DNA from: Parcubacteria group bacterium | GTDB lineage: Bacteria > Patescibacteriota > Minisyncoccia > Phycocordibacterales > 21-14-all-47-15 | NCBI GenBank assembly: GCA_016181845.1 | Contig: JACOYO010000002.1 | Location: 20,780-84,779, forward strand | DNA length: 64,000 bases | Direction of reading: 5' to 3' | Shown: positions 1 through 64,000 of the stretch, one piece after another | How positions within the stretch are numbered: position 1 is the first letter of the stretch | Layout: each line of letters begins with the position of its first letter | Program-made: the position numbers and the translations under genes | Notes under the pieces: model-generated | Databases searched by the model: none | What the model saw: the letters and a program-made list of their open reading frames with translations, nothing else | Told to the model about the DNA's origin: nothing

Positions 1-2
1 CC

Positions 3-518
3 GACCAAAAAGAAAAAGATAAATTGTTTGATGAATTTTCTATCCAAGAAGCAGGCGTGGGTTTCGCAATAAACGCCATTAACAGAGGGGAAATCTCTTT
101 TTATAAACCTGAATATCGTGATTTTAGAGAATATCTCTTGCCACACATTACAAAAGATGCTGATTTTCAAGACGCTGTTCTGAAAAAAGCGGAAGAATAT
201 ATAAACAAAGACGATTTGTTTGAAGCCCATGTTTTGATTAAGCAATTTATTCCAAAAGAAATCGTGTTGAAAGAAAATATCCATTTGCATATCAAACAAT
301 CGCTTATCCGTATACTTGAAAACAAACGATTTTTAATTACCGATTTCAAAAAAGCGCTATTTAATTTCAGTGATTTTATACCGGAAGACGCTCTTTTTGA
401 GCCGGAGATGCAAAAAGCGGCAAAAAAGGCGATTGCGAGATTGTCAAAAGAGGGGATAAATAATGAAACCATATTGCCCGACATTCTTGCAATGAAGGCA
501 TTGTTTCACATTGATTAA
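3..518 (+). CDS. hypothetical protein, 5'-partial (reading frame open to window start; track start is TTG at 24)
   Basis: ORF track 24..518; no in-frame stop upstream to position 3; no recognisable motif. Confidence 0.4.
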   Translation, partial: DQKEKDKLFDEFSIQEAGVGFAINAINRGEISFYKPEYRDFREYLLPHITKDADFQDAVLKKAEEYINKDDLFEAHVLIKQFIPKEIVLKENIHLHIKQSLIRILENKRFLITDFKKALFNFSDFIPEDALFEPEMQKAAKKAIARLSKEGINNETILPDILAMKALFHID

Positions 519-534
519 GTTGTTGTTAAAAACA

Positions 535-1761
535 TTATCTATCAAGCTCCGTTATCAACTGTTCTGTAAGAGTTGGGAGCATTTGTTCTGCAAACGCCCG
601 CATAAATGGTTCGGTGTTTCCTTCTTCAAACACGTTTGAGAGAGTTGTGTTTGTTTCTTTTTGAAACGTCCTGCTTACATACGAAGATGTGATGGCCCGT
701 AATTCGCGTTCTCCTGTGGTTTTCCCCTCGGTGCTGGTAGTTATCATTCCAACAAGTTTTCCGCTTTCTTGGCTCACAATAGCCCCGCCAGAAGACCCTT
801 TTTGAGAGATAATGTTTCCTTGCACCTCCATCAAATCAACAGACGGGACAGAGTCTGAAAATGTAAAAATGGATTGAATTTCTCCAATACTGGAAACAAG
901 CGACAATTCTCTTTGCAAAAACGCATCGCTTAAAAATTCAGCTGGGTAGCCGGCAAGCAGTACAGAACGATTTCCAACAAGGTTATTTTCGTCGGTTTCT
1001 ATATCAATAAATGGAAATGCTTTTGGTTTTTCTCCTCCGTCTGTCGGATTGCCTATAGACAAGAGCGCGTAATCGTACTGTCCTGTTCCTGTAGGATTTT
1101 GTGTTGAAATATCTTTTGCATGCACCTTCACCCACACCGGCGAGATAAATACCAAATCAAGCCCGAATGTCCGGTTGTTGCCGTCTCCTTGCCTCATCAT
1201 GCAAGAAATGAAGTTTTCTGTCTGATAATTCTTCAATAAAAAGTATTGTCCAACATGCGCGTTGGTAAGAATAATTCCATTGCTGGATATAATAATACCG
1301 CTTCCTGTAATGGGGGCGAGAGCTCCATCCGACTTGGTGGTACAAAAAATGTTCACCACCGCAGGACGAACCCTCTTGTTCAGTTCGGCAAACGGAACGC
1401 TCTCTTTGGTGGTGGATTTTTTTTCTTCTTCTTTCACAAGCGCGGAAAATTGTTTTGTGAGAGTGTTTGTTTCTTCAATTAATTTTTCAAGACGGTTGAT
1501 TGCCGTTTGTTTTTCTTTTGTTTCTTTGTTTTGTGAGTTGGCGGCAACTTCTACTGAAATTGTTTTGTTTGTATCTTCTTTTACTGCGGTTGTTTGTTGT
1601 TCTTTTTTTTCAACAAGAACCGCGGTGTTTGTTTCTGAAAAGTTTTCTTTGGCGGTCTGTTCTGTTTTTGGTTGGACATGAAAAATACCGGCAATAACCA
1701 TACCGACACCAACAATAAAAGCGATTGTTTTTGACGCAAAAACGCCAGCGAGTTCAAACAT
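535..1761 (-). CDS. membrane-anchored trypsin-like (S1/HtrA-like) serine protease
   Basis: N-terminal TM helix; TNAHV (His) and GSSGGA (GDSGG-like Ser) motifs; long K/E-rich linker. Confidence 0.55.
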   Translation of the reverse strand: MFELAGVFASKTIAFIVGVGMVIAGIFHVQPKTEQTAKENFSETNTAVLVEKKEQQTTAVKEDTNKTISVEVAANSQNKETKEKQTAINRLEKLIEETNTLTKQFSALVKEEEKKSTTKESVPFAELNKRVRPAVVNIFCTTKSDGALAPITGSGIIISSNGIILTNAHVGQYFLLKNYQTENFISCMMRQGDGNNRTFGLDLVFISPVWVKVHAKDISTQNPTGTGQYDYALLSIGNPTDGGEKPKAFPFIDIETDENNLVGNRSVLLAGYPAEFLSDAFLQRELSLVSSIGEIQSIFTFSDSVPSVDLMEVQGNIISQKGSSGGAIVSQESGKLVGMITTSTEGKTTGERELRAITSSYVSRTFQKETNTTLSNVFEEGNTEPFMRAFAEQMLPTLTEQLITELDR

Positions 1762-1808
1762 ATAAATTGTTAAATAAATTGTGCTTCATATATCAACACT
1801 GACCATTT

Positions 1809-1887
1809 AGACGTCCGACCTCTGACGTAGTAATTATTTTATTTGTTGCCAATGCCGATGTTTTACCGATTCAGAGGTCGGACGTCT
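1809..1887 (-). repeat. family-A palindromic REP/MITE-like element, copy 1 (reverse orientation), followed by the GTTTCGTAGTTCAAAATAT motif
   Basis: AGACGTCCGACCTCTGA...TCAGAGGTCGGACGTCT arms around a conserved ~40-nt core that is the reverse complement of copies 2-5. Confidence 0.85.
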
Positions 1888-1924
1888 TAATGTTTCGTAG
1901 TTCAAAATATATTTACCAACCACA

Positions 1925-2158
1925 TCACACCAACGGGTCGTGTGTGTGTTTTTGCCACGGGTGACATCGCGCGACACGAATAATAGACAAAAAAATCCCT
2001 TTGATTACGCCGTATTTCATAATCGCTTCTTTTGCGTATTGAGAACAGGTCGGATAAAAAACACAAGTGTTTTGACGCGACGACAATACGCCGGTATCGG
2101 GAGAAAAAAATTTCTGATACTGATTAATGATGGCTAGAATGATTGTTTTTGTGTTCAT
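1925..2158 (-). CDS. yidD: membrane protein insertion efficiency factor YidD
   Basis: 77 aa; FYPTCSQYAKEAI...RCHPW signature; position after rnpA. Confidence 0.8.
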   Translation of the reverse strand: MNTKTIILAIINQYQKFFSPDTGVLSSRQNTCVFYPTCSQYAKEAIMKYGVIKGIFLSIIRVARCHPWQKHTHDPLV

Positions 2159-2162
2159 AGTG

Positions 2163-2504
2163 TTACGACCATGCTCCTATTTTTTTTAACAACGTCTCAA
2201 TTTCCGCATGAAAACCTGCCGGAGATAATTTTTCCGCGCCCTTTTTTAATAAAAACGCCGCCACAAAAGATGGTTTGATTGTTTTTTTATTCCTTTGCAA
2301 AAAAGCATAGCCGCGTCTTTTCAGTTTGTTTCTTTCTGTCGCTTTTGCGGCAACTTTTTTTGACACAACAAAAGCAAAGCGTGATGGAAACATTTCATCT
2401 TTTTTAGAAAACAAAACAGATAAAAGCGGCGATGAGACGCTTTTTTTTCGGCTTAAAATATTTTTGAAGAGCATCCGCGAAATTTTTTGTTTTTTTGCGA
2501 GCAT
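2163..2504 (-). CDS. rnpA: ribonuclease P protein component
   Basis: 113 aa, basic; ATERNKLKRRGYAFL motif; synteny rpmH-rnpA-yidD. Confidence 0.8.
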   Translation of the reverse strand: MLAKKQKISRMLFKNILSRKKSVSSPLLSVLFSKKDEMFPSRFAFVVSKKVAAKATERNKLKRRGYAFLQRNKKTIKPSFVAAFLLKKGAEKLSPAGFHAEIETLLKKIGAWS

Positions 2505-2535
2505 GCAAAGCGTATTTTTTGTTTTTTAAACAAAA

Positions 2536-2670
2536 TTACACCGAAAGCCGCGAGCGGCCCTTTCTTCGGCGGCGCCGTATAACATTTTTTCCTGTTTTAC
2601 TTCGCAAACGAACCAAAAAACCGTGTGTTTTGGCTCGTTTTCTTTTTTTTGGTTGATAAGTGATTGACAT
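2536..2670 (-). CDS. rpmH: 50S ribosomal protein L34 (absent from ORF track, below 60 aa)
   Basis: Manual minus-strand translation: [44 protein letters not shown], 44 aa, canonical L34; divergent from dnaA. Confidence 0.85.
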
Positions 2671-2828
2671 GGTGTTGAAAGTTGAAATTAGAAATCAAAA
2701 AGTATGGATAAAAATCGTTTTGTTTTTTTGCGCCCGCAATTGATGTTATACACATAGTATTAACATACTGTGCACTTTTTAACAAGTTTCTTATTTAACA
2801 ACATCATACTATAATCATCAGTAACCTG
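2671..2828. promoter_or_regulatory. rpmH-dnaA divergent promoter region with DnaA-box-like 9-mers (TTATCCATA, TTATACACA)
   Basis: Intergenic, AT-rich; 8/9 matches to TTATCCACA. Confidence 0.4.
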
Positions 2829-4193
2829 ATGTTACTACACTCATCTTTTATGGGAGACACAAAACAATTGTGGCACGACACATTAAATGAAATAGAGACA
2901 AGTGTGTCAAAAGCAAATTTTAGCACGTGGTTTAAGCATACCCACGTGCTAAAACAAGACGACGGGGTAGTGCACGTTGGTGTCCCGAACCCGTTTGTGA
3001 AGGATTGGCTTCAAAGCAAGTACCATAAGCTTATTTTGAAGTCGCTTCGTGGAATTTGCGATGGGGTTCGCGGTGTTGAATATGTTATCTCAAAAGACTC
3101 TGGTGTTGAAGAACCTGTGGTTATTTCTTTTCCTGAAAAAGAGTTTCTTAACGAGCGTTTCCCGATCGGAGATCTTTCGGTAAACAAAGAAGATAATTTG
3201 AACCCGCGATATACGTTTGATACGTTTGTAATCGGAGCTTTTAACGAGACGGCCTACGCCGCGTCTCAAACCATCATAAAAACACCAGGGTCTGCGTTTA
3301 ATCCGTTTTGTGTGTATGGACCAACAGGGCTTGGGAAGACACACCTTATACAATCAATCGGCAACTACTTAAAAAAAGAGGGTGCGCGTGTTTTCTACAC
3401 AACATCAGAAAAATTTTCTCTTGACTACATTACATCCGTTCAAAACAATAAAATAAATGTTTTTAAGGAAAAATATCGCTCGTACGACGTGTTTATAATG
3501 GATGACATTCAGTTTCTGTCAAACAAAGAACGCACGCAAGAAGAGCTTTTCCATCTTTTTAACGTTTTGTACGACAACAATAAACAAATTATTTTTTCAT
3601 CAGACAAGCACCACAACTATATTCCAGGGCTTGAAGACCGCTTGAAGTCGCGCTTTAACGCCGGAATGAACGCCGACATAAATCCGCCGGAATATGAATC
3701 AAAAATCGCAATTTTGCGTGCAAAACTAAATCAGCATAATTTTATTCCTCAAGAGTCGGTCCTTGAATATATCGCGTCTTCAACAACATCAAACATACGC
3801 GAATTAGAGGGGATATTAAACATTATTGCCTTTCAAACACAATTAAAAAAACACTCACTTTCCATAAACGAAGTTCGCGAAATCATAAAAAACAGCACTC
3901 GTCCAAAAAAAACAAAGACAATAGAAGAGGTAATAAGAATTACTGCCGGTTTTTACAACATTGAAGAAGAAATTATCTACAAAAAGACACGGAGGAGGGA
4001 GGTGGTGCGTCCGCGGCAAATTATTATGTATCTCCTCCGTGAGGATTTTAGCACTTCTTTTCCTCTTATCGGACAAAAACTCGGAGGGAGAGATCATACG
4101 ACCGTCATTCACGCGTATGAAAAGATAAAAGAAGACCTGAAAAAAGACAGCACTTTAAACCACGAGATAACACAGATACGGACCATGATATGA
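2829..4193 (+). CDS. dnaA: chromosomal replication initiator DnaA (alternative start at 2850)
   Basis: GPTGLGKTHL Walker A; C-terminal DNA-binding domain; followed by dnaN. Confidence 0.95.
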   Translation: MLLHSSFMGDTKQLWHDTLNEIETSVSKANFSTWFKHTHVLKQDDGVVHVGVPNPFVKDWLQSKYHKLILKSLRGICDGVRGVEYVISKDSGVEEPVVISFPEKEFLNERFPIGDLSVNKEDNLNPRYTFDTFVIGAFNETAYAASQTIIKTPGSAFNPFCVYGPTGLGKTHLIQSIGNYLKKEGARVFYTTSEKFSLDYITSVQNNKINVFKEKYRSYDVFIMDDIQFLSNKERTQEELFHLFNVLYDNNKQIIFSSDKHHNYIPGLEDRLKSRFNAGMNADINPPEYESKIAILRAKLNQHNFIPQESVLEYIASSTTSNIRELEGILNIIAFQTQLKKHSLSINEVREIIKNSTRPKKTKTIEEVIRITAGFYNIEEEIIYKKTRRREVVRPRQIIMYLLREDFSTSFPLIGQKLGGRDHTTVIHAYEKIKEDLKKDSTLNHEITQIRTMI

Positions 4194-4473
4194 TGAGGTT
4201 TTGTTGTTGATATGTTTGTTGAAAACGAGTTTATAAAAAAGTAATTCCTGTTGAAAAAAATGTGACAAAAAAATATTTTTCTGAAAAACCAAAATAAAAA
4301 ATTTCTTTTCCACAGGAAACGCTTTGGTTGAGAGTAAAAAACCTTTTCTTTTTCGGAATAATAAAAATTATCAACATATCAACAGACATCATATCAATAT
4401 ATAATAATTTCTAACTTATATTCATTTATTATTATTTATTCAAATCGGACAAAAAATATTTTTCAACGCAAAC
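4194..4473. promoter_or_regulatory. candidate oriC: DnaA-box cluster plus AT-rich unwinding tract between dnaA and dnaN
   Basis: TTTTCCACA near 4300; tandem TTATCAACA/ATATCAACA/ATATCAATA at 4363-4395; AT run TATATAATAATTTCTAACTTATATTCATTTATTATTATTTATT. Confidence 0.5.
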
Positions 4474-5574
4474 ATGAAAGCAGAAACAATAATTGAAAAA
4501 ATAAAAATAGCCGCAACGACCGCGGAGAAAATGACCGGAAAAAACCTTTCTTTACCGGCGTTAAAATCAATTCTTCTTATTGCAAAACAAAAATCGGTCA
4601 TTATAAAAGCAACCAATCTTGATATAGGGATTGAATACGAAATCCCAGCAAAAGTTGAAGAAGAGGGGGTTGCCGCCATACCAGGCGCTATTCTTGGCGG
4701 AATGCTTTCCGGATTATCCGGAGAAGAAATCGTTTCCATTGAATCGGTAAACAACAATGTCCTTTTTTCAACAAAAAAGAATTCAACAGTGTTAAAGACA
4801 ACCCCGTACGAAGACTTTCCTCTCATTCCTAAAATTTCCAACGGAGAAAAAATGATTATCTCGGCGGAAAAATTAATATCCGGATTGAGGTCGGTGTGGT
4901 ATAGCGCCGCGCTATCGGACATTAAACCGGAAATAGCGAGTGTATATTTGTATCAAAATGAAAAAAACATCGTTTTTGTTGCAACAGATTCTTTTCGTTT
5001 GGCTGAAAAAAAGATAGAAAACAAAAAAGACACAAACGCTGACGGGGTCATTGTTCCGCTTAAAAATGTTTCAGAAATAATAAGGGTTTTTGGAGAAAGA
5101 AGTGGTGATATTGAGATACTTTTCAACAAAAACCAAATTTCGTTTGAAAACAACGGCGTTTATGTTTTTTCAAGGACAATAGACGGTGTTTTTCCAGATT
5201 ACCAGCAGATTATTCCAAAAGAACACACGACCGAGGCGATTGTTTTGAAAAAAGATTTTCAAAACGCGCTAAAAATAGCAACAATTTTTTCTGAAAAATT
5301 TAATCAGGTTGTTTTTACCATTAAACCAAAAGATTCTTATTTTGAAATAAAATCAAAAAATAGCGCTATCGGCGAAAATACAACAACCATGGATGCATCA
5401 ATTTCAGGTGAAGACATTGTTATGGGTTTTAACGCAAAATATATTTCTGACAGCATGCAATCAATCGCCGAAGACAGCATTCTTCTGCAGTTTAACGGCC
5501 CAAACAAGCCACTGGTGATAAAAGGACTGTCAAACAAAAGTTTTCGTTATTTGGTAATGCCAATGAATCGTTGA
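4474..5574 (+). CDS. dnaN: DNA polymerase III beta sliding clamp
   Basis: 366 aa; position after dnaA; clamp-like three-domain pattern. Confidence 0.9.
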   Translation: MKAETIIEKIKIAATTAEKMTGKNLSLPALKSILLIAKQKSVIIKATNLDIGIEYEIPAKVEEEGVAAIPGAILGGMLSGLSGEEIVSIESVNNNVLFSTKKNSTVLKTTPYEDFPLIPKISNGEKMIISAEKLISGLRSVWYSAALSDIKPEIASVYLYQNEKNIVFVATDSFRLAEKKIENKKDTNADGVIVPLKNVSEIIRVFGERSGDIEILFNKNQISFENNGVYVFSRTIDGVFPDYQQIIPKEHTTEAIVLKKDFQNALKIATIFSEKFNQVVFTIKPKDSYFEIKSKNSAIGENTTTMDASISGEDIVMGFNAKYISDSMQSIAEDSILLQFNGPNKPLVIKGLSNKSFRYLVMPMNR

Positions 5575-5589
5575 TTTTTTAAGAAACAC

Positions 5590-5850
5590 ATGGCGCTTCC
5601 CATTATAGATTTTTTAAAAAAATTCAAAACGTTTGTTCCTCAAGAAAAAATAATGAGAGACGAACTCATTCGTGTTGTGAAAGAAGAAACCGGTATTTTA
5701 TTGTCAAAAGAAAATATTTCTTTTCACAACAACATGGTTTTTATCAATACGTCCCCGACAATAAAAAACGAATTGTTTATGCGAAAAAAACACCTCCTTT
5801 CAGAGATGAAAAAAAAGATGGGAGATACCGCGCCTCACGATATACGTTAA
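5590..5850 (+). CDS. DUF721/DciA-like small protein downstream of dnaN
   Basis: 86 aa; C-terminal VFINTSPTIKNELFMRKKHLLSEM resembles the DUF721 'VxVDSSxWxQELxF...L' pattern; conserved post-dnaN position. Confidence 0.4.
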   Translation: MALPIIDFLKKFKTFVPQEKIMRDELIRVVKEETGILLSKENISFHNNMVFINTSPTIKNELFMRKKHLLSEMKKKMGDTAPHDIR

Positions 5851-5856
5851 AAAACA

Positions 5857-8370
5857 CTAAAAAACAACTCTAAATTCTTGCGTTGCAGAACTCTTGTTGA
5901 AAACAGAGTCGGTTGAGATTACCCGCAGTGTGTTGATTTCTTTTATGTCTACAATATCATCAGGAATGAAAGAAAAAATAAACGGCTCTTTTTTTACCGA
6001 CCCCGCATATACATCGTTGATAAAATAATCAACAGACGAAAGGGGAAATCGCAGTTGTTTATTCAACAAAACACTTATTTTCGCGCCCACAGGATACAAA
6101 ATGGATTGTGTCGGTGAAACAATGGTTATTTTTGGAGAAAGAGCCGGTGTATGAATATCATCCGTTTCTGTCGGCGGAACAACAGAAGAAGACTGCAATA
6201 AACCATTAGAGAGCGCCCATTTTTGGACGGCAGTTTCCCATAAAACAAACTGCGGGTCTTGCTCAGGACGCTCTAGAGGAGCTCCAAGCGGATTGTTTTT
6301 GTCAATCCAGTATAAAATTGAATGGATGTTTGGTATAACACGCTCGTCGCGAGTTTCTTTTGGGGTGTACTCGGTTGCAAGTTTTCCGGAAATAGTATCA
6401 ACAAAGTATGTTTCACCGCCTTTCCATATACCACGGAGGATCGGCTTTGTGTTTTCATTTTTTATTTCTTGCGGGGTTTTAAATTTTTCATTTGGAGTTT
6501 TTTTGATAACTTCCTGCATAAACTCATTCCACATCGGGGCAATAATGAAACCAGCCACCTTTTTTTCCATTGGAGAATTATCGTTGTTTCCAGCCCACGC
6601 GCCAACCGCTATTCCTGTGGTATACCCGACAATCCAAGCATCGCGATAATCGTTTGTTGTTCCTGTTTTTGCCGCGACATCTCGCCCGGGGAAGAAAAGG
6701 TACGACTGTTCTCCGAAAGCCGGAGCGCGAGCTTCGTTGTCGGATAACACGCTTGATATTTGAAGAGCGACCCCTTCATCAAGAACCCGTTCCGGGCGCT
6801 CCTCGGCGTTTTCAAGTACGTTGCCCACAGCGTCTTCAACATGAAGAATGCCGCGTGGGGTATTTTTTATTCCATTGTTTGCGAAAACCCCATACGCGCC
6901 TGTGATATCTAAAAGAGAAACCTCACCACCGCCCAAAACAAGCGTGAGACCATAGCGATTCGCGTCTCCGGAAATATCAATTCCCATGCTTTGCGCGGTG
7001 CGAATAGAATCACCAATTCCTGAAAGATACAACACTTTGATTGCCGGAATATTGATAGATTGAGCGAGGGCGGTTCGCAACGACACCGGACCGCGAAATA
7101 CCCCATCGTAATTTTCAGGCATATAACACGCATCAGGGTCTCCTTCGGGAGAATAGGGCTTTCCTTCCGGCGTACAGGTTGTCTGAAATTCTGTCTCCAC
7201 ATCAAACACAACCGTGTCCGGCGAATATCCTTTTTTGAACGCGGTTGCGTATACAAACGGCTTGAACGCCGACCCTGGTTGGCGATGAGACAATGCGACA
7301 TTAAAATTTCCATCAATAGCACTGTCAAAATAATTGCGTGAACCAACCATTACCAAAATATCTCCTGTTTTTGGTTCTACCGCCACAAGCCCCGCGTTTG
7401 AAGCGTTGAATTTTTTTTCATTTTCAAGCGCGTTTCGCGACACAATATCTTCCGCTGTTTTTTGTAGTTCGTAATCAAGCGTCGTAATAACTTTTAACCC
7501 GCCGTTGTTTACCACTTCTTTTCCATACTTTTCTTCAAGGTAAGAACGGATAAACATCACAAAGTGCGGCGCTTTTATGCTCTGCTCTTCCTGTGGAGCA
7601 AAAAGCACCTTCTCTTCGCGTGCTTTTTTGTATTCGTCTTCTGAAATAAACTTAAGTTCTAACATGCGGTCAAGAACAAAATTCTTTCTTTCTTCAAGTT
7701 TGTCGCGATGGATTCCATACGGAGAATAGTAAGTCGGAGCGTTTGGAAGAGCGGCTAGATACGCCGCTTCGGCTAGGGTGACATCTTTTGCTTTTTTACC
7801 AAAAAACGCGAGACTCGCTTCCTCAATTCCGTATAGGTTTCCTCCATACGGAGATTCGTTCAGATATAATCCCAAAATTTGCTCTTTGCTGGCGATTTTT
7901 TCAAGCTTGAGCGCGAGCACCCATTCTTTGAGTTTGCGCGAAATTTTCTTTTCGGTCGTAAGCAGGGAATTCTTTACCACTTGTTGTGTAATGGTGGAAC
8001 CGCCCTGGCTGAAACCGAGCTTTGTGATGTTAACCAATATCGCGCGAATAATGGCTTTTGGTTTGATTCCGTTGTGCTGATAAAATTCAGCATCCTCAAT
8101 CGCCACTGCGGCGTTTTTTATGTTGCGTGAAATTTCACCATACGGAACAACCGTACGCCGCAAGTTGCTCCCAAGGTCAAACAAAAGGACTTCGCCGGTG
8201 CGGTCGTATATTTTTGTTGATTGAACCACTTGCCGCGCGTCAAACGTGTCAAACGACGGCATGGTAATGGTTGAAAACCAAAAAAGGAGCAATCCTGCGA
8301 ACAAAAAGCATAGAGCGACAAAACCAACAAGAACGTCAATCAATTTTTGATGGCGGCGGTGTTTTGCCAT
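5857..8370 (-). CDS. mrcA: class A penicillin-binding protein 1A (glycosyltransferase + transpeptidase) with C-terminal extension; start trimmed to an internal Met
   Basis: GT51 motifs EDAEFYQHNG...QGGSTITQQ; SAFKPF (SxxK); N-terminal TM helix. Confidence 0.85.
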   Translation of the reverse strand: MAKHRRHQKLIDVLVGFVALCFLFAGLLLFWFSTITMPSFDTFDARQVVQSTKIYDRTGEVLLFDLGSNLRRTVVPYGEISRNIKNAAVAIEDAEFYQHNGIKPKAIIRAILVNITKLGFSQGGSTITQQVVKNSLLTTEKKISRKLKEWVLALKLEKIASKEQILGLYLNESPYGGNLYGIEEASLAFFGKKAKDVTLAEAAYLAALPNAPTYYSPYGIHRDKLEERKNFVLDRMLELKFISEDEYKKAREEKVLFAPQEEQSIKAPHFVMFIRSYLEEKYGKEVVNNGGLKVITTLDYELQKTAEDIVSRNALENEKKFNASNAGLVAVEPKTGDILVMVGSRNYFDSAIDGNFNVALSHRQPGSAFKPFVYATAFKKGYSPDTVVFDVETEFQTTCTPEGKPYSPEGDPDACYMPENYDGVFRGPVSLRTALAQSINIPAIKVLYLSGIGDSIRTAQSMGIDISGDANRYGLTLVLGGGEVSLLDITGAYGVFANNGIKNTPRGILHVEDAVGNVLENAEERPERVLDEGVALQISSVLSDNEARAPAFGEQSYLFFPGRDVAAKTGTTNDYRDAWIVGYTTGIAVGAWAGNNDNSPMEKKVAGFIIAPMWNEFMQEVIKKTPNEKFKTPQEIKNENTKPILRGIWKGGETYFVDTISGKLATEYTPKETRDERVIPNIHSILYWIDKNNPLGAPLERPEQDPQFVLWETAVQKWALSNGLLQSSSVVPPTETDDIHTPALSPKITIVSPTQSILYPVGAKISVLLNKQLRFPLSSVDYFINDVYAGSVKKEPFIFSFIPDDIVDIKEINTLRVISTDSVFNKSSATQEFRVVF

Positions 8371-8441
8371 ATAGCAGAAAATATACCACAAAACAAGGAG
8401 ATTACATAGCCGCCACACGTGAAACATGCTACGATACAAAC

Positions 8442-9632
8442 ATGGGGACAAACAAAGACGGGGAAAAAATAAACGAAATGCTCACTCGCGGAGTGGAAGA
8501 AGTTTTTGTGCTGAAACACCTGGAAGAAGCGCTTTTGTCGGGAAAAAAACTGCGGGTGAAATATGGCATTGACCCGACCGGACCATCTATTCATCTTGGA
8601 CGCGCGAGCACGTTAAGAAAAGTGAAAGCGTTTCAGGACGCGGGACACCAGATTGTGCTTGTGGTCGGGGATTTTACCGCGCGCATCGGCGACCCATCCG
8701 ACAAACTGGAAAAACGTCCGATGCTCTCGCGAGAAAAAGTGGAAGAAAACACCCGAGAATATGAGGCGCTTTTAGGAAAAATTTTAGACTTGAACCACGT
8801 GGAGATTCGCCTCAACAGCGAATGGCTTTCAAACTTGCGATTTGATGAAGTGGCCGACCTTGCCGAAAGCTTCTCTGTCCAGCAGATGAGCGCGCGGAGA
8901 AATTTCAAAGACAGGATGGAGCGGGGGGAGGAGATAAGTTTGCGCGAGTTTTTATATCCGCTCATGCAGGGATACGATTCGTTTGCCGTGCGGGCGGATG
9001 TTGAAATCGGCGGTTTTGACCAGTTATTTAATTTGCAGGCGGGACGCGCGGTGCAAAAACACTATGGACAGCCGGAACAAGATATCATCACCACAGAAAT
9101 GCTTCCGGGCACTGACGGCAGAAAGATGTCAACTTCGTGGAAAAATGTGATAAACATTAACGACGAGCCGAATGATATGTTTGGAAAAATTATGTCGCTT
9201 GATGACAAGTTGATTAACAATTATTTTATTCTTTGCACCGACCTCTCTTCTCCTGACATTGAAAACATTATTAAAAAACACTCTAATCCGCGCGACCAAA
9301 AAATGATTCTTGGAAAAGAAATTGTCGCGCTCTATCACAACAAAGAAGCGGGGGACGCGGCAGAAGCGGTTTTTATCAAAACGTTTCAAAAAAAAGAAAT
9401 GCCGGACAACACGAAAGAATTCATTGCTCCGGCGGAAAGTTTTTTAAGCGACGTTCTCATTGATGGGGGAATCGTGCCGTCAAAAAGCGAATGGAAACGG
9501 CTTGTTGAAGGGGGGGCGGTTCACGATGTTTTAAATAAAACAGTCATTAAAGATTTGCGCGCGACTCTAAACAATAAGCCGCTTTCTTTAAAAATCGGCA
9601 AAAAAGTTTTTGTTAAAATTATTCCGGAATAA
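8442..9632 (+). CDS. tyrS: tyrosyl-tRNA synthetase (start trimmed; the track ORF overlaps the PBP gene)
   Basis: GIDPTGPSIHLGRA...AGHQIVLVVGDFTARIGDPS matches the TyrRS HIGH region; KMSTS motif. Confidence 0.8.
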   Translation: MGTNKDGEKINEMLTRGVEEVFVLKHLEEALLSGKKLRVKYGIDPTGPSIHLGRASTLRKVKAFQDAGHQIVLVVGDFTARIGDPSDKLEKRPMLSREKVEENTREYEALLGKILDLNHVEIRLNSEWLSNLRFDEVADLAESFSVQQMSARRNFKDRMERGEEISLREFLYPLMQGYDSFAVRADVEIGGFDQLFNLQAGRAVQKHYGQPEQDIITTEMLPGTDGRKMSTSWKNVININDEPNDMFGKIMSLDDKLINNYFILCTDLSSPDIENIIKKHSNPRDQKMILGKEIVALYHNKEAGDAAEAVFIKTFQKKEMPDNTKEFIAPAESFLSDVLIDGGIVPSKSEWKRLVEGGAVHDVLNKTVIKDLRATLNNKPLSLKIGKKVFVKIIPE

Positions 9633-9663
9633 TTCTCTTTCCTGTCGGCAATGTTGCACAAAA

Positions 9664-9704
9664 AAAACAACACCCCGTGTTATACGCGGAGTGTTGTTTT
9701 TTAC
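9664..9704 (+). terminator. rho-independent terminator after tyrS
   Basis: AACAACACCCCGTG...GCGGAGTGTTGTTTTTT hairpin with T-run. Confidence 0.6.
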
Positions 9705-9711
9705 CATTAAA

Positions 9712-9882
9712 TTAATATCCCGATTCGCTTTCTTCAACCCCGTCACCTTTTTCGCCCGCGTCATCCGTGTCGTCTTCTTTTTCCTCTCCAAACTCATCTT
9801 CGTCTCCTGTGTCATCGCCTTCTATCTCATCGGTATCGCCGATATAAAGCTCATCGTTTGCAAGATATTGGTCTGTACTCAT
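9712..9882 (-). CDS. very acidic 56-aa hypothetical protein (not in ORF track)
   Basis: Manual translation MSTDQYLANDELYIGDTDEIEGDDTGDEDEFGEEKEDDTDDAGEKGDGVEESESGY; no clear SD. Confidence 0.25.
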   Translation of the reverse strand: MSTDQYLANDELYIGDTDEIEGDDTGDEDEFGEEKEDDTDDAGEKGDGVEESESGY

Positions 9883-10075
9883 GATAAAGATTATTTTTGT
9901 CTTTCAAATTAATGCGACCTTTTATAATTATATTTTTGCCGAAAAAACAGGCAAAAAATTATCTTATTCTTTGTATCAAACATAAAAATTTTTGCAATAC
10001 CCACTGCCCGCCGCTGTGGATAATTCTTTTGCGCATACCACAGCGTGCTGTTTTTAAGAAAGATTTTGCCGATTT

Positions 10076-10576
10076 TTACGCTGTGGACAAAAGCTTTTTT
10101 AAGGCGGACGTTTTGCGCGAAGCAAGGTGGGTAATCCCAACGGCGATTGCGTCGTATTCGTCATCAAGCGCGGTTTTTTTTATCGGCGCTATTCTGGATA
10201 TCATAGACATCATTTGTTTTTTATCGGCGCGTCCGTATCCGGTTACCGCTATTTTTATTTGAAGTGGAGTATACTCTGAAACAGAAAGATTGTTTGCGAC
10301 GGCGAGATAGAGAATGGCGCCGCGTACCTCTGCCACCCGCATGGCGGTTTTTTGATTGCTGGTAAAAAAAAGCGTTTCAATAGCAAGCGCTTCCGGCTTG
10401 AATTTTTTAATGACCAAAATTATTTCTTCACCAATAAGCCCTAATCTTTTTTCAAAATGGTCTTTTGGAGAAGTTTTGAAACAAGCCGAGTAAAGCACGG
10501 CTGGTTGAGACGCGTCTCCTTCAAGAACGGCAATACCCAATCGTTCAAAACCCGGGTCAATGGCAAGTACTTTCAT
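10076..10576 (-). CDS. ruvC: crossover junction endodeoxyribonuclease RuvC
   Basis: MKVLAIDPGFERLGIAVLE N-terminus, catalytic D; downstream of yebC. Confidence 0.85.
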   Translation of the reverse strand: MKVLAIDPGFERLGIAVLEGDASQPAVLYSACFKTSPKDHFEKRLGLIGEEIILVIKKFKPEALAIETLFFTSNQKTAMRVAEVRGAILYLAVANNLSVSEYTPLQIKIAVTGYGRADKKQMMSMISRIAPIKKTALDDEYDAIAVGITHLASRKTSALKKLLSTA

Positions 10577-10582
10577 AAAAAA

Positions 10583-11113
10583 TTAATCGGCATTGGTAAA
10601 TACTCCCTGCACTTCATCGTTGTCCTCAAGCTCCGTTACCAGCGTGTCAAGTTTTTCCAAATCCGCGTCAGACAAATCCATCGTTTGGTTCGCTTGCCAC
10701 CCGCTCTCGGTTTTGGAAAACGCCCACGACGCGGCGCCCTGCGCCGCCAGAGACGCTCCGTTTTTTGATAAGAGATGCTTAATTTCCGCCGCCGCTTTGT
10801 TGCGGTTGTCGGTAAGCACTTCAATAATCATCGCCGCGCCGCCGGGTCCGTACGCCTCATAAAAAAGAGTTTCCATTGCGGCCTGGTCGGCTCCAGCCCC
10901 CTTTTTTATCGCGCGGTCAATGTTGTCGGACGGCATATTTTCTTTCCGCGCTTTTTCAATAGCCGCGCGAAGCGCTGGGGCGTTTACATTGCCACCCGCT
11001 TTTTTAGATAGAACGGCAATCAGACTGGCGAGTTTACCGAACACTTTGCTTTTGTGCGCGTCTCCCGCCTCTTTTTTCCTTTTAATTTTTGACCATTTGT
11101 TGTGTCCGGACAT
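10583..11113 (-). CDS. yebC: YebC/PmpR family DNA-binding transcriptional regulator
   Basis: MSGHNKWSKIKRKK N-terminus, typical YebC. Confidence 0.85.
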   Translation of the reverse strand: MSGHNKWSKIKRKKEAGDAHKSKVFGKLASLIAVLSKKAGGNVNAPALRAAIEKARKENMPSDNIDRAIKKGAGADQAAMETLFYEAYGPGGAAMIIEVLTDNRNKAAAEIKHLLSKNGASLAAQGAASWAFSKTESGWQANQTMDLSDADLEKLDTLVTELEDNDEVQGVFTNAD

Positions 11114-11193
11114 ACATTAATATTAATTAACATCTTTTCCGACTAGTTTGTCAATGGTGACACAAAGATTATCTAAAGGTAAACTTTGTATAT

Positions 11194-11439
11194 ATGACCG
11201 CAAAAAACACCACAACCATTATAGGACTTAAAGAATTACGAGAAAATACCGAAAAGTATATTTCTCAAATAAAAAAGGGAAAATCGTTTACGGTTTTGCG
11301 TCGCTCTCATCCGGTTTTTCAAATTATGCCGCCTGAAGATGGCGGGGAATGGGAAACTTTTGTTGATTTTACGCTATTTGAAGACAACGGCATTTCCGCG
11401 AAAGAATTATTGTTGCGATTAAAAAAGCTTCATGGATAA
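11194..11439 (+). CDS. Phd/YefM-type antitoxin
   Basis: 81 aa; overlaps the next ORF by 8 nt; N-terminal Phd-like pattern. Confidence 0.55.
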   Translation: MTAKNTTTIIGLKELRENTEKYISQIKKGKSFTVLRRSHPVFQIMPPEDGGEWETFVDFTLFEDNGISAKELLLRLKKLHG

Positions 11440-11671
11440 ACTTGATAAGTTTTTGAAGAAGTTGTCCGAAAAAAAACGAGAAGAAATAGAGCGGCTTGTT
11501 ATGGACATTATCAACAATCGTTTTGACGGACTAGACTGCAAGAAATTAAAAGGAGCACGTGATATTTTTCGCGTGCGAAAAGGCGATATTCGTATTCTTT
11601 TTAAAAAAACAGAAAGAGAGATTTTAATTCTTTCTATTGAAAGAAGAAACGATAACTCATATCGGTTGTAA
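11432..11671 (+). CDS. RelE/ParE-family toxin
   Basis: 79 aa; ...RVRKGDIRILFKK...ILILSIERRNDNSY resembles RelE/ParE C-terminal pattern; overlaps the antitoxin. Confidence 0.5.
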   Translation: MDKLDKFLKKLSEKKREEIERLVMDIINNRFDGLDCKKLKGARDIFRVRKGDIRILFKKTEREILILSIERRNDNSYRL

Positions 11672-11710
11672 ACGAAAAAGAAAAACCCGGCCAATTGGTC
11701 GGGAGATTTT

Positions 11711-12724
11711 TTATAAAAGTTTTTCCTGTCGCTCGCTTGGGAGGTCGTATCCCAAATGTTCATACGCTTTGTTGGTGGCGACACGGCCTTGGCGCGTGCG
11801 CTCCAATAATCCGATTTGCATGAGATACGGTTCGTTCACTTCCTCTATGGTCGCTTCGTCTTCCTGAAGCGCTGTTGCGATGGTGTTTAACCCGACCGGA
11901 CCGCCGTGGAATATGCCGACAATGATATCAAGAATTTTTCTGTCGGTCGCGGTGAGTCCCAACTCGTCTATTTCCAAAAGAGAGAGAGCTTTGCGGACTG
12001 AATCCAAAGAAAGAGCCGTTTTGTTTACCTGCGCGAAATCGCGGCACCGTTTGAGGAGGTAATTTGCGGTGCGCGGAGTAAAACGGCTTCTTTTTGAAAT
12101 TTCTTCAATGGCAGATTGTTCGGTGTCTACGCCGAGGAGCGAAGACGACCGAGCGATAATTTTTGCAATGTCTTCTTCCGAATAAAAATCAAGACGAAAT
12201 GTGCCGCCGGAAAAGCGCGAGCGGAGCGGGGAAGAAAGAAGGGCGATGCGGGTCGTCGCCGCAATCAGAGTAAAGGCGGGAAGCTCAAGCTGGATAGTGC
12301 GCGCCGAAGGGCCTTTGCCGATAATGATATCAAGCACACCTGATTCCATCGCGGGGTAGAGTACCTCCTCTATAGTTTTGTTGAGACGGTGAATTTCGTC
12401 AATAAAAAGAATATCGCCGGAAGAAAGGTTGGTGAGGATTGACGCCAGGTCGCCCACTTTCTCAATAGCGGGTCCCGATGTCGTCTTCATCTGCACACCC
12501 GTCTCCTTTGCGATGAGGTGGGCTAGCGTCGTCTTACCTAAACCTGGAGGACCATAAAAAAGGAGGTGTTCCGGAGGGTGTTTCCGCTCCGAAGCCGCCT
12601 TAAGAAGGATGTGCAGATTTTGTTTTATGTGCTGTTGCCCGATATATTCACCCCACGTCAAAGGACGGAGGGTCTGGTCTAAAAAAGACAGATTTTCAGG
12701 TGGTGGTTGTTTTGGAGTTGACAT
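11711..12724 (-). CDS. ruvB: Holliday junction branch migration helicase RuvB
   Basis: GPPGLGKTTLA Walker A; RuvB N/C-domain pattern. Confidence 0.9.
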   Translation of the reverse strand: MSTPKQPPPENLSFLDQTLRPLTWGEYIGQQHIKQNLHILLKAASERKHPPEHLLFYGPPGLGKTTLAHLIAKETGVQMKTTSGPAIEKVGDLASILTNLSSGDILFIDEIHRLNKTIEEVLYPAMESGVLDIIIGKGPSARTIQLELPAFTLIAATTRIALLSSPLRSRFSGGTFRLDFYSEEDIAKIIARSSSLLGVDTEQSAIEEISKRSRFTPRTANYLLKRCRDFAQVNKTALSLDSVRKALSLLEIDELGLTATDRKILDIIVGIFHGGPVGLNTIATALQEDEATIEEVNEPYLMQIGLLERTRQGRVATNKAYEHLGYDLPSERQEKLL

Positions 12725-12812
12725 AAATTATTAAATATGCTATATTCAAATCAACGCTTTGAAAAACACAAAAAGAGAGCGTCGTTAAAATGATTTCCTG
12801 CTCACCAATCCT

Positions 12813-12972
12813 CTAAGCAATGTCGGCGTTTTTTCGAGGACGTTGTGGTGTCCTGCACTTTTTATTGGTCTCCGTGACGAATGAAAAGTGCAGGGGCCGC
12901 GACAACTATCCTTAGAAAAAATGCTCAGCTTTTGATGCCATATTAAAAGTAATTGCTTAGAGGGTTGGTGTT
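12813..12972. repeat. ~160-bp element bounded by 18-bp inverted repeats (CACCAATCCTCTAAGCAAT / ATTGCTTAGAGGGTTGGTG) with an inner 11-bp stem; MITE-like or structured ncRNA
   Basis: Inverted repeats read directly; no credible ORF (track ORF 12785..13033 looks spurious). Confidence 0.4.
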
Positions 12973-13036
12973 CGGGAACTTTAATTCCAAAAATCGCCGT
13001 AACTGGCGGTTTTTGTTTTTTTGAAAAGAACAAACT

Positions 13037-14767
13037 TTATTCTTGCGCGTTCACATCAACCACGCGCGCCAATTCATCAAGGGAAGTGATACCCGACAGC
13101 ACTTTCATAATTCCGTCCTGTAACATGTCAAAAATTCCCTGTCCTGCCGCCGCCTTTTTTATCTCCCGCGCGCTGACATGTTCGCTTATCGCTTTTTCAA
13201 CCGACGCGTCAAAAATGATCCCCTCAAACACGCCAATGCGCCCTTTATAGCCGGTGTTGTTGCACGCGACGCACCCGACGGCTGTCCATATTTTTTCTGC
13301 AGTTTCCGTATGTTCTCGTTTAATCGTTTTTAACACGCGTTCAATCAGCATTTTTTCTTTCGGTGTCGGAACAGATTCTTTTTTGCATTCGGGACAGAGT
13401 TTTCGTACGAGACGCTGTGCAAGGAAAATGTTGATTGCAGAACTCAATACTTTTGGTTCAGCGCCCAAGTCTATGAGCCGAGGAATAGTGCCCGCCGCGT
13501 CATTTGTGTGCAATGTTGAAAATACGAGGTGTCCGGTAAGCGCGGCGTTTATGGCGGTGCGCGCCGTTTCGCCGTCGCGGATTTCTCCCACCATAATAAC
13601 GTCGGGATCCTGACGCAACGCCGAAACAAGTCCTTTCAAAAAATCATATCCCGCTTCCGGGTCGGTCTGTGTCTGGGTTACTCCTTTGAGATGATATTCA
13701 ATCGGGTCTTCAATGGTGATGATTTTTATATCGGTGCTGTAGATTTTTCTCAAAAAAGCATAGAGAGTGGTCGTCTTGCCGGAACCGGTGGGACCTGTAA
13801 CGAGCACCATACCGTTTGGTTTTTGTATCTCTTTTTCAATAACCGAAAACAAAAACGGCTCAATGCCCAACTCTCCCAAAGGAACCGATATTTCTTTTGG
13901 ATTCAAAATACGCATGACCACCGATTCGCCGTATGAGCCGGGCAGGGTGGATGTTCTGATTTCAATCTCGGTGTCTTCCACGGCAACACTGAAGCGCCCG
14001 TCTTGCGCGGTGTCTTTGATGTTTAGTTTTAATCCGGAAATGAGTTTGACGCGCGATAAGAGGAGCTGATAAACCGAGTTTGTAAAAAAAACAATGTCAT
14101 GAAGAACCCCGTCAAGACGAAATCGCAAGCGTATGGTGTTTTCCTGCGGTTCAATGTGCACGTCAGACGCGCCGACGGCGAATCCGCCCGCAAGAATGAC
14201 CTCAAAAATATGCGAGGTGCTTTGGCGCTCTTTGGATTGGAGCATTTCATCAACAAGACTTTTAATGTCGTTTGTGGTGCGCACGCGCTTCATAAACTCC
14301 GACAACTCTTCTGATGAAATATCTAAAACACCGGCTTTTGTTTCTTGGGCACGGGACACTTCCGAATATCGCTCCCAGGCGCGCAGAAGACTTTTTTTTG
14401 ATGCCAGATAGAGAATAGGAACATACCCCTTTTCTTTCAAATCAGAGAGGGCGGATTTTGCCGCCGTGTTTTCCGGAGTAAAAACAGCAAGGTGCACTTT
14501 ATTGCCTACTAATTTGAACGGAGCAATAAATGCTTGGCGCGCGGTTGCTTCTTCAATAAGACGGAGCGCGTCGGTGTTGATTGATATGCCGATAAGGTTG
14601 ATATACGGAAACCCGTATTTTTGAGAAAGAAGCATCGCAAGGTCTTCCGCTTCTTTTTCAAGAAGGACCTCAACTTTTTTTTCTTGTTTTTCTTCGTTAA
14701 ATTTTGGCATGATGCGGGGCTGTGCTTCCTTTTGTTTCCATACTACCTTTTTTGTTTTCAAACACAA
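13037..14767 (-). CDS. pilB: type IV pilus / T2SS assembly ATPase PilB/GspE (alternative start near 14710)
   Basis: GPTGSGKTTTL Walker A, GEIRD, tetra-Cys CPEC...C..C, T2SSE_N-like N-terminus. Confidence 0.85.
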   Translation of the reverse strand: MCLKTKKVVWKQKEAQPRIMPKFNEEKQEKKVEVLLEKEAEDLAMLLSQKYGFPYINLIGISINTDALRLIEEATARQAFIAPFKLVGNKVHLAVFTPENTAAKSALSDLKEKGYVPILYLASKKSLLRAWERYSEVSRAQETKAGVLDISSEELSEFMKRVRTTNDIKSLVDEMLQSKERQSTSHIFEVILAGGFAVGASDVHIEPQENTIRLRFRLDGVLHDIVFFTNSVYQLLLSRVKLISGLKLNIKDTAQDGRFSVAVEDTEIEIRTSTLPGSYGESVVMRILNPKEISVPLGELGIEPFLFSVIEKEIQKPNGMVLVTGPTGSGKTTTLYAFLRKIYSTDIKIITIEDPIEYHLKGVTQTQTDPEAGYDFLKGLVSALRQDPDVIMVGEIRDGETARTAINAALTGHLVFSTLHTNDAAGTIPRLIDLGAEPKVLSSAINIFLAQRLVRKLCPECKKESVPTPKEKMLIERVLKTIKREHTETAEKIWTAVGCVACNNTGYKGRIGVFEGIIFDASVEKAISEHVSAREIKKAAAGQGIFDMLQDGIMKVLSGITSLDELARVVDVNAQE

Positions 14768-14805
14768 TCTGGCGGCAGTGGATATTTCGTGGGGTAATCG
14801 GAAAA

Positions 14806-14834
14806 TTTGACAAAAAATGTTGAAGGTGGTAGAA
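14806..14834 (+). promoter_or_regulatory. sigma70-type promoter TTGACA-17-TAGAAT for the lipoprotein gene
   Basis: TTGACAAAAAATGTTGAAGGTGGTAGAAT read directly. Confidence 0.55.
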
Positions 14835-14875
14835 TAGGTGCAGAAAATTATTGAGAAATTAACCCATATTACTAT

Positions 14876-14914
14876 GAATCACGAAACTCTTCTTCATCAT
14901 GAGTTTCGTAATTC
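14876..14914. repeat. family-C palindrome (GAATCACGAAACTC-TTCTTCATCAT-GAGTTTCGTAATTC) in the 5' UTR of the lipoprotein gene
   Basis: Imperfect 14-bp arms; same arms at 27445, 15549/15672 and 54661/54791. Confidence 0.7.
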
Positions 14915-14950
14915 AAGGCATATTACATAAACCGAAAGGATGGGGAAAAA

Positions 14951-15409
14951 ATGAAAAAAATGACATTTGCAGCGGTTCTTTTTATTGTTGCGGTTTTGTT
15001 TTCAGGATGTTCCTCCTTTCAGCACATCAAAGGAATGAACATCCACATGGGAGTAAACGGCGGCGGGTTCACCGTCCCCATTGGAGATGGATGGGAGTAC
15101 GATACCATCCTTAACATTTCCAATGGGGTGCCCGACACGATGATGGATGTGTTGCAAGACGGGAAACTTGTTGCAACACTTCGTTCAGGAGGAGTTGTGT
15201 CGGTTCGCCTAGGGTCATGGAGATGTTATGGCGGGTATTACTATAATCCATCATGGCAGAGCATTCCCCCGGAACAGTCGTTGCATGTCAGTGTGTATAA
15301 AACCGGAGATTACGAGTCTAAGCAACTCTGGTTTGCCGCAGACAGAAAATTTCGATTGCATGATTGCAACAGGGGAATCCGCCAGTCGGAAGACTGGACG
15401 GTAAAGTAG
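14951..15409 (+). CDS. lipoprotein, hypothetical
   Basis: Signal peptide with lipobox LFSGC. Confidence 0.6.
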   Translation: MKKMTFAAVLFIVAVLFSGCSSFQHIKGMNIHMGVNGGGFTVPIGDGWEYDTILNISNGVPDTMMDVLQDGKLVATLRSGGVVSVRLGSWRCYGGYYYNPSWQSIPPEQSLHVSVYKTGDYESKQLWFAADRKFRLHDCNRGIRQSEDWTVK

Positions 15410-15563
15410 ATTTTCGTAATTAACAGTAGATTTATACATACGGTCGTTCAAGGAAGAATAACCGTATGTATTTCTTTTCAAGTTTGGTATACCTTTGCGA
15501 TAAATGGATAGCGGATTTGAAAAGGAACATAAGGATAAAATTATCGTGAATTACGAAACGTAA

Positions 15564-15665
15564 AGACGTCCGACTTCTGAAGTGGTAAAACATAGGCATT
15601 CGCCACAAATAAAGTAATTACCACGTCAGAAGTCGGACGTCTTACACATCAGAGGTCGGACGTCT
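15564..15665 (+). repeat. family-A element copy 2 (full hairpin 15564-15642 plus an extra half-site 15646-15665), nested between family-C arms at 15549-15561 and 15672-15684
   Basis: Direct sequence comparison with copies 3-5. Confidence 0.85.
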
Positions 15666-15701
15666 CGTCGGCGTTTCGTAATTTACGAAAAACAAACAAT
15701 C

Positions 15702-17774
15702 ATGTTTAGTGTAATAACAAAAAAATATATCTATTATATCGCCTTGGTTGTAGCGATGATTTTTGTTGCCGTTCCTTTTGGAGCATTCGCCGCCACGGAA
15801 CCGTCGTCTCCAGATGTGAAATTGGTAACGGTGCAATTTTCCATTGACTCAAGTCGTCTTGTTTCTTCGGGATCGCAGATGACATCTGTAACCGGCAACA
15901 ACACAGAGACGATTCAAAACACAAACGGTTTGCATACCGCGCAAATCGAAATTCCAAAAGAAAGCAACCTTTTTAGCATTCATGTGAAATGGTCTTGGGA
16001 GGATAGCGGCAACACCGGCACCAATGACGTCATTGGCGTGTATGATATCGCGCAAAATCGTTTTACCAACTACATGGGAAACGGAGGCGGACCAAATGGA
16101 TATGTTGATTCGTTTAGAGCCGTATCCTATCCGAAAAGTATTCACACAGGAAAAGATGACGGCGGCTCGGGCGGCCCAGACCCGTATCAGGGAAACCTTT
16201 CTTCCCACTATTTTCATCTCACCGTATTAGATGTCAGCGTAACTCAATTTGCGACACCAGCACCGAGCGCTCCGCCTCAAACACAATCACCGTCGCAAGC
16301 GCCGCCATCTTCAAGCGCGTCAAGCGCCCAGACATCAAACCCCGCAATCATCGCATTGCTGGTCACCGACCCTGTTTCAAACATCACAGAGACAAAAGCG
16401 CTTCTCAACGGCCACCTGACGGTTACGGGAGATACGCCTGTTGAAATGTGGTTTGAGTGGGGTGTGGGAGTATTTGACCACACAACTTCTATTCGCACGA
16501 TACAAAACAGCGGACGAAGCGTGAGCGAATCAATATATGGTCTTGCTCCAAACACGCAATACATAGCGCGGTTGGCGGCACGGACACCTTCCGCCACAGT
16601 GTATGGAGACGCGGTTTTATTTGTTACCCAACCCACTCCTTCAAATCGTGCGTCGGTGAGCACTTATACGCCGCAAAATATTGACGGAGACGGAGCTCTC
16701 ATGCGCGGGTATGTGAATCCGCGCGGGAGTACTGATACCGTTGCCTGGTTTGAATGGGGAAAAACAATTCCGTTTACCAACACCACCCCTTCCATGACGC
16801 TTGGCGGTGATTCCGGAACGGTGAGTTTTCCGCTCAATTCGCTTGAGGAAAACACACGGTACTACTACCGGATTGTCGCCGTCAATTCTGCCGGAATGTC
16901 TTACGGAAGTACTGTTGATTTCAAAACAGGAGCGGTAAAAGAGTCGGTTTCGCGCGGGGCTCCTTCAGTGACCACCATTAACGCGGAACAAGAAGGAGGC
17001 GGATATATTGTCGTGTTGAAAGGATACGTAGATACAAAAAATGTTCAAACGCGTACATGGTTTGAATACGGAAAAACAACCTCTCTCGGGAGAACGACCT
17101 CAAGAAGCGACCCGCGGAAAGAATCTGGTAGTTTCAGCGAAACGCTCTCCGGACTTGAACAAGGTGTCGTGCATTACTACCGCGCGGTTGCGTCAAACGA
17201 CAATGGCGTTGCATACGGAAATGTATTGAGTGTCACCCCCGGCGGAAACACACAAGTATCTGCAGTATTTACTGCGGCAGATACAATATACGCGGTCACT
17301 GACAGAGCGGAATCAGTCAATGAACAAAGCGCTTTGGTGCGCGGCAGTATTTTATCCGCGGACAACCGCGCGGTTTCGCAAGGATGGTTTGAATACGGAG
17401 AGACGGAAGCGCTTGGCAGAGAGACGCCGATAAAAAATGTGGGTCTGGTAAGCGTGGCCGGCGTGTCGGAGAGTTTGTTTAACCTTGCTCCTGAAACAAC
17501 ATACTATTACCGTTTTGTTGCCAAGCAAAAGGAAGTTGTTTCGCGCGGGGCGATACAAACATTTACCACAAGCGTTCCGGAGAGATTGATTGTTTCTCGC
17601 GCGGCGCCGCAGACGGCACAGCCGCCAAAGATATCTAATGGCGGTAGCGGGCTTGCCGCCGCGGTTTTTCTCGGCGACTTCGCGGCGTTTATGCCGGTGA
17701 CTTTCATTGAATGGTTTCTAGTGTTTCTACTCGTGTTAAGTTTTGTCGTTGCGTGGAGGCAAAAATATATATAA
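15702..17774 (+). CDS. cell-surface protein: signal peptide, P/S/A-rich linker, four ~100-aa Fn3-like tandem repeats, C-terminal TM anchor
   Basis: Repeats each carry WFE[WY]G...Y[YI].R..A.N..G motifs; hydrophobic N- and C-termini. Confidence 0.7.
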   Translation: MFSVITKKYIYYIALVVAMIFVAVPFGAFAATEPSSPDVKLVTVQFSIDSSRLVSSGSQMTSVTGNNTETIQNTNGLHTAQIEIPKESNLFSIHVKWSWEDSGNTGTNDVIGVYDIAQNRFTNYMGNGGGPNGYVDSFRAVSYPKSIHTGKDDGGSGGPDPYQGNLSSHYFHLTVLDVSVTQFATPAPSAPPQTQSPSQAPPSSSASSAQTSNPAIIALLVTDPVSNITETKALLNGHLTVTGDTPVEMWFEWGVGVFDHTTSIRTIQNSGRSVSESIYGLAPNTQYIARLAARTPSATVYGDAVLFVTQPTPSNRASVSTYTPQNIDGDGALMRGYVNPRGSTDTVAWFEWGKTIPFTNTTPSMTLGGDSGTVSFPLNSLEENTRYYYRIVAVNSAGMSYGSTVDFKTGAVKESVSRGAPSVTTINAEQEGGGYIVVLKGYVDTKNVQTRTWFEYGKTTSLGRTTSRSDPRKESGSFSETLSGLEQGVVHYYRAVASNDNGVAYGNVLSVTPGGNTQVSAVFTAADTIYAVTDRAESVNEQSALVRGSILSADNRAVSQGWFEYGETEALGRETPIKNVGLVSVAGVSESLFNLAPETTYYYRFVAKQKEVVSRGAIQTFTTSVPERLIVSRAAPQTAQPPKISNGGSGLAAAVFLGDFAAFMPVTFIEWFLVFLLVLSFVVAWRQKYI
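16344..17600 (+). repeat. intragenic tandem protein repeats (4 x ~100 aa, Fn3-like) within the surface protein
   Basis: Repeated WFEWG/WFEYG...YYYR...G..YG blocks in the translation. Confidence 0.6.
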
Positions 17775-17976
17775 CAAAGAAACAAAGAGCAGCCCTTTGT
17801 TGGGGGATAACTTTTTGGGGACTTAGTTCCCAAGAATATATAGAAAGATGTCTTACAAAAGATGGCGCTTTCTTTCGATATATCGAAAGGAACGAAGTAT
17901 GGTTAGCCCTTTGTAGATGGTATGCCAGTATACTGGCATAGTCTTTGTCACTTAGTGGCTCAACTACTAAGTTGAT

Positions 17977-18078
17977 AGACGTCCGACCTCTGCCGTGGTA
18001 AAACATCGGCATTGGCCACAAATAAAGTAATTACCACATCAGAGGTCGGACGTCCCACACAGCAGAAGTCGGACGTCT
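17977..18078 (+). repeat. family-A element copy 3 (17977-18054) plus half-site (18063-18078), then GTTTCGCAATTCAAAGTAT motif
   Basis: Direct comparison. Confidence 0.85.
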
Positions 18079-18155
18079 TCGCGTTTCGCAATTCAAAGTA
18101 TAACAATAAAAAAACCGCCCCTTACGGCCGGTTTTTTGTTGCGTCGCGACTCATT

Positions 18156-18326
18156 CTAACGGTCAATTTTGGGCGGGCGAAATCCAAACAGAGAAATAAT
18201 AACGGTACCGACAAGAGCCATGAAAAGAATACGGTTTATATCAAGGCCGGATTGGTTCAGGATAATATAGGTCGTGGTAACCCAGATAACGATGATGGAA
18301 AGCGCTGTCCATGGGTATTTAAGCAT
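18156..18326 (-). CDS. 56-aa small membrane protein (not in ORF track), paralogous to 20004..20159
   Basis: Manual translation MLKYPWTALSIIVIWVTTTYIILNQSGLDINRILFMALVGTVIISLFGFRPPKIDR; two hydrophobic segments. Confidence 0.55.
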   Translation of the reverse strand: MLKYPWTALSIIVIWVTTTYIILNQSGLDINRILFMALVGTVIISLFGFRPPKIDR

Positions 18327-18341
18327 ATACTTTATAATATA

Positions 18342-19979
18342 CTATTTTAATAATGCGCGCACTTCTTCGTGACGTTCCGCGTAATAGGCGATACGTTCTC
18401 CAAGTATTTCTTCTGCGCGGTGCAATTTTTCCCGTTCAATCACCTGCAGTTCAATCATTTCCTCAAAACCTTCTTGTTCTGTGGGTTCAATACCGCCGGC
18501 AAGTTCTTTTTTATGAGACTCTTCCATAATGATTTCCTCTATGCGAGAAAAATGATTTTTTTCAAAAAAAAGATTCATTGCCAAAACGAGGTTGAATTTA
18601 CTATGAAGGTGCAGAGCAACCATGTCTACAATCGCAAGGGTTCTAAAAAAGAGGAGAACTTCTTCCGGCACATAAAATCCGTACGCGCGTATTGCTATTG
18701 CGAGTTTGGCAAAAACTACCGCAACATTTTTTCTTTGCCAGATATTTTTTTCATTTGCTCGCGCGCGGCGCGCGGGGTCTTCTTTGCCGCTACCAATGGC
18801 GTCATACCATGGCAGTAAAATGGCATGCATATCCTTTTCAAAATTTTCCGCGATGATTTCCTCTATTTTATCAAGCGCCTTTTTTAATTTTTTGTTCGGA
18901 CCATTTTTTTGCCGCTGAAAAACGGACAGCTCTTCTTCAAGTATTTGGTGGGAATAGGAAATAAAACCTTTCGCCGCAAAATGAATATCTTGTTTTACCA
19001 CTCCGTATGCAAAACGGAGAAGGTGAAGGCGCTTTGCGCTTGCTTCTCCCACGATGCCAAAATCAATATAGGCAAGTTTGTTGCCAGGAAGGACATAAAT
19101 GTTTGATGGATGAGGGTCCGCGTGAAAAAATCCGTCAATAAAAATTTGCCGCATCATGTCTTCAACAAGATAATTTGACATCTTTTCAAGGTCAATGCGA
19201 TGTGCTTCATGAAGCAATTTTCCAAAAGACGGATTTTTGTGAAGTTCTTGCATAACGTGGCTTACCTGAAAAGCGCCGTTGTCCAAATATTCGCTGACGA
19301 GTACTTTTGGAGTTGACCGGTCAGCGTATATTTTAGGAACAACCGTATCAGGGTGCTTCTCCGCGTGTTTGAAAATGGCCGCCATATTTGCGGCTTCATG
19401 CCGAAAATCAAGCTCCCGCCTGGTCCACGCAATAAACACAAGCACGGCTTCTTTTAGACGAAGTGCTTTCACAATCTGGAATATGCCGAACACGTCAACG
19501 GCAAAAGAAACCACGAGGAAATCTTGCTCAAAAATTTCATCAATGCCGGGGCGTTTGATTTTGACCGCAACGGATTCTCCTGTATCCAGAGTCGCATGAT
19601 AGACTTGCGCGATTGAAGCAGAACCAACGGGGTTTGTGTTGAACGTTTTGAAATACAGCTCCGGAGGTTTTCCGAATTCCTCAATAAACACTCTTTCCAT
19701 TTCAAAAAAAGGCGCTATTGGCACGTTGCTCAAAAGTTGCAGAAGCTCTTCCGTGTAGGAAGAGGACAGGAGGTCGTTTCGGAGAGAAAGAAGTTGTCCG
19801 AATTTTATAAAAGCGCCTCCGGCTTGTTCGCAAAAAAGCCGCAAACGGATAGGATTGGAAAGTTCATGCTCCGAACCTTTTTCGTCGCGGTATGTTTGCT
19901 TAAAAAAAAGAGCGAGCGCCAAAACGGATAATTGGACACTGCGGAAAAGAAAACGAAAGAATCGCTGTAACGAAAACAT
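18342..19979 (-). CDS. ABC1/UbiB-family atypical protein kinase
   Basis: FIKFGQLLSLRNDLL, ...ASIAQVYHATL...VAVKIKRPG kinase-like lysine motif; C-terminal TM region. Confidence 0.75.
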   Translation of the reverse strand: MFSLQRFFRFLFRSVQLSVLALALFFKQTYRDEKGSEHELSNPIRLRLFCEQAGGAFIKFGQLLSLRNDLLSSSYTEELLQLLSNVPIAPFFEMERVFIEEFGKPPELYFKTFNTNPVGSASIAQVYHATLDTGESVAVKIKRPGIDEIFEQDFLVVSFAVDVFGIFQIVKALRLKEAVLVFIAWTRRELDFRHEAANMAAIFKHAEKHPDTVVPKIYADRSTPKVLVSEYLDNGAFQVSHVMQELHKNPSFGKLLHEAHRIDLEKMSNYLVEDMMRQIFIDGFFHADPHPSNIYVLPGNKLAYIDFGIVGEASAKRLHLLRFAYGVVKQDIHFAAKGFISYSHQILEEELSVFQRQKNGPNKKLKKALDKIEEIIAENFEKDMHAILLPWYDAIGSGKEDPARRARANEKNIWQRKNVAVVFAKLAIAIRAYGFYVPEEVLLFFRTLAIVDMVALHLHSKFNLVLAMNLFFEKNHFSRIEEIIMEESHKKELAGGIEPTEQEGFEEMIELQVIEREKLHRAEEILGERIAYYAERHEEVRALLK

Positions 19980-20003
19980 AGATGAGATGAAAAATTGAGC
20001 ATC

Positions 20004-20159
20004 TTACAATGACCGAAAACCAATGTAAGATAGAAAGACCGTTACTGCCATAAGAAAGCCAAAAAAAGCTTCCGGGTTTGGCAGGCGGTCTGATGTCATA
20101 AGAACCGCCGCGGTGACCCAGATGACGATGATTGCGACTGATGTCCACGTGTAGCGCAT
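20004..20159 (-). CDS. 51-aa small membrane protein (track lists a wrong-frame ORF here)
   Basis: Manual translation MRYTWTSVAIIVIWVTAAVLMTSDRLPNPEAFFGFLMAVTVFLSYIGFRSL; shares M-x-Y-x-WT...IIVIWVT...MA..T...S..GFR with 18156..18326. Confidence 0.55.
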   Translation of the reverse strand: MRYTWTSVAIIVIWVTAAVLMTSDRLPNPEAFFGFLMAVTVFLSYIGFRSL

Positions 20160-20181
20160 AGTATTATGATTTGTAATTCAA

Positions 20182-20679
20182 GTGTTTAGATTACTATATT
20201 TAGTATATAGTATGAATAAAATGAAAGCAAAACACACAACCGCACATGTTCTAGAGACAGGGCTTGTAGCAGAAAAGTTCGCGAAAGACCTGTTAAAAAA
20301 AAGAACGCTAAAACACGCGGCTGTCATCGGATTGACCGGCGATCTCGGCGCTGGCAAGACGACATTCGTGAAAGCGTTTGCGAGAGGACTGGGAATCAAA
20401 GAAACGGTAGTGAGCCCGACGTTTGTTTTGGAACGAGTATATAAACTGCCGAAAACATCTCCTTTTTCTCACCTTGTGCACATTGACGCGTATCGGTTGA
20501 AAGGAGCAGGCGAACTATTGGGGCTTGGGTGGGACGCGCTTATCGCCAATCCCAAAAACCTTATTATGATTGAGTGGGCGGACAACGTGGCGCCAATACT
20601 CCCCCAAAAAACAATACATCTCTTTTTTTCGCATAAAGGCGGGGATAAAAGAAACATTGAAATAAAGATTCAAAAGTAG
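20182..20679 (+). CDS. tsaE: tRNA threonylcarbamoyladenosine biosynthesis protein TsaE (start probably at 20212)
   Basis: GDLGAGKTTFVKAFARGLG P-loop and SPTFVL motif. Confidence 0.8.
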   Translation: MFRLLYLVYSMNKMKAKHTTAHVLETGLVAEKFAKDLLKKRTLKHAAVIGLTGDLGAGKTTFVKAFARGLGIKETVVSPTFVLERVYKLPKTSPFSHLVHIDAYRLKGAGELLGLGWDALIANPKNLIMIEWADNVAPILPQKTIHLFFSHKGGDKRNIEIKIQK

Positions 20680-20710
20680 ATTTCTTGTATGATGGTAATG
20701 ATACATCGGT

Positions 20711-23074
20711 ATGGTTTCAGCACAAACAAAAAAAGATAAAAAAATACTCGTGCTCTTGGACGCGCACGCGATTATTCATCGCGCGTACCACGCATTGCCC
20801 GAATTTACCTCAAGCAAAGGCGAGCCCACCGGAGGGCTCTACGGCATCGCGACGATGCTCATGAAGATTATAAAAGAACTGAAGCCGGATTATCTTATCG
20901 CCTGTTACGACCTTCCCGTGCCGACGTTTAGAAAAGAAATGTACGAAGGGTATAAATCGGGACGACCGAAAGCGGATGAATCGCTCGTGCATCAGATAAA
21001 ACGCTCGCGCGATATTTTTTCGGCGTTTCATATTCCGATGTATGAAAAAGCGGGCTTTGAAGCGGATGATATTATCGGCACGATTGTAGAAAATCTCAAT
21101 TCTCAAAAAGAGCATCTCAAAATAATTATTGCGTCCGGAGATATGGACACCCTTCAGCTGATTTCTGATGATGACGTGGTTGTCTACACGCTCAAGAAAG
21201 GAATAAATGACACAATTCTCTACGATGAACAAGCGGTCAAAGAACGTTTCGGATTCGGTCCCGAACTCCTGCCCGATTTCAAAGGGCTTCGCGGCGACCC
21301 CTCTGACAATATTATCGGCATTGCGGGCATCGGAGAAAAAACCGCGACAACTCTCATTACCGAATTTGGCAGTATTGAGGAATTATATAAAAAATTAAAA
21401 AAGAAAGACGGCGAAAAACTATTTGAAAAAAAAGGCATTAAACCGCGCGTGTTAGGACTTCTGAAAGAAGGAGAAGACGAAGCGCTATTTTCAAAAACAC
21501 TTGCGGAAATCCGCCGTGACGCGCCGATAGATTTTGTGTTGCCGAAAAAAAGCTGGAAAGAGTCATTTGACGTATCTTTGGTTGAAAAATTGTTTCGCGA
21601 CCTTGAGTTTAGAAGTTTGGGAGCGCGGCTTCGCGAACTTGGCGGAGACGATTCGCCCAAAGAAGAAACGGCACAAGAAGAATCTCTTGACGCGCAAGAA
21701 TTAAAAAAAATAGCGCTGGCGCTCTGGCTTGTTGATTCTCATTACACGAATCCTTCCGCGGAAGACATTCTTGAGTTTGGCGAAACAAAATCTTTTGCTC
21801 AAGCTAAAGAAAAAATTTTTAATGAAATTAAAAAAAGAAACCTTGAAACGGTCTACCGTGATATTGAACTCCCGCTCCTGCCGGTGCTTGAAGCGGCGGG
21901 ACAACGCGGTATTTTGATTGACCAGCCCTACCTCAAAACACTATCTCAAACCTATCATGCCAAACTTGCTTCAATAGAAAAAAAGATTTACAAGCACGCC
22001 GGCATGACGTTTAATATAAATTCGCCGAAACAGTTGGGAGACGTTTTGTTTGACAAACTTCACTTGAGCGTCAAGGGACTTAAAAAAACAGGAGGAGGGG
22101 CTCGTTCCACGCGGGTGTCAGAACTTGAGAAACTGCAAGGAGAGCATCCGATTGTAGATGAAATTATAGAATACCGCGAATATCAAAAACTACTCTCCAC
22201 ATATATTGACGCTATTCCGCCGCTTATCGCAAAAGACGGGCGGCTTCATACCGATTTTATCCAGACGGGGACGACGACTGGACGCATTGCTTCTGCTAAT
22301 CCAAATTTACAAAACATTCCCATTAAAACCGAAAGCGGCAGAAATATACGCCGAGCGTTTATTGCTGAAGAAGGATTTACGCTGGTTTCGCTTGATTATT
22401 CGCAGATTGAATTGCGGGTCGCGGCGTTCCTTTCCGGCGATAAAAAAATGATAGATATTTTTCGGCGCGGTGAAGACATTCATGCCGCGGTCGCTTCAGA
22501 AGTATTTGGAGTGTCTCCAGATGCGGTGGACAAAGAGATGAGACGGCGGGCAAAAGTGATTAATTTTGGAATCCATTATGGCATGGGGGTAAACGCGCTT
22601 GCAAAAAACCTTGGCGCAAGCCGCGCCGAAGCGGAGATTTTTTATCACAATTATTTCAACAAATTCAGCGGGCTCGCAGCGTACCTTGAGAAAGTAAAAA
22701 AAGACGCGGCAAAAAATGGCTATACCGAAACCTACTTCGGCAGGCGGCGATATTTTCCGGAAATCAAATCACGTATTCCGTATATACAAAGCGGGGCGGA
22801 ACGAATGGCCATCAACGCGCCGATACAAGGCACGCAAGCAGATATTGTCAAAATCGCGATGGTGCGCGTCAATGAATATCTCAAAAAAGAAGCGCTTTTG
22901 GAAAAAGCGCGGCTCTTGCTTCAGATTCATGATGAGCTGGTGTACGAAATAAAAAATGAATGTGCCGACGATATCGCCCCGCGCGTCAAAGGACTTATGG
23001 AAAACGTAATTTCCGTATCGGTGCCGATTGTCGTCAACGTGGTGTCGGGAAAGACGTGGGGAGAGATGGAGTAA
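20711..23074 (+). CDS. polA: DNA polymerase I (5'-3' exonuclease + polymerase; 3'-5' exonuclease region reduced)
   Basis: 787 aa; RRAKVINFGIHYGMG, QIHDELVYE family-A polymerase motifs. Confidence 0.9.
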   Translation: MVSAQTKKDKKILVLLDAHAIIHRAYHALPEFTSSKGEPTGGLYGIATMLMKIIKELKPDYLIACYDLPVPTFRKEMYEGYKSGRPKADESLVHQIKRSRDIFSAFHIPMYEKAGFEADDIIGTIVENLNSQKEHLKIIIASGDMDTLQLISDDDVVVYTLKKGINDTILYDEQAVKERFGFGPELLPDFKGLRGDPSDNIIGIAGIGEKTATTLITEFGSIEELYKKLKKKDGEKLFEKKGIKPRVLGLLKEGEDEALFSKTLAEIRRDAPIDFVLPKKSWKESFDVSLVEKLFRDLEFRSLGARLRELGGDDSPKEETAQEESLDAQELKKIALALWLVDSHYTNPSAEDILEFGETKSFAQAKEKIFNEIKKRNLETVYRDIELPLLPVLEAAGQRGILIDQPYLKTLSQTYHAKLASIEKKIYKHAGMTFNINSPKQLGDVLFDKLHLSVKGLKKTGGGARSTRVSELEKLQGEHPIVDEIIEYREYQKLLSTYIDAIPPLIAKDGRLHTDFIQTGTTTGRIASANPNLQNIPIKTESGRNIRRAFIAEEGFTLVSLDYSQIELRVAAFLSGDKKMIDIFRRGEDIHAAVASEVFGVSPDAVDKEMRRRAKVINFGIHYGMGVNALAKNLGASRAEAEIFYHNYFNKFSGLAAYLEKVKKDAAKNGYTETYFGRRRYFPEIKSRIPYIQSGAERMAINAPIQGTQADIVKIAMVRVNEYLKKEALLEKARLLLQIHDELVYEIKNECADDIAPRVKGLMENVISVSVPIVVNVVSGKTWGEME

Positions 23075-23114
23075 AAGAAAACCCGCGGGGACAAAGTCCC
23101 AGCGGGCTGGCAAT

Positions 23115-24275
23115 CTAAGAAGGCAAAGAGGCGGTTATTGAAAGATTGGCCGCTTTCATGCTATCAATAATCTTCTCTGGCGTGAGCTTGAGGGTCTCGC
23201 TTGTAAAAAATTCCGGCATCATAAAACCGGAAATCGGCGTGTGAGAAGCGTACTCAAGCGCAAGAGAAATAATAAGCGCCGCGGAGGTTGCCGTCGCTTT
23301 TTGCATGGCGGCGGTTGTTTTTTGGTCGCCGTGTTCTGTCCACTCTACGCACCCGACACGGTGTCCATTCTTAAACAAACGTATTTCAAGAATTGTGGTA
23401 TCTTCCTCCGCAAAAGGAATCGTTTTTGCCAGCCGTTTGGCGGTTATCGGGAATGCTTCGTTGTCCAACAAACCTTTTTCTGAAAGAAAATTTACTATGT
23501 GCCAATGCCCGTAATAACGCACCGTGCGTATCTCGCAGGTTTTAATGCGTGGCAGAGTTTCTGAAATTTTTCGCATTACCTCCTCGTTTCCGCAATTGGT
23601 AAAAAAAGTATCATAAGACCGTAAACCAATAAATGTGTTCACATATCCGTCAAGCGCTTGTTTGGTAACCAAAACGCCGTTTTGAATAGCAAACACGTTC
23701 CCACGATACGTCTCAAGCGTACTCTCCGGATTGAATGTCCATTCGTGGACGAATGAATTTTCCGGTTTTTCTTTGGTGATGCCGCCGACGTACACCTTGA
23801 TTTCATCACAATTAATATGGCGCGCGCACGAGAGAAGCAGGATGTTGAGCATGCCAGGGTCAAAACCGCAAAACGGCATAAGAATTTTGCCGTTTTTCTT
23901 GAATTTTTCGTCAAGCGCTTTTTGGCGAATGAGACATTCGTTAGAAGCCCCGAGGTCAAAATAGTCGCATTTGCCGTAGCTGGCCGCCGCCTCGGCAACT
24001 TGGTATTGCAAAAATGACGGCACTGCACCGACGCACACATCAACCGCGTATTTTTCCAACGCCTCTTGTATTTCCGCCGTGCTTTTAGCGTAGGGATGGT
24101 ATATCTCATGCGGATTTTTCCACCCGCTGTCAAAAAAAGCAAATTGTTCTTCGGAGATTTCTTCTTTGGTTTAGTCAATAATGACCAGCCGTTCAAAATC
24201 TCCATAGTGTTTGCGCGGTATGTGCTTCCCCACGCTTCCCAAACCACCGACTATAGCGAGCGTCTTTTTTTTCAT
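23115..24275 (-). pseudogene. saccharopine dehydrogenase-family (carboxynorspermidine/homospermidine synthase-like) gene interrupted by an in-frame TAA (plus coordinates 24171-24173)
   Basis: N-terminal 35 codons MKKKTLAIVGGLGSVGKH... (Rossmann GxGxxG) lie in the same frame as the 314-aa track ORF 23115..24059, separated by one TAA. Confidence 0.5.
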
Positions 24276-24385
24276 GTTTCCTCCATTGTGTTTGCAAACA
24301 ACTCTTGTGGAAAATCTTTCTTTGCAATAAGTTACGCCCCTGTCAATCTATTGTCAAACGGCAAGCGGGATATAATGAGAGCAAT

Positions 24386-25117
24386 ATGATACAGGTTTTT
24401 TATGGGAATGATACGGACTGCGTGTTGAAAAAAACAAAAGAAGCCATAAAAATGTTTCAATCAAAAGAATCGGACGCCGCGCTGGTCGTATTTGAAGACG
24501 ACAGCTTTGACGAGGCGCGACTTGAAGAGCTGGCGTCAGGAGGGCAGGGGCTTTTTGCGCCGCGATTCATCGCGCTCTTTCGTCGCGTGTTTGAAAACGG
24601 GGAAGCAAAAGAAGCGATTCTCGCGCGGCTCTGCGATTTAGAAACGTCGCCGCACTTTTTTATTTTCTCCGAAAAAAAACTTGACGCGGCAACAATCGCG
24701 GCGTTCAAAAAAAAGACAAATGTCGAAATAAAAGAGTTTCGTATGAAAAGCGCTGTGGCTGGCGAAAAATCTTTCGCGTCATTCGCGCTTGCCGACGCTT
24801 TGGGGAAACGAGACAAAAAAAGAGCGTGGGCGGTTTTCCATCGGGAATTGGCAAAGGGGAGTAGCGTGGAAAGTCTTCACGGCATGCTTTTTTGGCAAAT
24901 TAAAAATATGCTTTTGGCAAGCAAGTGCCCACAGGCAGAATGCGCGCGTATCGGCATGAAACCGTTTGTGTTTGATAAAGCGCGCGCGGCGGCCAAAAAT
25001 TTTTCAAAAAAGGAATTGCTCGGATTGTCTTCTTCTTTGGTCGCGCTCTATCATCGCGCGCATGAGGGGAATCATGAGTTGGAGACGGCGGTTGAGCATC
25101 TGATTTTAAATACGTGA
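24386..25117 (+). CDS. holA: DNA polymerase III delta subunit-like (HolA-like)
   Basis: MIQVFYGND... N-terminus and delta-like C-terminal helical region; TATAAT just upstream; weak call. Confidence 0.45.
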   Translation: MIQVFYGNDTDCVLKKTKEAIKMFQSKESDAALVVFEDDSFDEARLEELASGGQGLFAPRFIALFRRVFENGEAKEAILARLCDLETSPHFFIFSEKKLDAATIAAFKKKTNVEIKEFRMKSAVAGEKSFASFALADALGKRDKKRAWAVFHRELAKGSSVESLHGMLFWQIKNMLLASKCPQAECARIGMKPFVFDKARAAAKNFSKKELLGLSSSLVALYHRAHEGNHELETAVEHLILNT

Positions 25118-25135
25118 CAACAAAAACCCCGCAGG

Positions 25136-25741
25136 TCATACCTGCGGGGAGTTCAAAAATGTTTGCACCATCTCTTGAAATACTAGAGACGGTTTTTTAT
25201 CGTTCGGGTTTTCAATCGTAATCAGCCCGAGCTCTTCGCGCGTCTTTTCCTGAAGAGGAATGAGCAGCAAGCGCGTTTCAATGGACCGCGTTGAGTCTCC
25301 ACGTCTCTGCATTCTTTCCTTCAAATCTTTTTCCGGCGCGGAGATATAAAACGACTCAATTTGTTTTTCCGGAACTCCTCCAAGCGCTTTGATTTGCTCT
25401 CTCAATGTGGCGACCATATCGGGAACAAGTATCATCACGGAAATTTTATTTGACAACAGACCATTTTCTAACGATTTTTTGAGAGTGCCATAATACTCTC
25501 CGTCATATTGAATATGCCACGCAAAATGACCTTTCTCTACCATCTGTATAAACGTGTTTCCTGAAACAAAAACGTATTCGCTTTGTTGTCCGTTCTCGCC
25601 ACCTCTTTTTTTGCGAGTCGTGTAACTTTCTATGATCTGGTATTTCCGAGGGAAAGCAAGAAACATCTCTTTCAGTCTTGTTTTGCCAGCGCCAGATGGG
25701 CCAGACAACGTAACAATTTTTATGTCTTTTTTATGATTCAT
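25136..25741 (-). CDS. gmk: guanylate kinase
   Basis: SGPSGAGKT P-loop, ...YTTRKKRGGE...YVFVS pattern. Confidence 0.8.
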   Translation of the reverse strand: MNHKKDIKIVTLSGPSGAGKTRLKEMFLAFPRKYQIIESYTTRKKRGGENGQQSEYVFVSGNTFIQMVEKGHFAWHIQYDGEYYGTLKKSLENGLLSNKISVMILVPDMVATLREQIKALGGVPEKQIESFYISAPEKDLKERMQRRGDSTRSIETRLLLIPLQEKTREELGLITIENPNDKKPSLVFQEMVQTFLNSPQV

Positions 25742-26206
25742 TCGTTCAGCCCTCCTCTGCCGGTTTATGACAAAATTTTTCTGATATTAAATATACTCCT
25801 TTCTGTAAATAAAAGCACCTTGTCTTGTGTTAGCTTCTCGGCTCGGAAAAGAAAAAGAGCGCTTTTTCTCTTCACTCGCTCTACGTCGCTAATAAAAAAA
25901 GTCCCCATTGGTAGGAGGACCAACGAGGACTTGGTTGAGCAAATAAAAGAGTTTTTTGCTCGAAAAATAAAAGGAGATAGAGAGATAGAGGAGAACAGGA
26001 TGTGAAAGAACAGAAACAAATAATAATTTCAAATAACTAATTGAAGACTTTTGTAAATATAATCAACGATACGATGCCCTGTAAATCAGGCTCTTTGTTG
26101 ATTTGCAAAAATCTTCGCTTACCTGTAATTATTATACTGATTTTTGCAAAGCCTGTACAATGGGCGGTTGTGGATAACCTTTTGGTTGGGAAAGTGTCTT
26201 TTTCGA

Positions 26207-26497
26207 CTATTTTTCAAAAAGATTTTTTGCCGTTGAGGCGGCGAGATTGCCATAAGCGGCTTCTCTTTCTTCCGGTTTTGATGAGAGGGTTGCTTCGATA
26301 GTGTTGATTCGAGCCCGCAAAGAAGCAATAAATTCTTTATCGTTTTGCAGTTCCTCTAATTTTTTTATCGCTTCGCTTTTCTTGTCTTTGGAAAAAGAAG
26401 AACTTTCAATTTCAGAGATAATCTGCTCAAACATACTTTCGGGGATTCCACCATCGTGGCGCTCGTGTGTTGAAGAAGAAAAAGATTCAAATGGCAT
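26207..26497 (-). CDS. hypothetical 96-aa protein downstream of tRNA-Lys and an 80-nt structured element
   Basis: ORF track; no motif. Confidence 0.4.
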   Translation of the reverse strand: MPFESFSSSTHERHDGGIPESMFEQIISEIESSSFSKDKKSEAIKKLEELQNDKEFIASLRARINTIEATLSSKPEEREAAYGNLAASTAKNLFEK

Positions 26498-26513
26498 AAA
26501 ATCGGGTTAATTG

Positions 26514-26586
26514 ATAATAGAGGCGGCAGGGATCTTTCCTTACAGGAACGGTATAGTCTTCGTATCCGCCCTGGGCGGATATACTC
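26514..26586 (-). ncRNA. candidate structured RNA: 9-bp closing stem GCAGGGATC/GATCCCTGC enclosing two hairpins (three-way junction)
   Basis: Stems read by eye; the closing stem duplicates the tRNA-Lys T-arm/acceptor sequence GATCCCTGCCG. Confidence 0.3.
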
Positions 26587-26656
26587 AGACTTTTCGATCC
26601 CTGCACGCGAGCAAAATTGTTTGCTCGCTCGGGCGGATTCTCCGCTTTGCTCCGAA

Positions 26657-26729
26657 TCCGCCCGGCAGGGATCGAACCTGCGACCGTCAGCTTAAAAGGC
26701 TGCTGCTCTACCAACTGAGCTACGGGCGG
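26657..26729 (-). tRNA. tRNA-Lys (anticodon TTT)
   Basis: Manual cloverleaf: acceptor CCGCCCG/CGGGCGG, D-arm GCTCAGTTGGTAGAGC, anticodon loop CTTTTAA, T-arm GCAGGTTCGATCCCTGC, discriminator A. Confidence 0.85.
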
Positions 26730-26965
26730 ATGTAACTTTTATTTTTTGAAGAAACTTAATGTCCCCAGTCTCTCTTTTGATTTCTACCAAAACAGCTACG
26801 GACGGATGTAATTTTTTGTTCAAACGTGCCGTAAAGAAATACAAAAGTTTTTTCAAAAAGTTCTCGGATCTCCTCGCCTTGCTCGGCCAGACTTTTAGAA
26901 AAGACTTTTGTATTTCTCACGGCCTCCTTGCATAACTTCGTAAAATGTAGCATACAATTGATATA

Positions 26966-27472
26966 ATGCCAAACGGTAAAAATGAAATTGTCTTGATTTT
27001 GCACGACATACGCAGTGTGGAAAACGTCGGCTCTATTTTTCGCACGGCCGATGCCGCGGGCGTGTCAAAAATATATCTTGCGGGGTATACACCAGCGCCG
27101 CTTGACCGATTCGGTCGCAAGCGGCGCGACATGGCAAAAGTTTCGCTTGGCGCGGAAGAAACTGTTTTGTGGGAACAGTCGGCGGATATTTTTTCTCTCA
27201 TAAAACATCTTAAAGAAGAAGGATACGCAGTCGTCGCGGTTGAGCAAGACGCTCGCGCTGTTTCATGCGGCAAAATTTCTCAACAAGAAAAAATTGTCTT
27301 TGTGTTTGGGAACGAGGTGGGTGGGCTGCCGCAAGATGTATTAAAACAATGCAATATTGTTGCAGAAATCCCGATGTTTGGCAAAAAAGAATCGCTCAAT
27401 GTCGCTATCGCGGCGGGGATTATGCTTTTTCTGTACAAAGACCGTGAATTACGAAACTCTTCTTCGTCATGA
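26966..27472 (+). CDS. TrmH/SpoU-family RNA 2'-O-methyltransferase
   Basis: ILHDIRSVENVGSIFRTADAAG and C-terminal SPOUT-like motifs. Confidence 0.7.
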   Translation: MPNGKNEIVLILHDIRSVENVGSIFRTADAAGVSKIYLAGYTPAPLDRFGRKRRDMAKVSLGAEETVLWEQSADIFSLIKHLKEEGYAVVAVEQDARAVSCGKISQQEKIVFVFGNEVGGLPQDVLKQCNIVAEIPMFGKKESLNVAIAAGIMLFLYKDRELRNSSSS

Positions 27473-27478
27473 GTTTTT
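27445..27478. repeat. family-C palindrome (GAATTACGAAACTC-TTCTTCGTCAT-GAGTTTTT) overlapping the trmH-family stop codon
   Basis: Direct comparison with 14876-14914. Confidence 0.6.
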
Positions 27479-27596
27479 GATAGATGCGCATAATCCTGCT
27501 TGCGAGCAAAATTTGCTATGCTCCCCCGACGATACTGTCGGGGTCCGCAATGTCTCTCAAAAACTATGATTTCAGAGAGTTTTGTAATTTAAGGTT

Positions 27597-28481
27597 TTAA
27601 TACGTCATCAAGTCTACCAATTTGCCGCCGTGGTCTATCAGACGCACCGATTCTTTGGTGTTATTCAAAAATTCGCTTGATTGTTTGAGAAAAAGCCGCC
27701 ATTCTGGTTTGTAAAATGTGGAATCGTTTTTGTGCGTGTCAACACATGAGTTGTAATTTATTTGTGAATTGATGAAGGACATGCACGAAGAGGAAAGATT
27801 GCCCGGCAACGAACCCGTGTTTGCAGTACAGCGTGGGGTGCGATTGATGTAATCAACGCATGTTTGGTCAAGATTTAAGGCGCTTGTATCAATACCATCA
27901 AGGGGAGACGGGCACGAGAGCGAGAGCGGCGGAGAAAAATTTTGGAATTGCTCAAGATAACCGCTGCAGGAATTCACCCGAAAAGAAACGCCGATTGGAG
28001 AGCGTCCGGTAACCAAGTAGGCCGACTCGTTCGCGCCTAGAAAAAGAGGATTTTCTTGATTGATGCGCGAAAGATAAGGGAGAGGAGAGGCGTTGCCGAT
28101 TTGTATTTTATTGCCAGCCGCGTTTTGGAGCGTCCAGCCGGTCACAAACACCGGTTTTTCATTTCGCCCGCTCGCTTTTATTTCAATATATTCCTTATCA
28201 GGAATTTCCTCCTTTCCTTTATTTATGTTCCGCAAAAATATCTGGTCTTTGAAGAAAGATAAATCAAGCTGGCTCAAACGCGATATATCGTTTTGGGCAG
28301 AAGAAAAAGAACCGTAGGTTTCTCCGCTATCAAGCGGCGCCGGTGGTTTTATAAAAAGCCCGCCTTGTGAAGACTGGCGCGCCGGCCCGCCGGTAAAAAA
28401 CCACACGAACCACAAAAGTATCATGATGGCGGCAATCCACTTCACGTCATCAAGAGGGTCTCTCATTATTGGTTCTTTCAT
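27597..28481 (-). CDS. hypothetical membrane-anchored Cys-rich secreted protein
   Basis: N-terminal TM helix WIAAIMILLWFVWFF; no family recognised. Confidence 0.5.
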   Translation of the reverse strand: MKEPIMRDPLDDVKWIAAIMILLWFVWFFTGGPARQSSQGGLFIKPPAPLDSGETYGSFSSAQNDISRLSQLDLSFFKDQIFLRNINKGKEEIPDKEYIEIKASGRNEKPVFVTGWTLQNAAGNKIQIGNASPLPYLSRINQENPLFLGANESAYLVTGRSPIGVSFRVNSCSGYLEQFQNFSPPLSLSCPSPLDGIDTSALNLDQTCVDYINRTPRCTANTGSLPGNLSSSCMSFINSQINYNSCVDTHKNDSTFYKPEWRLFLKQSSEFLNNTKESVRLIDHGGKLVDLMTY

Positions 28482-28485
28482 TGTA

Positions 28486-29766
28486 TTACAGTGTAGCGTG
28501 TTTTATACGCGATGTTAATTCTTCCTCAACGATCGCCGCGTCGTTCCACGGCTCTTTGACTCCGTTTGCTCGCATGATGAACGGGTCGGTCCCTTTGCCG
28601 GTGATGATAACCGTATCGCCGGTTTTCGCGAGAGAGATAGCGTGGCGAATCGCTTCCCGTCGGTTTGCTATTTTTTTTACAATCGGGCGTGAGATGCCAT
28701 TTGCGATTTCGTCAATGATTGCTTCCGGGGCATCATCATACGGGTCTTCATCGGTGAGAATAATCTCCGAACAATGCGCGTTTGCGATTTGACCCAACAC
28801 CGGACGTTTCCACGAATCGCGCCCGCCTCCCGCGGCGCCAAGCACGCAAATTTTTCGCGAGAGCCCGTATGTCTCGTATACTTTTTCAAGCGAGTCGGGC
28901 GTGTGCGCGTAATCAACAATGACGGTGAAATCTTGTCCGGCTTCTATTTTTTGCATTCTTCCAGGGACGCCGATGAAGCGCTCCAGCGCGCGTTTAATAA
29001 TGGGAATTCCGATGTTTTGGCTATCCGCAAAGGTCGCGGCGGCAAGCAGGTTGTAGAGGTTGAATTCTCCGGAAAGTTTTGTTGTTATGTTTTCACCCTT
29101 AAACACAAAGACGACACCTTCTTTTTTAAGAGTGTACGGTTTCACATCAGCAATGGAATAGGGTATTGATTCGGTTATTCCACGCACGGAAAGAAAACGT
29201 CCGCCCTCTTCGTCATCTTTGTTCGCGATAATTATTTTTTTCCGCTTGCTTGATATGGCGACCGCGCGGGCGATTGAAAGTTTCGCGTCGCGGTACGCTT
29301 CATACGAGCCGTGCGATTCAATATGCTCGGGTGAAAGATTGGTAAAGAGAAGCGCGTCAAAATCAATAAATCGGTGGCGAAACTGCCGCGCTCCTTCCGA
29401 TGTCGTTTCAACAATCGCGTAGTCGCATTTTTCTTTTACCGCCCCGCGAAGAAATCGCTGTATAAAAAACCGCCCGGGTGAAGTCATTTTTCGCAAATTG
29501 CGTTCTTCTGTGCCGCCTATTTTGAAACGAAGAGTGGAAGAAAGAGCGGTGCGGTATCCCGCCTCTTCCAAAATCGCGTTCAAAAGCTCAATGGTCGTTG
29601 TTTTCCCTTTGGTGCCAGTGACGGCGAGGACAAATATTTTTTTTGACGGAAACCGGTACCAAAGCGCGGCAAAAAACGCCAACAGATAATGATAGACTGG
29701 CTGTGCCACGCGAAACAATTTTATGGGGATTATTTTTCTCCAAAAGGAGAGTATTTTTTCAAGCAT
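28486..29766 (-). CDS. murE: Mur ligase family protein, MurE-like
   Basis: TGTKGKTTT P-loop, VIVDYAHTPDSLEKV, C-terminal NRREAIRHAISLAKTGDTVIITGKG. Confidence 0.6.
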   Translation of the reverse strand: MLEKILSFWRKIIPIKLFRVAQPVYHYLLAFFAALWYRFPSKKIFVLAVTGTKGKTTTIELLNAILEEAGYRTALSSTLRFKIGGTEERNLRKMTSPGRFFIQRFLRGAVKEKCDYAIVETTSEGARQFRHRFIDFDALLFTNLSPEHIESHGSYEAYRDAKLSIARAVAISSKRKKIIIANKDDEEGGRFLSVRGITESIPYSIADVKPYTLKKEGVVFVFKGENITTKLSGEFNLYNLLAAATFADSQNIGIPIIKRALERFIGVPGRMQKIEAGQDFTVIVDYAHTPDSLEKVYETYGLSRKICVLGAAGGGRDSWKRPVLGQIANAHCSEIILTDEDPYDDAPEAIIDEIANGISRPIVKKIANRREAIRHAISLAKTGDTVIITGKGTDPFIMRANGVKEPWNDAAIVEEELTSRIKHATL

Positions 29767-29770
29767 GGGG

Positions 29771-30349
29771 TTATTTTCCGAGCATTTTTAATGCGGCTTT
29801 GATTTTTTCTTGCGCGGTGCCGTCGGAATGTTTTTCATTCACTCGTTTAAGTGTTTCGCGCGCTTCCCTGATTGAGTATCCGAGTGTCTCAAGAGCTTCA
29901 AGCGTTTCAATATCTTCTTTCCGGAGATTGTCATCCTGAATTCCTCCGTCGCCACCCAGTTTGTTTTGCAGTTCCAAGATAATCTTGTGCGCGTTTTTTT
30001 TGCCGATGCCGGATACGTCGGTGAGATATGAAGAATCACCGGAAGCGATGGCTTTTTTGAGCGTGTCTGTCGGCGCGATTTCCATGATACCAAGCGCGGT
30101 TTTCGGTCCGATGCCGGAAACTGTAATCAAAAGTTCAAAAAATTCAAGTTCGGCTCGTGTCAGAAAACCGTAGAGGTCTAGCGCGTTTTCTCTGACCGCC
30201 AAATGAGTCCAAAAAGATACACGGGCTTTCTTTAAGTCAGCTCGAATCGCCGTCATCGCGGTGAAAATTTTGTATCCGACACCGCCGACACCAAGAATAA
30301 CAAACCGGTTGCCAGAAAAAATAATATCACCCGTGAGATGTGAAATCAT
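29771..30349 (-). CDS. ruvA: Holliday junction DNA helicase RuvA (start trimmed to internal Met)
   Basis: MISHLTGDII...GVGYKIF OB-fold N-terminus; HhH region; C-terminal domain III. Confidence 0.8.
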   Translation of the reverse strand: MISHLTGDIIFSGNRFVILGVGGVGYKIFTAMTAIRADLKKARVSFWTHLAVRENALDLYGFLTRAELEFFELLITVSGIGPKTALGIMEIAPTDTLKKAIASGDSSYLTDVSGIGKKNAHKIILELQNKLGGDGGIQDDNLRKEDIETLEALETLGYSIREARETLKRVNEKHSDGTAQEKIKAALKMLGK

Positions 30350-30450
30350 ATACCTATATGGTACACGACCTTGTCTTTGAAAACAAAAATTTGCGTTTAT
30401 GGCTCTTTTTTGGTATAAAGCAAGGTATTCAATAATCATAGAATATAGAT

Positions 30451-30714
30451 ATGCCCATCACCGCATCAGCAAAAAAAGCGCTCCGCAGTTCGGCTCGCAA
30501 AAAAGTGTTTAACGACCGCCGCAAACGCACCGCAAAAGAAGCCGTAAAAAATCTGGAACAGTTTTTTGTTTCAAAAAACAAGAAAGAAGCAGAAGCTCTG
30601 TTGCCGCAAGCGTATCAGGCGATTGACAAAGCCGCCAAACGCGGGGTGATAAAGAAAAATACCGCCGCGCGAAAAAAATCGCGCCTTGCTCGGCGTATTT
30701 CAAAACTTGCGTAA
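30451..30714 (+). CDS. rpsT: 30S ribosomal protein S20
   Basis: 87 aa basic; MPITASAKKALRSSARKKVFN... Confidence 0.85.
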   Translation: MPITASAKKALRSSARKKVFNDRRKRTAKEAVKNLEQFFVSKNKKEAEALLPQAYQAIDKAAKRGVIKKNTAARKKSRLARRISKLA

Positions 30715-30721
30715 AACAAAT

Positions 30722-30765
30722 CCCGCTTTCTTCAGCACTGGCGAATGAAGCGGGTTTTTGTTATG
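30722..30765 (+). terminator. rho-independent terminator after rpsT
   Basis: CCCGCTTTCTTCAGCACTGGCGAATGAAGCGGGTTTTTGTT. Confidence 0.6.
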
Positions 30766-30858
30766 GTAGAGAAGCGTTTGCCCTCGTCGTTCAACTCCGA
30801 CACTTCGGTCGGAGTCCCGACTCCGAGGGTGTCGGGATTATTACAATGAAATAAAATT

Positions 30859-30930
30859 GCCCTCGTCGTTCAATGGATAGGACGCAAGCTTGCGGAGCTT
30901 GTAATAGAAGTTCGATTCTTCTCGAGGGCA
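30859..30930 (+). tRNA. tRNA-Arg (anticodon read as GCG)
   Basis: Manual cloverleaf: acceptor GCCCTCG/CGAGGGC, D-arm GTTC-AATGGATA-GGAC, anticodon stem CAAGC/GCTTG loop TTGCGGA, T-arm AGAAG-TTCGATT-CTTCT, discriminator A. Confidence 0.75.
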
Positions 30931-31167
30931 TAAAAATAATGAGCGCAAAGCGTTTGCTTTGCGCGAATGTATTTTTATAGCCATCAAGAAGAATCGAAAG
31001 GCGGAGGCCGCGAAGCCGAATCCGAAGCGTAGCGCAGGATTCGTGGCCGAGCCGGGGTCGCGAGCCCAAAAATTAAGGAGTGAAACGACTATAATTTTTG
31101 AGGACTTGTGACCGATTCTTCTCGAGGGCATAAAAATAATGAGCGCAAAGCGTTTGCTTTGCGCGAA
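30914..31167 (+). repeat. 200-bp periodic unit: 54-bp direct repeat (tRNA-Arg 3' end + 37-nt trailer) at 30914-30967 and 31114-31167, enclosing a 76-bp GC-rich module (30991-31066) shared with the tRNA-Gly locus
   Basis: Direct sequence comparison; the two 54-mers are identical. Confidence 0.85.
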
Positions 31168-31202
31168 CGCATGTTAGAAACCGATTTGTGGTTTCTTAAA
31201 AC

Positions 31203-31691
31203 TCAAAACCCCAGATATTCCATAATTGTTTCCGAAAGTGATTCGCGGTGTTCTTTTTCCGGAAGAGCGTCAAGGAATATCTCGTGGACTTGTTCGGTTG
31301 AAATTTCTCTGGCAATTGGTATGCGCAAGTACGGCATAAGCCATGTTTCCGATTCAACAACGAGCACATCCTCCATCGGGTATCGGTGAATCCAAAAAGA
31401 TTTGAGCGCGCGAAACGGATACTCTGCGTTGCCGACACGAACGCCGCGCGCGCCGATTGAGAAGAGCAACGTTCTCGGTTGTTTAGTGGCATACATCATG
31501 AGCGTGAACGCCGCGAGTAAAATAAACAAGGCAAACAATACGTTGTTGTACAAAAGAGAGATGATTACAATAGCAACGGCAATAATGCCGATAGCCCAAA
31601 ACCAATCAGCGCTTTTTTTCTGATGGTGATATTCCGTAAAAGACCATTGGATTGATTGTGTTTGAGGAGGCATAGGATAAAAACGAAACAA
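31203..31691 (-). CDS. hypothetical membrane protein
   Basis: Two TM helices; no motif. Confidence 0.5.
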   Translation of the reverse strand: MFRFYPMPPQTQSIQWSFTEYHHQKKSADWFWAIGIIAVAIVIISLLYNNVLFALFILLAAFTLMMYATKQPRTLLFSIGARGVRVGNAEYPFRALKSFWIHRYPMEDVLVVESETWLMPYLRIPIAREISTEQVHEIFLDALPEKEHRESLSETIMEYLGF

Positions 31692-31817
31692 ATAAAAAGA
31701 CGCGTGCTTTTATATTACCAGTATATCATTTTTTAGAATCGCACAAAACAAAATCCCCGCAAAAGGGATTTTGTAGAACTATATTATTTGATAATTTCAT
31801 CAAATAACGCTGAATCG

Positions 31818-32306
31818 TTACTTCGTTACAACAATTGTTCCAAAATGAGCAGCGTTCAGGTGGTCGTGGTATTTCCAGGAGCCGATTTCGTTGAACACAA
31901 AAGACCATGTGCTTCCCGATGCAACACCGGCACATGCGTCAAAGATGGCTGAAGCGTCCGGCGTGCCGCATTTTGCGACAGAGGAGCCTGGGTAGACGGT
32001 ATGAGTGGGATGTATCGCCGATGCCGGCCAAAAATCTTTACCGCTTTCATTTGAGAAGATTACCATCGTTCCTTTTTTGACAGTGACTACATCGGGAGAA
32101 AATCCGTTTGCCGTGTATGAGATTGAGGCGTTGGCAACGGCGGTCTCCACAACAGAGGCGTTGTCATCTGCCGGAACCGCGCTTGTGGTGTCAGATGACG
32201 GCGAGACGGCAAGCGGGGCGGTGTCTTGTTTTTGTTTATCAATAAAAGCAAAAATCACCCACACGACAACTAAAACGACGATAACCCACGCGATAATTTT
32301 TTGCAT
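31818..32306 (-). CDS. hypothetical membrane-anchored secreted protein
   Basis: N-terminal TM helix; Cys/His-containing C-terminus (YHDHLNAAHFG). Confidence 0.5.
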   Translation of the reverse strand: MQKIIAWVIVVLVVVWVIFAFIDKQKQDTAPLAVSPSSDTTSAVPADDNASVVETAVANASISYTANGFSPDVVTVKKGTMVIFSNESGKDFWPASAIHPTHTVYPGSSVAKCGTPDASAIFDACAGVASGSTWSFVFNEIGSWKYHDHLNAAHFGTIVVTK

Positions 32307-32414
32307 ATCAGTTATGTAAAAATTTTTTTAATATCTCGACCAAATACGTTACTTCTATCATAAATTATTTTGTTAATTGAGCAATCAAAAAAGACAATGA
32401 TATACTAGAACATC

Positions 32415-33089
32415 ATGATTTCTCAAAAAAGTAAATTATTTGCGCGAAAAAAACGGGCGCAAAAATTGCTCACGGCGCTCAAGAAACTCTTTCCTCGCGC
32501 GGGCATGGCGCTCCGCTACGGCAACAACTGGGAGCTTTTGGTGGCGGTGATGCTTTCGGCGCAGTGTACTGATAAGAAAGTGAATGAAGTGACGGCGCGG
32601 CTGTTCAAAAAATACCGTACGCTTGACGCATACGCCGGCGCGAAGCAGAAAGCGTTTGAAAAAGATATTTACTCTACCGGATTTTATCGCAACAAGGCAA
32701 AAAACATTATTGCCGCGGCGCGGATGATAAAAGAAAAATTTGGCGGCAGTGTGCCACGCGCGATGACAGAACTTTTAGAATTGCCCGGTGTCGCGCGAAA
32801 GACCGCCAACGTCGTGTTGGGAAATGCCTACGGCGTGGTGGAGGGGATTGCGGTGGATACGCATGTCCAGCGTTTCGCGCGGAAGTTTGACCTCACCGAT
32901 TTTTCAGACCCGAAAAAAATAGAAGAGGATTTGATGGAGCTTTTCCCAAAAAAAGAGTGGTTCTTACTCACCTATCGGCTGATTGAATACGGTAGACAAA
33001 TTTGTCCGGCGCGCCGTCATGATTGCACGAAACACCCACTGACGCGCGTCTATCCCGAAGCGGCGCATCACTGGCCGCGCGCGAAATAG
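32415..33089 (+). CDS. nth: endonuclease III (HhH-GPD DNA glycosylase/AP lyase)
   Basis: LPGVARKTANVVL HhH-GPD motif; C-terminal Cys cluster. Confidence 0.85.
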   Translation: MISQKSKLFARKKRAQKLLTALKKLFPRAGMALRYGNNWELLVAVMLSAQCTDKKVNEVTARLFKKYRTLDAYAGAKQKAFEKDIYSTGFYRNKAKNIIAAARMIKEKFGGSVPRAMTELLELPGVARKTANVVLGNAYGVVEGIAVDTHVQRFARKFDLTDFSDPKKIEEDLMELFPKKEWFLLTYRLIEYGRQICPARRHDCTKHPLTRVYPEAAHHWPRAK

Positions 33090-33195
33090 TATTGCCCACG
33101 GCTTTTATTGAGAAACCTTGTCAAACGTGTTAGTTTGTTTATAGAAACACAACAGTGTGATTATGGTAAAAAGTTTTTTGTGGTATACTGGTTGA

Positions 33196-33669
33196 GTGGC
33201 CGAGAAATATAAAAGAAATCCAAATACCAGCTGTTTTATTTGCAGAAAATCAATTTACAGAAGACCGTTTGAGATAGAAAAAAACAAAGGAAAGATATTT
33301 TGCGGCGCTGTTTGTTATGGCATTTCTTGCAGAAAAGAGAAGCCCTGTATTGTTTGTGGTCAACTCATTTTGTCGGGTTTGCGCAAAAAAACTTGCAGCA
33401 GAAGTTGCTCGAATAAATATAGGATTGGTATTCAATATAAAATAAATAGTCCAAGAGACAAAGCAAAAGCGCAACGTTCTTTAAAACTTAAACTCTTAAA
33501 AGAGAGAGGAAAAAAATGCGAACGTTGCGGTTTCCAAAAATATAATATATTGCAAACACACCACAAAGACAGAGATAGAAACAACAACAATATGAATAAT
33601 CTGGAGATTGTTTGTCCAAACTGTCACGCCGAAGAACATTATTTAGAAAAAAGCCCGCTAAACATTTGA
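33196..33669 (+). CDS. HNH endonuclease with N-terminal Cys-rich zinc-ribbon region
   Basis: CERCG...HHKDRDRNNNNMNNLEIVCPNCH HNH signature; adjacent to tRNA-Ser. Confidence 0.65.
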   Translation: MAEKYKRNPNTSCFICRKSIYRRPFEIEKNKGKIFCGAVCYGISCRKEKPCIVCGQLILSGLRKKTCSRSCSNKYRIGIQYKINSPRDKAKAQRSLKLKLLKERGKKCERCGFQKYNILQTHHKDRDRNNNNMNNLEIVCPNCHAEEHYLEKSPLNI

Positions 33670-33719
33670 TCGAGCACATCACTTGTTTTTTTGAGTAACG
33701 TGTTGTTCCGCCACAGTGC

Positions 33720-33802
33720 GGAGGGTTGCGCCGAATGGTAAGGCACCAGTCTTGAAAACTGGCGGGTGAAAGCCCTTAGAGGTTCGAGTCCTCTACCCTC
33801 CG
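33720..33802 (+). tRNA. tRNA-Ser (anticodon TGA), class II with long variable arm; embedded in a ~21-bp extended leader/trailer stem
   Basis: Acceptor GGAGGGT/ACCCTCC, anticodon stem CCAGT/ACTGG loop CTTGAAA, variable arm CGGGTGAAAGCCC, T-arm AGAGGTTCGAGTCCTCT, discriminator G; flanks TTCCGCCACAGTGC / GCTTTGTGGCGGAA pair. Confidence 0.75.
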
Positions 33803-33868
33803 CTTTGTGGCGGAATATGAGGACATTTAAAATTTCATGGAGGTTTCAAGATGATAAAAATTGAAAAT

Positions 33869-34075
33869 CGGAATCGGAAGCCGAAATGGGGTCGCGCCGT
33901 AGGCGCGACCCCATTTCGGCTTCCGATACACACCGCAGTCGGGATTTTGCAAGAAAGAAAGTTTAACATCGGCATGCGGAGCGCGGCGAGCCCAGCCAGA
34001 GTTCTTCAGCATTCGGCTATGCGATAGCCGAATACACAGCATTCGGCTATGCGATAGCCGAATGTTGGACAGATT
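33869..34075. repeat. structured intergenic block: 24-bp perfect palindrome (CGGAAGCCGAAATGGGGTCGCGCC-GTAG-GGCGCGACCCCATTTCGGCTTCCG) plus two tandem 27-nt hairpin repeats (CATTCGGCTATGCGATAGCCGAAT)
   Basis: Read directly. Confidence 0.7.
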
Positions 34076-34255
34076 ACCCTGCGGTTTACGCCAACAGAGG
34101 CCTATATTTTCGCGTAAGTTGGGTACTATTGCTTGTGTGGCTGAAACATGCCAAGGTGAGAGGAAAGCATATCGTAGTTAGGGATTGTATTTTAGGGCTG
34201 TTATTCCCTTTGAAATATATAAAAAAAGAAAAAACAAGAAAATAAGGAGAGAGCC

Positions 34256-34999
34256 ATGGGAAAATCTCATATCCTCCGGCTTGTCGTTTTTGGTGCAGTG
34301 TTCGCTATTGCTGTCGCCGGCTGTGTTTCACTATCGCATACACGGTCGGGAGAAAAAGATTTTTGGAGGAAGACGCTTGAAAAGAAAATACCGGCAACAG
34401 CGGTTTTGGACACCGATGCATCATGGAATAAGTTTGAGCGCTCTATGAATACGTGGCTGACGGGCAAGATAGGAGTGCTTCGCGAACGCACGGCAAGAAA
34501 AATGTTTGGAAAGCCGACAGAGCGCCGGGTCACGGAGTCGGCGCGGTCAGCAGGGTGGTATTATCGTGAAGGAAAATTGTTTGATTGGGACATGCTTGTG
34601 GCTAGCGGAAATCATCGGAACGAAAAAGACTACATGCTCGTCCTGGGATTTACTCCGAAAGGAGCGCTCGCAACCTTTGAGCTCGCTTCTTCGCGAAATC
34701 CTTCCACGACCATCGGTGGGACGACGAAGTATCTCGTGCGGGGCGCGGTGACGGTCGGTGGTACGATACTGTTTTCACAGTTAATGGAGAAAGCGCTTAA
34801 TCGCGCGAGCGACTACCTTGCCAAAAAATTGGAAGGGCTGGGACCGGAGCTTGAACAAAGAATTCAAAACGGCATCAAAGGAGGACTTCCCGCAGAATTG
34901 AATCTCAAGAGCACGAAGATTCAAGGGACATTATCAAGCGGAGAATCTATTAATCTAACCATCCCCAAAACGGGGTTGGAGATTCCAAAAGTTCCTTAA
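34256..34999 (+). CDS. lipoprotein, hypothetical
   Basis: Signal peptide with AVAGC lipobox. Confidence 0.55.
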   Translation: MGKSHILRLVVFGAVFAIAVAGCVSLSHTRSGEKDFWRKTLEKKIPATAVLDTDASWNKFERSMNTWLTGKIGVLRERTARKMFGKPTERRVTESARSAGWYYREGKLFDWDMLVASGNHRNEKDYMLVLGFTPKGALATFELASSRNPSTTIGGTTKYLVRGAVTVGGTILFSQLMEKALNRASDYLAKKLEGLGPELEQRIQNGIKGGLPAELNLKSTKIQGTLSSGESINLTIPKTGLEIPKVP

Positions 35000-35014
35000 T
35001 TCATTAAAGTAATG

Positions 35015-35060
35015 AAAAAGGGCGCATATGAAAATGAAATATTTTCGTGCGCCCTTTTCT
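35015..35060. terminator. bidirectional rho-independent terminator
   Basis: AAAAGGGCGCA...TGCGCCCTTTT hairpin flanked by A/T runs, between convergent genes. Confidence 0.6.
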
Positions 35061-35085
35061 AATTGAGGGATGAATTTCTAAAAAC

Positions 35086-35316
35086 TCATTGATGCTCTTC
35101 CGGCGTGTTTTTCTTGCGAAACACTTTTGCCACAAATATCAGATAAAAAATATCAAGAAGCGCGAGCGTGTTGATGATAAGGAGGGCGATAAACCATCCT
35201 GTATGGGAATTGCGCGCGGCGGTCCACAGCGCGTAGCCCTTCCACGGAAGGACCCACGCCATCAACAAGAGAAGTATCCAAATGCTCATTGTGCTCATTG
35301 AAAGAAATGGTTCCAT
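35086..35316 (-). CDS. small (76-aa) two-TM membrane protein (track ORF trimmed to avoid overlap with ruvX)
   Basis: MEPFLSMSTMSIWILLLLMAWVLPW...FIALLIINTLALLDIFYLIFVAKVF. Confidence 0.4.
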   Translation of the reverse strand: MEPFLSMSTMSIWILLLLMAWVLPWKGYALWTAARNSHTGWFIALLIINTLALLDIFYLIFVAKVFRKKNTPEEHQ

Positions 35317-35424
35317 ATGTTTCTTATGATAAAGATTTGTGTTGGAGAATGCAACACGGGCGTGTGTATAAAAAAATGCATTTTGCAAAAGACTAGATAC
35401 GAGATATGGTATGGATATAACAAT

Positions 35425-35799
35425 ATGAAATACTTGGGCATTGATTATGGAACCAAACGCGTCGGCGTAGCTCTTTCCGATGACGGCGGGACGATGGCTT
35501 TTCCGTATGGCGTTATTCAAAATACTCCAGCGCTTTTTGGCGAGCTGAAAACGATTATCAAAAAACATGAGATTTCGTGTATTGTCGTCGGAGAGTCGCT
35601 TGATTATTCAGGCAAACCAAATCCGGTCATGGAAGAAATAAAAACATTTGTTCGTGAATTGGAAGCAAAAATTGGTATCGCGGTTCAGTATGAGCCGGAA
35701 TTTTTGACCTCCGCGCAAGCGCGCCGCATTCAAGGCGATTCGCACACGCTTGATGCCTCCGCCGCGGCGATTATTTTGCAAAGTTTTTTGGATAAATAG
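35425..35799 (+). CDS. ruvX: putative pre-16S rRNA nuclease / Holliday junction resolvase-like RuvX (YqgF)
   Basis: MKYLGIDYGTKRVGVALSD N-terminus. Confidence 0.8.
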   Translation: MKYLGIDYGTKRVGVALSDDGGTMAFPYGVIQNTPALFGELKTIIKKHEISCIVVGESLDYSGKPNPVMEEIKTFVRELEAKIGIAVQYEPEFLTSAQARRIQGDSHTLDASAAAIILQSFLDK

Positions 35800-35876
35800 A
35801 CGTCCGACCTCTGAATTGGAAACATATCGGCATTGGCCGTAAATAAAGTAATTACCACATCAGAGGTCGGACGTCT
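35798..35876 (+). repeat. family-A element copy 4, between convergent ruvX and the LysM-M23 gene
   Basis: Direct comparison. Confidence 0.85.
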
Positions 35877-35919
35877 CACGCTATTGATATATGGGATGGT
35901 TTTTGATTTTGGAAAAGTT

Positions 35920-36915
35920 TTAATTCACGAAGGGATTTTTTGCTCCGCGGACCTCAAAGTGGAGGTGTGGACCGGTTGATTTGCCGGTAGAGCCTACGTA
36001 GCCGATGATTTGTCCTCGCACCACATGCCAACCCGCTTTTACTATATTGACGCTGTTGTGTCCGTATAGCGTTTGGGTTCCGTTGCCGTGCTCTATGACA
36101 ATGTAGTTTCCATATCCTCCATTCCATCCATAATCACGGCTGATAATGACATCACCTGATGCGGCGGCAAAAATAGGGGTGCCCGATGGCGCTCCGAGGT
36201 CAACGCCGTTGTATCCATGGAGTCCTTGTGTGAGTATGCCATCCACGGGGCGAAGGTAATAGCCACTATATTCAGGACCGTTTGTTCCGCGTACCGGAGT
36301 AGCATAATTCGCGATTGTTTGTTTTGGCGCGCCTATTTCTCCGTCAGGAATCACGACAATATCTCCGACTGCAAGTATTGCATTTTCGCTTATGCCATTA
36401 AAATTACGCATCTCCTCAAGATTTCCTTTATATTTCTTTGCGATGCTCTGCAATGTTTCGCCTTTCTCAACTGTGTGGAGTACTCCGGAAATAGGAAGAA
36501 TGACGAGTTCTTGTCCAACACTGATGATATTTCCGCGCTTGATATCATTTGCCCAAATGATGGTATTTACCGAAACCCCGAACATTTTAGCGATACCTGA
36601 AAGAGAATCTCCCTCACGCACCACATATATGCTGATTTGGTCTGATTTTGGAGCGTTGTCTTGTATGTCGGCAATGGTGCCGAGCGGTCCGCTATCGGGC
36701 AAAAGGGCGCTTCCACTTACAATAGTGATATCTCCGCCACCCTTTGAGGGGTTTGGGTCGTGGTTTAAGGCCGCCTGAAGCAATGCAACGTTTTGTGAGT
36801 TTCCATTGTTTTGAGACGTATTTGATTTATTGAAGATAGTATCTAAAAAATCTAAAAAACCGGCATTTGCTTGAGTCGGATTTATTAATATCACCGAAAA
36901 CACAAAAGAAACCAA
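35920..36915 (-). CDS. LysM-domain M23-family peptidoglycan metalloendopeptidase
   Basis: Two LysM repeats (YVVREGDSLSGIAKMFGVSVNTIIWAN; HTVEKGETLQSIAKKY); M23 motifs HxxxD...HGNGTQTLYGH. Confidence 0.8.
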   Translation of the reverse strand: MVSFVFSVILINPTQANAGFLDFLDTIFNKSNTSQNNGNSQNVALLQAALNHDPNPSKGGGDITIVSGSALLPDSGPLGTIADIQDNAPKSDQISIYVVREGDSLSGIAKMFGVSVNTIIWANDIKRGNIISVGQELVILPISGVLHTVEKGETLQSIAKKYKGNLEEMRNFNGISENAILAVGDIVVIPDGEIGAPKQTIANYATPVRGTNGPEYSGYYLRPVDGILTQGLHGYNGVDLGAPSGTPIFAAASGDVIISRDYGWNGGYGNYIVIEHGNGTQTLYGHNSVNIVKAGWHVVRGQIIGYVGSTGKSTGPHLHFEVRGAKNPFVN

Positions 36916-37233
36916 GATGGCTCTTTTTGCAAAAAACGTTGCAATTCCTTGTATTTTCGCCCGATTGTTCGTATTTTTCGTTTCGGGGTCTTGTATTTGA
37001 GTAGAAATAAGCCTAATTTTAAGAGGAATTTCCGTCTTTCAGACATAAAATGGCTCTGTTGAGCCATTCTTCAACAATCCATACCATATTCGGCGGATAT
37101 ATTAATGGTAGCGCCGTGGGGAAGGAAGTCAACCGTGACGGCAAGTTGTCTGTGGATATCATATTTTATAAAATATATGAATTAAAAAACCTTTTTGTTT
37201 GTGTTTATTTAAATTACGAGTAAAATAAAACAC

Positions 37234-39837
37234 ATGGCGTCTAATTCTCAAGATGGGCCGGAAAAATTTGGAGCAATAGGCGCCCGTTTGGGTGGGCAAG
37301 CGGAAGAGTTGAAGAAAACATTGTTCCCCGGGCTCTCATCAGAAGAAGTATCAGAATCAAAAAAAGAAAAACCGACAGAAAGTATTTCTGCCGCTCATGC
37401 TATACCGATTAAAGAAGGCACAGGCGTCGGGGTAACTATTCAAAAACAAGGAAAGGAATCGTGGTTTCAGGCCGGAACAGAAAAAAAAGAAGCCGCCACC
37501 CTTGCTCAATATGATAGGCCGGGCAAAAAGAAAGAAACAAACGAAGAGCTTATTGAGAGGCTATCAAAAGAAAGAAAAGAAAGAGAGGAGCGGGAAAAAC
37601 AGCTTCGGACCGGCGCTAAAGAAGCGGCCGCCGTTGCGCCGGCATTTTTTCAAATACCGGAACGAGAACCTGTGGAACCTGAAAAAGAAAAAAAGGAAAC
37701 GGTAAAAAACGAAAGCGACGAAGCCCTAGGCATACCGGAATCGGCGGCTCGGTTCCAAGCAAGCGCCACGGAGAAAAAGAGCATTATAGAAGAACTCAAA
37801 AAAGAAACGGACACGGAAAAGAGAAAGAATCTGTGGCATAAAAAAAATCATATCATCCTGGAGCATCAGAGAAACTGGGCGGCTTTTGCGTATGAGAACG
37901 CACAGAACGAAGAGCAAAAAAATAAAGCAAAAGAAGATTTTGTTTTCGCAAATAAAATGCTTGCGGAATACACGAGTGACCCTGGCGCATATGAAAAAAA
38001 GAATAAGTGGGAGTATCAGGATTTGCCGGCACAACCGGTTAGACCAATTGCGCCAGCAGCTGAAGAGCCAGATGCCGCAATAAAAAAAGAAGAAGAATCT
38101 GAAAAGCCGACAAACACTCCTTTGCAAACAGAAAACCTTTCTGAAGAAAAAATACCTCTCGTGAAAGAGGAAACAGCAAAAAATAAAGGGCCCTCCTCTA
38201 TCACCGAAGAACATGAGCCTACATTTAGCGTCGCCGAAGAACTTGAAAGGGCTCTTAAAGAAAAAACACCGATAGCCACTGCAGAAAACAAGGAAACATC
38301 TCCTGGCGCTGATGTGGTGGGCACTCCCCGCGAGCCACAAAACAACAAACCGATAGAACAGCTTGGAGAAACAATGTCGCCTGAAGATAAGACGAAAATT
38401 GAGCAAAGGATAGAAAATCTAAATAAAACGCTTGACGCGCAAGCAGAACAAATTGAAAAAGACGCAGAGAAAAAAGGATACCTTGATTTTATTCGCGATG
38501 TCGGTAGAAATTACAAAAAAGCGCGGCTGACTTTCAAAATCGCTTTGCCGCTCGCTGTTTTGGCTGGAGTTTCATCGGGTGGAGTCGCCGCCTTGCTTGG
38601 AGCGAGTGTTGGCATTGTGGCGCGAATCGGAGCAGGGGCGACAGTATTTGTCGGCGCCGAAGCATTCTTGGAAAAAAAGAGACAGGAAAAAGAGCGCTGG
38701 TGGAATAAAAATCCTAAAATTATGGCGGCGGTTTCTGCCGGCATCATGGCGGGTCCTGTTATGAGCAAGGTGATAAGCGCCACAAATGCTGATGAGTGGC
38801 TCTCTCATACGTGGGATAAAGTATTTGGCGGAGGCGAAGTGGCGCAATCGGCGCTGGAGCAGACACAAGATAAAATAATACCGCCGCCAACCACCCCATC
38901 GATGACCCCTGAAGTAAAAGCGGCTTTGGAGCAGGCGCATGAGGCTATGGTGTCGCCGTCAGAAGTGGCGCCAGCGCCTTCCGTAGCGACGGTGATAGAA
39001 CATGTTGCTCCAGTAGCGGCTCTTGAATCAATACACACAGTTGTCTCCGGAGAAAATCTGCATAACATTATCGCCAATATGAAAGAATTGAGCGAGCTTG
39101 ACGGCGGGAGAAAAGAAAATGCCATCGCGAATATTTTGGAACAAATAAATAAAAATCCTATTGACTACGGCGTTGCAAGCGGCGACGTCAACCGGCTTGC
39201 GATAGGCGACCATATTAATATGGAAAAAATTCACGCGGCGTTTTTGGAAACAAAAATCGGCGGCGAGAGTATCGTAGAGCACGCGCAACACCTTACGACG
39301 GAACAAGTGGCGCATATTGAGGCGCCGCAACACGAGGTAGTTAGTGAAACAACTCCCGTAGCTGAAACAGAACCAAAACCGCTTTCCGTGGAAGACAGGA
39401 ATGCTCAAGATGTGAAAAATATTGATGAGCTTGAGAAACAGTATAAGGTTGGAAAATACGCGGTGGCAAGCCAAGCCGATGCCGGGGCTTTTGATATCAG
39501 CGATAAAGGCATTGCGGGTATGAGTGGCGAGGTGGCGGCAGACATGAGCGCGACAGAAAATTTAACGAAAACAATACAACGCGGACTTGAGCATGTTTTC
39601 GGAGTGGGGGAAAGAGAGTTGGGAGATACGAGCTGGACAGTTCTACAGAGCGAAAATGCCGAGGAATTTTTAGATAAATTTTCTCTTGATATGGACAGCC
39701 CCGAAGAAAAACTTAAAGATTATTTAAATACGATGATACATGACACGAAAATCAATCCGCGTGCCGGAGAAACCATTTTAGACTATCTCACGCGCATCGT
39801 GGAACAAGATGTTACTTTGAGATATTCATACGATTAA
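37234..39837 (+). CDS. large hypothetical protein: K/E-rich coiled-coil N-terminal half, central TM segments
   Basis: 867-aa ORF; composition only. Confidence 0.5.
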   Translation: MASNSQDGPEKFGAIGARLGGQAEELKKTLFPGLSSEEVSESKKEKPTESISAAHAIPIKEGTGVGVTIQKQGKESWFQAGTEKKEAATLAQYDRPGKKKETNEELIERLSKERKEREEREKQLRTGAKEAAAVAPAFFQIPEREPVEPEKEKKETVKNESDEALGIPESAARFQASATEKKSIIEELKKETDTEKRKNLWHKKNHIILEHQRNWAAFAYENAQNEEQKNKAKEDFVFANKMLAEYTSDPGAYEKKNKWEYQDLPAQPVRPIAPAAEEPDAAIKKEEESEKPTNTPLQTENLSEEKIPLVKEETAKNKGPSSITEEHEPTFSVAEELERALKEKTPIATAENKETSPGADVVGTPREPQNNKPIEQLGETMSPEDKTKIEQRIENLNKTLDAQAEQIEKDAEKKGYLDFIRDVGRNYKKARLTFKIALPLAVLAGVSSGGVAALLGASVGIVARIGAGATVFVGAEAFLEKKRQEKERWWNKNPKIMAAVSAGIMAGPVMSKVISATNADEWLSHTWDKVFGGGEVAQSALEQTQDKIIPPPTTPSMTPEVKAALEQAHEAMVSPSEVAPAPSVATVIEHVAPVAALESIHTVVSGENLHNIIANMKELSELDGGRKENAIANILEQINKNPIDYGVASGDVNRLAIGDHINMEKIHAAFLETKIGGESIVEHAQHLTTEQVAHIEAPQHEVVSETTPVAETEPKPLSVEDRNAQDVKNIDELEKQYKVGKYAVASQADAGAFDISDKGIAGMSGEVAADMSATENLTKTIQRGLEHVFGVGERELGDTSWTVLQSENAEEFLDKFSLDMDSPEEKLKDYLNTMIHDTKINPRAGETILDYLTRIVEQDVTLRYSYD

Positions 39838-39855
39838 CAAATAAATACCCACATT

Positions 39856-40167
39856 ATGATTACAAACCAAGACATACGCGAACAAATTATCAAAGAGCTT
39901 GAGCTGGGCGGACTTCCAAGTGAGGCGCAGGATGAAATTATTTCAAAACTTGCTGAAAACCTGCTCAAAAAAATTGCAATAGTGATGCTTGATAAACTTC
40001 CGGAAGACAAACGCGGTGAATTTGAAGCGCTTGCAAATGCCGGAGACACGGGGCAAGTGTACGCGTTTTTACAAGCGCACATTCCCGATGCGTCAGCGCT
40101 TATTCAAGCGGAGCTACAAGGTAGCATTGCGGAAATTAAACAGATAAACGATCGGGCGAAAATATAG
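39856..40167 (+). CDS. hypothetical 103-aa protein
   Basis: ORF track; followed by a family-A half-site hairpin. Confidence 0.45.
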   Translation: MITNQDIREQIIKELELGGLPSEAQDEIISKLAENLLKKIAIVMLDKLPEDKRGEFEALANAGDTGQVYAFLQAHIPDASALIQAELQGSIAEIKQINDRAKI

Positions 40168-40173
40168 ATTAGC

Positions 40174-40201
40174 AGAAGTCGGATATCGGATGTCCGACTT
40201 T
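40174..40201 (+). repeat. family-A half-site hairpin (AGAAGTCGGATATCGGATGTCCGACTT), followed at 40245 by the shared TCGCAATTCAAAGTAT motif
   Basis: Matches the extra half-sites of copies 2 and 3. Confidence 0.6.
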
Positions 40202-40574
40202 AGCGGGTGAACAAAAAGGCGATGTTAAACCCCCGGCTTTTTTGTATCTCGCAATTCAAAGTATCCCAGTATATTATACTGGGAATAGTAGTTTCATACG
40301 ATATATAGTATGAAAATTAAAATTAAATAATTTGTAACCAATTTTTCGCTATAGCGAAAGTTGTGTGATGGGTACATTTTTCATATTTTTATACCGAAAA
40401 ATATACCAGTGGTAAAATTGTAAAAATTATTTCGGCTGAGTTGAGGGCGAAATTATAATAACCAATTCTTATTTCGCCAGTTGCGAAGACGAAACACAGG
40501 TTCAATACCCATGAGGTTTGCTCCAAGGAACATCTATTTTTTCAAGTTTTTTCTTTTATGCTATCATCAGCAAA

Positions 40575-42533
40575 ATGGAGCATCTCAAAACGCTGAATGA
40601 AGCGCAAAAAACTGCCGTACTTCACACGGATGGACCGCTTTTGATTATCGCGGGGGCGGGCGCCGGAAAAACAAAAACCATCACCTGCCGCATCGCGCAT
40701 TTGATAAAAAAAGGCGTGCCGCCGGAGCGGATTCTTGCTGTTACATTCACCAACAAAGCGGCAAAAGAAATGAGAGAACGCGTCGCAGTACTTTTGGGCA
40801 GGAAAGTTCCATACACGCCTTTTTTTTCAGATTCAGGGACCCCGCTCGTAAGCACGTTTCACTCGCTCGGAGTGCAGATGTTGCGCGAGAGCGGTCACGC
40901 GCTCGGTATAAAAAAACAATTTAGCGTTTTTGACGACGGCGACTCTATTTCAGCGATAAAAGAAGCGTTGAAACGCGCCGAGCTTGACCCGAAACAGTTT
41001 GAACCGCGCCGGATGAAAAACGCGATTTCGCGATATAAAGAAGAAGGACTATCCTATGCGAAGTTTGCAGAACAAGTTGGCAATGAATATTTTCCGCGCA
41101 TGGTGGAGAAAGTGTGGCACGAGTATGACGCGATTTTGAAAAAAGAACACGCGCTTGATTTTGATGACCTGCTTCTGCAGACGCTACTTTTGTTGCGCGA
41201 GCACGCGGATGTTCGCGAAGCGTATCAAAGACGCTGGCAGTATGTTCATATTGATGAATATCAGGACACAAACGCGATTCAGTATGAAATTTCACGCTTG
41301 CTTGCGGGAGAGCGCAAGAATATCTGTGTTGTCGGCGATTTGGACCAATCAATTTATTCATGGCGAGGCGCGGACTTCAGAAACATTTTGAATTTTGAAA
41401 AAGAGTATCCGGATGCAAAAATTGTTATGCTTGAACAAAATTACCGTTCTACCAAGACGATTCTTGCCGCGGCAAACGATGTGATAACACAGAACAAATT
41501 GCGCAAGGAAAAGAAATTATTCACTGATAACAAAGACGGAGAAAAAATCGCGCTGTATGCTGGCTACGATGAAAACGACGAAGCGCGTTTTGTCGCGAAC
41601 AAAGCGTCGGCGCTTATTGCTTCCGGCATCTCGCCAAGTGATATTGCGGTTCTCTATCGTGCCAACTTTCAGTCGCGCGCGATTGAAGAGGCGATGATTT
41701 TGCTCGCGGTGCCGTATCAGGTGCTTGGTGTCCGCTTTTTTGAGCGCAGAGAGGTGAAAGACGTGCTTTCGTTTTTGCGCCTTGCTCTTAACCCGGAAAG
41801 CGTCGCCGACCTTGCGCGGATTATCAATGTGCCGCCGCGTGGGATTGGCAAAGTGACGCTTGGAAAGGTGGTTGTCGGAAAAGAAAATGAACTGCCCGCG
41901 GCGACGCGCGCAAAAGTTGGCGCGTTTAGAAAACTCATGGAACATATCCGCGGGGAAATCCCGAAATTAAAAACATCGGAATTGATAAAATATATTGTGC
42001 AAAAAAGCGGTCTTGAAGCGGCTTTGAAAAACGGTTCCGACGACGACAAAGAGCGCCTCATGAACATGATGGAGCTCGCCGCGTTTGCCATAAAATATGA
42101 CACGCTTCCGACAGAAGAGGGGGCGCAAACCATTCTCTCTGACGCGGCGCTCGCGAGCGACCAAGACTCTTTGGACGACAAGACACAAAAAAAAGAAGGG
42201 GTAAAATTAATGACCGTGCACGCGTCAAAAGGGCTTGAATTTGAATATGTGTTTATCACCGGACTTGAGCAGGATTTGTTTCCGCATGTAAACTTGGGGA
42301 ATCCGGAATCAAACGACGAACGCTACGAAGAAGAGCGGCGTCTTTTTTATGTGGCTCTCACTCGCGCGAAAGAAAAATTATTTTTATCGTATGCCTCCAC
42401 GCGGACTATCTTTGGCTCAAAGCAAATGAACATTCCGTCTGATTTTTTGAACGACATTGATTCGGCGCACCTTGAACTGATTGACGGCGAAGAAATGGAT
42501 GCTCCTCGGGATTTATTTGAGACTATTGAGTAG
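40575..42533 (+). CDS. uvrD: UvrD/PcrA-family ATP-dependent DNA helicase
   Basis: AGAGAGKTKT Walker A, VTFTNKAAKEM, DEYQDTN, UvrD C-terminal motifs. Confidence 0.9.
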   Translation: MEHLKTLNEAQKTAVLHTDGPLLIIAGAGAGKTKTITCRIAHLIKKGVPPERILAVTFTNKAAKEMRERVAVLLGRKVPYTPFFSDSGTPLVSTFHSLGVQMLRESGHALGIKKQFSVFDDGDSISAIKEALKRAELDPKQFEPRRMKNAISRYKEEGLSYAKFAEQVGNEYFPRMVEKVWHEYDAILKKEHALDFDDLLLQTLLLLREHADVREAYQRRWQYVHIDEYQDTNAIQYEISRLLAGERKNICVVGDLDQSIYSWRGADFRNILNFEKEYPDAKIVMLEQNYRSTKTILAAANDVITQNKLRKEKKLFTDNKDGEKIALYAGYDENDEARFVANKASALIASGISPSDIAVLYRANFQSRAIEEAMILLAVPYQVLGVRFFERREVKDVLSFLRLALNPESVADLARIINVPPRGIGKVTLGKVVVGKENELPAATRAKVGAFRKLMEHIRGEIPKLKTSELIKYIVQKSGLEAALKNGSDDDKERLMNMMELAAFAIKYDTLPTEEGAQTILSDAALASDQDSLDDKTQKKEGVKLMTVHASKGLEFEYVFITGLEQDLFPHVNLGNPESNDERYEEERRLFYVALTRAKEKLFLSYASTRTIFGSKQMNIPSDFLNDIDSAHLELIDGEEMDAPRDLFETIE

Positions 42534-42608
42534 CCACGCGCAGAAATGGCGCCGCATAAAAAAACCGACCGCGGAGACGGTCGGCAGTGCGTGCCAAGAA
42601 ATGTTTGG

Positions 42609-42749
42609 TTACTCGGTTTCTTCATTGGCTTCTTTTTTTATTTCTCCGAACATCTTTGCCGCCGTTTCCGCGTCTATCTTTTCTTGAGCGCTTTCCGGCG
42701 AAAGCATGTCGGCTGTTTTCTCTTTCTCTTTTACTTTTATTTTTTGCAT
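42609..42749 (-). CDS. 46-aa small protein (not in ORF track) with GGAGG SD and downstream terminator
   Basis: Manual translation MQKIKVKEKEKTADMLSPESAQEKIDAETAAKMFGEIKKEANEETE; SD GGAGGAAAAATG; terminator CCGACCGTCTCCGCGGTCGGTTTTTTT at 42555-42585. Confidence 0.4.
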   Translation of the reverse strand: MQKIKVKEKEKTADMLSPESAQEKIDAETAAKMFGEIKKEANEETE

Positions 42750-42811
42750 TTTTCCTCCAATTTATACAAGCGGCGTTTTTTTAGAGTAGCATTATAAGAC
42801 GCCCATGTCAA

Positions 42812-43366
42812 TTATTTTAGTGTCTGTGTCGTTTTGGTTTTTATAATATCGGCAATCGCTTGCGCCGATCGGGAAAGAATTTCTCCATAAGCGTCTTTTT
42901 CTTCGTTGGGGTCTATGCCACCAGGTGGAACTCTAATGAGCACATTGGCTTTGTAATCATCTTTGTCTCCGGTAGTTACGTCTAAAGTTACCAAAATTAG
43001 TTGTCCGTTTGGCGCTTCGTATTCAAAAAACGCATCAATCCCGTGATGAAAATCAAGGGATGTTTTTTTGTGAGGGGAGCGAGAAACAGCGGTATAAAAT
43101 TTGAGAGTTTTATAATCTAGAATACCGAGAAGCTCCGCGACGCTGGCGTGAAGGTCGTTGGCAAACCGCGGGTCAGGGTCGCTCGGGTCCTCAAATGGTT
43201 GCGTTTTTTTTACCACAGCGACGGCGTTTCTAAACTTTTCATATACAAGCGGTTGCGGATTAATCTCAACGCTTCCAAAAAGCTCGTGTTCCACAATTCC
43301 ACCGGTTGCACCTTGATAGCGCTCATAATTCATGACTAAATCGTAGCATAAAAAATTATCTTGCAT
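42812..43366 (-). CDS. hypothetical protein
   Basis: ORF track only. Confidence 0.45.
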   Translation of the reverse strand: MQDNFLCYDLVMNYERYQGATGGIVEHELFGSVEINPQPLVYEKFRNAVAVVKKTQPFEDPSDPDPRFANDLHASVAELLGILDYKTLKFYTAVSRSPHKKTSLDFHHGIDAFFEYEAPNGQLILVTLDVTTGDKDDYKANVLIRVPPGGIDPNEEKDAYGEILSRSAQAIADIIKTKTTQTLK

Positions 43367-43455
43367 AGACTGCGTTATAAGGTAGTGTGGCTGGACTTTT
43401 TTATTCTGTGTGATATATTATAAAAAACTCAAAACCCCAAAGGAGGGAATGTACC

Positions 43456-43938
43456 GTGAAAACAAAAAAAGAGAGTATGATCGCCGTGGCTTTTTGCAGT
43501 TTGTTAATCTTATTTTGGTTTTTGGCGCCAAACGCAGTTGCGTTGGTGCATACGCCCATGATGCACGACGCGCATGGACACTCTAACCATTTGTCGCCCC
43601 AAAAATCGCCGCCAAAATCGGATGTCGTTCCTGCCCAGGGCGATATGTTTGACGCGGCGAAGGCGCTTGCGGATTTGGACAAAAAGTATCTAGCCGCCCA
43701 AAACGAAGAAGAGAAAGATTTATTGAGACAAAAAATCGCCCGCACCGCTCTAGTGAGCGGGAGGAGCGGAAAAATTTTGTCTCAAAAAGACGGGCGAGTC
43801 GTGAATGGGCGCGTTGGCCATGCGGATGACCCGAATTATTGGATTATCAACGCAAGGTCAGACGGACATCAAGTCACTTGCGCAATTATTTCTCGTGACG
43901 GGAGAGAAAAATCTGAATTTTCTTTTTTTCTTCATTAA
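43456..43938 (+). CDS. secreted His-rich hypothetical protein (GTG start, SD AAGGAGGG)
   Basis: Signal peptide; HTPMMHDAHGHSNH. Confidence 0.5.
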   Translation: MKTKKESMIAVAFCSLLILFWFLAPNAVALVHTPMMHDAHGHSNHLSPQKSPPKSDVVPAQGDMFDAAKALADLDKKYLAAQNEEEKDLLRQKIARTALVSGRSGKILSQKDGRVVNGRVGHADDPNYWIINARSDGHQVTCAIISRDGREKSEFSFFLH

Positions 43939-44004
43939 GAGTCCGGGAGCCAGTCTGAACATACAGAGTCAAAGAGCGCCGCTTCTAGCGCGCGCTCTTT
44001 TTTA

Positions 44005-44868
44005 TTGTATGATAGTCGTATGAAGCCGAAGAAATCATTAGGACAACATTTTCTGAACTCGCCGGAGACGGTGCGAAAAATTATTGAAATCGCGGAACTT
44101 TCGCTGGACGATATCGTGCTTGAAGTGGGACCCGGCAGAGGAGGGCTGACCAAAGCGCTCTTGGAGCGCGCCGGAAAAGTTATTGCTGTGGAAAAAGACC
44201 GTGAACTAAAACCATTTCTTGAAAATCTGTTTCAGGAAGAAATAAAAAAAGGAACGCTCGAGCTTGTGTTCGGCGATATATTGCAATTTACAAAGGAGGA
44301 ACCTTTGTACAAAGGTTCCTCCTTTGTAAATTGTGGGAAAAACTATAAGATTGTGGCGAATATCCCGTATTATATTACCGGCGAATTGCTCCGGCTTTTT
44401 TTGTCCGGAGATTTTCAGCCGAAAAGTATGACCCTTCTTGTGCAAAAAGAAGTCGCGGAGCGTATTGTGGCGCGTGATGGCAAAGAAAGCATTCTCTCAA
44501 TAAGTGTTAAAGCGTATGGTGTGCCGACATATATTCAAACGGTATCGGCGCGCGATTTTTTGCCGCCCCCCAAAGTAGATTCGGCGATTTTGCACATTGA
44601 TGCGATTTCTAAAGATTTTTTTACTTTGCCGACTTGGAAACCCGACGTCCAAGTTGAAGAGGAATTTTTCAAATTGGTAAAAACCGGCTTTGCTCATAAG
44701 CGAAAATTGCTTATCGGTAACTTAAAAAACCCTTATAAATACAAAGGTTCCTCCTTTGTAGTACAAGCGTTAGAAAAATGCTCAATTCCTCAAAACGCTC
44801 GCGCGGAAAATGTCTCGCTTGATGGGTGGAAATGTCTTTTACGGAGAATTATGACTCAGGAATTATGA
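44005..44868 (+). CDS. rsmA: 16S rRNA (adenine1518/1519-N6)-dimethyltransferase RsmA/KsgA, with two in-frame palindromic insertions
   Basis: SLGQHFL, VLEVGPGRGGLT SAM motif, NIPYYIT; YKGSSFV encoded twice by a palindrome. Confidence 0.85.
   Translation: MYDSRMKPKKSLGQHFLNSPETVRKIIEIAELSLDDIVLEVGPGRGGLTKALLERAGKVIAVEKDRELKPFLENLFQEEIKKGTLELVFGDILQFTKEEPLYKGSSFVNCGKNYKIVANIPYYITGELLRLFLSGDFQPKSMTLLVQKEVAERIVARDGKESILSISVKAYGVPTYIQTVSARDFLPPPKVDSAILHIDAISKDFFTLPTWKPDVQVEEEFFKLVKTGFAHKRKLLIGNLKNPYKYKGSSFVVQALEKCSIPQNARAENVSLDGWKCLLRRIMTQEL
44289..44328. repeat. family-D 40-bp palindrome TACAAAGGAGGAACCTTTGTACAAAGGTTCCTCCTTTGTA, in-frame inside ksgA; further copies at 44750-44770 (in-frame) and 44942-44970
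   Basis: Read directly. Confidence 0.8.
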
Positions 44869-45068
44869 ATATAAAAAAGCGCAAAAACCAAAAGAAATTC
44901 ACTTGGAAGCGAAGCTTCCAAGTAAGAGTAAGATAGAAGAGAAATTTTTTGATTCTACAAAGGGTAGCCCTTTGTAGAATTCAATAGATATACACACATT
45001 TGGTACTTTGCCTTTTTGTAACGTGATATACTGTAAGGGTAGAATTAGGAGGATTCTAACTTTTTACT

Positions 45069-46055
45069 TTGAACTATTTTCCCAGCAAAAAGATTTTAAT
45101 GTTATTAGCGGTCCTGGCGCTTGGCGGCGGATTGTGGGGGTTTATGTCGTCTCGCACCGAATCAAACAAACTGCCCGGAACACTCGTATTTACCAATAGC
45201 GGCGCCGCGCAAGCACCACTCCGTGGCATCACGCAAAAAGACAGCGATACCGACGGTCTTTTTGATTGGGAGGAGATGCTTTGGAAGACAGACCCCAACA
45301 ATCCCGATACTGACGGTGACGGTACAAACGACGGCGACGAAATTAAACTAAAACGAAATCCTTTGAAGCCAGGGCCAGACGATGCTTTGCCGGACGATTT
45401 TTTACATCAACAAACTCAAACAAACGAGCCGGACGAGAAATTGACGCAAACCCAGCTTCTTACGCGCGATTTTATCAGCACCTATCTCAAACTCAAACAA
45501 ACGGACCAATTTACGCCTGAAAATCAGGAGAAGCTCGTTAGTAGTTTTATGGAAGAAGCGCTCTCGCGCGCTCAAACAACAGAAAACCCCGCGCGTTCTT
45601 TAGAGGAACTCACGATTGAAGATGAGGCCGGTATCATTCCGATAAGCCAATATGCGCAAGCATTGGAATCTGCTTTAGGAAAAAATTTCTCTTACTCATT
45701 TTTTGGGCAGGAGCTTATACTGCTCAAAAATATTTTGGAGAAAAAAGATTCGCGCACGATAGCCGTATTTGGTGAAGCGGAAAAAGCATACCGAAATCTT
45801 GCGGACGAACTGCTCAAGACGCGCGTGCCGCGTGAGATAGCAGTGTCTCATATCGCGCTTATCAACAGCGCGCTCGTGATTGCAAAAAGTTTTTCCGACA
45901 TAATGCTCCTCCCGACAGACCCGCTCCAGGCACTTACCGGCGTGAAAAGATATGATGAAGAATTGGTCAATTTTGGAAAATATTTGAGCGATATTTCATC
46001 TTACATTCTGCGGGTGACAAACGAAGCAGAAAATAAACTAAAAACTAAAAACTAA
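45069..46055 (+). CDS. secreted protein with thrombospondin type-3-like Ca-binding repeats
   Basis: Signal peptide; DSDTDGLFDWEE...DPNNPDTDGDGTNDGDE. Confidence 0.6.
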   Translation: MNYFPSKKILMLLAVLALGGGLWGFMSSRTESNKLPGTLVFTNSGAAQAPLRGITQKDSDTDGLFDWEEMLWKTDPNNPDTDGDGTNDGDEIKLKRNPLKPGPDDALPDDFLHQQTQTNEPDEKLTQTQLLTRDFISTYLKLKQTDQFTPENQEKLVSSFMEEALSRAQTTENPARSLEELTIEDEAGIIPISQYAQALESALGKNFSYSFFGQELILLKNILEKKDSRTIAVFGEAEKAYRNLADELLKTRVPREIAVSHIALINSALVIAKSFSDIMLLPTDPLQALTGVKRYDEELVNFGKYLSDISSYILRVTNEAENKLKTKN

Positions 46056-46124
46056 AAATGAAAAACAACAATGCAAAACTAAAAACTTTAAATTTTAAGT
46101 TGTTGTTTTTCATTTTTCGTTTTT
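46049..46124. repeat. family-B AT-rich inverted-repeat hairpin (AAAAATGAAAAACAACAA ... TTGTTGTTTTTCATTTTT), cargo-less copy
   Basis: Arms related to those flanking 50760..51065. Confidence 0.6.
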
Positions 46125-46137
46125 AAGTTTACATTTT

Positions 46138-48063
46138 ATGTTTTCTTACCTTCAGAAAAAAATCATTGCGGCAATGCTTGTGGTGGCGATTATATCTCCA
46201 GCGGTGCTTTTAATACAGCCGAAAAAAGCGGAAGCGGCGTGCGGATTTGGTGGCGGAGGGGGTGGAGGCACGCCCGAAACAAATCCAAATATACAGGGAC
46301 CAGTAGACACAAGCGGCATGATTCAGGCTATGCGTCAAATCAAGCCCCGACTTGCTATTCAACGACTTATCGAAGACACACCCCTTGCGGTGAGCGTGTC
46401 AACTAATATTTTTAAATCAGGAGGAGCGTCAACTATTTCCATTCCTCAAACCAGTTTTGACGCAAACGCGCTTGATGGCGGCGCTACATTGGCTCTTGTG
46501 GTAAGCGAACCTGTTTTGCAAGCTATTAATATTGCGCAGAAAGCAATAGAGTGCATTACCTCCATCGCGAGTTCAATAACATCATTTGCGACCGATTCGC
46601 TGGCAATAAAAGAAACCGTGCTTGACGGCATCGCGTACGCAATCATCAATCAAATCATTGCCGATATGTTAAATGATATTCAGCGTTGGGCGATTACCGG
46701 CTTCAAAGGAAACCCTGTATTTTTAACCAACCCTGAACGGTACTTCACCAATTTAGCGGACCAAGTGCTTGGCGTATTTTTAAATAAGCTTGCCGGCGTC
46801 AACTTGTGCAATATCAGATGGAACGCGCTGATTGAAATTTCTCTTAGCATTGATTTGGGATACCAACAGCGTGCGCAATGCACTTTTTCTGAAATAGGCG
46901 CGAATTTTGACCGGTTTATAAATGATTTTTCCCAAGGCGGATGGGGCGCATGGATTAAACTCACCACCGAAACGCAAAATAATCCCTATGGCGCTTATAT
47001 TCTCGCGACAGAAGAACTTGCAAAGCAAACCGGCACGGTCCCGGGCGGACTTCTCGGCAAAAAACTGCTTGAGCTTCAATGGGGCAAGGGCATCATATCT
47101 CTGACGAAGTGTACATACGGAGAAATTTCTCAAAATGATGTGGATTCTGGGTATATCAATGAAAATCTTCCGGCGCTTGATAAATCAACTATTGGAATGT
47201 GTAAAGACGCGCGGGGTAATCCTGACCCCAACGCTACCTCTAACACCACGCCCGGAAATATCATTGAAGATTCCATAAACAAAACACTTGGAGCAACGAC
47301 CGATCGTATTGTGGCGGCTGATGAAATCAACGAGACCATGGCGGCTCTTTTATACGGACTTTTGGTCAAGACATTTTCTTCAAATGAAGGTTTTGCCGGC
47401 GCCGACTGGAGCGGCATATCGTCGCAGATTGGCAGTGGGGCGAGCAATAAAGCGTTTGCCGACGTAAAAAGCGAGATTTTCGCGCGCGTGGATTCGTTTA
47501 CCATAAGCGAGACAGAATTCAAGAAACAAAAAGAACGAGCGCTCGGCGTTTTGAAAGAAAGCGAAAAAGCGTTGAATGAAGTCGCCGCGTGCTACATAGA
47601 CCAAATTACACTCTACAAACAATACCTTGACCCCGCGAATACCCGCCTGCTTTCTATCGGCTCCGGCAATCCATTTTTGCAGTTTGTGCAGGCGGAAGCC
47701 GAACAAAAAATACAGCAGAGCCGCGATACGCTTGCGCAAAAAATAACTCCGCGCGTGGCGCCGCTCCAAAATAGCGTCACGCAATCAAACGTATTTCTTT
47801 ATGAAATAGAGCAGACGCGCGCGACGATTGTTTCAGCAGATACATTTAACAAACTGGATGAAAAGACCAAGATATTTTTTGAGACGCGCGACCGATGGGA
47901 CGACCCGCTTGAAGCGGCGGCGGCGGAAAATGAAGCGGACTCCATCAAAACCGAGATTGAACCGATTACCGCGCAGGCAAAAGCAGATTTGCCGCCATGT
48001 CAAACAACTCGCCAGCAGATGCGCGACTTTTTCAAGATAAACGACATACAGCCCGCGGCGTGA
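46138..48063 (+). CDS. large secreted hypothetical protein (signal/TM, poly-Gly CGFGGGGGGG), first gene of the T4SS-like block
   Basis: ORF track; composition. Confidence 0.5.
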   Translation: MFSYLQKKIIAAMLVVAIISPAVLLIQPKKAEAACGFGGGGGGGTPETNPNIQGPVDTSGMIQAMRQIKPRLAIQRLIEDTPLAVSVSTNIFKSGGASTISIPQTSFDANALDGGATLALVVSEPVLQAINIAQKAIECITSIASSITSFATDSLAIKETVLDGIAYAIINQIIADMLNDIQRWAITGFKGNPVFLTNPERYFTNLADQVLGVFLNKLAGVNLCNIRWNALIEISLSIDLGYQQRAQCTFSEIGANFDRFINDFSQGGWGAWIKLTTETQNNPYGAYILATEELAKQTGTVPGGLLGKKLLELQWGKGIISLTKCTYGEISQNDVDSGYINENLPALDKSTIGMCKDARGNPDPNATSNTTPGNIIEDSINKTLGATTDRIVAADEINETMAALLYGLLVKTFSSNEGFAGADWSGISSQIGSGASNKAFADVKSEIFARVDSFTISETEFKKQKERALGVLKESEKALNEVAACYIDQITLYKQYLDPANTRLLSIGSGNPFLQFVQAEAEQKIQQSRDTLAQKITPRVAPLQNSVTQSNVFLYEIEQTRATIVSADTFNKLDEKTKIFFETRDRWDDPLEAAAAENEADSIKTEIEPITAQAKADLPPCQTTRQQMRDFFKINDIQPAA

Positions 48064-48065
48064 TT

Positions 48066-48144
48066 AGACGTCCGACCTCTGAATTGGTAAAAAATCGGCA
48101 TTAGCCGCAAATAAAGTAATTACCACATCAGAGGTCGAACGTCT
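48066..48144 (+). repeat. family-A element copy 5, immediately upstream of the VirB6-like gene
   Basis: Direct comparison. Confidence 0.85.
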
Positions 48145-48163
48145 TAAAAAACAATATATTACC

Positions 48164-50038
48164 ATGAAGAAATTTATTATCACCATAATGCTCATCAGTG
48201 TCCTCGGAGGGATATTTTCTCCGTCGGTTGTTCGGGCGGGTCCTCTAGACGCTGTTGTCGAAGCCACTACAGGGTCTTTTATAAATGACGCGATGATAAA
48301 TCTTGCTGATAAATGGCTTTCGCTCATGGCGCGCGGGCTATATCTTTCCGGAGCATTGCTCGATGCGTCCATTGATTTTTCTCTCAACAAACTCAAAGAA
48401 TATACCAAGGGTTCGGTAAGCAAAGCATGGGCGGCGGGACGCGATATTGCCAATATCTTTTTTATATTCATTTTGCTCTACATTGCCATCGCGACTATTT
48501 TGCAGATTGAAGGATTCGGTACCAAATCGCTTTTAGTCAGAGTGGTGCTTGTCGCGCTTTTGGTAAATTTCAGCTTGGTGATTACCCAGGTGGTGATAGA
48601 TGCCTCAAATGTGCTTGCCGTTGCGCTGTTTGAAAATATTAAAGGCGGCAATAGCGATGTGTCAATTGCCTTTATGAGGGGATTGCGACTGGAATCATTG
48701 TACGATATAGGAAAAAAAGGAACAGATGTTGCCTTTTCCTTTACGCCCGCGCAAATGTTGACAGTCATGGTATTCGGTTCGCTCTTCATTTTAGTTGCCT
48801 CGTTTGTCTTTCTTGCCGCCGCCGTTTTGTTTGTTACGCGGAGCGTCGTTCTCATTTTCTTGATGATCCTTTCTCCGCTTGCTTTTTTGGCATGGGTACT
48901 GCCCGGCACATCAGGATATGCTCAAAAATGGTGGGAGACGCTTCTTCACCAGTCGTTTTTCGCGCCGGCGTATCTTTTTGTGATTACCGCTGTGCTCTTG
49001 GTACTGCAAGGCAATGCACAAGGAGGGGTTGAAGCGGTGACCAAAGGCAAAGTTTTGGACACTAGCGGAAATACTTTTGTGGGAGCATTGATTAGTTCAA
49101 ATAAGGATAGTTTTGGCATTATTCTTAACTTTGCCATTCTGATTGGGATGATACTCGCGGCGCTTATCGTCGCAAAAAGCATGGGGGCGTACGGCGCCGA
49201 AACAGTGATAAAATGGGGGCACAACGCGCGGAAATGGGGGCAGGGAGCCGTCGGCAGAAATACGGTCGGGCGTTTGGCAAGCATAATGGCAGAATCCGGC
49301 GCAATGAAAGGTATTGCGGCAAAAGCTCCTCGCCTCGGCAGTTTGATGTACGGCACGCTTGATGCCGCCAGCGGTTATGGTTTTGGCGGCGCGGCCGGAG
49401 GTTATCGCGGCGCCGTTGAGAGAGAAGCAAAACGCCGTGTTGCCATTGGCAAGAGAATTGCCGGCGGAGAAGGAGGAAAAGAGCGACTGCAAGCATACAA
49501 GGAGAATCTTGAGAAAAAACCACTTATATCTCGCGTGGCGTCGGGGGCAATCGCCGGAACGATGTTTGCTCCTGGCGTTGGAACGGTTGTTGGCGGCGCT
49601 GTTGCAGGGCTCGGCGCTATGATGCCGCGGCGAGAAGGAGAAAAAATGGCGGTCAAGAAATTAAATGAATATCAGGCGATGGAAGACAAATTAAGTCGTA
49701 GAATGGAGCAGGATATGACCACCCTGCAAGCAAGCGCCGGTCTTTCGCCCGGTGATTTACAGGGACTTGATAAAGATAAGCAAATTGAAAAACTTGGTTC
49801 AGCTGTTGAGGCAACGATAGACAAACTAAATAAAGAATTGCAAAATCTTTCTTTACAGCTACAAACAAGCGGTCCAACTGAAACGTTAAATAAACAGATA
49901 CAGGCGACCAAGCAAGGCATACGAGATATACGAAATACCCAGAGAGATATTGAAAATTCACGAGATAAGCTTAATACGGCACAGAACTGGAGAGAAAAGA
50001 AAGAAGAGAAAAAAGAAGCAACAAGTAAAGAAAAATAA
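48164..50038 (+). CDS. polytopic membrane protein, VirB6/TrbL-like, with long Gly-rich/coiled-coil C-terminal tail
   Basis: Signal peptide then five or more TM helices; topology typical of VirB6/TrbL; genomic context with VirB4 and PrgI-like. Confidence 0.5.
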   Translation: MKKFIITIMLISVLGGIFSPSVVRAGPLDAVVEATTGSFINDAMINLADKWLSLMARGLYLSGALLDASIDFSLNKLKEYTKGSVSKAWAAGRDIANIFFIFILLYIAIATILQIEGFGTKSLLVRVVLVALLVNFSLVITQVVIDASNVLAVALFENIKGGNSDVSIAFMRGLRLESLYDIGKKGTDVAFSFTPAQMLTVMVFGSLFILVASFVFLAAAVLFVTRSVVLIFLMILSPLAFLAWVLPGTSGYAQKWWETLLHQSFFAPAYLFVITAVLLVLQGNAQGGVEAVTKGKVLDTSGNTFVGALISSNKDSFGIILNFAILIGMILAALIVAKSMGAYGAETVIKWGHNARKWGQGAVGRNTVGRLASIMAESGAMKGIAAKAPRLGSLMYGTLDAASGYGFGGAAGGYRGAVEREAKRRVAIGKRIAGGEGGKERLQAYKENLEKKPLISRVASGAIAGTMFAPGVGTVVGGAVAGLGAMMPRREGEKMAVKKLNEYQAMEDKLSRRMEQDMTTLQASAGLSPGDLQGLDKDKQIEKLGSAVEATIDKLNKELQNLSLQLQTSGPTETLNKQIQATKQGIRDIRNTQRDIENSRDKLNTAQNWREKKEEKKEATSKEK

Positions 50039-50040
50039 TT

Positions 50041-50607
50041 ATGCCACAGTATACAAAAGAACAATTTGAAGAAAAATTTAACGCTCTTCCGAAAGATATA
50101 CAGGAGGCCATTGTTGCGTCCGATACCGAAAATACGATTAGAGGTATCGGGCAAAAATATCACCTGCATATTGACCAAATCGGAGAATTGATGGAAGCAA
50201 CCGATTTTGTGATGCTCGGCGTGTCGCCACCGAAAGAATATATCCGCGATTTATACCAACGATTTGAATCGGAAGATAAAGAAAAAGTGCGGCAAATCGC
50301 GCATGACGTAAATGAGCAGGTGTTTCAAAAAATCAAAGAGTCTCTCAAGCAGATTCATAATGTAGAAAATGAAACACAAAACATGAAACATGAAACACCA
50401 ATGACTGCGGAACCGCCAAGGACAACAGAATCAAAAGATGAAATAGTTGAAAAAATAGAATTCCCAGAAAAAGAAGAAAAGGATATCGTAAAAGAAAAAC
50501 TTCAGGCGATGAACGTTATGCCGAAAGCGGAATCGGAGTATGAAATGAAACCGGATGGAGGCAACAAGAAAAAATGGAGCGCCGACCCGTATCGCGAACC
50601 GATTTGA
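50041..50607 (+). CDS. acidic hypothetical protein
   Basis: ORF track. Confidence 0.45.
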   Translation: MPQYTKEQFEEKFNALPKDIQEAIVASDTENTIRGIGQKYHLHIDQIGELMEATDFVMLGVSPPKEYIRDLYQRFESEDKEKVRQIAHDVNEQVFQKIKESLKQIHNVENETQNMKHETPMTAEPPRTTESKDEIVEKIEFPEKEEKDIVKEKLQAMNVMPKAESEYEMKPDGGNKKKWSADPYREPI

Positions 50608-50658
50608 ATAGGCAAATCCTATTCAAATCGGTTCGCGAGAATCAAGAATCAAGTTAGT

Positions 50659-51105
50659 AAAAATGAAAAAGGAAAAACGAAAAATGCAAAACAACAACTT
50701 AAAAATAAAAACAGACCTAAAAAAAACGAGCCTATATATTTGCCATTGATATTATAAAGATGATTGATTTTATTGATAAAAAAGATTTTACGATACAAGT
50801 TATTTCTAAACAATTAATTAGAAGCGCCACCAGTATTGGATCAAATATCATTGAAGCTCAAGCGGGTAGTACAAAAAAAGACTTTACTAATTTTTTTAGT
50901 TACGCTTTGAAATCTGCGAATGAAAGTAAGTTCTGGCTCGGACTCTTAAGGGATTCTGGTAAAGGAAATAAAGAAAAGTGCAATAAATTACTGCAGGAAA
51001 CGATAGAATTATCAAATATGTTAGGATCAAGTATACTTACTTTGAAAGGGAAAAAGAAATTTTAAATTTTATGTTGTTGTTTTGCATTTTTCATTTTTAA
51101 TTTTA
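50659..51105. mobile_element. family-B inverted repeats (left 50659-50712, right 51063-51105) bracketing a four-helix-bundle gene: candidate small cargo element
   Basis: GAAAAATGCAAAACAACAACTT versus reverse complement of ATGTTGTTGTTTTGCATTTTTC (20/22). Confidence 0.4.
50760..51065 (+). CDS. four-helix-bundle protein (TIGR02436-like; the family encoded in 23S rRNA intervening sequences)
   Basis: QLIRSATSIGSNIIEAQAGSTKKDFTNFFSYALKSANESKFWLGLL matches the family core. Confidence 0.65.
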   Translation: MIDFIDKKDFTIQVISKQLIRSATSIGSNIIEAQAGSTKKDFTNFFSYALKSANESKFWLGLLRDSGKGNKEKCNKLLQETIELSNMLGSSILTLKGKKKF

Positions 51106-51117
51106 CGCTTCTATTTT

Positions 51118-51570
51118 ATGCGTTACGAAGTCCCACAATTTATTGAGGTTGAAGACAAAGTGTTTGGTCCGCTGACCATCAAACAGTTTTTGTATTTGGT
51201 GGGCGGAGCCGGAGTCGCGTATCTCATTTGGGTTTCTCTGCCGACTTTTTTTGCCGTTCTCTTTATCGTTCCAGTTGCGGCATTGGCTTTATCGCTTGCT
51301 TTTTATCAGGTGAACAATCGTCCGTTTGTGCAGATTATTGAAAACAGCGTGCAATATTTTTTCAGCAACAAACTCTACCTCTGGAAAAAAGAACCGAAAA
51401 AAAACGCGCGCGAAACGGCGGCGGACATATCAAAAAATGAACCCTCATATATCCCGAAACTGTCAGAAAGCAAACTAAAAGATATCGCCTGGGGGCTTGA
51501 CGTACATGAAAGTTTGTATGCCGGCACGGACACGGAAAAGAGAAAAAAAGAAAAAGTGTTTAGAACATGA
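51118..51570 (+). CDS. PrgI-like conjugation/T4SS membrane protein
   Basis: MRYEVPQFIEVEDKVFGPLTIKQFLYL N-terminus plus two TM helices. Confidence 0.5.
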   Translation: MRYEVPQFIEVEDKVFGPLTIKQFLYLVGGAGVAYLIWVSLPTFFAVLFIVPVAALALSLAFYQVNNRPFVQIIENSVQYFFSNKLYLWKKEPKKNARETAADISKNEPSYIPKLSESKLKDIAWGLDVHESLYAGTDTEKRKKEKVFRT

Positions 51571-51585
51571 AACCTAAAATAATTT

Positions 51586-51672
51586 TGAATTTCCAATTTT
51601 GAATTTTGAATAAATTTTGAATGTCTTAATTTAAAATTAGAATTTGATTCAAAATTCAAAATTGGAAATTCA
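51586..51672. repeat. AT-rich ~27-bp-arm inverted repeat (TTGAATTTCCAATTTTGAATTTTGAA ... TTCAAAATTCAAAATTGGAAATTCAA)
   Basis: Read directly, between PrgI-like and VirB4 N-terminal genes. Confidence 0.7.
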
Positions 51673-51681
51673 AAACTCAAC

Positions 51682-52326
51682 ATGACTAAAGAAACCACCC
51701 AACAATTTGTTCCAATCAAAGAAGTGCGCGACGGCGTCGTGGTGCTTCGCGACGGCTCGCTCCGCACCGTGCTTATGGCATCGTCGCTCAACTTCGCGCT
51801 GAAATCGGCGGATGAACAGGAGGCGATTACTTCTCAATTTCAAAATTTTCTAAACTCGCTTGAATTTTCCGTTGAATTCTACATCCAATCTCGGCGGCTT
51901 GACATCAGGCCGTATATCGCGCTTCTGGAAGAGCGGATGAAAGAACAGACGAATGATTTGGTAAAAATCCAGACTCACGAATATATCGGTTTCATAAAAA
52001 ATTTTACCGAATCAACCGACATAATGAGCAAAAATTTTTTTATCATCATTCCGTATGCGGCGTCTATTTTCCAGGACAAAAAGAAGATGGGAGGATTTTT
52101 CGGAAAGAAAGCTCCGGCGGAAGTTGAAAAGAAAAATGAAGCGGAACAATTTGAAGAAAGCCGCACCCAGCTTGAACAGCGCTCGGCGATTGTCTCACAA
52201 GGACTTTCCCGCGCAGGGGTCAGGGTGGCGATGCTCGGGACCGAAGAAATTATAGAATTGTTTTACAAAATATTTAACCCGGGGGAGCTTGAGAAACCGA
52301 TTGTTTCAGATGACGGTATGCAATAA
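51682..52326 (+). CDS. VirB4/TrsE-family N-terminal domain protein
   Basis: QFVPIKEVRDGVVVLRDGSLRTVLMASSLNFALKSADEQEAI resembles conjugative ATPase N-termini; same frame as the next ORF, separated by TAATAA. Confidence 0.55.
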   Translation: MTKETTQQFVPIKEVRDGVVVLRDGSLRTVLMASSLNFALKSADEQEAITSQFQNFLNSLEFSVEFYIQSRRLDIRPYIALLEERMKEQTNDLVKIQTHEYIGFIKNFTESTDIMSKNFFIIIPYAASIFQDKKKMGGFFGKKAPAEVEKKNEAEQFEESRTQLEQRSAIVSQGLSRAGVRVAMLGTEEIIELFYKIFNPGELEKPIVSDDGMQ

Positions 52327-52335
52327 TAAAATATC

Positions 52336-54150
52336 ATGGCATTATTTGATTTTCTAAAAAAGAAAAAAACAGAAGAAGCGATTACGCCGATTTTGCCGCA
52401 GGAAATTTATGAAGCGGCAACGCTTGAATTGAAAGATATTCTGGCGCCGTCGGCGCTCAAGATTTCTCCGCGCGAAATAAATCTCGGAGAAAAAATAGCC
52501 CGCACTTTTTTTGTCATTTCATATCCGCGGTTTCTTACGGACAATTGGTTTTCTCCGATTATCAATCTTGACAAAGTATTTGATGTCGCTATTTACGTGC
52601 ACGCGATTGAAACGCAAAAAGTGCTCCGTCAATTCCAAAAAAAGGTCGCGGAAGTGGAAAGTCAGATAAATATCCGCGAGGAAAAAGGGCTTGTCCGCGA
52701 CCCGGAACTTGACGCGGCGTACCGAAATCTTGAAGCGCTCCGAGATAAACTCCAGCAGGCGGAGGAAAAATTGTTTGATGTCGGACTCTACATCACTATT
52801 TACGGCTCTACGAGCGAAGAGTTGGATAAAGTGGAGTCAACCATCAAATCCATTCTTGAATCAAAATTGGTTTTTTTGAAACCGGCGCTCTTCCAGCAGG
52901 AGGCGGGGTTCATGAGCGTCTTGCCGCTTGGCGACGACCGGCTCCTTGTGCATTCAAAACTCAATTCTTCACCTCTAGCGAGTATGTTTCCATTCGTGTC
53001 GTTTGACCTGACATCTGATAAAGGAATTTTGTACGGCATCAACCGTCACAATTCTTCCCTTATTTTGTTTGACCGCTTCTCGCTTGAAAACTATAACTCG
53101 GTTATTTTTGCGAAAGCCGGTTCCGGCAAGTCGTACGCGACGAAGCTTGAAATTTTGCGGTCGCTTATGTTTGATACCGATGTTATCGTGATTGACCCCG
53201 AACGTGAATATGAATATCTGGCGGAAGCGATGGGCGGACGGTATTTTAATATCTCGCTTTCATCAGAGCATCACATCAATCCGTTTGACCTCCCCGTTCC
53301 ACGTGAAGACGAAGCGCCTTCCGATGTGCTCCGTTCACATATCATCAATTTAGTCGGACTCTTCCGCCTCATGCTGGGCGGACTTACCCCCGAGGAAGAT
53401 TCAATCGTTGACCGCGCCATTACCGAAACATACGCGCTAAAAGATATTACGCCAGCGACGAATTTCGGCAATGTCATGCCTCCGCTTTTGTCTGATTTTG
53501 AATTGGTCCTTGCCGGTATGGAAGGCGCCGAATCGCTCGTGTCGCGCCTGTCAAAATATACCAAAGGTACGTGGGCCGGTTTTATCAATCGTCCGACCAA
53601 TGTTGATATCAATAAAAAATTCGTCGTGTTTTCCGTGCGCGATATGGAAGACGACCTGAAGCCGGTCGCAATGTATATTATCACGCACTATATCTGGAAT
53701 GCTGTCCGCAAAACGCTCCGCAAGCGGCTCTTGGTGATTGATGAAGCGTGGTGGATGATGAAAGCCGAAGACACCGCGTCGTTTTTGTTCGGCATCGCGA
53801 AACGTTCGCGCAAATACTATCTCGGGCTCGCGACCATTACCCAGGACGTCGGCGATTTTTTGAAATCTCCGTATGGTTTGCCCATCATTACCAACTCGTC
53901 TCTTCAGCTTTTGCTCAAGCAGTCGCCAGCGATTATTGACGAGGTGCAAAAAACTTTTAACCTGACCGAGGAAGAAAAATTTTTGCTTCTTGAATCCGAT
54001 GTCGGCGAGGGAATCTTTTTTGCCGGATTGAAACACGTGGCGATTAAAATCATCGCTTCATACACCGAAGACCAGATTATTACTTCCGACCCGGCGCAAC
54101 TCTTGGCCATCAAACGCGCCAAAGAAGAGCTGAAACAAGCGGAAACATAA
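52336..54150 (+). CDS. VirB4/TraC/CagE-family type IV secretion ATPase
   Basis: Walker A AKAGSGKSYATK, Walker B LLVIDEAWWMM, VIVIDPEREY. Confidence 0.8.
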   Translation: MALFDFLKKKKTEEAITPILPQEIYEAATLELKDILAPSALKISPREINLGEKIARTFFVISYPRFLTDNWFSPIINLDKVFDVAIYVHAIETQKVLRQFQKKVAEVESQINIREEKGLVRDPELDAAYRNLEALRDKLQQAEEKLFDVGLYITIYGSTSEELDKVESTIKSILESKLVFLKPALFQQEAGFMSVLPLGDDRLLVHSKLNSSPLASMFPFVSFDLTSDKGILYGINRHNSSLILFDRFSLENYNSVIFAKAGSGKSYATKLEILRSLMFDTDVIVIDPEREYEYLAEAMGGRYFNISLSSEHHINPFDLPVPREDEAPSDVLRSHIINLVGLFRLMLGGLTPEEDSIVDRAITETYALKDITPATNFGNVMPPLLSDFELVLAGMEGAESLVSRLSKYTKGTWAGFINRPTNVDINKKFVVFSVRDMEDDLKPVAMYIITHYIWNAVRKTLRKRLLVIDEAWWMMKAEDTASFLFGIAKRSRKYYLGLATITQDVGDFLKSPYGLPIITNSSLQLLLKQSPAIIDEVQKTFNLTEEEKFLLLESDVGEGIFFAGLKHVAIKIIASYTEDQIITSDPAQLLAIKRAKEELKQAET

Positions 54151-54154
54151 ATCT

Positions 54155-54634
54155 ATGGCAACAAACACACCACCCACTGTCGGCAATGAAATTGTTCAAA
54201 GGGCTCCTTCTCCCGCGCGTTTTCTTCGCGCTCGCGCTCGGGCGCGGCAAAAAGCTGTGTCCGATGAAAGCGATGAAGAAAAAAAAGCGCAAGCCGCCGG
54301 ACAATCACAAAAATTAACCGGCGCCGGATTCACTATTATGATACTTCTTGCGCTTGTCAAAGATTTTTTTGACATTATCGCCAGCGCGAGCGTTGTGTTG
54401 GCATTTCTCTCAACTATTGCCGGAGTGTCGGTTGCGTTTATTATTTTTCTATATCTTTTTTTCAACAACGTTTCATTTACCGCGCGGAAACTTACCGTTT
54501 TGCTCGCGATGTTTCTTATAGAAAGCGTCCCATTCTTAGCGCTATTGCCGACGACGACAATCAGTTTGCTTATCGTGCGCTATTTGGAACACAACGCCGC
54601 CGTCAAGCGAATCGGGGAACGTTTTGCCGCATAA
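54155..54634 (+). CDS. three-TM membrane protein, T4SS-associated by context
   Basis: Hydrophobicity pattern; position after VirB4. Confidence 0.45.
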   Translation: MATNTPPTVGNEIVQRAPSPARFLRARARARQKAVSDESDEEKKAQAAGQSQKLTGAGFTIMILLALVKDFFDIIASASVVLAFLSTIAGVSVAFIIFLYLFFNNVSFTARKLTVLLAMFLIESVPFLALLPTTTISLLIVRYLEHNAAVKRIGERFAA

Positions 54635-54660
54635 AACGGCGTTATGGTTGGCGTATTGTA

Positions 54661-54805
54661 CCTTGAATTACGAAACTCTTTTTTTGACACCGCTCGGCCG
54701 CTTCCAGCGGCGGCCTAGCTTGTCCTCGGGCTCGGATTTTGCTTCGCAAAAACCAAGCTCCTCGCCCTGCGGCCGTATCAAAAAAAGAGTTTCGTAATTC
54801 ATAAT
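54661..54805. repeat. family-C palindrome arms (GAATTACGAAACTCT / AGAGTTTCGTAATTC) enclosing a 110-bp GC-rich insert (54676-54785)
   Basis: Arms match 14876/27445; insert GC visibly far above surrounding sequence. Confidence 0.7.
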
Positions 54806-54848
54806 ATGGTAATTCAAAATATGATATACTATTGAATAATACGATGAC

Positions 54849-55886
54849 ATGCCTCACAAATTAAATACAATCTTTTTTCTGTTGTGCTCCGCTGTTTTTT
54901 TGGCGATGCCCGCGCTTGGCTTCGCCGCTCTTTTGCCGAACGGAGAGCCGCTCTTAATTATTGCGAATCCGGAAAATCCAAAACCATTTGACACGGTGAC
55001 CGCACGCGTTGAAAGTTTTCGGTTTGATGTCTCCAGAAGCGTGATTACATGGTATGTAAACGGAAAAAAGACGGCTTCAGGAATTGGGAAAACACAAATA
55101 TCATTTTCAGCTGGAGGCGGAGGCAAAGAAACAACCGTTGAAGTCGTGGCTCAATCGGAAACCTCCGGCGTGTTCAACCAGACGCTTGTGTTTCGCCCCG
55201 CGGACGTCGCTCTTTTATGGGAGGCAGATACCTATACTCCTCCTTTTTATCAAGGGAAAGCGCTCGCGTCGTCCGCGGCAAGAATCAAAATTACCGCTTT
55301 TCCGGAATTTACAGATAGCTCGGGCCGCGCCGTTTCTCCGCGCAATCTTGTGTACCAATGGCAGGTTGACGGCTCAAATCTGCCGAATCAATCGGGCTAC
55401 GGAGCGCGAACAATCACCGTGACCGGCGCTCGGATTTATAGAGATACCGAAATATCCGTTGAAGTGTCTTCCGTTGACAGAAGTATCGTTGCTCAAAAAA
55501 TATTGATTATCCCCTCAACCGACCCGAAACTCGTACTGTATGAAAATCATCCGCTGGAAGGAGTGAAATACTCGCAAGCGCTTTCTTCTTCATTTTCGCT
55601 TTCGGAACCCGAGGTGAGCATACGCGCGGAGCCGTACTTTTTTTCAGATATTGGTACTCTTGATTACGGATGGTTTCTCAACAACGAGCCGGTCACGGTG
55701 GACCGGAATGAATGGAATAATATAACTCTGCGCCAAGAAAGCGGCTCTGCCGGCGTGTCGCGTGTCAGCCTTGATGTGCGCGGAATAAGCGGCATACGCG
55801 GGCGTATATTGCAAAACGCGGCGGCGGCGCTCCTTATTTATTTCGGTGGACAAGGAGCGGGCGCTGGAGGATTTTTTGGGCAATAG
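54849..55886 (+). CDS. secreted hypothetical protein
   Basis: Signal peptide; ORF track. Confidence 0.5.
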   Translation: MPHKLNTIFFLLCSAVFLAMPALGFAALLPNGEPLLIIANPENPKPFDTVTARVESFRFDVSRSVITWYVNGKKTASGIGKTQISFSAGGGGKETTVEVVAQSETSGVFNQTLVFRPADVALLWEADTYTPPFYQGKALASSAARIKITAFPEFTDSSGRAVSPRNLVYQWQVDGSNLPNQSGYGARTITVTGARIYRDTEISVEVSSVDRSIVAQKILIIPSTDPKLVLYENHPLEGVKYSQALSSSFSLSEPEVSIRAEPYFFSDIGTLDYGWFLNNEPVTVDRNEWNNITLRQESGSAGVSRVSLDVRGISGIRGRILQNAAAALLIYFGGQGAGAGGFFGQ

Positions 55887-55908
55887 CAGTACATAAAAAA
55901 ATATAAAA

Positions 55909-56766
55909 ATGAAAGCATTAAAATCAATAGCATTTATGGCGCTGATATTTCTCTTCTTTTTTACGCTTGCAATTCCGTTTATTAGTGTTGCCGACTCCGT
56001 AGGTTATATCCTTCAGCCGTTGCCTGGTTTTGACGAAAAAGCGGGTGGCTTGGGCGGATATTTTACAAGTATGTACCAATGGATAATCGGTATTGCAGGA
56101 GTCTTGGCGGTGCTTATGATTGTTGTTGCCGGCATAGAATATATGACCCCGACACCGTCTTCAAAAGAATCGGCAAAAAATCGCGCGTGGGCGGCTATTT
56201 CCGGATTACTTTTGGCGCTCGTATCATATCTTATTTTGAATACGATAAACCCCGATTTGGTGAAACAAAGTATTACGTTACCAAATGTGTCTATCCAAAA
56301 AGCGCCTGAAAATACCAATGAGCTTTTTTCAGCTCGGCAACTATTTCAAGCGCGGCTCAATCAAGAACAAACCTTCAAAGCGGCGATAAAAGATTATGCC
56401 GATTACTCCGCTTCGTTACAGGAACAACAAGATGAATTGTTAACACAGTGGCAGGAAGCGCCGGCAAATTCTGAATTAAGAAAAGTTATAGAACAAAACA
56501 TACGCAATCTTGACGCGCAGATAATTCAAAACAATAATGCACAGAACACGCTTGAGCAATTAAAAGCGGTCGCTACTCAAAATCGGATTGCTGAAGCAAA
56601 ACTTCTTACCGAAAAAGTGATTAGCGCTTCAAACAAAGAAGAAGATAAACAAATTGAAAAAAAGTGCAATGACGAAATCAATTCAAATTGGCTTACGAAA
56701 GGTAGTATTATTTATTACAATTTTTGTTTAGTCAAAAATGCTCACGGTTTCTTTAAGGTTTACTAA
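55909..56766 (+). CDS. VirB2/TrbC-like pilin candidate with C-terminal coiled-coil extension
   Basis: Signal peptide followed by two hydrophobic segments (pilin-like topology); context. Confidence 0.4.
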   Translation: MKALKSIAFMALIFLFFFTLAIPFISVADSVGYILQPLPGFDEKAGGLGGYFTSMYQWIIGIAGVLAVLMIVVAGIEYMTPTPSSKESAKNRAWAAISGLLLALVSYLILNTINPDLVKQSITLPNVSIQKAPENTNELFSARQLFQARLNQEQTFKAAIKDYADYSASLQEQQDELLTQWQEAPANSELRKVIEQNIRNLDAQIIQNNNAQNTLEQLKAVATQNRIAEAKLLTEKVISASNKEEDKQIEKKCNDEINSNWLTKGSIIYYNFCLVKNAHGFFKVY

Positions 56767-56772
56767 CCATAT

Positions 56773-58002
56773 ATGTCCAAAAAAACACTCACCATTCTCA
56801 TTGTTGTCGCGACCGTTGTAATCATCGGGCTTTTTGTTGCGGCATTTTTATTGTCGCGCGGGAAGAGCGTCGTGCCTGGTGAAGGCGGCGAAGGATTCTT
56901 TGGCGATTTTTTCCCGACCGAAGGCGGCGGAGGGCAGGCGCCCGGGGCAGGCACTGGTATTGGCACCACAAGCAAGCAAGGCATATCTGGAAAAGAAGCA
57001 TCAGCGCTACTTCCAGCTCTGCGGCAAATTACCACCGCGCCTATTGCCGGAGCGGTAGCATTTTCGCGTAATGGTAAAACATACATTCGGTATATTGAAA
57101 AAAGGACCGGCAATGTATATGAGGCAGATACCGCGTCGTATGGAAACAATCGCATCACCAATACGACCATACCGGGTGTTGCAGAAGCGTTTTGGAACCA
57201 TGACGGTTCGCAAATGGTGATTCGCTATATTGACAAAGACACGGGCGCGATAAAAAATTTTGGAGCAAAAATAAATGAATTAAAAAACACGCTTGAAGGC
57301 GCTTTTCTTCCCGACAGCATACGCGAAATTGCGGTATCTCCCGACGCAGATAAAATATTCTATACCTTGCCTTTCCAGACTGATACGGCTGGAGCTTCAG
57401 CAAACTTTGACGGCACAAAAACGCTCAATATATTTAACTCTCCGTTTTCCGAATGGCGCGTTTCATGGCCTCTGTCAAAAACAATCGCGCTTGCTACAAA
57501 ATCGTCTTTTGCCGCATCAGGGTACCTCTATTTTTTGAACACGCAGACCGAAGCGCTTAATAGCGTCTTGAGCGGCGTCCGCGGGCTCCTCGCGCTCCCA
57601 AGCCCAGATGGGAAATATGTCTTATACAGTGAAAGCACGGAAGACGGGTTTATACTCAATTTGTTTACCCGCGGGAATAAAGCAGTAACCGAGTTGCCAA
57701 CGAGCACCTTGCCGGAAAAGTGCGTATGGGCAAAAGATAGCATTACACTCTACTGCGCGGCGCCGCTTATCATCCCTATGGGAAAATATCCCGATGCTTG
57801 GTATCAGGGAATAGTATCTTTTTCTGATGATATTTGGAAAATAAATACTGAAACCGGTTTTATTGATTTGGTAATGCAGTTGGAAGATGAAGCCCGCGTG
57901 CCGATTGACGCACTGAATCCCGCTTTGAGTCCCGATGAAGATTATCTTATATTCATCAACAAAAAAGACTCCTCGTTGTGGAGCCTTAGATTAGCTTTTT
58001 AG
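56773..58002 (+). CDS. membrane-anchored TolB-like beta-propeller (PD40 repeats) protein
   Basis: N-terminal TM helix; SPDGKYVLYSE, SPDEDYLIFIN repeats. Confidence 0.55.
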   Translation: MSKKTLTILIVVATVVIIGLFVAAFLLSRGKSVVPGEGGEGFFGDFFPTEGGGGQAPGAGTGIGTTSKQGISGKEASALLPALRQITTAPIAGAVAFSRNGKTYIRYIEKRTGNVYEADTASYGNNRITNTTIPGVAEAFWNHDGSQMVIRYIDKDTGAIKNFGAKINELKNTLEGAFLPDSIREIAVSPDADKIFYTLPFQTDTAGASANFDGTKTLNIFNSPFSEWRVSWPLSKTIALATKSSFAASGYLYFLNTQTEALNSVLSGVRGLLALPSPDGKYVLYSESTEDGFILNLFTRGNKAVTELPTSTLPEKCVWAKDSITLYCAAPLIIPMGKYPDAWYQGIVSFSDDIWKINTETGFIDLVMQLEDEARVPIDALNPALSPDEDYLIFINKKDSSLWSLRLAF

Positions 58003-58039
58003 CTTGTTAAGTCTTAGCTTTTTAGGAATATGTCAAAAA

Positions 58040-58068
58040 ACACCAATGCAAAGCCTTGGTGTTTTTTC
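58040..58068. terminator. bidirectional terminator hairpin between convergent genes
   Basis: AAAAAACACCAATGCAAAGCCTTGGTGTTTTTT. Confidence 0.6.
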
Positions 58069-58084
58069 CTAACCAGCTAATAAG

Positions 58085-58558
58085 CTAAAAAGCTACGTAC
58101 TTAATCACCACCCTTCTTCCCATTCCAAAGCCGGTTGATTCCGTTGCTATGTCGGGAGTTTCCGCGAGGACAGAATGCACCACCATGCGGTCATACGGAT
58201 TCATCGGGTCCATTTCTATAGCGCTTTTGAAAAAACGCGCGCGCTCGGCAAGCATGAGCGCTTTATTTTTGAGCTCAACGTCCTGCTTTGCTTTGTAGCC
58301 GTTGACGTCAATGGTATATATTTTTCTTTCTTTGTGTTTCTCAAAACCAAATTTTTTCTCCATCGCTTTTTTGAAAATATGGTTTAATGCGAGAAGCGTT
58401 TCGCCGTCTTTACCTATTAACAAATGCGGCTCATCGGTATACAGCATATATTTGGCGTACGCAGTGGCGGGGTCTGATACAATCTCTATTTTTTCAACCA
58501 AAATACCGCTTGCGTTGAGAAGGTCTTTTATAAATATCTGTGCACTTTGCTCCTCCAT
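58085..58558 (-). CDS. jag: Jag/KhpB-like RNA-binding protein (KH + R3H)
   Basis: KH GxxG-like LIGKDGETL; R3H-like C-terminus; downstream of yidC. Confidence 0.7.
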   Translation of the reverse strand: MEEQSAQIFIKDLLNASGILVEKIEIVSDPATAYAKYMLYTDEPHLLIGKDGETLLALNHIFKKAMEKKFGFEKHKERKIYTIDVNGYKAKQDVELKNKALMLAERARFFKSAIEMDPMNPYDRMVVHSVLAETPDIATESTGFGMGRRVVIKYVAF

Positions 58559-58654
58559 ATATAAGTATTATCTTCTTCATATAACACACCGCATCAAAAA
58601 TTACAAACTGCCGTCTGTTGAAGTTTGACTTCAGCAGACGACTTTCCGTTGAAG

Positions 58655-59389
58655 TCAAACTTCAACGGAAAGCAATTTCTTTGCTTTGCGGCGCACAAAC
58701 AATTCATGTCCGATGCTGAAACAATTGCTGGTGACCCAATAGAGAGCGACTGCCGATGATATTGTGTAGGCGATAAAGGCGACAAGCACCGGCATAACAT
58801 AACGCATCTGGACGCTCATGCTCTTTGCGAGCTCATCTTTGAATGAGCGCTCGGCGCTTGACGATTCGGTTGGTATTGGAGGCATAGATAATCGTATCTG
58901 CAAGAATTGGGTTATGCCGGCAAGCAAAGCAAGCAAAATGCTTTTCCCGTGCATATCAATAAACCCCAAGAACAGTGTATTGACGTGACCCGGAAAAGAA
59001 ATGAAAGAATACAGTAAACTGGAATCTGGCTTTATACCTTTTAAGAATACCCAATAAAGGGCGAAAATAATCGGGAGCTGGACGACAAGCAAGAAACAAC
59101 CGGAAAAAGGGTTCACGCCGTGTCTTTGGTAAAGTTCCATGGTTTTTTTTGCCTGCTCTTGTTTATTATCTTTTGTTTCCTCTCGTATTTTTTTGATGTG
59201 CGGGTCAAGGGTACGTATTTTTGCCTGCGTGGATACCGACTTATGCGAAAGAGGGAAGAGAATAATTTTTACCAAGAGGGTCAAAAAAATAACCGCAAAT
59301 CCGAGACTTGCCCCAGGCGACACGTCTACCAAAAATACCAATGCGTTATATAGCGGTTGATAGAAAATGGTATTGAATAATTCGGTCAT
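58655..59389 (-). CDS. yidC: membrane protein insertase YidC/Oxa1 family (short form)
   Basis: 244 aa; five TM helices; YidC core pattern; yidC-jag synteny. Confidence 0.8.
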   Translation of the reverse strand: MTELFNTIFYQPLYNALVFLVDVSPGASLGFAVIFLTLLVKIILFPLSHKSVSTQAKIRTLDPHIKKIREETKDNKQEQAKKTMELYQRHGVNPFSGCFLLVVQLPIIFALYWVFLKGIKPDSSLLYSFISFPGHVNTLFLGFIDMHGKSILLALLAGITQFLQIRLSMPPIPTESSSAERSFKDELAKSMSVQMRYVMPVLVAFIAYTISSAVALYWVTSNCFSIGHELFVRRKAKKLLSVEV

Positions 59390-59633
59390 GGTATAGAGTA
59401 TACGTGAAAAAACACATAAATCAAAATATATTATTGGCCATGGTTGATTTTTATTAGCCAGTGGTGCATACTATTATATACTTGGAAATTCCAAGTTTTG
59501 ATTATATGTATGTTACATATAATCTTTATTTTTCCTTTCCCGCCGTTTTTTATAGATGGCGGGGCTCGGAAGGAAAATCATTGATTATAAGCGGTTTTAT
59601 CTGCTTTTCGGATAAAATCTAATTTAAAAACTT

Positions 59634-59723
59634 ATGGACGAGGAAAAGACATGCACCTGCGGTACGGATGTACCTTGCAAAGAGCACGGTGGCGAAAAGA
59701 AAGAGGACGAAATGAACGGCTAA
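59634..59723 (+). CDS. 29-aa Cys-rich micropeptide candidate (MDEEKTCTCGTDVPCKEHGGEKKEDEMNG)
   Basis: Manual ORF between a structured leader and a strong terminator. Confidence 0.25.
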   Translation: MDEEKTCTCGTDVPCKEHGGEKKEDEMNG

Positions 59724-59727
59724 ATAT

Positions 59728-59771
59728 ACCCGCAACAAAAAACCTCCTTACGGAGGTTTTTTGTTGCGGGT
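59728..59771 (+). terminator. rho-independent terminator
   Basis: ACCCGCAACAAAAAACCTCCTTACGGAGGTTTTTTGTTGCGGGT. Confidence 0.7.
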
Positions 59772-59874
59772 GGCAAGAGTCATTTTTCTCTGCTACCATA
59801 TTATTTAGTTGCGCGGGCCATAGTTTAGTCAAAATTGAACCTCGCTCTATAGTTTGCTATAATAATATAGCGCT

Positions 59875-60540
59875 ATGACGAAAATTCTTATTAAAAAAGA
59901 AGCCATTGAACTTCGCAGTCAGGGATATTCGTATAAGTATATAGCCCAAAAACTCCGCGTTTCTAAAAGCACATTGAGCAGCTGGCTTTCCTGTGTCTCG
60001 TATGTGCCAAATGAAGAAACTATGCAGAGAATAGAACAAGCCAGAGAAAAATCAGGTAAAGCAAAAAATCGGCAAAAGGTTGAATCAATAACAAAAGCGC
60101 AAGAAATGGCAAAAAAAGACATAGGCAGACTTACGCGACGGGATTTGTTTATGTTGGGGGTCGGCCTGTACATAGGAGAAGGCAGTAAAACAATGAATTT
60201 AGTCAGAATAATTAATGCAAATCCAAAAGTGATATCCTTTGCTATCAGATGGTTTAAGGAGATATGCGGCTTGAATAACGAACATTTTTCTATTAGGATT
60301 CATTTGTACCCTGATAACAATGTTGAAGATTGTCTGCGTTTTTGGTCGAGGTCTTCCGGGCTTCCACGAAAACAATTTCAGAAGACACAAATTGATTTGA
60401 GGACAAATAAAAAAATATCTAAAAGAGGAAAACTTCCTTATGGAACAGCGCACATAACAATAAAAAGCAGAGGAAGAAAAGAGTTCGGAGTATTTCTAGC
60501 CAGGAAGATCCATTTTTGGATGGAAGAAGTGGTGAAATAA
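59875..60540 (+). CDS. HTH + LAGLIDADG-like homing-endonuclease-domain protein, immediately upstream of tRNA-Gly
   Basis: N-terminal resolvase/Hin-like HTH (GYSYKYIAQKLRVSKSTLSSWL); LFMLGVGLYIGEGS resembles a LAGLIDADG motif. Confidence 0.4.
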   Translation: MTKILIKKEAIELRSQGYSYKYIAQKLRVSKSTLSSWLSCVSYVPNEETMQRIEQAREKSGKAKNRQKVESITKAQEMAKKDIGRLTRRDLFMLGVGLYIGEGSKTMNLVRIINANPKVISFAIRWFKEICGLNNEHFSIRIHLYPDNNVEDCLRFWSRSSGLPRKQFQKTQIDLRTNKKISKRGKLPYGTAHITIKSRGRKEFGVFLARKIHFWMEEVVK

Positions 60541-60546
60541 AAACTT

Positions 60547-60617
60547 GCGGGATTAGTTTAATGGTAGAACATCAGTTTTCCAAACTGATGGCAGGAGTTC
60601 GATTCTCCTATCCCGCA
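60547..60617 (+). tRNA. tRNA-Gly (anticodon TCC)
   Basis: Acceptor GCGGGAT/ATCCCGC, D-arm GTTT-AATGGTA-GAAC, anticodon stem TCAGT/ACTGA loop TTTCCAA, T-arm AGGAG-TTCGATT-CTCCT, discriminator A. Confidence 0.8.
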
Positions 60618-60875
60618 TAAAAATAAGGAGCACAAAGCGAAGCTTTGGGCGACTATATTTTTTATAGCGGGTATGGAGAATCGAAAGGCGGAGGCCGCGA
60701 AGCCGAATCCGAAGCGAAGCATAGGATTCGTGGCCGAGCCAGGGTCGTGAGCGCATATTTATAAAGAACGTAGCGATTATATAAATAGCGACTCCTGACC
60801 GATTCTCCTATCCCGCATAAAAATAAGGAGCACGAAGCGAAGCTTTGGACGACTATATTTTTTATAGCGGGTATG
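60601..60875 (+). repeat. 200-bp periodic unit: 75-bp direct repeat (tRNA-Gly 3' end + 58-nt trailer including the alr ATG) at 60601-60675 and 60801-60875, enclosing the shared 76-bp GC-rich module (60678-60753)
   Basis: Direct comparison; 2 mismatches between repeats; module 70/76 identical to the tRNA-Arg locus. Confidence 0.85.
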
Positions 60876-62024
60876 AAAAAAAAATCTATTGATACCAAGG
60901 GTCTACGCACGTGGATTGAAATTGACACGAAAGCGCTGAAACATAATTTCAGTATTTTTCGCAATAAAATTGAGCCGAAGGTGCAATTGATGGCCATAGC
61001 AAAGTCAAACGCTTACGGTCATGGGCTGGTGCCGTACGCAAAGACGATGGAGCGTTTTGGCGCTGACTGGCTCGGTGTTGATTCAATCAAAGAAGCGCTT
61101 CGGTTGAGAAAAGATGGAATAAAATGCCCGATTTTGGTGCTTGGTTATACGCTTCCTGAAAATATCTCGCTTGGCGCTCGTTACGCGATTGACCTCACAG
61201 TTTCCACAAAAGAAGGGCTTTCATATTGCGCCAAACTTCCTTCGAGCGACAAACAAAAACTCCGTATCCATTTGAAAATTGATACCGGAATGGGACGGCA
61301 GGGTTTTTTTGCGGAAGACATGGCGGCAGTCGCGCGGTTTCTCAAAAAGAATTTTTCAAAAAACACTATTGCTGGCGTGTATACGCATTTTGCCACGGCA
61401 AAAAATCCGAGTTTCCCGAAAGAGACGCTTGAGCAGATAGGGCGTTTCAAAAAAGCAGTCGCCATACTGCATAATGCCGGCTTCACGCCAATTCGTCACG
61501 CGTGCGCCACGTCCGGCACTATCCTTTTCCCTTCGGCGCATTTTGATATGGTTCGTATCGGCATTGGCTTATTTGGTCTTTGGCCAGCAAAAGAAGTGCA
61601 AGCCGCGTATGAAAAGCGTATCTCTTTGAAACCGGCGCTTTCGTGGAAGACCATTATCAGTGAAGTAAAGACGTTTCCTAATGGGAGCGGTATCGGATAT
61701 GACCTCACCGAAAGATTGCCGGCAGGTTCTCGCATTGCCGTTTGTCCTATCGGATATTGGCACGGCTACCCGCGCGCGCTTTCAAGCATAGGCAGAGGGC
61801 TGATACGCGGAAAAATCGCAAAAATAACAGGCCGTGTTTCCATGGATATGATAGCAATTGATGTAACAAAGATTGCCAACGCGCGGGTAGGGGACGAGGT
61901 CGTTTTGATTGGTTGTGATAAAAACGCCTGTATAACTGCCGACGAGCTGGCGTTTCTTGCCGATACCACCAATTATGAAATAGTTACGCGGATTAACCCG
62001 CTTATCAAAAGAATATATTTATAG
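60873..62024 (+). CDS. alr: alanine racemase
   Basis: AIAKSNAYGHG PLP-lysine motif. Confidence 0.85.
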   Translation: MKKKSIDTKGLRTWIEIDTKALKHNFSIFRNKIEPKVQLMAIAKSNAYGHGLVPYAKTMERFGADWLGVDSIKEALRLRKDGIKCPILVLGYTLPENISLGARYAIDLTVSTKEGLSYCAKLPSSDKQKLRIHLKIDTGMGRQGFFAEDMAAVARFLKKNFSKNTIAGVYTHFATAKNPSFPKETLEQIGRFKKAVAILHNAGFTPIRHACATSGTILFPSAHFDMVRIGIGLFGLWPAKEVQAAYEKRISLKPALSWKTIISEVKTFPNGSGIGYDLTERLPAGSRIAVCPIGYWHGYPRALSSIGRGLIRGKIAKITGRVSMDMIAIDVTKIANARVGDEVVLIGCDKNACITADELAFLADTTNYEIVTRINPLIKRIYL

Positions 62025-62040
62025 ACCCGCGCAAATGAAT

Positions 62041-62109
62041 CCGTGAAGGACGGTCCTTCACGGATTGAAAACAAAAAAATCCCCTGACATAATATCAGGG
62101 GATTTTTTG
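62041..62109. terminator. two hairpin terminators between convergent alr and hup
   Basis: CCGTGAAGGACGGTCCTTCACGG; AAAAAATCCCCTGACATAATATCAGGGGATTTTTT. Confidence 0.65.
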
Positions 62110-62130
62110 TTTTCTTGATCAAGAAAACTT

Positions 62131-62403
62131 TTATTTGACTGAATCCTTGAATGCCTTTGCTGCGCGGAATTTTGGTACGCGCATTGCGGGAACCTGCACG
62201 GTCGCGCCGGTTCGCGGATTTCGCGCGGTTCGCGCCGCGCGTTGTTTTGCGGAGAAAATACCGAGTCCAGCGATTGAAACTTCACCGCCCGATTTGAGCG
62301 TATTGATAATGGAATTAACAAAAATATCAGTGGCTTCTTCTGCTGATGATTTTGTAATACCCAATTTCTGGTGGATTGCGTCAACGATAGCTGCTTTATT
62401 CAT
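62131..62403 (-). CDS. hup: DNA-binding protein HU (start trimmed to MNKAAIV)
   Basis: HU signature GFGxF..R.AR.GRNP.TG. Confidence 0.85.
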   Translation of the reverse strand: MNKAAIVDAIHQKLGITKSSAEEATDIFVNSIINTLKSGGEVSIAGLGIFSAKQRAARTARNPRTGATVQVPAMRVPKFRAAKAFKDSVK

Positions 62404-62696
62404 AAGAATGTTATAGAGAATGAATACATTGGTTGATAAAGTCGACCACAATACATGCTAGACCATGCAAACTATGAAAAGTCTAGATTGTAGGCCCATA
62501 ATTACATTATATAAGAAGCGTTTTTTTGCGCAAGAATAGTATAAACAGCGATTTATCAGACCAAATCTAAAAAGAAAAGTCAAAAAAACATTCCTATCGC
62601 CTATTTCACCTGCCAAAAGCAGGGTCAATAACGGCGATTTCCATTCTACTTACCGTAGAATGGAATCGGATGAAAAATAAAGCAGTTTATTTTTCA

Positions 62697-64000
62697 TTAG
62701 CGCGCGTATTCTATGACACGCGATTCGCGGATGACGTTTACCTTTATTTCCCCGGGATATTTTAGTTCTTGTTCAATCCGGCGAGCGATATCTTGAGCAA
62801 GTTTTCGCGCATCTATATCGGAAATTTTTTCCGGAACCACAAAGACCCGTATTTCGCGTCCTGCCTGAATCGCGTGCGCGTGCTCAACTCCATCAAAAGA
62901 TGTCGCAATACCTTCAAGGTCGCCAAGACGTTTCAGATAATGCTCAACCGTGTCGCGCCGCGCGCCAGGGCGTCCGCCTGATATGGCATCGGCAACCTGC
63001 ACGATGATTGATTCAACGGTTTCATACGGATATTCTTCATGATGCGCTTGCATTGCCTGGATAATTCGTTTGTCCGCGCCGAATTTTTCAAGAATGCGAC
63101 GCCCTATTTCCACATGAGTGCCCTGCACTTCGTGGTCAACCGCTTTTCCTATGTCATGGAGGAGCGCTCCGGCTTTTGCTATGACAACATCCGCCCCCAA
63201 CTCTTCAGCAAGGACCGCTGAAATGTGCGCCATTTCAATAGAATGTTGAAGCACGTTTTGACCATAACTTGTTCTGAAATACAGCCGTCCCAAAATAGAG
63301 ATGATGCGTGGGTCAAGATTGTAGACACCGCACTCATATGCCGCCTGTTCCCCTTTTTCTTTTATGATTTTATTGATTTCCGAGCGCGCTTTTTCAATCG
63401 CATCTTCTATTTTTGCGGGCTGAATCCGTCCGTCCATAATCAAATTCTCAAGCGCCACTCGGGCAATTTGTCTGCGCACCGGATCAAAAGCGGAAATGGT
63501 AATGGTGCCGGGCGTATCATCAACGATTAAATCAACACCCGCAATCCGTTCAAACGCGCGGATATTACGGCCTTCTTTACCGATGATTTTTCCTTTAACG
63601 TCATCAGAAGGAATGGTAATTGACGTCGCCATAACTTCAGAAGCGACGGAATTGCCGAGCCGATGTATTGAGGCGGTCAGTATTTCTTTTGCTTTTCGGT
63701 CAAGCTGTTCGGCGCCGAACATATCCAATTTTTTCAGACGCAAAAGCAACGCTTCTTCGTTTTTCTTCTCCGCTTCTTTGATAAGAAGTTCTTTCGCGTC
63801 TTCTTGCGAAAGATTCGCGACCTCTTCAAGCTTCTTTGAAGCCGTGTTTTGTATTTCTTCCGTTCGCGCTTTGATATTTTTTGCTTCCTCTATATATTTT
63901 TTAACGGTTCCTTCTTGCGCAAAGAGTTCCGTTTGTCGCTTGTCCAGCAACTCCTCTTTTTTAACCAGTCTGTCTTGAGCTTGTTTCGTCTCAAGCTCTT
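62697..64000 (-). CDS. rny: ribonuclease Y, N-terminus beyond the window end
   Basis: KH domain (GKEGRNIRAFE), HD domain (HSIEMAHIS...HDIGK); frame open to position 64000. Confidence 0.85.
   Translation of the reverse strand, partial: ELETKQAQDRLVKKEELLDKRQTELFAQEGTVKKYIEEAKNIKARTEEIQNTASKKLEEVANLSQEDAKELLIKEAEKKNEEALLLRLKKLDMFGAEQLDRKAKEILTASIHRLGNSVASEVMATSITIPSDDVKGKIIGKEGRNIRAFERIAGVDLIVDDTPGTITISAFDPVRRQIARVALENLIMDGRIQPAKIEDAIEKARSEINKIIKEKGEQAAYECGVYNLDPRIISILGRLYFRTSYGQNVLQHSIEMAHISAVLAEELGADVVIAKAGALLHDIGKAVDHEVQGTHVEIGRRILEKFGADKRIIQAMQAHHEEYPYETVESIIVQVADAISGGRPGARRDTVEHYLKRLGDLEGIATSFDGVEHAHAIQAGREIRVFVVPEKISDIDARKLAQDIARRIEQELKYPGEIKVNVIRESRVIEYAR

Follow-up and report, generated by a model that had tools for sequence, protein, structure and literature searches.

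Five palindromes of 79 nt lie between the genes of the stretch of DNA analysed here (the window; 64 kb from a groundwater Parcubacteria MAG close to Candidatus Lloydbacteria), and their repetition raises the question of what kind of sequence they are. A first-pass annotation had offered a mobile miniature element or a structured RNA and had considered a terminator role plausible. We addressed this question through the architecture of the repeat, its gene contexts, its occurrence in related genomes and its resemblance to known systems.

Architecture and gene contexts of the repeat

Using one arm, AGACGTCCGACCTCTGA, with up to three mismatches as a query, 12 matches were found in the 64-kb window against 0.07 expected, and these correspond to five inverted pairs and two extra arms. 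The complete unit (Family A; copies c1 to c5 in Table 1) has a length of 79 nt and consists of 17-bp terminal inverted repeats, AGACGTCCGACCTCTGA and TCAGAGGTCGGACGTCT, with an asymmetric 45-nt core between them. The five copies of the window and one copy of a relative can be aligned without gaps (mean column identity, 92%). When a covariance model was run on the whole window with filters off, exactly five copies were recovered at 97-107 bits, and the next-ranked matches were unrelated hairpins at 29 bits or less. The opposite strand of the copies scored only about 50 bits, so the element has a defined orientation. The five full copies annotated before were thus confirmed, with the end of c3 at 18055 and not at 18054, as was the inverted orientation of the first copy, whose core is inverted. 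Seven independent copies are known (five in the window and two in relatives); they diverge by 7-15%, and all seven are intergenic. Their arms are perfectly complementary in c1, c2 and c4 and carry one or two mismatches in the remaining copies. Each copy folds into a 17-bp stem, an inner 6-7-bp stem and a small GGC/GCC hairpin, with a folding energy of -37 to -41 kcal/mol (z = -7.5 to -9). Only one of the six frames is open (26 codons), and its peptide has no database homologue; Family A is multi-copy and non-coding, and its density in the window is five copies per 64 kb, or about one per 13 kb.

Table 1 Coordinates of Family A, Family B and associated features in the window.
Feature	Position	Strand	Description
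c1, Family A	1809..1887	-	79 nt; covariance model 97.4 bits, minus strand
Solo Family B arm	1892..1910	+	GTTTCGTAGTTCAAAATAT; 4 nt from c1 arm
B1, Family B	14873..14918	.	46-nt hairpin, arms TGAATCACGAAAC / GTTTCGTAATTCA
c2 composite	15543..15689	+	Family B arms around c2 plus second right arm R2
Family B arms enclosing c2	15545-15559 and 15673-15687		
c2, Family A within composite	15564-15642	+	
R2, second right arm of c2	15649-15665		
c3, Family A	17977..18055	+	
R2 of c3 and Family B arm	18062..18101	+	R2 18062-18078, then GTTTCGCAATTCAAAGTAT 18083-18101
B3, Family B	27443..27593	.	About 100 nt extra internal sequence
c4, Family A	35798..35876	+	
Hairpin, arms partly Family A-like	40174..40201	.	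CAGAAGTCGGA / TCCGACTT, right-then-left order
Solo Family B arm variant	40246..40264	+	ATCTCGCAATTCAAAGTAT
c5, Family A	48066..48144	+	
B4, Family B	54662..54803	.	23-bp arms, G+C-rich 113-nt interior

The copies were annotated as lying at the 3' ends of genes, which is partly right. On the minus strand, c1 lies 37 nt past the stop of a small ORF at 1925-2158, itself downstream of rnpA; a trypsin-like protease gene begins 47 nt further on, with its ATG at 1761. The composite that contains c2 folds at -69 kcal/mol, with about 13 nt between it and the ATG that follows at 15702, and c3 is found about 200 nt beyond the stop of a 690-aa PhoD_N/fn3-like gene and upstream of a conserved bidirectional terminator (~18108-18140). 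The stop codon of RuvX, a TAG, is completed by the first two bases of c4, and RuvX is 3 aa shorter here than its counterparts in relatives; c5 begins 2 nt past the TGA stop of a 641-aa gene and ends 19 nt ahead of the ATG of a 624-aa gene. When the two copies of relatives are counted, however, a start codon lies 16-59 nt downstream in five of the seven copies, two of which are between divergent genes.

Extra downstream half-sites had been noticed at c2 and c3, and both are present as second right arms (R2), each located 6 nt ((T/C)ACACA) past the first right arm. A lone half-site had also been placed at 40174-40201. This hairpin is real, with a 12-bp stem that starts 7 nt past the stop of a DUF5663 gene, but each arm matches Family A at only about 11-12 of 16 positions, and its arms occur in the opposite order. 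The R2 arms and this inside-out hairpin are unaccounted for by the mobile-element reading developed below.

The motif that follows c1, c3 and the 40174 hairpin was indeed found (1892-1910, 18083-18101 and, with 2 mismatches, 40246-40264; the last has an exact 16-mer in common with the arm beside c3), but its assignment to the element was a misreading. Because further occurrences of the motif form inverted pairs that enclose no Family A (14873/14903, 27443/27579 and 54662/54789), it represents a separate repeat family, and we rejected it as a part of Family A: it is the arm of Family B, a 46-nt mini-MITE with its own target duplication. B1 lies between the two copies of a perfect direct repeat of 8 bp, CATATTAC (14865-14872 and 14919-14926), and is absent from the orthologous 5' leader of four relatives, which together indicate that this genome hosts active miniature elements. 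The flanks of B4 (TATTGTA / TATGGTA) are identical at 6 of 7 positions, the left arm of B3 supplies the last codons and the stop of an ORF (26966-27472) judged SpoU/TrmH-like by eye from its translation, and the relative L092 has a half-B element at the place orthologous to 18062..18101. Family A is nested inside, or abuts, Family B.

Filled and empty sites in related genomes

Copies of Family A also exist outside the window, at non-orthologous sites. One, in Candidatus Lloydbacteria JACROH010000005.1 (2362-2440; L040), is 88-93% identical, is flanked by an 8-bp inverted repeat and is the only DNA that this locus shares with the window. The other, in the Logan assemblies SRR22216445 and SRR22216449 (L088 and L089; 3888-3972), scores 78.5 bits and in L088 is about 82% identical over 79 nt, with matching changes in both arms. 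Both are located between divergent genes, and the downstream gene is an uncharacterised 349-aa ORF in L040 and RuvX in L088. Between these genomes, the intergenic DNA that surrounds the sites cannot be aligned by eye, and conservation of the whole 79 nt in such surroundings implies selection or exchange at the level of the family. As far as searchable data show, Family A appears to be confined to a narrow Lloydbacteria-like clade of Parcubacteria (CPR).

The window was compared with five relative lineages, at a genus-like distance at which the comparison is not base-exact; housekeeping proteins of the syntenic loci are mostly 74-96% identical to those of the window. Syntenic relatives have no copy at four of the five window sites (c2-c5). 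Specifically, L092, L093, L095 and L101 lack Family A at the c2 and c3 sites, the whole c2 composite being an insertion relative to four syntenic relatives; the c4 site is occupied in L086, L088 and L089 by a canonical bidirectional terminator; and the c5 junction measures 100 bp in the window and 20 bp in L087, a difference of 80 bp that is about the 79 nt of the element. Reciprocally, the DUF5652/RuvX site is filled in L088 and empty in the window and in L086. Related genomes differ in which intergenic sites hold Family A, through insertions or losses that took place independently. The argument for insertion is one of reciprocity and parsimony only, because the relatives are too diverged for the base-exact empty-site alignments that would distinguish insertion from loss in all others. 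In addition, contigs of the same strain from three independent Logan assemblies break off within Family A and a fourth contig begins within it, as a dispersed repeat would lead one to expect. The non-orthologous copies, the reciprocal filled and empty sites and the assembly breaks all support the mobile miniature element that was among the original suggestions.

Selected hairpin, binding site or mobile element

The stable fold (z about -8) could also mean that Family A is a selected cis-acting RNA hairpin, such as a U-tract-independent terminator, a 3' mRNA stabiliser or a processing site, and that its mobility is secondary. c4 and c5 abut stop codons, and c4 stands in for the canonical bidirectional terminator of three relatives' loci; it is, however, the only copy in the place of an ancestral terminator. 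c2 and c3 adjoin canonical terminators that relatives keep, so they would be redundant there, c2 and c5 split junctions that are tight in relatives, directly before start codons, and the L040 and L088 copies, between divergent genes, have no 3' end to terminate. The core is in the sense orientation in all three informative tandem contexts (c1, c2 and c5), but three of three falls short of significance, and orientation cannot be read from convergent or divergent contexts. The stem is followed by a T-run in none of the seven copies on either strand, and a terminator scan did not call the copies. These observations argue against the terminator role. Using Rfam 15, only four tRNAs in the window reached the gathering threshold, and Family A gave, at an E-value of 1 or less, only a chance miRNA-hairpin match (25.9 bits against a threshold of 52).

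Compensatory changes in the stem bear on the same reading. Three covarying pairs were found, two in the arms and one in the small inner hairpin; pair 15-71 changes from C-G to U-A in c2 and L088, and pair 7-79 from C-G to A-U in L088. Both arms change together across subfamilies, and the GAAG arm variant, also carried by R2 of c3 and by the hairpin at 40174, suggests that such subfamilies exist. The arm pairs are, however, explained equally well by inverted repeats recognised by a transposase, and the pair next to the double change of the inner hairpin is broken in the same sequence. As for a structured RNA, the evidence from the three covarying pairs is weak and no Rfam family matches, and we consider a selected RNA hairpin quite unlikely.

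It is highly improbable that the arms form a palindromic protein-binding site (an operator, or a nucleoid or segregation site) placed before secreted-protein genes. The position shortly upstream of start codons in five of the seven copies would fit, and three downstream genes look secreted or extracellular (the trypsin-like protease, the PhoD_N/fn3-like protein and the 624-aa protein, which has a hydrophobic N-terminus). However, no gene lies downstream of c3 or c4 in either sense, the site is absent at the orthologous genes of relatives, and the 45-nt spacing with a conserved asymmetric core is atypical for an operator. Since RuvX (L088) and the 349-aa ORF (L040) are also among the downstream genes, no coherent regulon emerges.

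We therefore favour, with a probability of roughly two in three, the reading of Family A as a non-autonomous, MITE-like palindromic mobile DNA element. It has the terminal inverted repeats, small size, lack of coding capacity, multiple dispersed copies and insertion polymorphism of a MITE, but not the fixed-length target-site duplication, of which B1 provides a perfect 8-bp example. No consistent target-site duplication was detected at Family A, with boundary offsets ranging from -3 to +3; old duplications could have decayed. Since the copies differ by 7-15%, there is no evidence of very recent movement. Neither a transposase nor a RAYT or integrase gene was found in the 64-kb window, and a putative transposase encoded elsewhere would move the element in trans by recognising its arms or the DNA hairpin that they form. 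Copies would survive only where genes stay intact, typically right past a stop codon or some tens of bases ahead of a start. Through co-transcription, the very stable RNA hairpin may have incidental effects on mRNA 3' ends or stability, and at c4 the role of a lost terminator may have passed to it; such RNA effects would be by-products and not the cause of the repetition.

A variant that we regard as unlikely dispenses with a classical DDE transposase and has Family A moved without target duplication by a hairpin- or ssDNA-directed mechanism, homing to palindromes and being co-opted as a U-tract-less transcript end. The targets would be Family B arms, terminator hairpins and the inverted repeat around the L040 copy, and co-option would have occurred as at c4, where a canonical terminator is replaced. 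If this is true, the miniature elements of the window, nested in one another (A inside B) and joined by a tRNA-end-linked module, would make up a small ecosystem in a lineage where mobile elements are understood to be few.

Repeats and mobile DNA are regarded as scarce in the small genomes of CPR/Patescibacteria, and no account of a REP- or MITE-like element in these genomes turned up in our full-text literature searches. Family A, nested with Family B, indicates that miniature mobile DNA can thrive in streamlined CPR genomes. It remodels gene junctions by supplying stop codons, displacing a terminator and splitting operon-like junctions. Short-read assemblies of the organism are visibly fragmented by it, which is a practical issue of MAG quality for this clade, and it could serve as a marker in strain typing.

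Comparison with known systems

Like intrinsic terminators, Family A places a stable stem-loop past the stop codon at c4 and c5, but it has no U-tract and its loop is a structured 45 nt, whereas the canonical terminators of this genome consist of an A-tract, a GC stem and a T-tract (e.g. ~18108-18140). The insertion of IS1397 and ISKpn1 into REP loops resembles the position of Family A inside the Family B hairpin at c2, although here the inserting unit is a non-coding mini-element and not an IS. Family A lies 4-7 nt from Family B arms at four junctions (c1, c2 twice and c3), which suggests a preference for other repeats as targets; since four of the seven copies have no Family B arm nearby, this preference is unproven. 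Rickettsia palindromic elements (RPEs) are likewise palindromic mini-elements spread in a reduced genome, and a similar contribution of codons is seen where c4 gives the RuvX stop and B3 a C-terminus and stop. RPEs typically lie in-frame inside genes and measure about 100-150 bp, whereas all seven Family A copies are intergenic.

REP/REPIN elements, mobilised by RAYT (an HUH Y1 transposase), share several features with Family A: both are hairpin-forming extragenic palindromes with co-evolving halves and no detected target duplication, which action on single-stranded DNA hairpins would explain. Family A is also within the size range of REPINs, and some copies are located at another palindrome or inside it (the Family B hairpin at c2 and the flanking repeat in L040). 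However, its single arms are not REP-like imperfect palindromes that fold on themselves behind a 5' GTAG-type tetranucleotide, since AGACGTCCGACCTCTGA is self-complementary only over the 6-nt GACGTC and has no GTAG head. The long, conserved and asymmetric core is unlike a REPIN spacer, few copies are known, and no Y1_Tnp/RAYT-like gene is present in the 64-kb window. We hold an origin as a RAYT-mobilised element to be very unlikely.

Close parallels to the mobile element proposed here are also the Correia elements (CREE/NEMIS) of Neisseria and bacterial MITEs such as ERIC/IRU, RUP and Nezha. As in Family A, these are small, non-coding sequences with terminal inverted repeats, are dispersed in intergenic DNA near gene starts and ends, are co-transcribed as a long hairpin, and are present or absent at orthologous sites of related genomes. 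Correia-type elements are larger (~100-160 nt with 26-bp repeats, compared with 79 nt and 17-bp repeats) and have no sequence similarity to Family A, whose host is a CPR bacterium and in which no TA or other target duplication was detected and no IHF-like site or promoter-forming end was seen on sequence inspection. A new mechanistic question would arise only if the mobilising enzyme proves unusual, and most likely Family A is a new family of a familiar kind rather than a new type of RNA gene or terminator.

Family A copies in the window

When the window was searched for the 17-nt Family A arm (AGACGTCCGACYTCTG, with its reverse complement at the other end) at up to three mismatches, 12 matches were found against 0.07 expected, comprising five inverted pairs and two extra arms. 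The five 79-nt copies (c1-c5) are located where the first-pass annotation had placed them, and the additional downstream half-sites it had reported at c2 and c3 were also recovered, as a second right arm (R2) lying 6 nt, (T/C)ACACA, 3' of the first. Copies c1-c5 and one relative's copy form a gap-free alignment with a mean column identity of 92%. A covariance model built from Family A copies, with which the whole window was scanned with filters off, returned exactly these five copies at 97-107 bits, and all other matches scored 29 bits or less and were unrelated hairpins. The opposite strand of the copies scored about 50 bits, and from this gap it follows that the asymmetric core gives Family A an orientation. 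Each copy folds into a 17-bp outer stem, a 6-7-bp inner stem and a small GGC/GCC hairpin, with energies of -37 to -41 kcal/mol and z of about -7.5 to -9. The lone half-site hairpin proposed earlier does exist, but its arms resemble those of Family A only partly and stand in the order right then left, which rules out an internally deleted Family A copy.

The 26-aa open frame of Family A (doubled to reach the 40-aa minimum) matched none of 5.8 billion proteins, a promoter/terminator scan with inspection gave no convincing outward -35/-10 signal, and no transposase, RAYT or integrase was found within the 64-kb window. No consistent direct repeat flanks the copies; TAA/TTA flanks two of seven at one offset, which does not reach significance across the 49 offsets examined. 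The element is in sense orientation in all three informative (tandem-gene) contexts (p about 0.125, not significant), and with so few contexts we do not claim an orientation bias.

Features of the window and the corresponding sites in relatives (L-numbers denote loci from relatives)
Feature	Position	Window	Relatives
Family A c1	1809-1887	core inverted; arm and covariance-model matches	
Family A c2	15564-15642	arm and covariance-model matches; in composite 15543-15689, ATG ~13 nt downstream, terminator hairpin upstream	without composite in L092, L093, L095, L101
Family A c3	17977-18055	arm and covariance-model matches; with ~200 nt of other palindromes	without these in L092, L093, L095, L101
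Family A c4	35798-35876	arm and covariance-model matches; between convergent ruvX and M23 peptidase genes	textbook bidirectional terminator
Family A c5	48066-48144	arm and covariance-model matches; junction 100 bp	orthologous genes 20 bp apart in L087
DUF5652/ruvX site		empty	filled in L088, empty in L086
Half-site hairpin	40174-40201		
Family B B1	14873-14918	46 nt, encloses 15-nt loop	
Family B pair	15543-15689	encloses Family A c2	
Family B B3	27443-27593	encloses ~100 nt	
Family B B4	54662-54803	encloses G+C-rich 113 nt	
Terminator hairpin after 152-aa gene	15431-15474	GTACATACGGTCGTTCACGGACGAATGACCGTATGTAC + TTCTTTTC	kept in all five lineages
Bidirectional terminator adjoining c3	~18108-18140		conserved in L092, L093, L095, L101
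tRNA-linked modules	30932-31175; 60619-60862	after tRNA-Arg(GCG) and tRNA-Gly(TCC), respectively	missing after identical tRNA-Arg in L086
Expanded intergenic regions	17775-17976; 40168-40517	ATGCCAGTATACTGGCAT, CCCAGTATATTATACTGGG, TTTCGATATATCGAAA, AACAAAG..CTTTGTT, TTTCGCTATAGCGAAA	~200-335 nt shorter
Palindrome TACAAAGGTTCCTCCTTTGTA	44289-44976	four copies	
CCCTTTGT motifs, related to TACAAAGGTTCCTCCTTTGTA	17793; 17900		
Tandem 27-nt unit CAGCATTCGGCTATGCGATAGCCGAAT	34007-34063	perfect duplication, 30-nt period; between tRNA-Ser and gene at 34256	
Strong unrelated hairpins	33872-33928; 50590-50640; 51584-51674; 58616-58667		
Internal repeats of 690-aa protein gene	16745-17425	~312-327 nt	
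AT-rich repeats	46039-46145; 50658-51106	~13-14-nt period; TAAAAATGAAAAAC-like on one strand, GTTTTTCATTTTT on the other	

Filled and empty sites in related genomes

The window contains rnpA, dnaA and dnaN, and therefore lies near the replication origin; ruvABC, ruvX, polA, a PilB-type ATPase and a type IV secretion-like cluster are also present (several of the names from rnpA onward are our own reading of translations), and one protein of the window is identical to HYT28_00975 (Parcubacteria group bacterium), with nearest homologues labelled Candidatus Lloydbacteria. Gene order is kept in five relative lineages, whose housekeeping proteins mostly share 74-96% identity with those of the window. 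Comparison of insertion sites with these relatives, as suggested in the first-pass annotation, revealed presence/absence differences at the c2-c5 and DUF5652/ruvX sites. At the c4 site, L086, L088 and L089 have a terminator (A-tract, GC stem, T-tract) within a 41-75-bp spacer; the first two bases of c4 complete the TAG stop of ruvX, and RuvX is 3 aa shorter. The c5 junction differs from that of L087 by 80 bp, close to the 79 nt of the element, and the terminator hairpin upstream of the c2 composite is common to the window and the four relatives without the composite. Sites are filled in one lineage and empty in another, and vice versa, which is the hallmark of a mobile element and unlike the pattern of a vertically inherited regulatory site; of the two readings first offered, mobile miniature element or structured RNA, it supports the former. 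In addition, c4 contains the ends of three Logan assemblies from the window's own strain and the start of another contig, as expected of a dispersed repeat in short-read assembly. A composite transposon c2-gene-c3 was ruled out, because four relatives have the enclosed 690-aa gene at the syntenic position but not the elements.

Beyond the window, the strict two-arm pattern gave no match in the genome collection, and a looser arm pattern gave 79 loci, with L040 as the only true copy among those inspected; the few others inspected were all unrelated, mostly high-GC hairpins. A metagenome scan with the arm pattern returned one match, a chance hairpin, and IMG/VR, a phage collection and a plasmid collection contained no Family A match. 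The L040 copy (Candidatus Lloydbacteria JACROH010000005.1, 2362-2440) is the only DNA that locus has in common with the window, and it lies between divergent genes with an ATG 16 nt downstream. By scanning loci fetched via homologous proteins, a second, more diverged copy (78.5 bits; arms AGAAGTCCGACTTCTG / CAGAAGTCGGACTTCT) was found in L088 and L089 (Logan assemblies SRR22216445 and SRR22216449), between the DUF5652 gene and ruvX, whose ATG is 52 nt downstream. Over the whole 79 nt, the L088 copy is ~82% and the L040 copy 88-93% identical to those of the window, while the intergenic DNA around Family A sites is not alignable by eye between these genomes; this similarity implies that Family A is under selection as a unit or exchanged between genomes.

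Family B and other repeats

The motif GTTTCGYAATTY, taken at first as a conserved adjacent part of the element, belongs instead to Family B, in which it occurs as inverted pairs around differing contents (arms TGAATTACGAAAC / GTTTCGTAATTCA; variable cargo) and has its own duplication. Copy B1 lies in the 5' leader that follows a conserved TTGACA-17-TAKAAT promoter, between the two halves of a perfect 8-bp direct repeat, CATATTAC. In four relatives this leader lacks the element and has the target-like sequence only once, which shows that Family B is insertional, a miniature element (mini-MITE) with an 8-bp target duplication. Copy B3 supplies the last codons and stop of a SpoU/TrmH-like ORF. 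In L092, a half-B (loop and arm) directly follows the stop of the 690-aa gene orthologue, so the B arm beside c3 is older than the neighbouring Family A insertion. At four junctions (c1, c3 and either flank of c2), Family A and Family B arms are separated by 4-7 nt, which hints at target preference or co-mobilisation; four of seven Family A copies have no Family B arm nearby.

Other repeats were also observed. The two tRNA-linked modules are homologous (77.5% identical over 249 nt), with repeats at a 200-nt period. Each comprises a terminator-like hairpin, an inverted copy of its own tRNA's 3' end (15/17 and 14/17 matches), a G+C-rich, structured interior, and a direct tRNA 3'-end copy with hairpin, 95-97% identical to the first. 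The ends are locus-specific and match the local tRNA, the fold reaches -89 kcal/mol (z = -7.7), and no Rfam match was found; the module looks like a third small insertional element, targeting or copying tRNA 3' ends. The palindromes filling the two expanded intergenic regions suggest further palindromic repeat families in the genome. Two copies of TACAAAGGTTCCTCCTTTGTA lie inside an rsmA/ksgA-like ORF (44005-44868), encoding ..YKGSSFV.. twice, and one lies just downstream. The hairpin after the 152-aa gene shows apparently compensatory stem changes with a conserved loop, a conservation unusually strong for a terminator. Orthologues of the 690-aa PhoD_N/fn3-like protein have 516-526 aa, ~170 aa fewer, and the internal repeats of the 690-aa protein suggest a recent domain duplication. 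The AT-rich repeats flank a block of genes for large secreted proteins and a 23S_rRNA_IVP-family gene (50760-51065).

Covariation, termination and classification

In the seven-sequence alignment, three pairs carry changes on both sides (7-79, C-G to A-U; 15-71, C-G to U-A, in c2 and L088; 35-44, G-C to A-U), and the covariation score is higher than in any of 500 shuffles or any slid control. The two arm pairs would equally be produced by a transposase recognising both ends, the GAAG arm variant recurs in R2 of c3 and in the half-site hairpin, pointing to subfamilies rather than independent compensations, and in the sequence with the sole inner-hairpin covariation the adjoining pair is broken. 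The double changes therefore argue only weakly for an RNA structure. Differential constraint between arms and core was dropped, since the variable columns (~9/34 and ~19/45, our count from the alignment) do not differ significantly.

A terminator role, at first considered plausible, was not supported: no T-run follows the copies on either strand, the terminator scan calls none of them, c2 and c3 adjoin canonical, conserved terminators and would be redundant, c2 and c5 are inserted directly before start codons, and the L040 and L088 copies are in promoter regions between divergent genes. Only c4 occupies a former terminator position, where, from its location, it may have taken over the lost function.

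In conclusion, Family A most likely represents a new family within a familiar class, that of non-autonomous, palindromic mobile elements of the MITE/REP-like type, and it shows every testable MITE property except target duplication. It differs from REP/REPIN elements, which are GTAG-headed self-folding units, from intrinsic terminators, which have a U-tract, and from the families of Rfam, none of which it matches at the gathering threshold or at E-values up to 1. Family A is of note mainly for its streamlined CPR host and its nesting with a second mini-element.

Follow-up and report, generated by a model that had tools for sequence, protein, structure and literature searches.

Structured insertions flanked by copies of the local tRNA end form a family behind tRNA genes in some Parcubacteria

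Results

The insertion lies directly behind an arginine tRNA gene. In the window, by which we mean the whole 64-kb stretch of Parcubacteria DNA analysed, an intact tRNA-Arg(GCG) gene without encoded CCA occupies 30859–30931 on the plus strand (ARAGORN, 30858–30931; Rfam, 30859–30930, 61 bits), and a 200-bp unit follows directly on its 3' side. ARAGORN, Rfam and repeat analysis bear out an earlier note, made from the sequence alone, which described this tRNA gene and a unit ending in a repeat of the tRNA 3' end. The two direct copies start 200 bp apart, as that note had it, and are exact over 55 nt rather than the 54 it gave (30913–30967 and 31113–31167, both on the plus strand; 55/55), with 95% identity over 63 nt. 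Copy 1 runs from C56 of the T-loop through the tRNA 3' end and an A-rich trailer into a GC hairpin. Copy 2 joins a displaced tRNA 3' fragment (31113–31131) to the native trailer hairpin.

Three parts fill the space between the direct repeats: a linker with a hairpin, an inverted but imperfect copy of the tRNA 3' end, and a GC-rich module of about 112 nt. The linker (30932–30979, plus strand) consists of an A-tract, the hairpin GCGCAAAGC-GTTT-GCTTTGCGC (30943–30964) and a T-tract. Its hairpin resembles an intrinsic terminator and was picked up on both strands by a terminator scan, and the linker forms the centre of an 88-nt imperfect palindrome. The inverted copy (plus strand; 30980–30998, or 30973–30998 by repeat analysis) carries GCCATCA for the acceptor, AGAAG for the T-stem and AATCGAA as the T-loop complement. 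Spanning T-loop, T-stem and acceptor strand, it is able to pair with either direct copy; the inverted-repeat arms, 32 nt long, match in 28 of 34 aligned columns. The foreign structured module (30996–31112, plus strand) comprises a GAAA junction and two arms. Arm 1 (31000–31053) is built of GGC/GCC, then GGCCGCGA/TCGTGGCC, then a variable hairpin, and arm 2 (31056–31112) of GGTC../..GACC with an AT-rich hairpin. The inverted copy had escaped the first reading, as had the common plan at tRNA-Gly and an analogous arrangement at tRNA-Lys, both described below.

The 5' side of the gene carries an addition of its own. A displaced piece from the 5' end of tRNA-Arg (positions −2 to 15) lies at 30778–30794 on the plus strand, an exact direct repeat of 30857–30873. 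The spacing of 79 bp had been read correctly; the repeat is 17 nt long and not 15. A 62-nt insert (30795–30856, plus strand) separates this fragment from the gene and has no second copy in the sequences compared. It holds the two GC-rich hairpins reported to follow the duplication (30795–30814 and 30815–30837), the second with CGAGGG, complementary to the acceptor 5' strand, in its loop, and then a new AT-rich leader (TACAAT...AAATAAAATT).

Relatives carry the same tRNA gene without these additions. In loci L027 and L056 the tRNA-Arg is 100% identical to the window copy, and neither the 62-nt insert nor any 3' addition is present. The search for such empty sites, proposed at the outset, thereby succeeded, and the unit at tRNA-Arg is an insertion. 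The flanks of L027 are 73% identical to the window in nucleotide sequence; L056 has the same gene order and an S20 that is 83% identical. The outer partial tRNA copies are colinear with these ancestral flanks: the displaced 5' fragment is still joined to ancestral upstream sequence, as found in both relatives, and direct copy 2 runs on into ancestral downstream sequence, colinear with the downstream flank of L056. The L027 locus surfaced in a protein-database search with a spurious 96-aa antisense ORF, whose three matches cover the antisense tRNA-Arg part only and gave no further modules.

The empty site also identifies the repeated trailer. The hairpin in L056 is homologous to the repeated one, so the repeated trailer hairpin is host terminator sequence. 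Since 37 nt of the 55-nt repeat belong to the host's own terminator, the repeat is a local duplication and not an att core brought by the element. For the window we reject a simple target duplication by staggered cutting: the 7-nt T-tract next to the insertion point, present in copy 1 and in L056, is missing from copy 2.

The module recurs behind a second tRNA gene of the window. Downstream of tRNA-Gly(UCC) (60546–60618, plus strand; ARAGORN, Rfam), an element at 60619–60799 (plus strand) repeats the plan with a linker hairpin, an inverted copy GCGGGTATGGAGAATCGAA (60667–60685) and a module (60682–60799), and scores 161 bits against covariance model R1. The near-identity first noticed between 30991–31066 and a GC-rich stretch behind tRNA-Gly holds: 70 of 76 positions (92%) agree with 60678–60753. 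The tRNA-derived arms differ between the two loci, so the module moves between different tRNAs. Its 32-nt core turns up exactly two times in the window and not once in 100 shuffles, and the linker hairpin is similar at the two loci (~85%) and in locus L024. The second direct copy (60800–60880, plus strand) lies exactly 200 bp from its partner (60600–60680), as at tRNA-Arg, and the two copies of the 81-nt repeat are 95% identical (79/81 in a second comparison). It covers the start codon (60873) of alr, the alanine racemase gene downstream of the element, and reaches a few nucleotides into that gene. Local repeat identities of 55/55 and 79/81 point to very recent duplication.

A different module follows an analogous plan at tRNA-Lys. 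This element, which we call type B, lies at 26520–26636 on the minus strand, behind the tRNA gene at 26656–26730. In order, it contains CCGCCCG (the 5' strand of the acceptor), a hairpin, GCAGG+GATCGAA and the module, followed by the tRNA 3' end in a degenerate copy. Relatives of this type are found at 3844–3981 of L026 and 3280–3405 of L044. A degenerate partial 5' copy of tRNA-Lys lies about 80 nt upstream of the gene (26783–26810, minus strand).

Related elements occur at other tRNA genes in other groundwater metagenomes. The proposed search for the module in relatives recovered it behind tRNA-Met, tRNA-Gly(CCC) and an intron-containing tRNA, each time with an inverted copy of the local tRNA end on one side and a direct copy of 20 nt on the other. 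The direct copy extends from C56 of the T-loop to about N75, some 2 nt past the discriminator, and a repeat of ~20 nt is found in four independent copies (L024, L026). Two different elements stand in tandem at one tRNA locus. All nine type-A and type-B copies lie on the tRNA strand, and in 138 kb of sequence searched the covariance model finds the module at tRNA 3' ends only. The family sample is small: type A is represented by five distinct copies and type B by three. The module retains a 26-nt core and a covarying fold in three genomes and at five tRNAs, and its similarity is higher within one genome than between genomes. Most tRNAs sampled in related genomes carry no element.

The module adopts a conserved three-way junction. 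All single-sequence folds give the same junction, closed on the tRNA-sense strand by a helix of 16–17 bp made of acceptor, T-stem and T-loop sequence (P1), whose 5' strand is the inverted copy and whose 3' strand is the displaced fragment at 31113–31131. MAFFT misaligned the divergent copy A5, and the covariation count therefore uses a model-fitted alignment. On that alignment, pairing holds in 95.5% of cells and double-sided changes affect 18 of 36 pairs, those in P1 being an automatic consequence of its tRNA origin; this level is reached in 0 of 500 shuffles, and slid controls pair at 29–47%. The suggested check of the fold thus returned compensatory changes. G-U pairs are conserved, and in every type-A copy the sense strand exceeds the antisense strand in stability, by 3–13 kcal/mol.

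The closing arms are imperfect copies of the local tRNA end. Inverted repeats of 16–24 nt flank the module and differ between sites as the local tRNA ends do. The inverted arm is complementary through the discriminator into the trailer, in 26–28 of 33–35 aligned columns, and the imperfect palindrome spans 87–88 nt in all five type-A copies. The arm is never a perfect complement: 2–3 mismatches and a conserved bulged A interrupt it, and in copies A1–A3 an unpaired A stands beside the acceptor complement. In L024 the G of a G-U pair is retained in the arm. Within the closing helix, the acceptor portion shows decay and not conservation.

Searches for a known identity were negative. No reading frame is conserved; in all six, frames are interrupted or shifted among four copies, which rules out a small protein gene. 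An Rfam 15 covariance search, which covers tmRNA, tRNA-like RNAs, group I/II introns, small ribozymes and HEARO among other families, returned nothing at E<=10 over the module at the Arg or Gly locus, where the tRNAs alone match, and ARAGORN found no tmRNA; a group I intron, ribozyme or tmRNA was rejected on these grounds. Pfam scans of the ~50 ORFs of the window revealed no integrase, recombinase, transposase or reverse transcriptase, and the hunt for an integrase gene urged by the earlier note came to nothing there. A retroelement-like primer-binding site for mature tRNA was rejected, as the inverted arm complements the genomic trailer and not CCA. BLAST of the 200-bp unit found no match in phage and plasmid collections, two patterns run against IMG/VR hit GC-rich phage coding regions by chance only, and a 20-mer scan of GTDB genome contigs gave chance matches in GC-rich genomes only, with no module found by BLAST of the flanks. 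Literature searches turned up no description of such elements.

Discussion

The unit behind tRNA-Arg belongs to an undescribed family of structured, non-autonomous insertions, placed directly on the 3' side of tRNA genes in some Parcubacteria. What the loci share is only the ~110-nt module (AAAGGCGGAGGCCGCGAAGC...GGCCGAGCC...GAC) and a terminator-like linker. On its left the module is always accompanied by a copy of the local tRNA 3' end, inverted and imperfect, and on its right by a direct copy from C56 onward, an arrangement that keeps an intact tRNA upstream. A family of small elements tied to the 3' ends of different tRNAs had been suspected from Arg and Gly, and the other metagenome loci extend it. 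The fuller reading that we prefer, and to which we give about an even chance, is an undescribed non-autonomous structured insertion associated with the tRNA T-loop, with flanks templated from the host tRNA, an origin by template switching and a co-transcribed RNA.

Such an insertion may begin with a nick or break in the conserved T-loop of a tRNA gene, repaired by template-switching synthesis. The nascent strand would fold back on the palindromic terminator and copy the tRNA end in inverted orientation up to the T-loop. Synthesis could then copy the module from another locus through the T-loop microhomologies AATCGAA and CGATT, and re-enter the tRNA gene at the T-loop, duplicating its 3' end. 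This last duplication would cover 20 nt in most copies and run through the terminator in the window copies. Fold-back template switching at quasipalindromes, which produces templated inverted duplications, is known as a mutational mechanism and not as a step by which mobile modules spread. The elements resemble its products in their 87–88-nt imperfect palindrome, centred on a pre-existing hairpin and with one arm apparently copied from the other; unlike those products, they would couple the process to capture of foreign sequence at a defined tRNA position.

T-loop breaks have a precedent in phages. SegB, a free-standing homing endonuclease, has its cleavage site in phage tRNA genes at RAWTSGAAC, which is complementary to the T-loop sequence GTTCSAWTY, and its cutting drives tandem amplification at that site (PMC13096335). 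In the window, too, endonuclease-like genes stand next to tRNAs. The likeness to SegB-type endonucleases of T-even phage tRNA clusters extends to tandem duplication with junctions at short homologies, the conserved T-loop site and endonuclease genes beside tRNA genes (PMC13096335). The present unit differs in what is duplicated, a foreign structured module with an inverted target copy instead of a tRNA with an endonuclease gene, and in its host, a bacterium and not a phage, where the endonucleases are candidates only.

The insertion may also yield an RNA. The unit would be co-transcribed with its tRNA. Its closing helix imitates a tRNA minihelix, so that RNase P, RNase Z and the CCA-adding enzyme would probably release a predicted stable RNA, some 150 nt long, from the transcript. 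The displaced tRNA fragment would moreover be neutralised by pairing with the inverted copy. The predicted RNA might benefit the host or the element only. The earlier suggestion of an unrecognised trailer RNA is also plausible, given the conserved fold, the compensatory changes, the stronger sense strand and the absence of an Rfam match.

Known RNAs that mature through a tRNA-like end offer a partial parallel. They include tmRNA, the products of MALAT1/mascRNA-type processing and tRNA-linked small RNAs. Here an acceptor/T-stem minihelix closes the predicted RNA, which could in principle be a substrate of the same three enzymes, and co-transcription with the tRNA is predicted as for the tRNA-linked small RNAs. 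Unlike in those RNAs, the T-loop is replaced by its own complement and a 110-nt insertion, the helix copies the neighbouring tRNA in place of a fixed sequence, and neither ARAGORN nor Rfam recognises a tmRNA or tRNA-like family.

Some observations sit poorly with template switching. The model needs several template switches. The exact ~20-nt repeat of four copies looks like a defined staggered cut or a recombination core and not like free template switching. The similarity of the linker hairpin at Arg, Gly and L024 indicates that it may travel with the element, in conflict with a purely native terminator. The 2–3 mismatches and the conserved bulged A of the inverted arm also count against it, and the G of a G-U pair kept in the L024 arm is not expected of a DNA-templated copy. 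More tentatively still, and with rather less confidence than in the reading above, we propose a class of "self-tailoring" elements. A ~110-nt module would enter T-loop breaks and build a tRNA-mimicking closing helix from the host tRNA by one inverted and one direct templated copy, so that each copy is matched to its tRNA. Transcribed together with the tRNA, it would be released as a tRNA-capped small RNA through RNase P, RNase Z and CCA addition, and would owe its mobility to template switching or hairpin capping instead of a transposase or integrase site of its own.

Site-specific integration would explain part of the architecture, and the earlier note had seen attL/attR copies in the repeats. 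Under this unlikely alternative, a tyrosine integrase acting in trans joins a small circle of tRNA 3' core, linker, inverted core and module to the tRNA T-loop, and the inverted copy might let a single strand fold into a duplex core, as in integron attC or CTX phage attP. The direct repeats begin in the T-loop and end 1–2 nt past the discriminator, at ~20 nt in four independent copies; the order of core, linker, inverted core, module and core is that expected from a crossover within the core of a circle. Tandem elements at one tRNA and an imperfect hairpin with a conserved bulged base are also in keeping with it, and the extent of the window copies, 1.3–1.4 units of exactly 200 bp, would agree with an intermediate that is circular or multimeric. 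Against it, no integrase or recombinase lies in the 64 kb, and the window repeats contain native host terminator at 55/55 identity, which marks them as local duplications. Modules 92% identical stand between different tRNA cores, and a fixed core moved elsewhere would leave a chimeric, dead tRNA. A double-stranded circle of 200 bp is moreover very small for recombination. The attL/attR reading is left unsupported by the terminator in the repeat, by the different flanks of near-identical modules, impossible for an element with a fixed attP core, by the extra inverted copy, which it does not predict, and by the absence of an integrase from the window.

Comparison with established integrating elements shows the same mixture. 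Genomic islands and prophages that integrate at tRNA genes carry a tyrosine integrase and are of kilobase size, with the T-loop a classical sublocation, as for P4-like elements. Like them, our element sits at the tRNA 3' half, leaves the tRNA intact, duplicates a 3' segment from the T-loop to past the discriminator (~20 nt) and can form tandem arrays; the direct repeats are an att-type tRNA 3' segment from C56. Unlike them, it measures 200 bp, has no integrase in it or near it within the window, bears an extra inverted core copy, varies its core with the host tRNA around a constant cargo, and extends its repeat into the native host terminator in the window. Comparison of Arg with Gly and L056 revealed no constant element-borne core independent of host flanking DNA. 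Integron attC sites are imperfect palindromes with extrahelical bases and R''/R' core sites (RYYYAAC ... GTTRRRY), served by an IntI integrase and attI. The 87–88-nt imperfect palindrome with its unpaired A in A1–A3 is attC-like; by inspection, the arms end in GTTCGAT and ATCGAAA, off the R''/R' consensus.

A host-beneficial RNA gene in the tRNA trailer would account for the conservation. It would be old and inherited vertically with each tRNA, often lost between the direct repeats, while gene conversion homogenises module and linker within a genome and the tRNA-matching arms co-evolve with the tRNA. The conserved fold with compensatory changes, the sense-strand bias, the constant geometry, the strict co-orientation with and position immediately behind the tRNA, and the greater likeness of modules within a genome all agree with this, and direct repeats permit precise loss. 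We nonetheless judge it quite unlikely: the element is missing at tRNA-Arg in the two closest available relatives and from most tRNAs of related genomes, the 55/55 and 79/81 repeats are very recent duplications, the closing helix decays in its acceptor part, and how each tRNA first acquired the element would still have to be explained.

Homing endonucleases alone could in theory produce the duplications. LAGLIDADG or HNH cutting would give tandem and inverted duplications, with the module as functionless filler. Candidate endonuclease genes, judged from sequence, lie directly upstream of tRNA-Gly (59875–60540, an HTH-LAGLIDADG-like ORF) and of tRNA-Ser (33196–33669, an HNH-like ORF), and others stand beside element-bearing tRNAs in L026. 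Partial 5' and 3' duplications occur at both tRNA-Arg and tRNA-Lys, and SegB couples T-loop cleavage to tandem amplification (PMC13096335). Filler, however, would not be conserved, whereas the module keeps its 26-nt core and covarying fold, and most tRNA-Gly(UCC) genes with a LAGLIDADG neighbour carry no element. We regard endonuclease by-products as a very improbable full account.

An assembly artefact or chance repeat can be dismissed: although the source is a metagenome-assembled genome and Logan contigs break inside these tRNA loci, so that no second assembly spans the 3' duplication, the 5' duplication is present in three independent Logan assemblies (contigs L001–L003), the architecture recurs at other tRNAs in unrelated JGI and ENA assemblies and at two loci of the window, and the 55-nt exact repeat and the 32-nt core are impossible by chance.

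The elements also invite comparison with small bacterial repeats. MITEs, REP/BIME, Correia and RPE elements are short, non-coding and non-autonomous with inverted-repeat ends, and MITE target duplications have a fixed length of 2–10 nt. MITEs also come in many dispersed copies alongside a related autonomous IS element, whose transposase recognises their terminal inverted repeats. The present elements are likewise short, non-coding and intergenic, form a long hairpin from their inverted-repeat ends and are predicted to be co-transcribed with their neighbours. They differ from MITEs in that the inverted repeats are host tRNA sequence, different at each site, the duplications measure 20, 55 and 81 nt, the copies in the 138 kb searched lie only behind tRNAs and only in one orientation, and the window holds no transposase.

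tRNA genes are classic landing sites for mobile DNA, and their known occupants are kilobase islands with integrases. The element described here is 200 bp long and protein-less, with arms rebuilt from whichever tRNA precedes it. If our preferred reading of a templated insertion is right, non-coding DNA spreads by target-templated duplication at a universally conserved motif of RNA genes. Patescibacteria (Candidate Phyla Radiation), whose non-coding repertoire is sparse, would gain a conserved structured RNA that may exploit the machinery of tRNA processing. The same reading would account for the recurrent partial tRNA copies and the contig breaks at tRNA loci in these metagenome-assembled genomes, which can mislead tRNA annotation and island-finding tools.

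The tRNA-Arg locus and its empty sites

The tRNA-Arg gene of the window has duplicated ends and carries, behind it, a GC-rich structured insert (the module) shared with a second tRNA. tRNA-Arg(GCG) lies on the forward strand at 30858/9-30930/1 (ARAGORN and Rfam). As the earlier note had claimed, its 3' end recurs exactly 200 bp downstream; the exact stretch is 55 nt (30913-30967 and 31113-31167), reaching 63 nt at 95% identity. The 5' duplication described upstream is also present, with a length of 17 nt (30778-30794 and 30857-30873), as is the near-identical module behind tRNA-Gly(UCC), which matches at 70 of 76 positions (30991-31066 against 60678-60753). A 32-nt module core occurs twice in the window and in none of 100 shuffles. 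Three features go beyond that description: an inverted copy of the tRNA end, the same plan at the Gly locus and an analogous arrangement at tRNA-Lys. The inverted copy (30973-30998) imperfectly repeats the T-loop and the 3' strands of T-stem and acceptor, directly follows the tRNA-Arg trailer hairpin, and is able to pair with tRNA-Arg itself or with the downstream direct copy.

Two relatives (L027 and L056) hold the insert-free tRNA-Arg locus that the earlier note had proposed looking for. The window derives from a Parcubacteria metagenome-assembled genome, and both relatives retain its gene order of RuvA, S20 and tRNA-Arg. L027 flanks share ~73% nucleotide identity with the window; in L056 the S20 protein is 83% identical and the downstream gene is the same. 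Both tRNA-Arg genes are 100% identical to that of the window, without additions at either the 5' or the 3' end. In alignment, the upstream partial tRNA copy of the window joins the ancestral upstream flank and the second 3' copy joins the ancestral downstream flank. Judged from these sequences, the addition is an insertion.

Host DNA makes up much of the repeat. The L056 tRNA-Arg is natively followed by TAAAAATAACGCGCGCAAAG..CTTTACGCGCGTATATTT, an A-tract, GC hairpin and T-tract between convergent genes, homologous to the window trailer hairpin. Because this hairpin is native, 37 of the 55 nt of the Arg repeat are host terminator and, with the copies 55/55 identical, the two arose by recent local duplication. 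The 200 inserted bases that the empty site lacks comprise a T-rich stretch with the inverted tRNA-end copy, the foreign module of ~112 nt, and host sequence copied a second time, beginning at T-loop C56 and reaching the hairpin end.

The tRNA-Arg and tRNA-Gly repeats break short-read assemblies. Logan contigs L001-L003 and L051, independent assemblies of the same population (SRR12113383/384/430), all end inside one of these tRNAs, L051 just beyond the start of the repeated segment. Separately, the window has ~19 nt more than L056 at 31181-31199 (CCGATTTGTGGTTTCTTAA); with the preceding AGAAACC they form a hairpin that follows the convergent gene of 162 aa, and they contain ACCGATT, the word found at the module/T-loop junction. 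The GCG anticodon is kept in all relatives sampled (L027-L030, L055-L057); the usual bacterial arginine tRNA anticodon is ACG (inosine).

Related elements behind other tRNAs

The element recurs behind different tRNAs. The Gly locus has an 81-nt repeat, also spaced by exactly 200. At tRNA-Lys(UUU) (26500-26830, reverse strand), a different module (type B), in which a ..CCUGUAAGG.. hairpin is conserved, occupies an analogous tRNA-tailored plan, and a degenerate 5' partial copy lies ~80 nt upstream; type-B relatives occur at 3844-3981 of the metagenome locus L026 and, behind tRNA-Gly(UCC), at L044 3280-3405. Scanning metagenomes with a 20-mer from the type-A module of Arg and Gly gave three true loci, with L023 and L026 the same sequence and L024 from Hainich groundwater. 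In all three the module starts 61 nt behind the tRNA (tRNA-Met, tRNA-Gly(CCC)), on the tRNA strand. L026 holds two further cases: a longer variant behind an initiator-like tRNA-Met, and a diverged one whose tRNA contains a group-I-like intron and which has a type-B element, resembling that at the window tRNA-Lys, in tandem after it.

Every case keeps one order: tRNA, A-rich trailer with hairpin, inverted copy, module, direct copy. Both copies come from the local tRNA end, the inverted one finishing with the T-loop complement. The direct copy is ~20 nt in the four type-A copies of L024 and L026, starting at C56 and stopping 1-2 nt beyond the discriminator. The palindrome, bounded by T54 and the T-loop complement, is 87-88 nt long in 5/5 standard type-A copies. 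Orientation follows the tRNA strand in 9/9 copies. A covariance model built from four copies matched solely these tRNA-linked sites in 138 kb of compared sequence. Occurrence is sporadic, most tRNAs in related contigs being free of the element. The earlier suggestion of a tRNA-linked miniature family is supported; this is likely a recent, non-autonomous insertion family that is structured and tailored to tRNA ends.

At 60860-60880, the alanine racemase gene takes its ATG start codon from the second Gly repeat copy (..GCGGGTATG meeting AAAAAAAAATC); either an ATG microhomology was the site of junction formation, or the gene now owes its 5' end to the element. CCA is encoded neither in tRNA-Arg nor in any element-bearing tRNA seen; several element-free tRNAs of the compared sequences L026 and L052 encode it.

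Fold of the module

The module folds alike in all copies. No reading frame is retained among them, Rfam gave no family match even at E<=10, the module is absent from phage and plasmid collections, and module words found only chance matches in IMG/VR and GTDB representative genomes. Folded alone, each copy gives the same three-way junction. Its closing helix, P1, built from the inverted and direct tRNA-end copies, has 16-17 bp corresponding to acceptor, T-stem and 5 nt of the T-loop. Arm 1, after junction GAAA, consists of GGC/GCC, an asymmetric internal loop, GGCCGCGA/UCGUGGCC and a variable hairpin; arm 2 joins a GGUC/GACC base to an AT-rich hairpin that also varies.

Folding for covariation, as the earlier note had proposed, revealed compensatory changes. 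Covariation is seen in the variable hairpins (GAAUCC/GGAUUC, GAUUCUU/AAGAAUC and CAAUC/GAUUG, for instance), and in the diverged copy the middle pairs of both conserved helices are changed by compensation, G-C to C-G in the three-pair helix and GGCC/GGCC to GCGC/GCGC. In an alignment of five distinct sequences, itself fitted to the model, 95.5% of cells are paired and both sides have changed in 18 of 36 pairs, 11 of these inside the module; P1 covariation is automatic, since both strands derive from the same tRNA. None of 500 shuffles reached these values, and slid controls paired at 29-47%. Conserved G-U pairs suggest that the structure forms on the tRNA-sense strand, most simply as an RNA, and so does the stability of that strand, which is greater by 3-13 kcal/mol in every type-A copy.

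RNase P, RNase Z and CCA-adding enzyme recognise the 12-bp acceptor/T-stem stack. Predicted P1 reproduces this stack, so that processing into an RNA of ~150 nt is plausible. The inverted arm would also keep the displaced tRNA fragment sequestered by pairing with it. Similar logic may apply to the 5' insert of tRNA-Arg: CGAGGG in its second hairpin loop is predicted to pair with the displaced 5' acceptor strand.

How the element may have inserted

The inverted arm appears to have had the local gene as its template, during insertion or later, because it is tailored to each tRNA though placed between sequences conserved among copies, and continues as complement through the discriminator into the trailer, not into CCA. 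The simplest scheme, tentative as it is, has four steps and reproduces the Arg locus base by base. A nick or break in the T-loop would set off synthesis through tRNA and terminator. The nascent end would then snap back on the A-tract/hairpin/T-tract palindrome and copy the tRNA end backwards to the T-loop, yielding ...TTTTTAT[A]GCCATCAAGAAGAATCGAA. At the T-loop complement AATCGAA, synthesis would switch to a module donor, copying it as far as ...GAC-CGATT, and finally return to the T-loop of the original template, re-copying 3' end and hairpin. A T-loop break of this kind has a precedent in SegB, a free-standing endonuclease whose cleavage of phage tRNA genes at RAWTSGAAC, complementary to GTTCSAWTY in the T-loop, provokes tandem amplification (PMC13096335). 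Endonuclease-like genes adjoin tRNAs in the window.

Several observations weaken this template-switch scheme. Linkers are alike at different loci (~85% between Arg and Gly), arms are imperfect with a conserved bulged A, the L024 arm retains the G of a G-U pair, and the repeat is constant at 20 nt in L024 and L026. For these reasons we rate the description of the family as likely and the mechanism as tentative. Constancy of the repeat in other genomes also keeps alive a less likely alternative, that a recombinase encoded elsewhere in the genome moves the element, although Pfam scans of ~50 window ORFs, where the earlier note had suggested looking for integrases, found no integrase or other recombinase, transposase or RT. 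The note had likened the repeats to attL/attR scars, and their T-loop-to-3'-end geometry resembles that of tRNA-integrating islands. This reading is not supported: the repeat in the window is host terminator sequence, the 92%-identical modules at the Arg and Gly loci have tRNA arms that differ, the att model does not predict the inverted copy, the ~50 scanned ORFs include no integrase, and transfer of a fixed attP core to a different tRNA would destroy the recipient.

Those scans found housekeeping genes only (dnaA/dnaN, pol I, Ruv, Mur and a T4SS-like cluster). The dnaA-dnaN region (2829-5574) is probably the replication origin region; the T4SS-like cluster (51082-58002) includes PrgI-like, TraG/VirB4-like ATPase and T4SS pilin genes.

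Among known systems, tRNA-integrating islands, SegB-type events at tRNA genes, MITEs and tRNA-capped RNAs come closest; each has defining features that the element lacks. We place it with tRNA-targeting mobile DNA, as a new variant. A distinct mechanism, in which target-templated insertion also yields a new structured RNA, is in our view less likely than not but has a substantial chance.

Endonuclease-like neighbours

An endonuclease-like gene repeatedly accompanies tRNA-Gly(UCC). The forward-strand ORF at 59875-60540 (221 aa) ends 6 nt before this tRNA, and its product, with an N-terminal HTH and the LAGLIDADG-type motif LGVGLYIGEGS, has >1000 homologues in Patescibacteria. In 4/4 other distinct contexts read (L033-L054), a homologue ends 6-33 nt upstream of tRNA-Gly(UCC) and the other neighbours differ; the product is a homing endonuclease that targets tRNA-Gly or else a domesticated partner of this tRNA. 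Upstream of the gene, GCGGGCCATAGTTTAGTCAAAATTGAAC (59812-59840) resembles a degenerate tRNA-Gly 5' end (GCGGGATTAGTTTAATGGTAGAAC), as though insertion of the gene had also duplicated the 5' part of the tRNA.

Other tRNAs have comparable neighbours. In L026, a double-motif LAGLIDADG gene (2662-3345) overlaps the 5' end of the intron-containing tRNA (3338-3635, anticodon region GTA). The ~205-nt interruption scores 43 bits against Rfam Intron_gpI, under the gathering score of 50, and ARAGORN did not call this tRNA in L026. An HNH-like ORF with a weak Pfam match (33196-33669) ends 50 nt before tRNA-Ser(UGA), whose leader and trailer pair together (CCGCCACA/TGTGGCGG). Downstream, the region 33804-34070 holds a GC-rich hairpin of 55 nt that is nearly perfect (33873-33927) and, at 34007-34067, a tandem pair of hairpins (CATTCGGCTATGCGATAGCCGAAT).

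Follow-up and report, generated by a model that had tools for sequence, protein, structure and literature searches.

Palindromes within ksgA of a Parcubacteria genome as probable intragenic REPs of a REP/RAYT system

The ksgA gene of a Parcubacteria genome contains palindromes that are translated in frame, and the question is whether these segments are copies of a dispersed repeat or ancestral loop sequence that is symmetric by chance. The window, i.e., the whole stretch of DNA that was analysed, is 64 kb long. Its ksgA is genuine, as indicated by a match of the product to Pfam RrnaAD with E = 3e-43 in a profile search. This product is 100% identical to P0001, 'ribosomal RNA small subunit methyltransferase A [Parcubacteria group bacterium]', and contains the VGPGRG and ANIPYY motifs, namely the SAM-binding and NxPY signatures of KsgA/RsmA; in the PDB, RsmA of B. 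subtilis and others match it best.

Two families of hairpins are found in and around this gene. Family A is defined as TAC-NN-AGG-N5-CCT-NN-GTA, a unit of 21 bp with an 8-bp stem and a 5-nt loop. Family B, defined as (TC)ACTTGG-N11-CCAAGT(GA), is 23-27 bp long, with a stem of 10-13 bp and a loop of 1-5 nt; its copies at site M and in the 3' flank of ksgA had been overlooked in an earlier note on this DNA. That note had described a perfect palindrome of 40 bp inside ksgA, TACAAAGGAGGAACCTTTGTACAAAGGTTCCTCCTTTGTA, at 44289-44328, which is indeed present and forms the core of a longer perfect one, site 1. Site 1 is a head-to-head doublet of 21-bp family-A units of the form TACAAAGG-N5-CCTTTGTA, located at 44289-44309 (loop AGGAA) and 44308-44328 (loop TTCCT), inverted and overlapping by 2 nt; that is, it is a zero-spacer inverted REP doublet, as in a REPIN. 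The second, 21-bp copy is real as well, being identical at 21/21 positions to the unit at 44308-44328, but it lies at site 2 and not at 44750-44770, as had been given. Both units with a TTCCT loop are translated in frame as YKGSSFV, in agreement with the earlier description. A third palindrome does follow the stop codon, at a distance of 84 nt rather than 75. Site M encodes TWKPDVQV, in the linker joining the N- and C-terminal domains of KsgA. Hairpin copies are present in both orientations. In the window, the pattern TACAAAGGNNNNNCCTTTGTA occurs four times vs 0.01 expected (0/100 shuffles).

Table 1. The ksgA gene and the hairpin copies located in the window
Feature	Position	Strand	Basis or remark
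ksgA/rsmA CDS, 282 aa, host of in-frame hairpins	44020..44868	+	ORF; Pfam RrnaAD
Site 1, 50-bp perfect palindrome in ksgA CDS, encodes QFTKEEPLYKGSSFVN	44284..44333	.	
Site M, degenerate family-B unit ACTTGGA-AACCCGACG-TCCAAGT in ksgA CDS	44632..44654	.	
Site 2, lone family-A unit TACAAAGGTTCCTCCTTTGTA in ksgA CDS, encodes YKGSSFV	44740..44760	.	
3'-flank family-B REP ACTTGGAAGC-GAA-GCTTCCAAGT, 33 nt past ksgA stop codon	44901..44923	.	
3'-flank family-A REP ATTCTACAAAGGG-TAG-CCCTTTGTAGAAT, ends CTAC...GTAG, 84 nt past ksgA stop	44952..44980	.	
Probable decayed family-A copy ACAAAGAGCAGCCCTTTGT, intergenic	17783..17801	.	16/19 identity to 44957-44975; weak evidence
Probable family-A half-copy GGTTAGCCCTTTGTAGA, intergenic	17901..17917	.	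16/17 identity to 44961-44977; marginal vs null
Short B-like hairpin ACTTGGAAATTCCAAGT, intergenic	59480..59496	.	

In total, these 64 kb of the source genome hold four family-A copies, three B-like copies and two relics. The recurrence of a motif that had been noticed near 17785-17904 holds, with AGCCCTTTGT present again at 17789-17798 and 17905-17914. The sequence ...TTTGTAG is found in three of the six family-A copies of the window, but within the stem or continuing it. The GTAG/CGTC end tag used in the Di Nocera classification is lacking in family B, which ends in TCACTTGG/CCAAGTGA, and is found in family A in part. We ruled out that the family-B arms are copies of the ksgA 5' end, where TCACTTGG would correspond to the Ser-Leu-Gly codons of KKSLGQ; the likeness amounts to shared codons only, since the clade uses TCATTAGG there. 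The 3' hairpins were also rejected as intrinsic terminators of ksgA: they are without a T-run on the plus strand, and the sole terminator-like call is on the minus strand. An Rfam search of the window returned four tRNAs only, i.e., the hairpins match no Rfam family. No GC-skew switch was found in the window, and the idea of a nearby replication origin or terminus was therefore dropped.

To assess the dispersal of family B, metagenomes were scanned with the pattern TCACTTGG-N11-CCAAGTGA, which gave 127 hits at 120 loci. The interior is self-complementary (at least 4/5 interior pairs) in 85 of these 127 hits, where ~1.6% is expected by chance; of the palindromic hits in the first 80 loci, 43/54 are intergenic. 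The core of the 3'-flank family-B REP, TCACTTGGAAGCGAAGCTTCCAAGTGA, recurs unchanged, with 23/23 identity, in metagenome loci L110 and L113, and family A is found in L123, L127 and L173. Outside the ksgA clade, eight family-A-type hairpins with complementary NN were counted vs ~0.14 expected, often at 8-130 bp from a B hairpin; A and B hairpins stand side by side in L123, L127, L128 and L172, just as in the ksgA 3' flank. Locus L216 contains four identical B copies in 20.7 kb, and positions 1111-1154 of L173 are a 44-bp doublet of two B units. A search for the palindrome in other coding sequences had been proposed as a check. The families do occur in other Patescibacteria genes, and an ArgRS-like ORF in L058 bears one in-frame REP, but in the 64-kb window all full family-A copies are at ksgA. 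Viral contigs scanned with the B pattern gave six hits, which is the chance level, and 10-mer seed searches with the hairpin arms across loci were dominated by chance matches.

A RAYT-type ORF is present in 22 of the 120 family-B loci, and 20 of the palindromic B hits have one at a distance of at most 200 bp. The gene is flanked by inverted family-B REPs in 17 loci (e.g., L101, L138, L149 and L216), and by GTTGAC-type REPs in L019 and L032. The ORFs of ~220 aa between the inverted B REPs of L101 and L162 match Pfam Y1_Tnp above the gathering cut-off, and the HUH motif and the Tyr are invariant in the RAYT-like proteins. This protein family has 4264 homologues, which are named 'transposase [Patescibacteria/Paceibacterota...]' by NCBI and 'REP element-mobilizing transposase RayT' by JGI. 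Searches of the PDB by sequence, with the RAYT-like protein or its profile, were negative, and a fold search was needed: the top hit of the AF2 model is 4er8_A, the E. coli RAYT-REP complex (E = 4.9e-6), ahead of IS608 TnpA. The sole NCBIfam hit is REP_Tyr_transpos, at 23 bits vs a cut-off of 80. In 10/14 loci the RAYT ORF itself contains one or two in-frame REPs; these occupy two conserved positions, and their interior matches that of the flanking REPs. Two divergent RAYT paralogues are found in each of L103 and L156. No family-A hairpins were seen to flank a RAYT, the nearest being a GTCAAAG-type hairpin (9-10 bp stem, 5-nt loop) at a divergent RAYT in L103.

RAYT directly adjoins ksgA in L019, L032 and L182/L216, and occupies the same slot in L160. 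This slot separates ksgA either from uvrD or from a downstream TSP3-like gene, in a conserved uvrD-ksgA-TSP3-like synteny that is common to the window and the RAYT-bearing loci. In L182/L216, the left REP of the RAYT gene occupies the position equivalent to 44901-44923, and the ksgA of L032 contains an in-frame REP of the neighbouring RAYT's family. No RAYT gene was found in any close-clade locus, and neither a gene nor a remnant in the 64-kb window (tblastn, best E = 0.2); the ORF at the left edge of the window, considered as a RAYT remnant, is unrelated. The window retains only REPs in the slot where related Parcubacteria have RAYT. The position of RAYT beside ksgA in L019, L032, L182/L216 and L160 is consistent with vertical inheritance, and RAYT may formerly have been adjacent to ksgA in the window's lineage too.

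We conclude that the palindromes are probably intragenic REPs, in two companion families, of a REP/RAYT system widespread in Parcubacteria/Patescibacteria. Judged by sequence comparison, the ksgA segments are in-frame copies of dispersed repeat families, and not ancestral loop sequence that is symmetric by chance. The REP/REPIN-RAYT systems of E. coli and Pseudomonas (PMC3116915, PMC5581495; 4er8) are alike in that their palindromes, of 20-40 bp, are found singly, as inverted doublets or clustered, lying mostly outside genes, as do the family-B hits in the metagenomes; in that an HUH/Y1 transposase gene lies between inverted REPs, the fold of the associated protein here best matching RAYT; and in that copies share their sequence within a genome but diverge from one genome to the next. 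The present system differs in its Patescibacteria host, with very small genomes, and in a copy number that appears low. In addition, family B is without the GTAG tag, with a conserved stem base and an interior that varies by compensatory change, the REPs are in frame at two conserved RAYT-ORF positions and repeatedly in ksgA, and the RAYT proteins are longer and, by the NCBIfam score above, only distantly related. IS200/IS605 elements also have a Y1 HUH transposase that recognises subterminal hairpins, and the B-RAYT-B unit, of ~700-740 bp, is IS200-sized. Here, however, solo hairpins greatly outnumber transposase genes (85 palindromic B hits vs 22 gene-bearing loci, in a hairpin-selected sample), and in several lineages the gene keeps a conserved syntenic site by ksgA, as would be expected of a vertically inherited RAYT more than of an active IS.

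In-frame palindromic elements had been said in the earlier note to be known in only a few lineages. This is too strong, because intragenic GTAG/CGTC REPs, including Rickettsia RPE-4 and RPE-6, are documented in several phyla by Di Nocera et al. 2013 (PMC3733652). Like the ksgA copies, these sit in frame within functionally known genes, either singly or as head-to-head dimers and sometimes at two sites per gene, and the stop codon can come from the REP terminus; CGTC REPs, with an 8-9 bp stem and a 4-5 nt loop, have a geometry similar to that of family A. The differences concern the sequence families, the phylum, the target, i.e., an rRNA methyltransferase vs repair/replication genes, and the existence here of orthologous in-CDS copies across nine genomes, with compensatory and concerted evolution. 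The likening of the palindromes to Rickettsia RPEs needs a similar correction: they are copies of dispersed palindromic families, but of the REP type, of 21-27 bp, and fall outside the 100-150 bp length and the Rickettsia sequence families that define RPEs, so that what they have in common with RPEs is just the idea of a palindromic insert in frame. RPE-1, too, consists of in-frame palindromic elements in conserved genes that are translated as surface loops, and a 96-bp element in the ksgA of L001 is similar in size and concept. According to the summary in PMC6649704, however, RPE-1 is Rickettsia-specific, unrelated in sequence and loses its symmetry with time, whereas the window units stay perfect. 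Coding palindromes in Nematomorpha mitochondria (PMC6649704) are likewise perfect inverted repeats in CDS, with both arms translated and arm identity kept across species, and conversion or template switching has been proposed as their cause; unlike the hairpins here, they reach 284 bp, cover conserved protein regions and have no dispersed transposase-linked family.

The in-CDS orthologous copies were traced across nine genomes. Orthologues that are 63-79% identical retain palindromes at identical sites, where the sequences differ and the complementarity is kept. At site 1, both sides have changed in 13/24 pairs, and 93.8% of cells are paired, a level reached by 0/500 shuffles. The loops vary between orthologues (AGGAA, CCTTG, GAA, C, TAG and others), and agree between sites within a genome, namely TTCCT/AGGAA in the window and CAAGG/CCTTG in L001. 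The encoded peptides differ accordingly, e.g., FTKEEPL/YKGSSFV vs FTEALPL/YRGKASV, and the DNA is palindromic in each. Copies are thus alike and self-complementary within each genome while their sequence drifts between genomes, which implies that the loop peptides (YKGSSFV; YRGKASV/YKGKAFV in L001) are dictated by the DNA hairpin and not by protein function. The clade's ksgA genes contain 14 perfect hairpins in 6.8 kb, vs 0.062 per kb in neighbouring ORFs. A scan of genome contigs with KsgA, in which the relatives among the matches listed have at most 53% identity, served as a control set and yielded L019 and L032. An assembly artefact is ruled out for the palindromes in ksgA, because independent assemblies (NCBI, ENA, JGI, Logan) have the same palindrome sites with different sequences.

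The alignment with orthologues, which had been proposed as a check for lineage-specific insertion, reveals an excess of 7 codons at site M of the window over L001, L002 and L006, but no clean insertion at every site. L003 and L004 have longer, perfect B-type hairpins at site M. In L006 the site-1 palindrome is absent, yet the loop has 16 codons as in L003-L005; the length of site 2 in L001 equals that in L006, L087 and L088; and the loops of B. subtilis KsgA are nearly equal in length. Some palindrome-free orthologues are no shorter at sites 1 and 2, so that replacement or conversion, and not simple insertion, has to be assumed at these two sites at least. In L002, L087 and L088, the TGA of CCAAGTGA serves as the ksgA stop.

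An alternative is that the palindromes are locus-autonomous, i.e., that they originated at ksgA itself and owe their perfection to replication template switching (quasipalindrome correction) together with short-patch copying with the 3'-flank hairpins, with no transposase or mobile family involved. This would account for the perfect Watson-Crick arms over 24 bp in 3/6 orthologues, with few G.T intermediates, and for the equal loop length of the palindrome-free L006. It would also account for L001, where the 96-bp in-frame insertion in ksgA duplicates the 3' flank of that gene, both junctions showing GAAAT(T)ATAAAA microhomology, and a 31-bp site-2 segment is duplicated in the flank. This mechanism has been described in the literature (PMC7202029) and put forward to explain coding palindromes (PMC6649704). 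Nevertheless, we consider an origin in situ rather improbable. The identical hairpin consensus is found in unrelated loci and organisms (B in L110 and L113; A in L123, L127 and L173), and flanks RAYT genes in the case of B, which makes a de novo origin at ksgA implausible, and the other strong hairpins of the window have seeded no copies in adjacent genes. Template switching may still maintain the copies, and is in that sense a component of the REP/RAYT explanation rather than a rival to it.

Under the REP/RAYT explanation, related genomes would have a single RAYT gene (HUH/Y1 transposase), flanked by REPs, that adjoins ksgA; in the window's clade, RAYT would be gone from the ksgA site and the REPs left behind, as the B+A cluster in the 3' flank and the three CDS copies. 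RAYT would act on the hairpins as single-stranded DNA, and its action, or local template switching and gene conversion, would have seeded the ksgA copies and would homogenise them. The CDS hairpins would persist since they keep the reading frame intact, introduce no stop codon and code for disordered loops at three places on the KsgA surface. A stronger proposal, namely that REP-RAYT hairpins in coding DNA of Patescibacteria (RAYT ORF, ksgA) are actively homogenised with the genome's current REP sequence, is conceivable but unlikely. If true, short coding segments would be rewritten by RAYT-dependent hairpin replacement or conversion, and the REP/RAYT system might be in regulatory coupling with the ribosome-biogenesis gene ksgA.

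It might also be supposed that the hairpins are cis-elements of the ksgA mRNA, and that selection on RNA structure accounts for why they are conserved and crowded in this gene; they might mimic 16S helix 45 and the anti-SD tail in autogenous control by KsgA, be cut by RNase III or cause ribosome pausing. The ksgA transcript does fold far better than its shuffles (z = -7.2, 0/20 shuffles), and ksgA hairpins are enriched in distant Patescibacteria (11 observed vs 4.2 expected, P = 0.004). The E. coli ksgA was reportedly found by van Gemen and colleagues in 1989 to be translationally autoregulated; unit 1a of the window, AGG-AGGAA-CCU, resembles the h45 apex of E. coli 16S, AGG-GGAA-CCU, and unit 1b contains CCUCCUUU, like the 16S 3' end. 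We find a function of this kind quite improbable, however: the loop sequences are unconserved among orthologues, the hairpins are shared with intergenic DNA, RAYT genes and the ArgRS-like gene, the copies are in both orientations and without an Rfam match, and in-CDS hairpins are absent from ksgA of L006 and L182/L216. Mimicry of helix 45 and the anti-SD in particular was rejected: L001 and L004 have a different loop (CAAGG), family B differs as well, and these hairpins are also found outside ksgA.

At the protein level, the AF2 model of KsgA (pLDDT 86.7) places the hairpin-coded segments in low-confidence loops, and the earlier suggestion that the YKGSSFV segments lie in loops is thereby corroborated. 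Site 1 is the lowest-confidence loop of the model (residues 93-100, pLDDT <50), site M has a mean pLDDT of 68 over residues 201-210, and site 2 is the loop between the predicted helices H231-236 and H244-253. As modelled, these segments are three disordered surface loops where intragenic REPs are tolerated, and the inserts would be neutral for KsgA. That the YKGSSFV repeat was instead selected as protein (e.g., as a duplicated binding motif), with incidental DNA symmetry, might be read from the presence of one heptapeptide twice in one protein, but is exceedingly improbable and effectively refuted by the compensatory changes, in that the peptide changes freely among orthologues while the DNA is always palindromic, the segments are predicted disordered loops, the third copy (44952-80) is non-coding, and the peptide read from the left arm at site 1 is unrelated.

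Work on REPs and domesticated RAYT transposases has centred on Proteobacteria, and what they do is still debated. A probable REP/RAYT system is found here in the ultra-small, streamlined genomes of Patescibacteria, where repeats would not be expected to last, with hairpins inside the reading frames of both a universal housekeeping gene and the transposase. The orthologous copies, traceable across genomes, make it possible to watch directly how concerted and compensatory evolution proceeds when the sequence of a protein loop is dictated by a DNA hairpin, and the conserved RAYT-ksgA neighbourhood provides a testable handle on the origin of REP spread, and perhaps on RAYT function. In practical terms, such inserts inflate the apparent loop variability of marker proteins, and can be mistaken for lineage-specific protein features.

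The KsgA encoded in the window has a fully identical match in the protein database, P0001, which comes from a MAG labelled 'Parcubacteria group bacterium'. Its gene contains hairpins of two families, A and B, at three positions, referred to here as site 1, site M and site 2. The 40-bp palindrome that an earlier note had reported within ksgA is located as given; it is the core of a 50-bp perfect palindrome at site 1, made of two inverted 21-bp units, TACAAAGG-N5-CCTTTGTA, with the loops AGGAA and TTCCT. A second copy, placed by that note at 44750-70, exists as an identical unit, though its coordinates were off by 10. The related palindrome described 75 bp past the stop is also present, at a somewhat greater distance, and family B had been overlooked. 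The family-A motif has 4 matches in the window, versus 0.01 expected. The window has 31 perfect hairpins with stems of 9 bp or more; of the long ones, only the ksgA palindrome falls within a convincing gene.

Coordinates of the hairpins, REPs and other repeats discussed in the text
Feature	Position	Location or strand	Remark
ksgA/rsmA CDS	44020-44868	+	282 aa; Pfam RrnaAD E = 3e-43
Site 1, 50-bp perfect palindrome	44284-44333	in ksgA CDS	40-bp palindrome extended outward
Site M, family-B hairpin ACTTGG...CCAAGT	44632-44654	in ksgA CDS	
Site 2, family-A unit	44740-44760	in ksgA CDS	identical to second unit of site 1
Family-B hairpin ACTTGG...CCAAGT	44901-44923	ksgA 3' flank	
Related family-A unit, CTAC/GTAG ends	44952-44980	84 nt beyond ksgA stop	
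Insertion vs 3'-flank source, L001	3111-3206 vs 3824-3919	ksgA vs flank	
31-bp site-2 segment, L001	3663-3693 vs 3920-3950		duplicated in ksgA flank
In-frame REPs, L101	2674-2700, 2954-2972	RAYT ORF	
In-frame REPs, L149	924-952, 1223-1247	RAYT ORF	
In-frame REPs, L216	10188-10218, 10457-10483	RAYT ORF	
RAYT-ksgA neighbourhood	L019 9319-10001; L032 9257-10951; L182 1426-2977 / L216 9139-10690; L160 103-1921		
Family C copies, window	1804-1892, 15563-15665, 17977-18078, 35798-35876, 48066-48144		
GC-rich ~200-bp element, window	30913-31175	directly after tRNA-Arg 30858-30931	
GC-rich ~200-bp element, window	60600-60880	directly after tRNA-Gly 60546-60618	

The close clade comprises only nine members in the protein database (P0001-P0009, at least 63% identity), and eight relatives were compared at the DNA level (L001-L006, L087 and L088; L numbers denote loci from other genomes or metagenomes). 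Five of the eight keep the site-1 palindrome, around the same central codon and with a different sequence; L001 has a 48-bp palindrome there, AGTTCACCGAGGCCTTGCCTCTGTACAGAGGCAAGGCCTCGGTGAACT, and L002 a GCGC centre. In a six-sequence alignment of site 1, both sides have changed in 13 of 24 pairs and 93.8% of cells are paired, a level that no shuffle or slid register approaches. The encoded peptides shift along with the DNA, from FTKEEPL/YKGSSFV in the window to FTEALPL/YRGKASV in a relative. The window has TTCCT/AGGAA loops in three units, and L001 has CAAGG/CCTTG at site 1, site 2 and the 3' flank. Because copies are thus alike within each genome, we conclude that evolution is concerted between sites, besides between arms. 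L087 carries a family-B hairpin, TCACTTGGAGGC-TTC/GAA-GCCTCCAAGTGA, at site 1 and again across the ksgA stop codon. Family B follows the same pattern in the clade loci, with agreement within genomes and difference between them; site M holds perfect family-B hairpins in L003 and L004, and the ksgA stop is the terminal TGA of such a hairpin in L002, L087 and L088. The ksgA of L001, a Lloydbacteria MAG, also contains a 96-bp in-frame insertion (30 aa), about 80% identical to the 3' flank of that gene, with GAAAT(T)ATAAAA microhomology common to both junctions.

The ksgA genes of the clade hold 14 hairpins in 6.8 kb, versus 0.062 per kb in the remaining long ORFs of these loci; shared ancestry inflates the significance of this difference (P = 4e-17). 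Across 80 further Patescibacteria loci, hairpin density is 0.208 per kb in ksgA versus 0.080 elsewhere (P = 0.004). A 20-bp perfect palindrome, TTCAATCGCGCGCGATTGAA, is common to the uvrD-like helicase ORFs of two clade members (L001 164-183, L088 3644-3663).

The earlier view of the palindromes as lineage-specific insertions holds in part. Sites 1 and M exceed the nearest outgroups by 5-7 codons in the KsgA alignment, but simple insertion does not apply at every site. L006 lacks the site-1 palindrome, yet has the 16-codon loop of L003-L005; the site-2 length of L001 equals that in L006, L087 and L088; and the loops of B. subtilis KsgA are nearly equal in length. Since loops of equal length occur without a palindrome, hairpin sequence must, as judged from these alignments, have taken the place of existing codons at some sites. 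In an AF2 model of KsgA (pLDDT 86.7), all three hairpin-coded segments are low-confidence surface loops, namely residues 93-100 (below 50), 201-210 (mean 68) and about 237-243.

A purely local origin of these copies by template switching at first seemed sufficient, but no longer so after a metagenome pattern scan for family B. The pattern TCACTTGG-N11-CCAAGTGA gave at least 127 matches in at least 120 loci; in 85 of the 127 matches listed, 4 or all 5 of the interior pairs are complementary (chance, about 1.6%). The first 80 loci listed contain 54 complementary matches, of which 43 are intergenic, 8 fall inside long ORFs and the other 3 form the end of an ORF; ksgA is involved in only two loci among the matches listed. 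The core of the window's 3' family-B hairpin recurs exactly in L110 and L113. Family A, as TAC-NN-AGG-N5-CCT-NN-GTA, occurs 8 more times in the listed loci (about 0.14 expected), with NN always complementary and often 8-130 bp from a family-B hairpin, an arrangement that the 3' flank of ksgA in the window also shows. Yet another hairpin family, TGTCAAACA..TGTTTGACA, has one copy within ksgA (L058 site M, 10523-10547) and others between genes in unrelated loci (L100 about 2880, L216 3215-3241).

In L101 and L162, two inverted family-B hairpins surround a reading frame of about 220 aa with a match to Pfam Y1_Tnp above cut-off. ORFs of this type occur in 22 of the 120 loci listed, with 20 of the listed palindromic family-B matches within 200 bp. 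Several results indicate that the protein is a REP-associated tyrosine transposase (RAYT): its HUH motif is invariant, the tyrosine lies within YVNLN, and its sole NCBIfam match, under cut-off, is REP_Tyr_transpos. Compared with known structures, the model of the protein comes closest to 4er8_A, in which the RAYT of E. coli is bound to a REP hairpin (E = 4.9e-6); IS608 transposases rank behind it. Among 4264 homologues, records from Patescibacteria, Paceibacterota, Yonath-, Zambryski- and Kaiserbacteria read 'transposase', and JGI names relatives 'REP element-mobilizing transposase RayT'. Given the inverted hairpins around a RAYT-type gene, we conclude that family B is a REP family with its REPtron.

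Of 14 RAYT loci, 10 have perfect REPs, one or two per locus, inside the reading frame of RAYT. These REPs occupy two conserved positions, and the peptides that they encode (QLG..SK; QLGGLTAKL is another example) are low-confidence loops of the predicted structure. Their interior, at the DNA level, is the genome-specific interior of the REPs flanking the gene; ACTTGGAAACTAAGTTTCCAAGT, for instance, is present four times in L149, in flanking and in-frame REPs. In L032, the site-2 loop of ksgA contains an in-frame REP of the neighbouring RAYT's family. In L058 (Giovannonibacteria MAG), an in-frame family-B REP at 6705-6727 encodes ALGNLVSK within an ORF that we take, by motif recognition only, to be ArgRS-like. 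In-frame REPs are a regular feature of the Patescibacteria REP/RAYT system.

The window and other Parcubacteria have in common the order uvrD ... ksgA, TSP3-like gene, large ORFs. RAYT lies between uvrD and ksgA in L019 and L032, its stop overlapping the ksgA start in L032; between ksgA and the TSP3-like gene in L182/L216, the left REP 17-35 nt past the ksgA stop; and directly upstream of the TSP3-like gene in L160. RAYT adjoins ksgA, up- or downstream, in at least three Parcubacteria lineages with different REP families. On the simplest interpretation, the REPtron has a home site in the ksgA neighbourhood, from which REPs would spread locally, with only in-frame, stop-free copies in tolerant ksgA loops being retained. 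No RAYT was found within the 64-kb window, and a cluster of B and A REPs occupies exactly the slot between ksgA and the TSP3-like gene; we infer that a RAYT formerly stood there in this lineage.

The solved RAYT-REP and IS608 complexes suggest, by analogy, that RAYT would recognise the hairpins in single-stranded form, cutting them at the conserved base of the stem. Such cutting would fit the conserved termini, the interior that is variable yet homogenised within a genome, the loops in both orientations, and replacement without change of length. Template switching at quasipalindromes (PMC7202029), together with the short-patch conversion proposed for coding palindromes (PMC6649704), could plausibly maintain the copies, as the microhomology junctions of L001 directly suggest.

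RAYT and REPIN biology is already established (PMC3116915, PMC5581495). Intragenic REPs, including dimers and genes with two sites, are described in Opitutus, Thauera and Rickettsia (RPE-4, RPE-6) (PMC3733652). In the literature searched, we found no paper linking RAYT or REPIN with Patescibacteria, which does not prove absence, and the JGI label RayT for Patescibacteria proteins predates this analysis. What appears to be new is the host group, the conservation of in-frame REPs within RAYT itself, the repeated occurrence of RAYT beside ksgA, and the clearly compensatory and concerted way in which orthologous coding copies have evolved.

The window contains other repeats. Family C, intergenic and 77-100 bp long, resembles a MITE or REPIN, with terminal inverted repeats of 25 nt, TAGACGTCCGACCTCTGA.GTGGTAA, and a core of 29 nt. 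Its arms have 14 matches (0.6 expected); the first copy has its core inverted, and an extra right arm is present in two copies. The GC-rich element, with no Rfam match, may be a miniature element targeting tRNA genes. A direct repeat of the 3' end of the adjacent tRNA flanks each copy, its two occurrences exactly 200 bp apart, and the two loci have cores of about 95% identity. tRNA-Ser is followed by a related perfect hairpin of 55 bp (33873-33927). Several unusually long perfect hairpins, with stems of 14-21 bp, and a tandem-inverted 27-mer are present in intergenic DNA at 34007-34067, 50592-50638, 59728-59771 and 62038-62128; CGTGAAGGA.GGTCCTTCACG, at 62041-62063, occurs again just upstream of ksgA in L004 (968-988).
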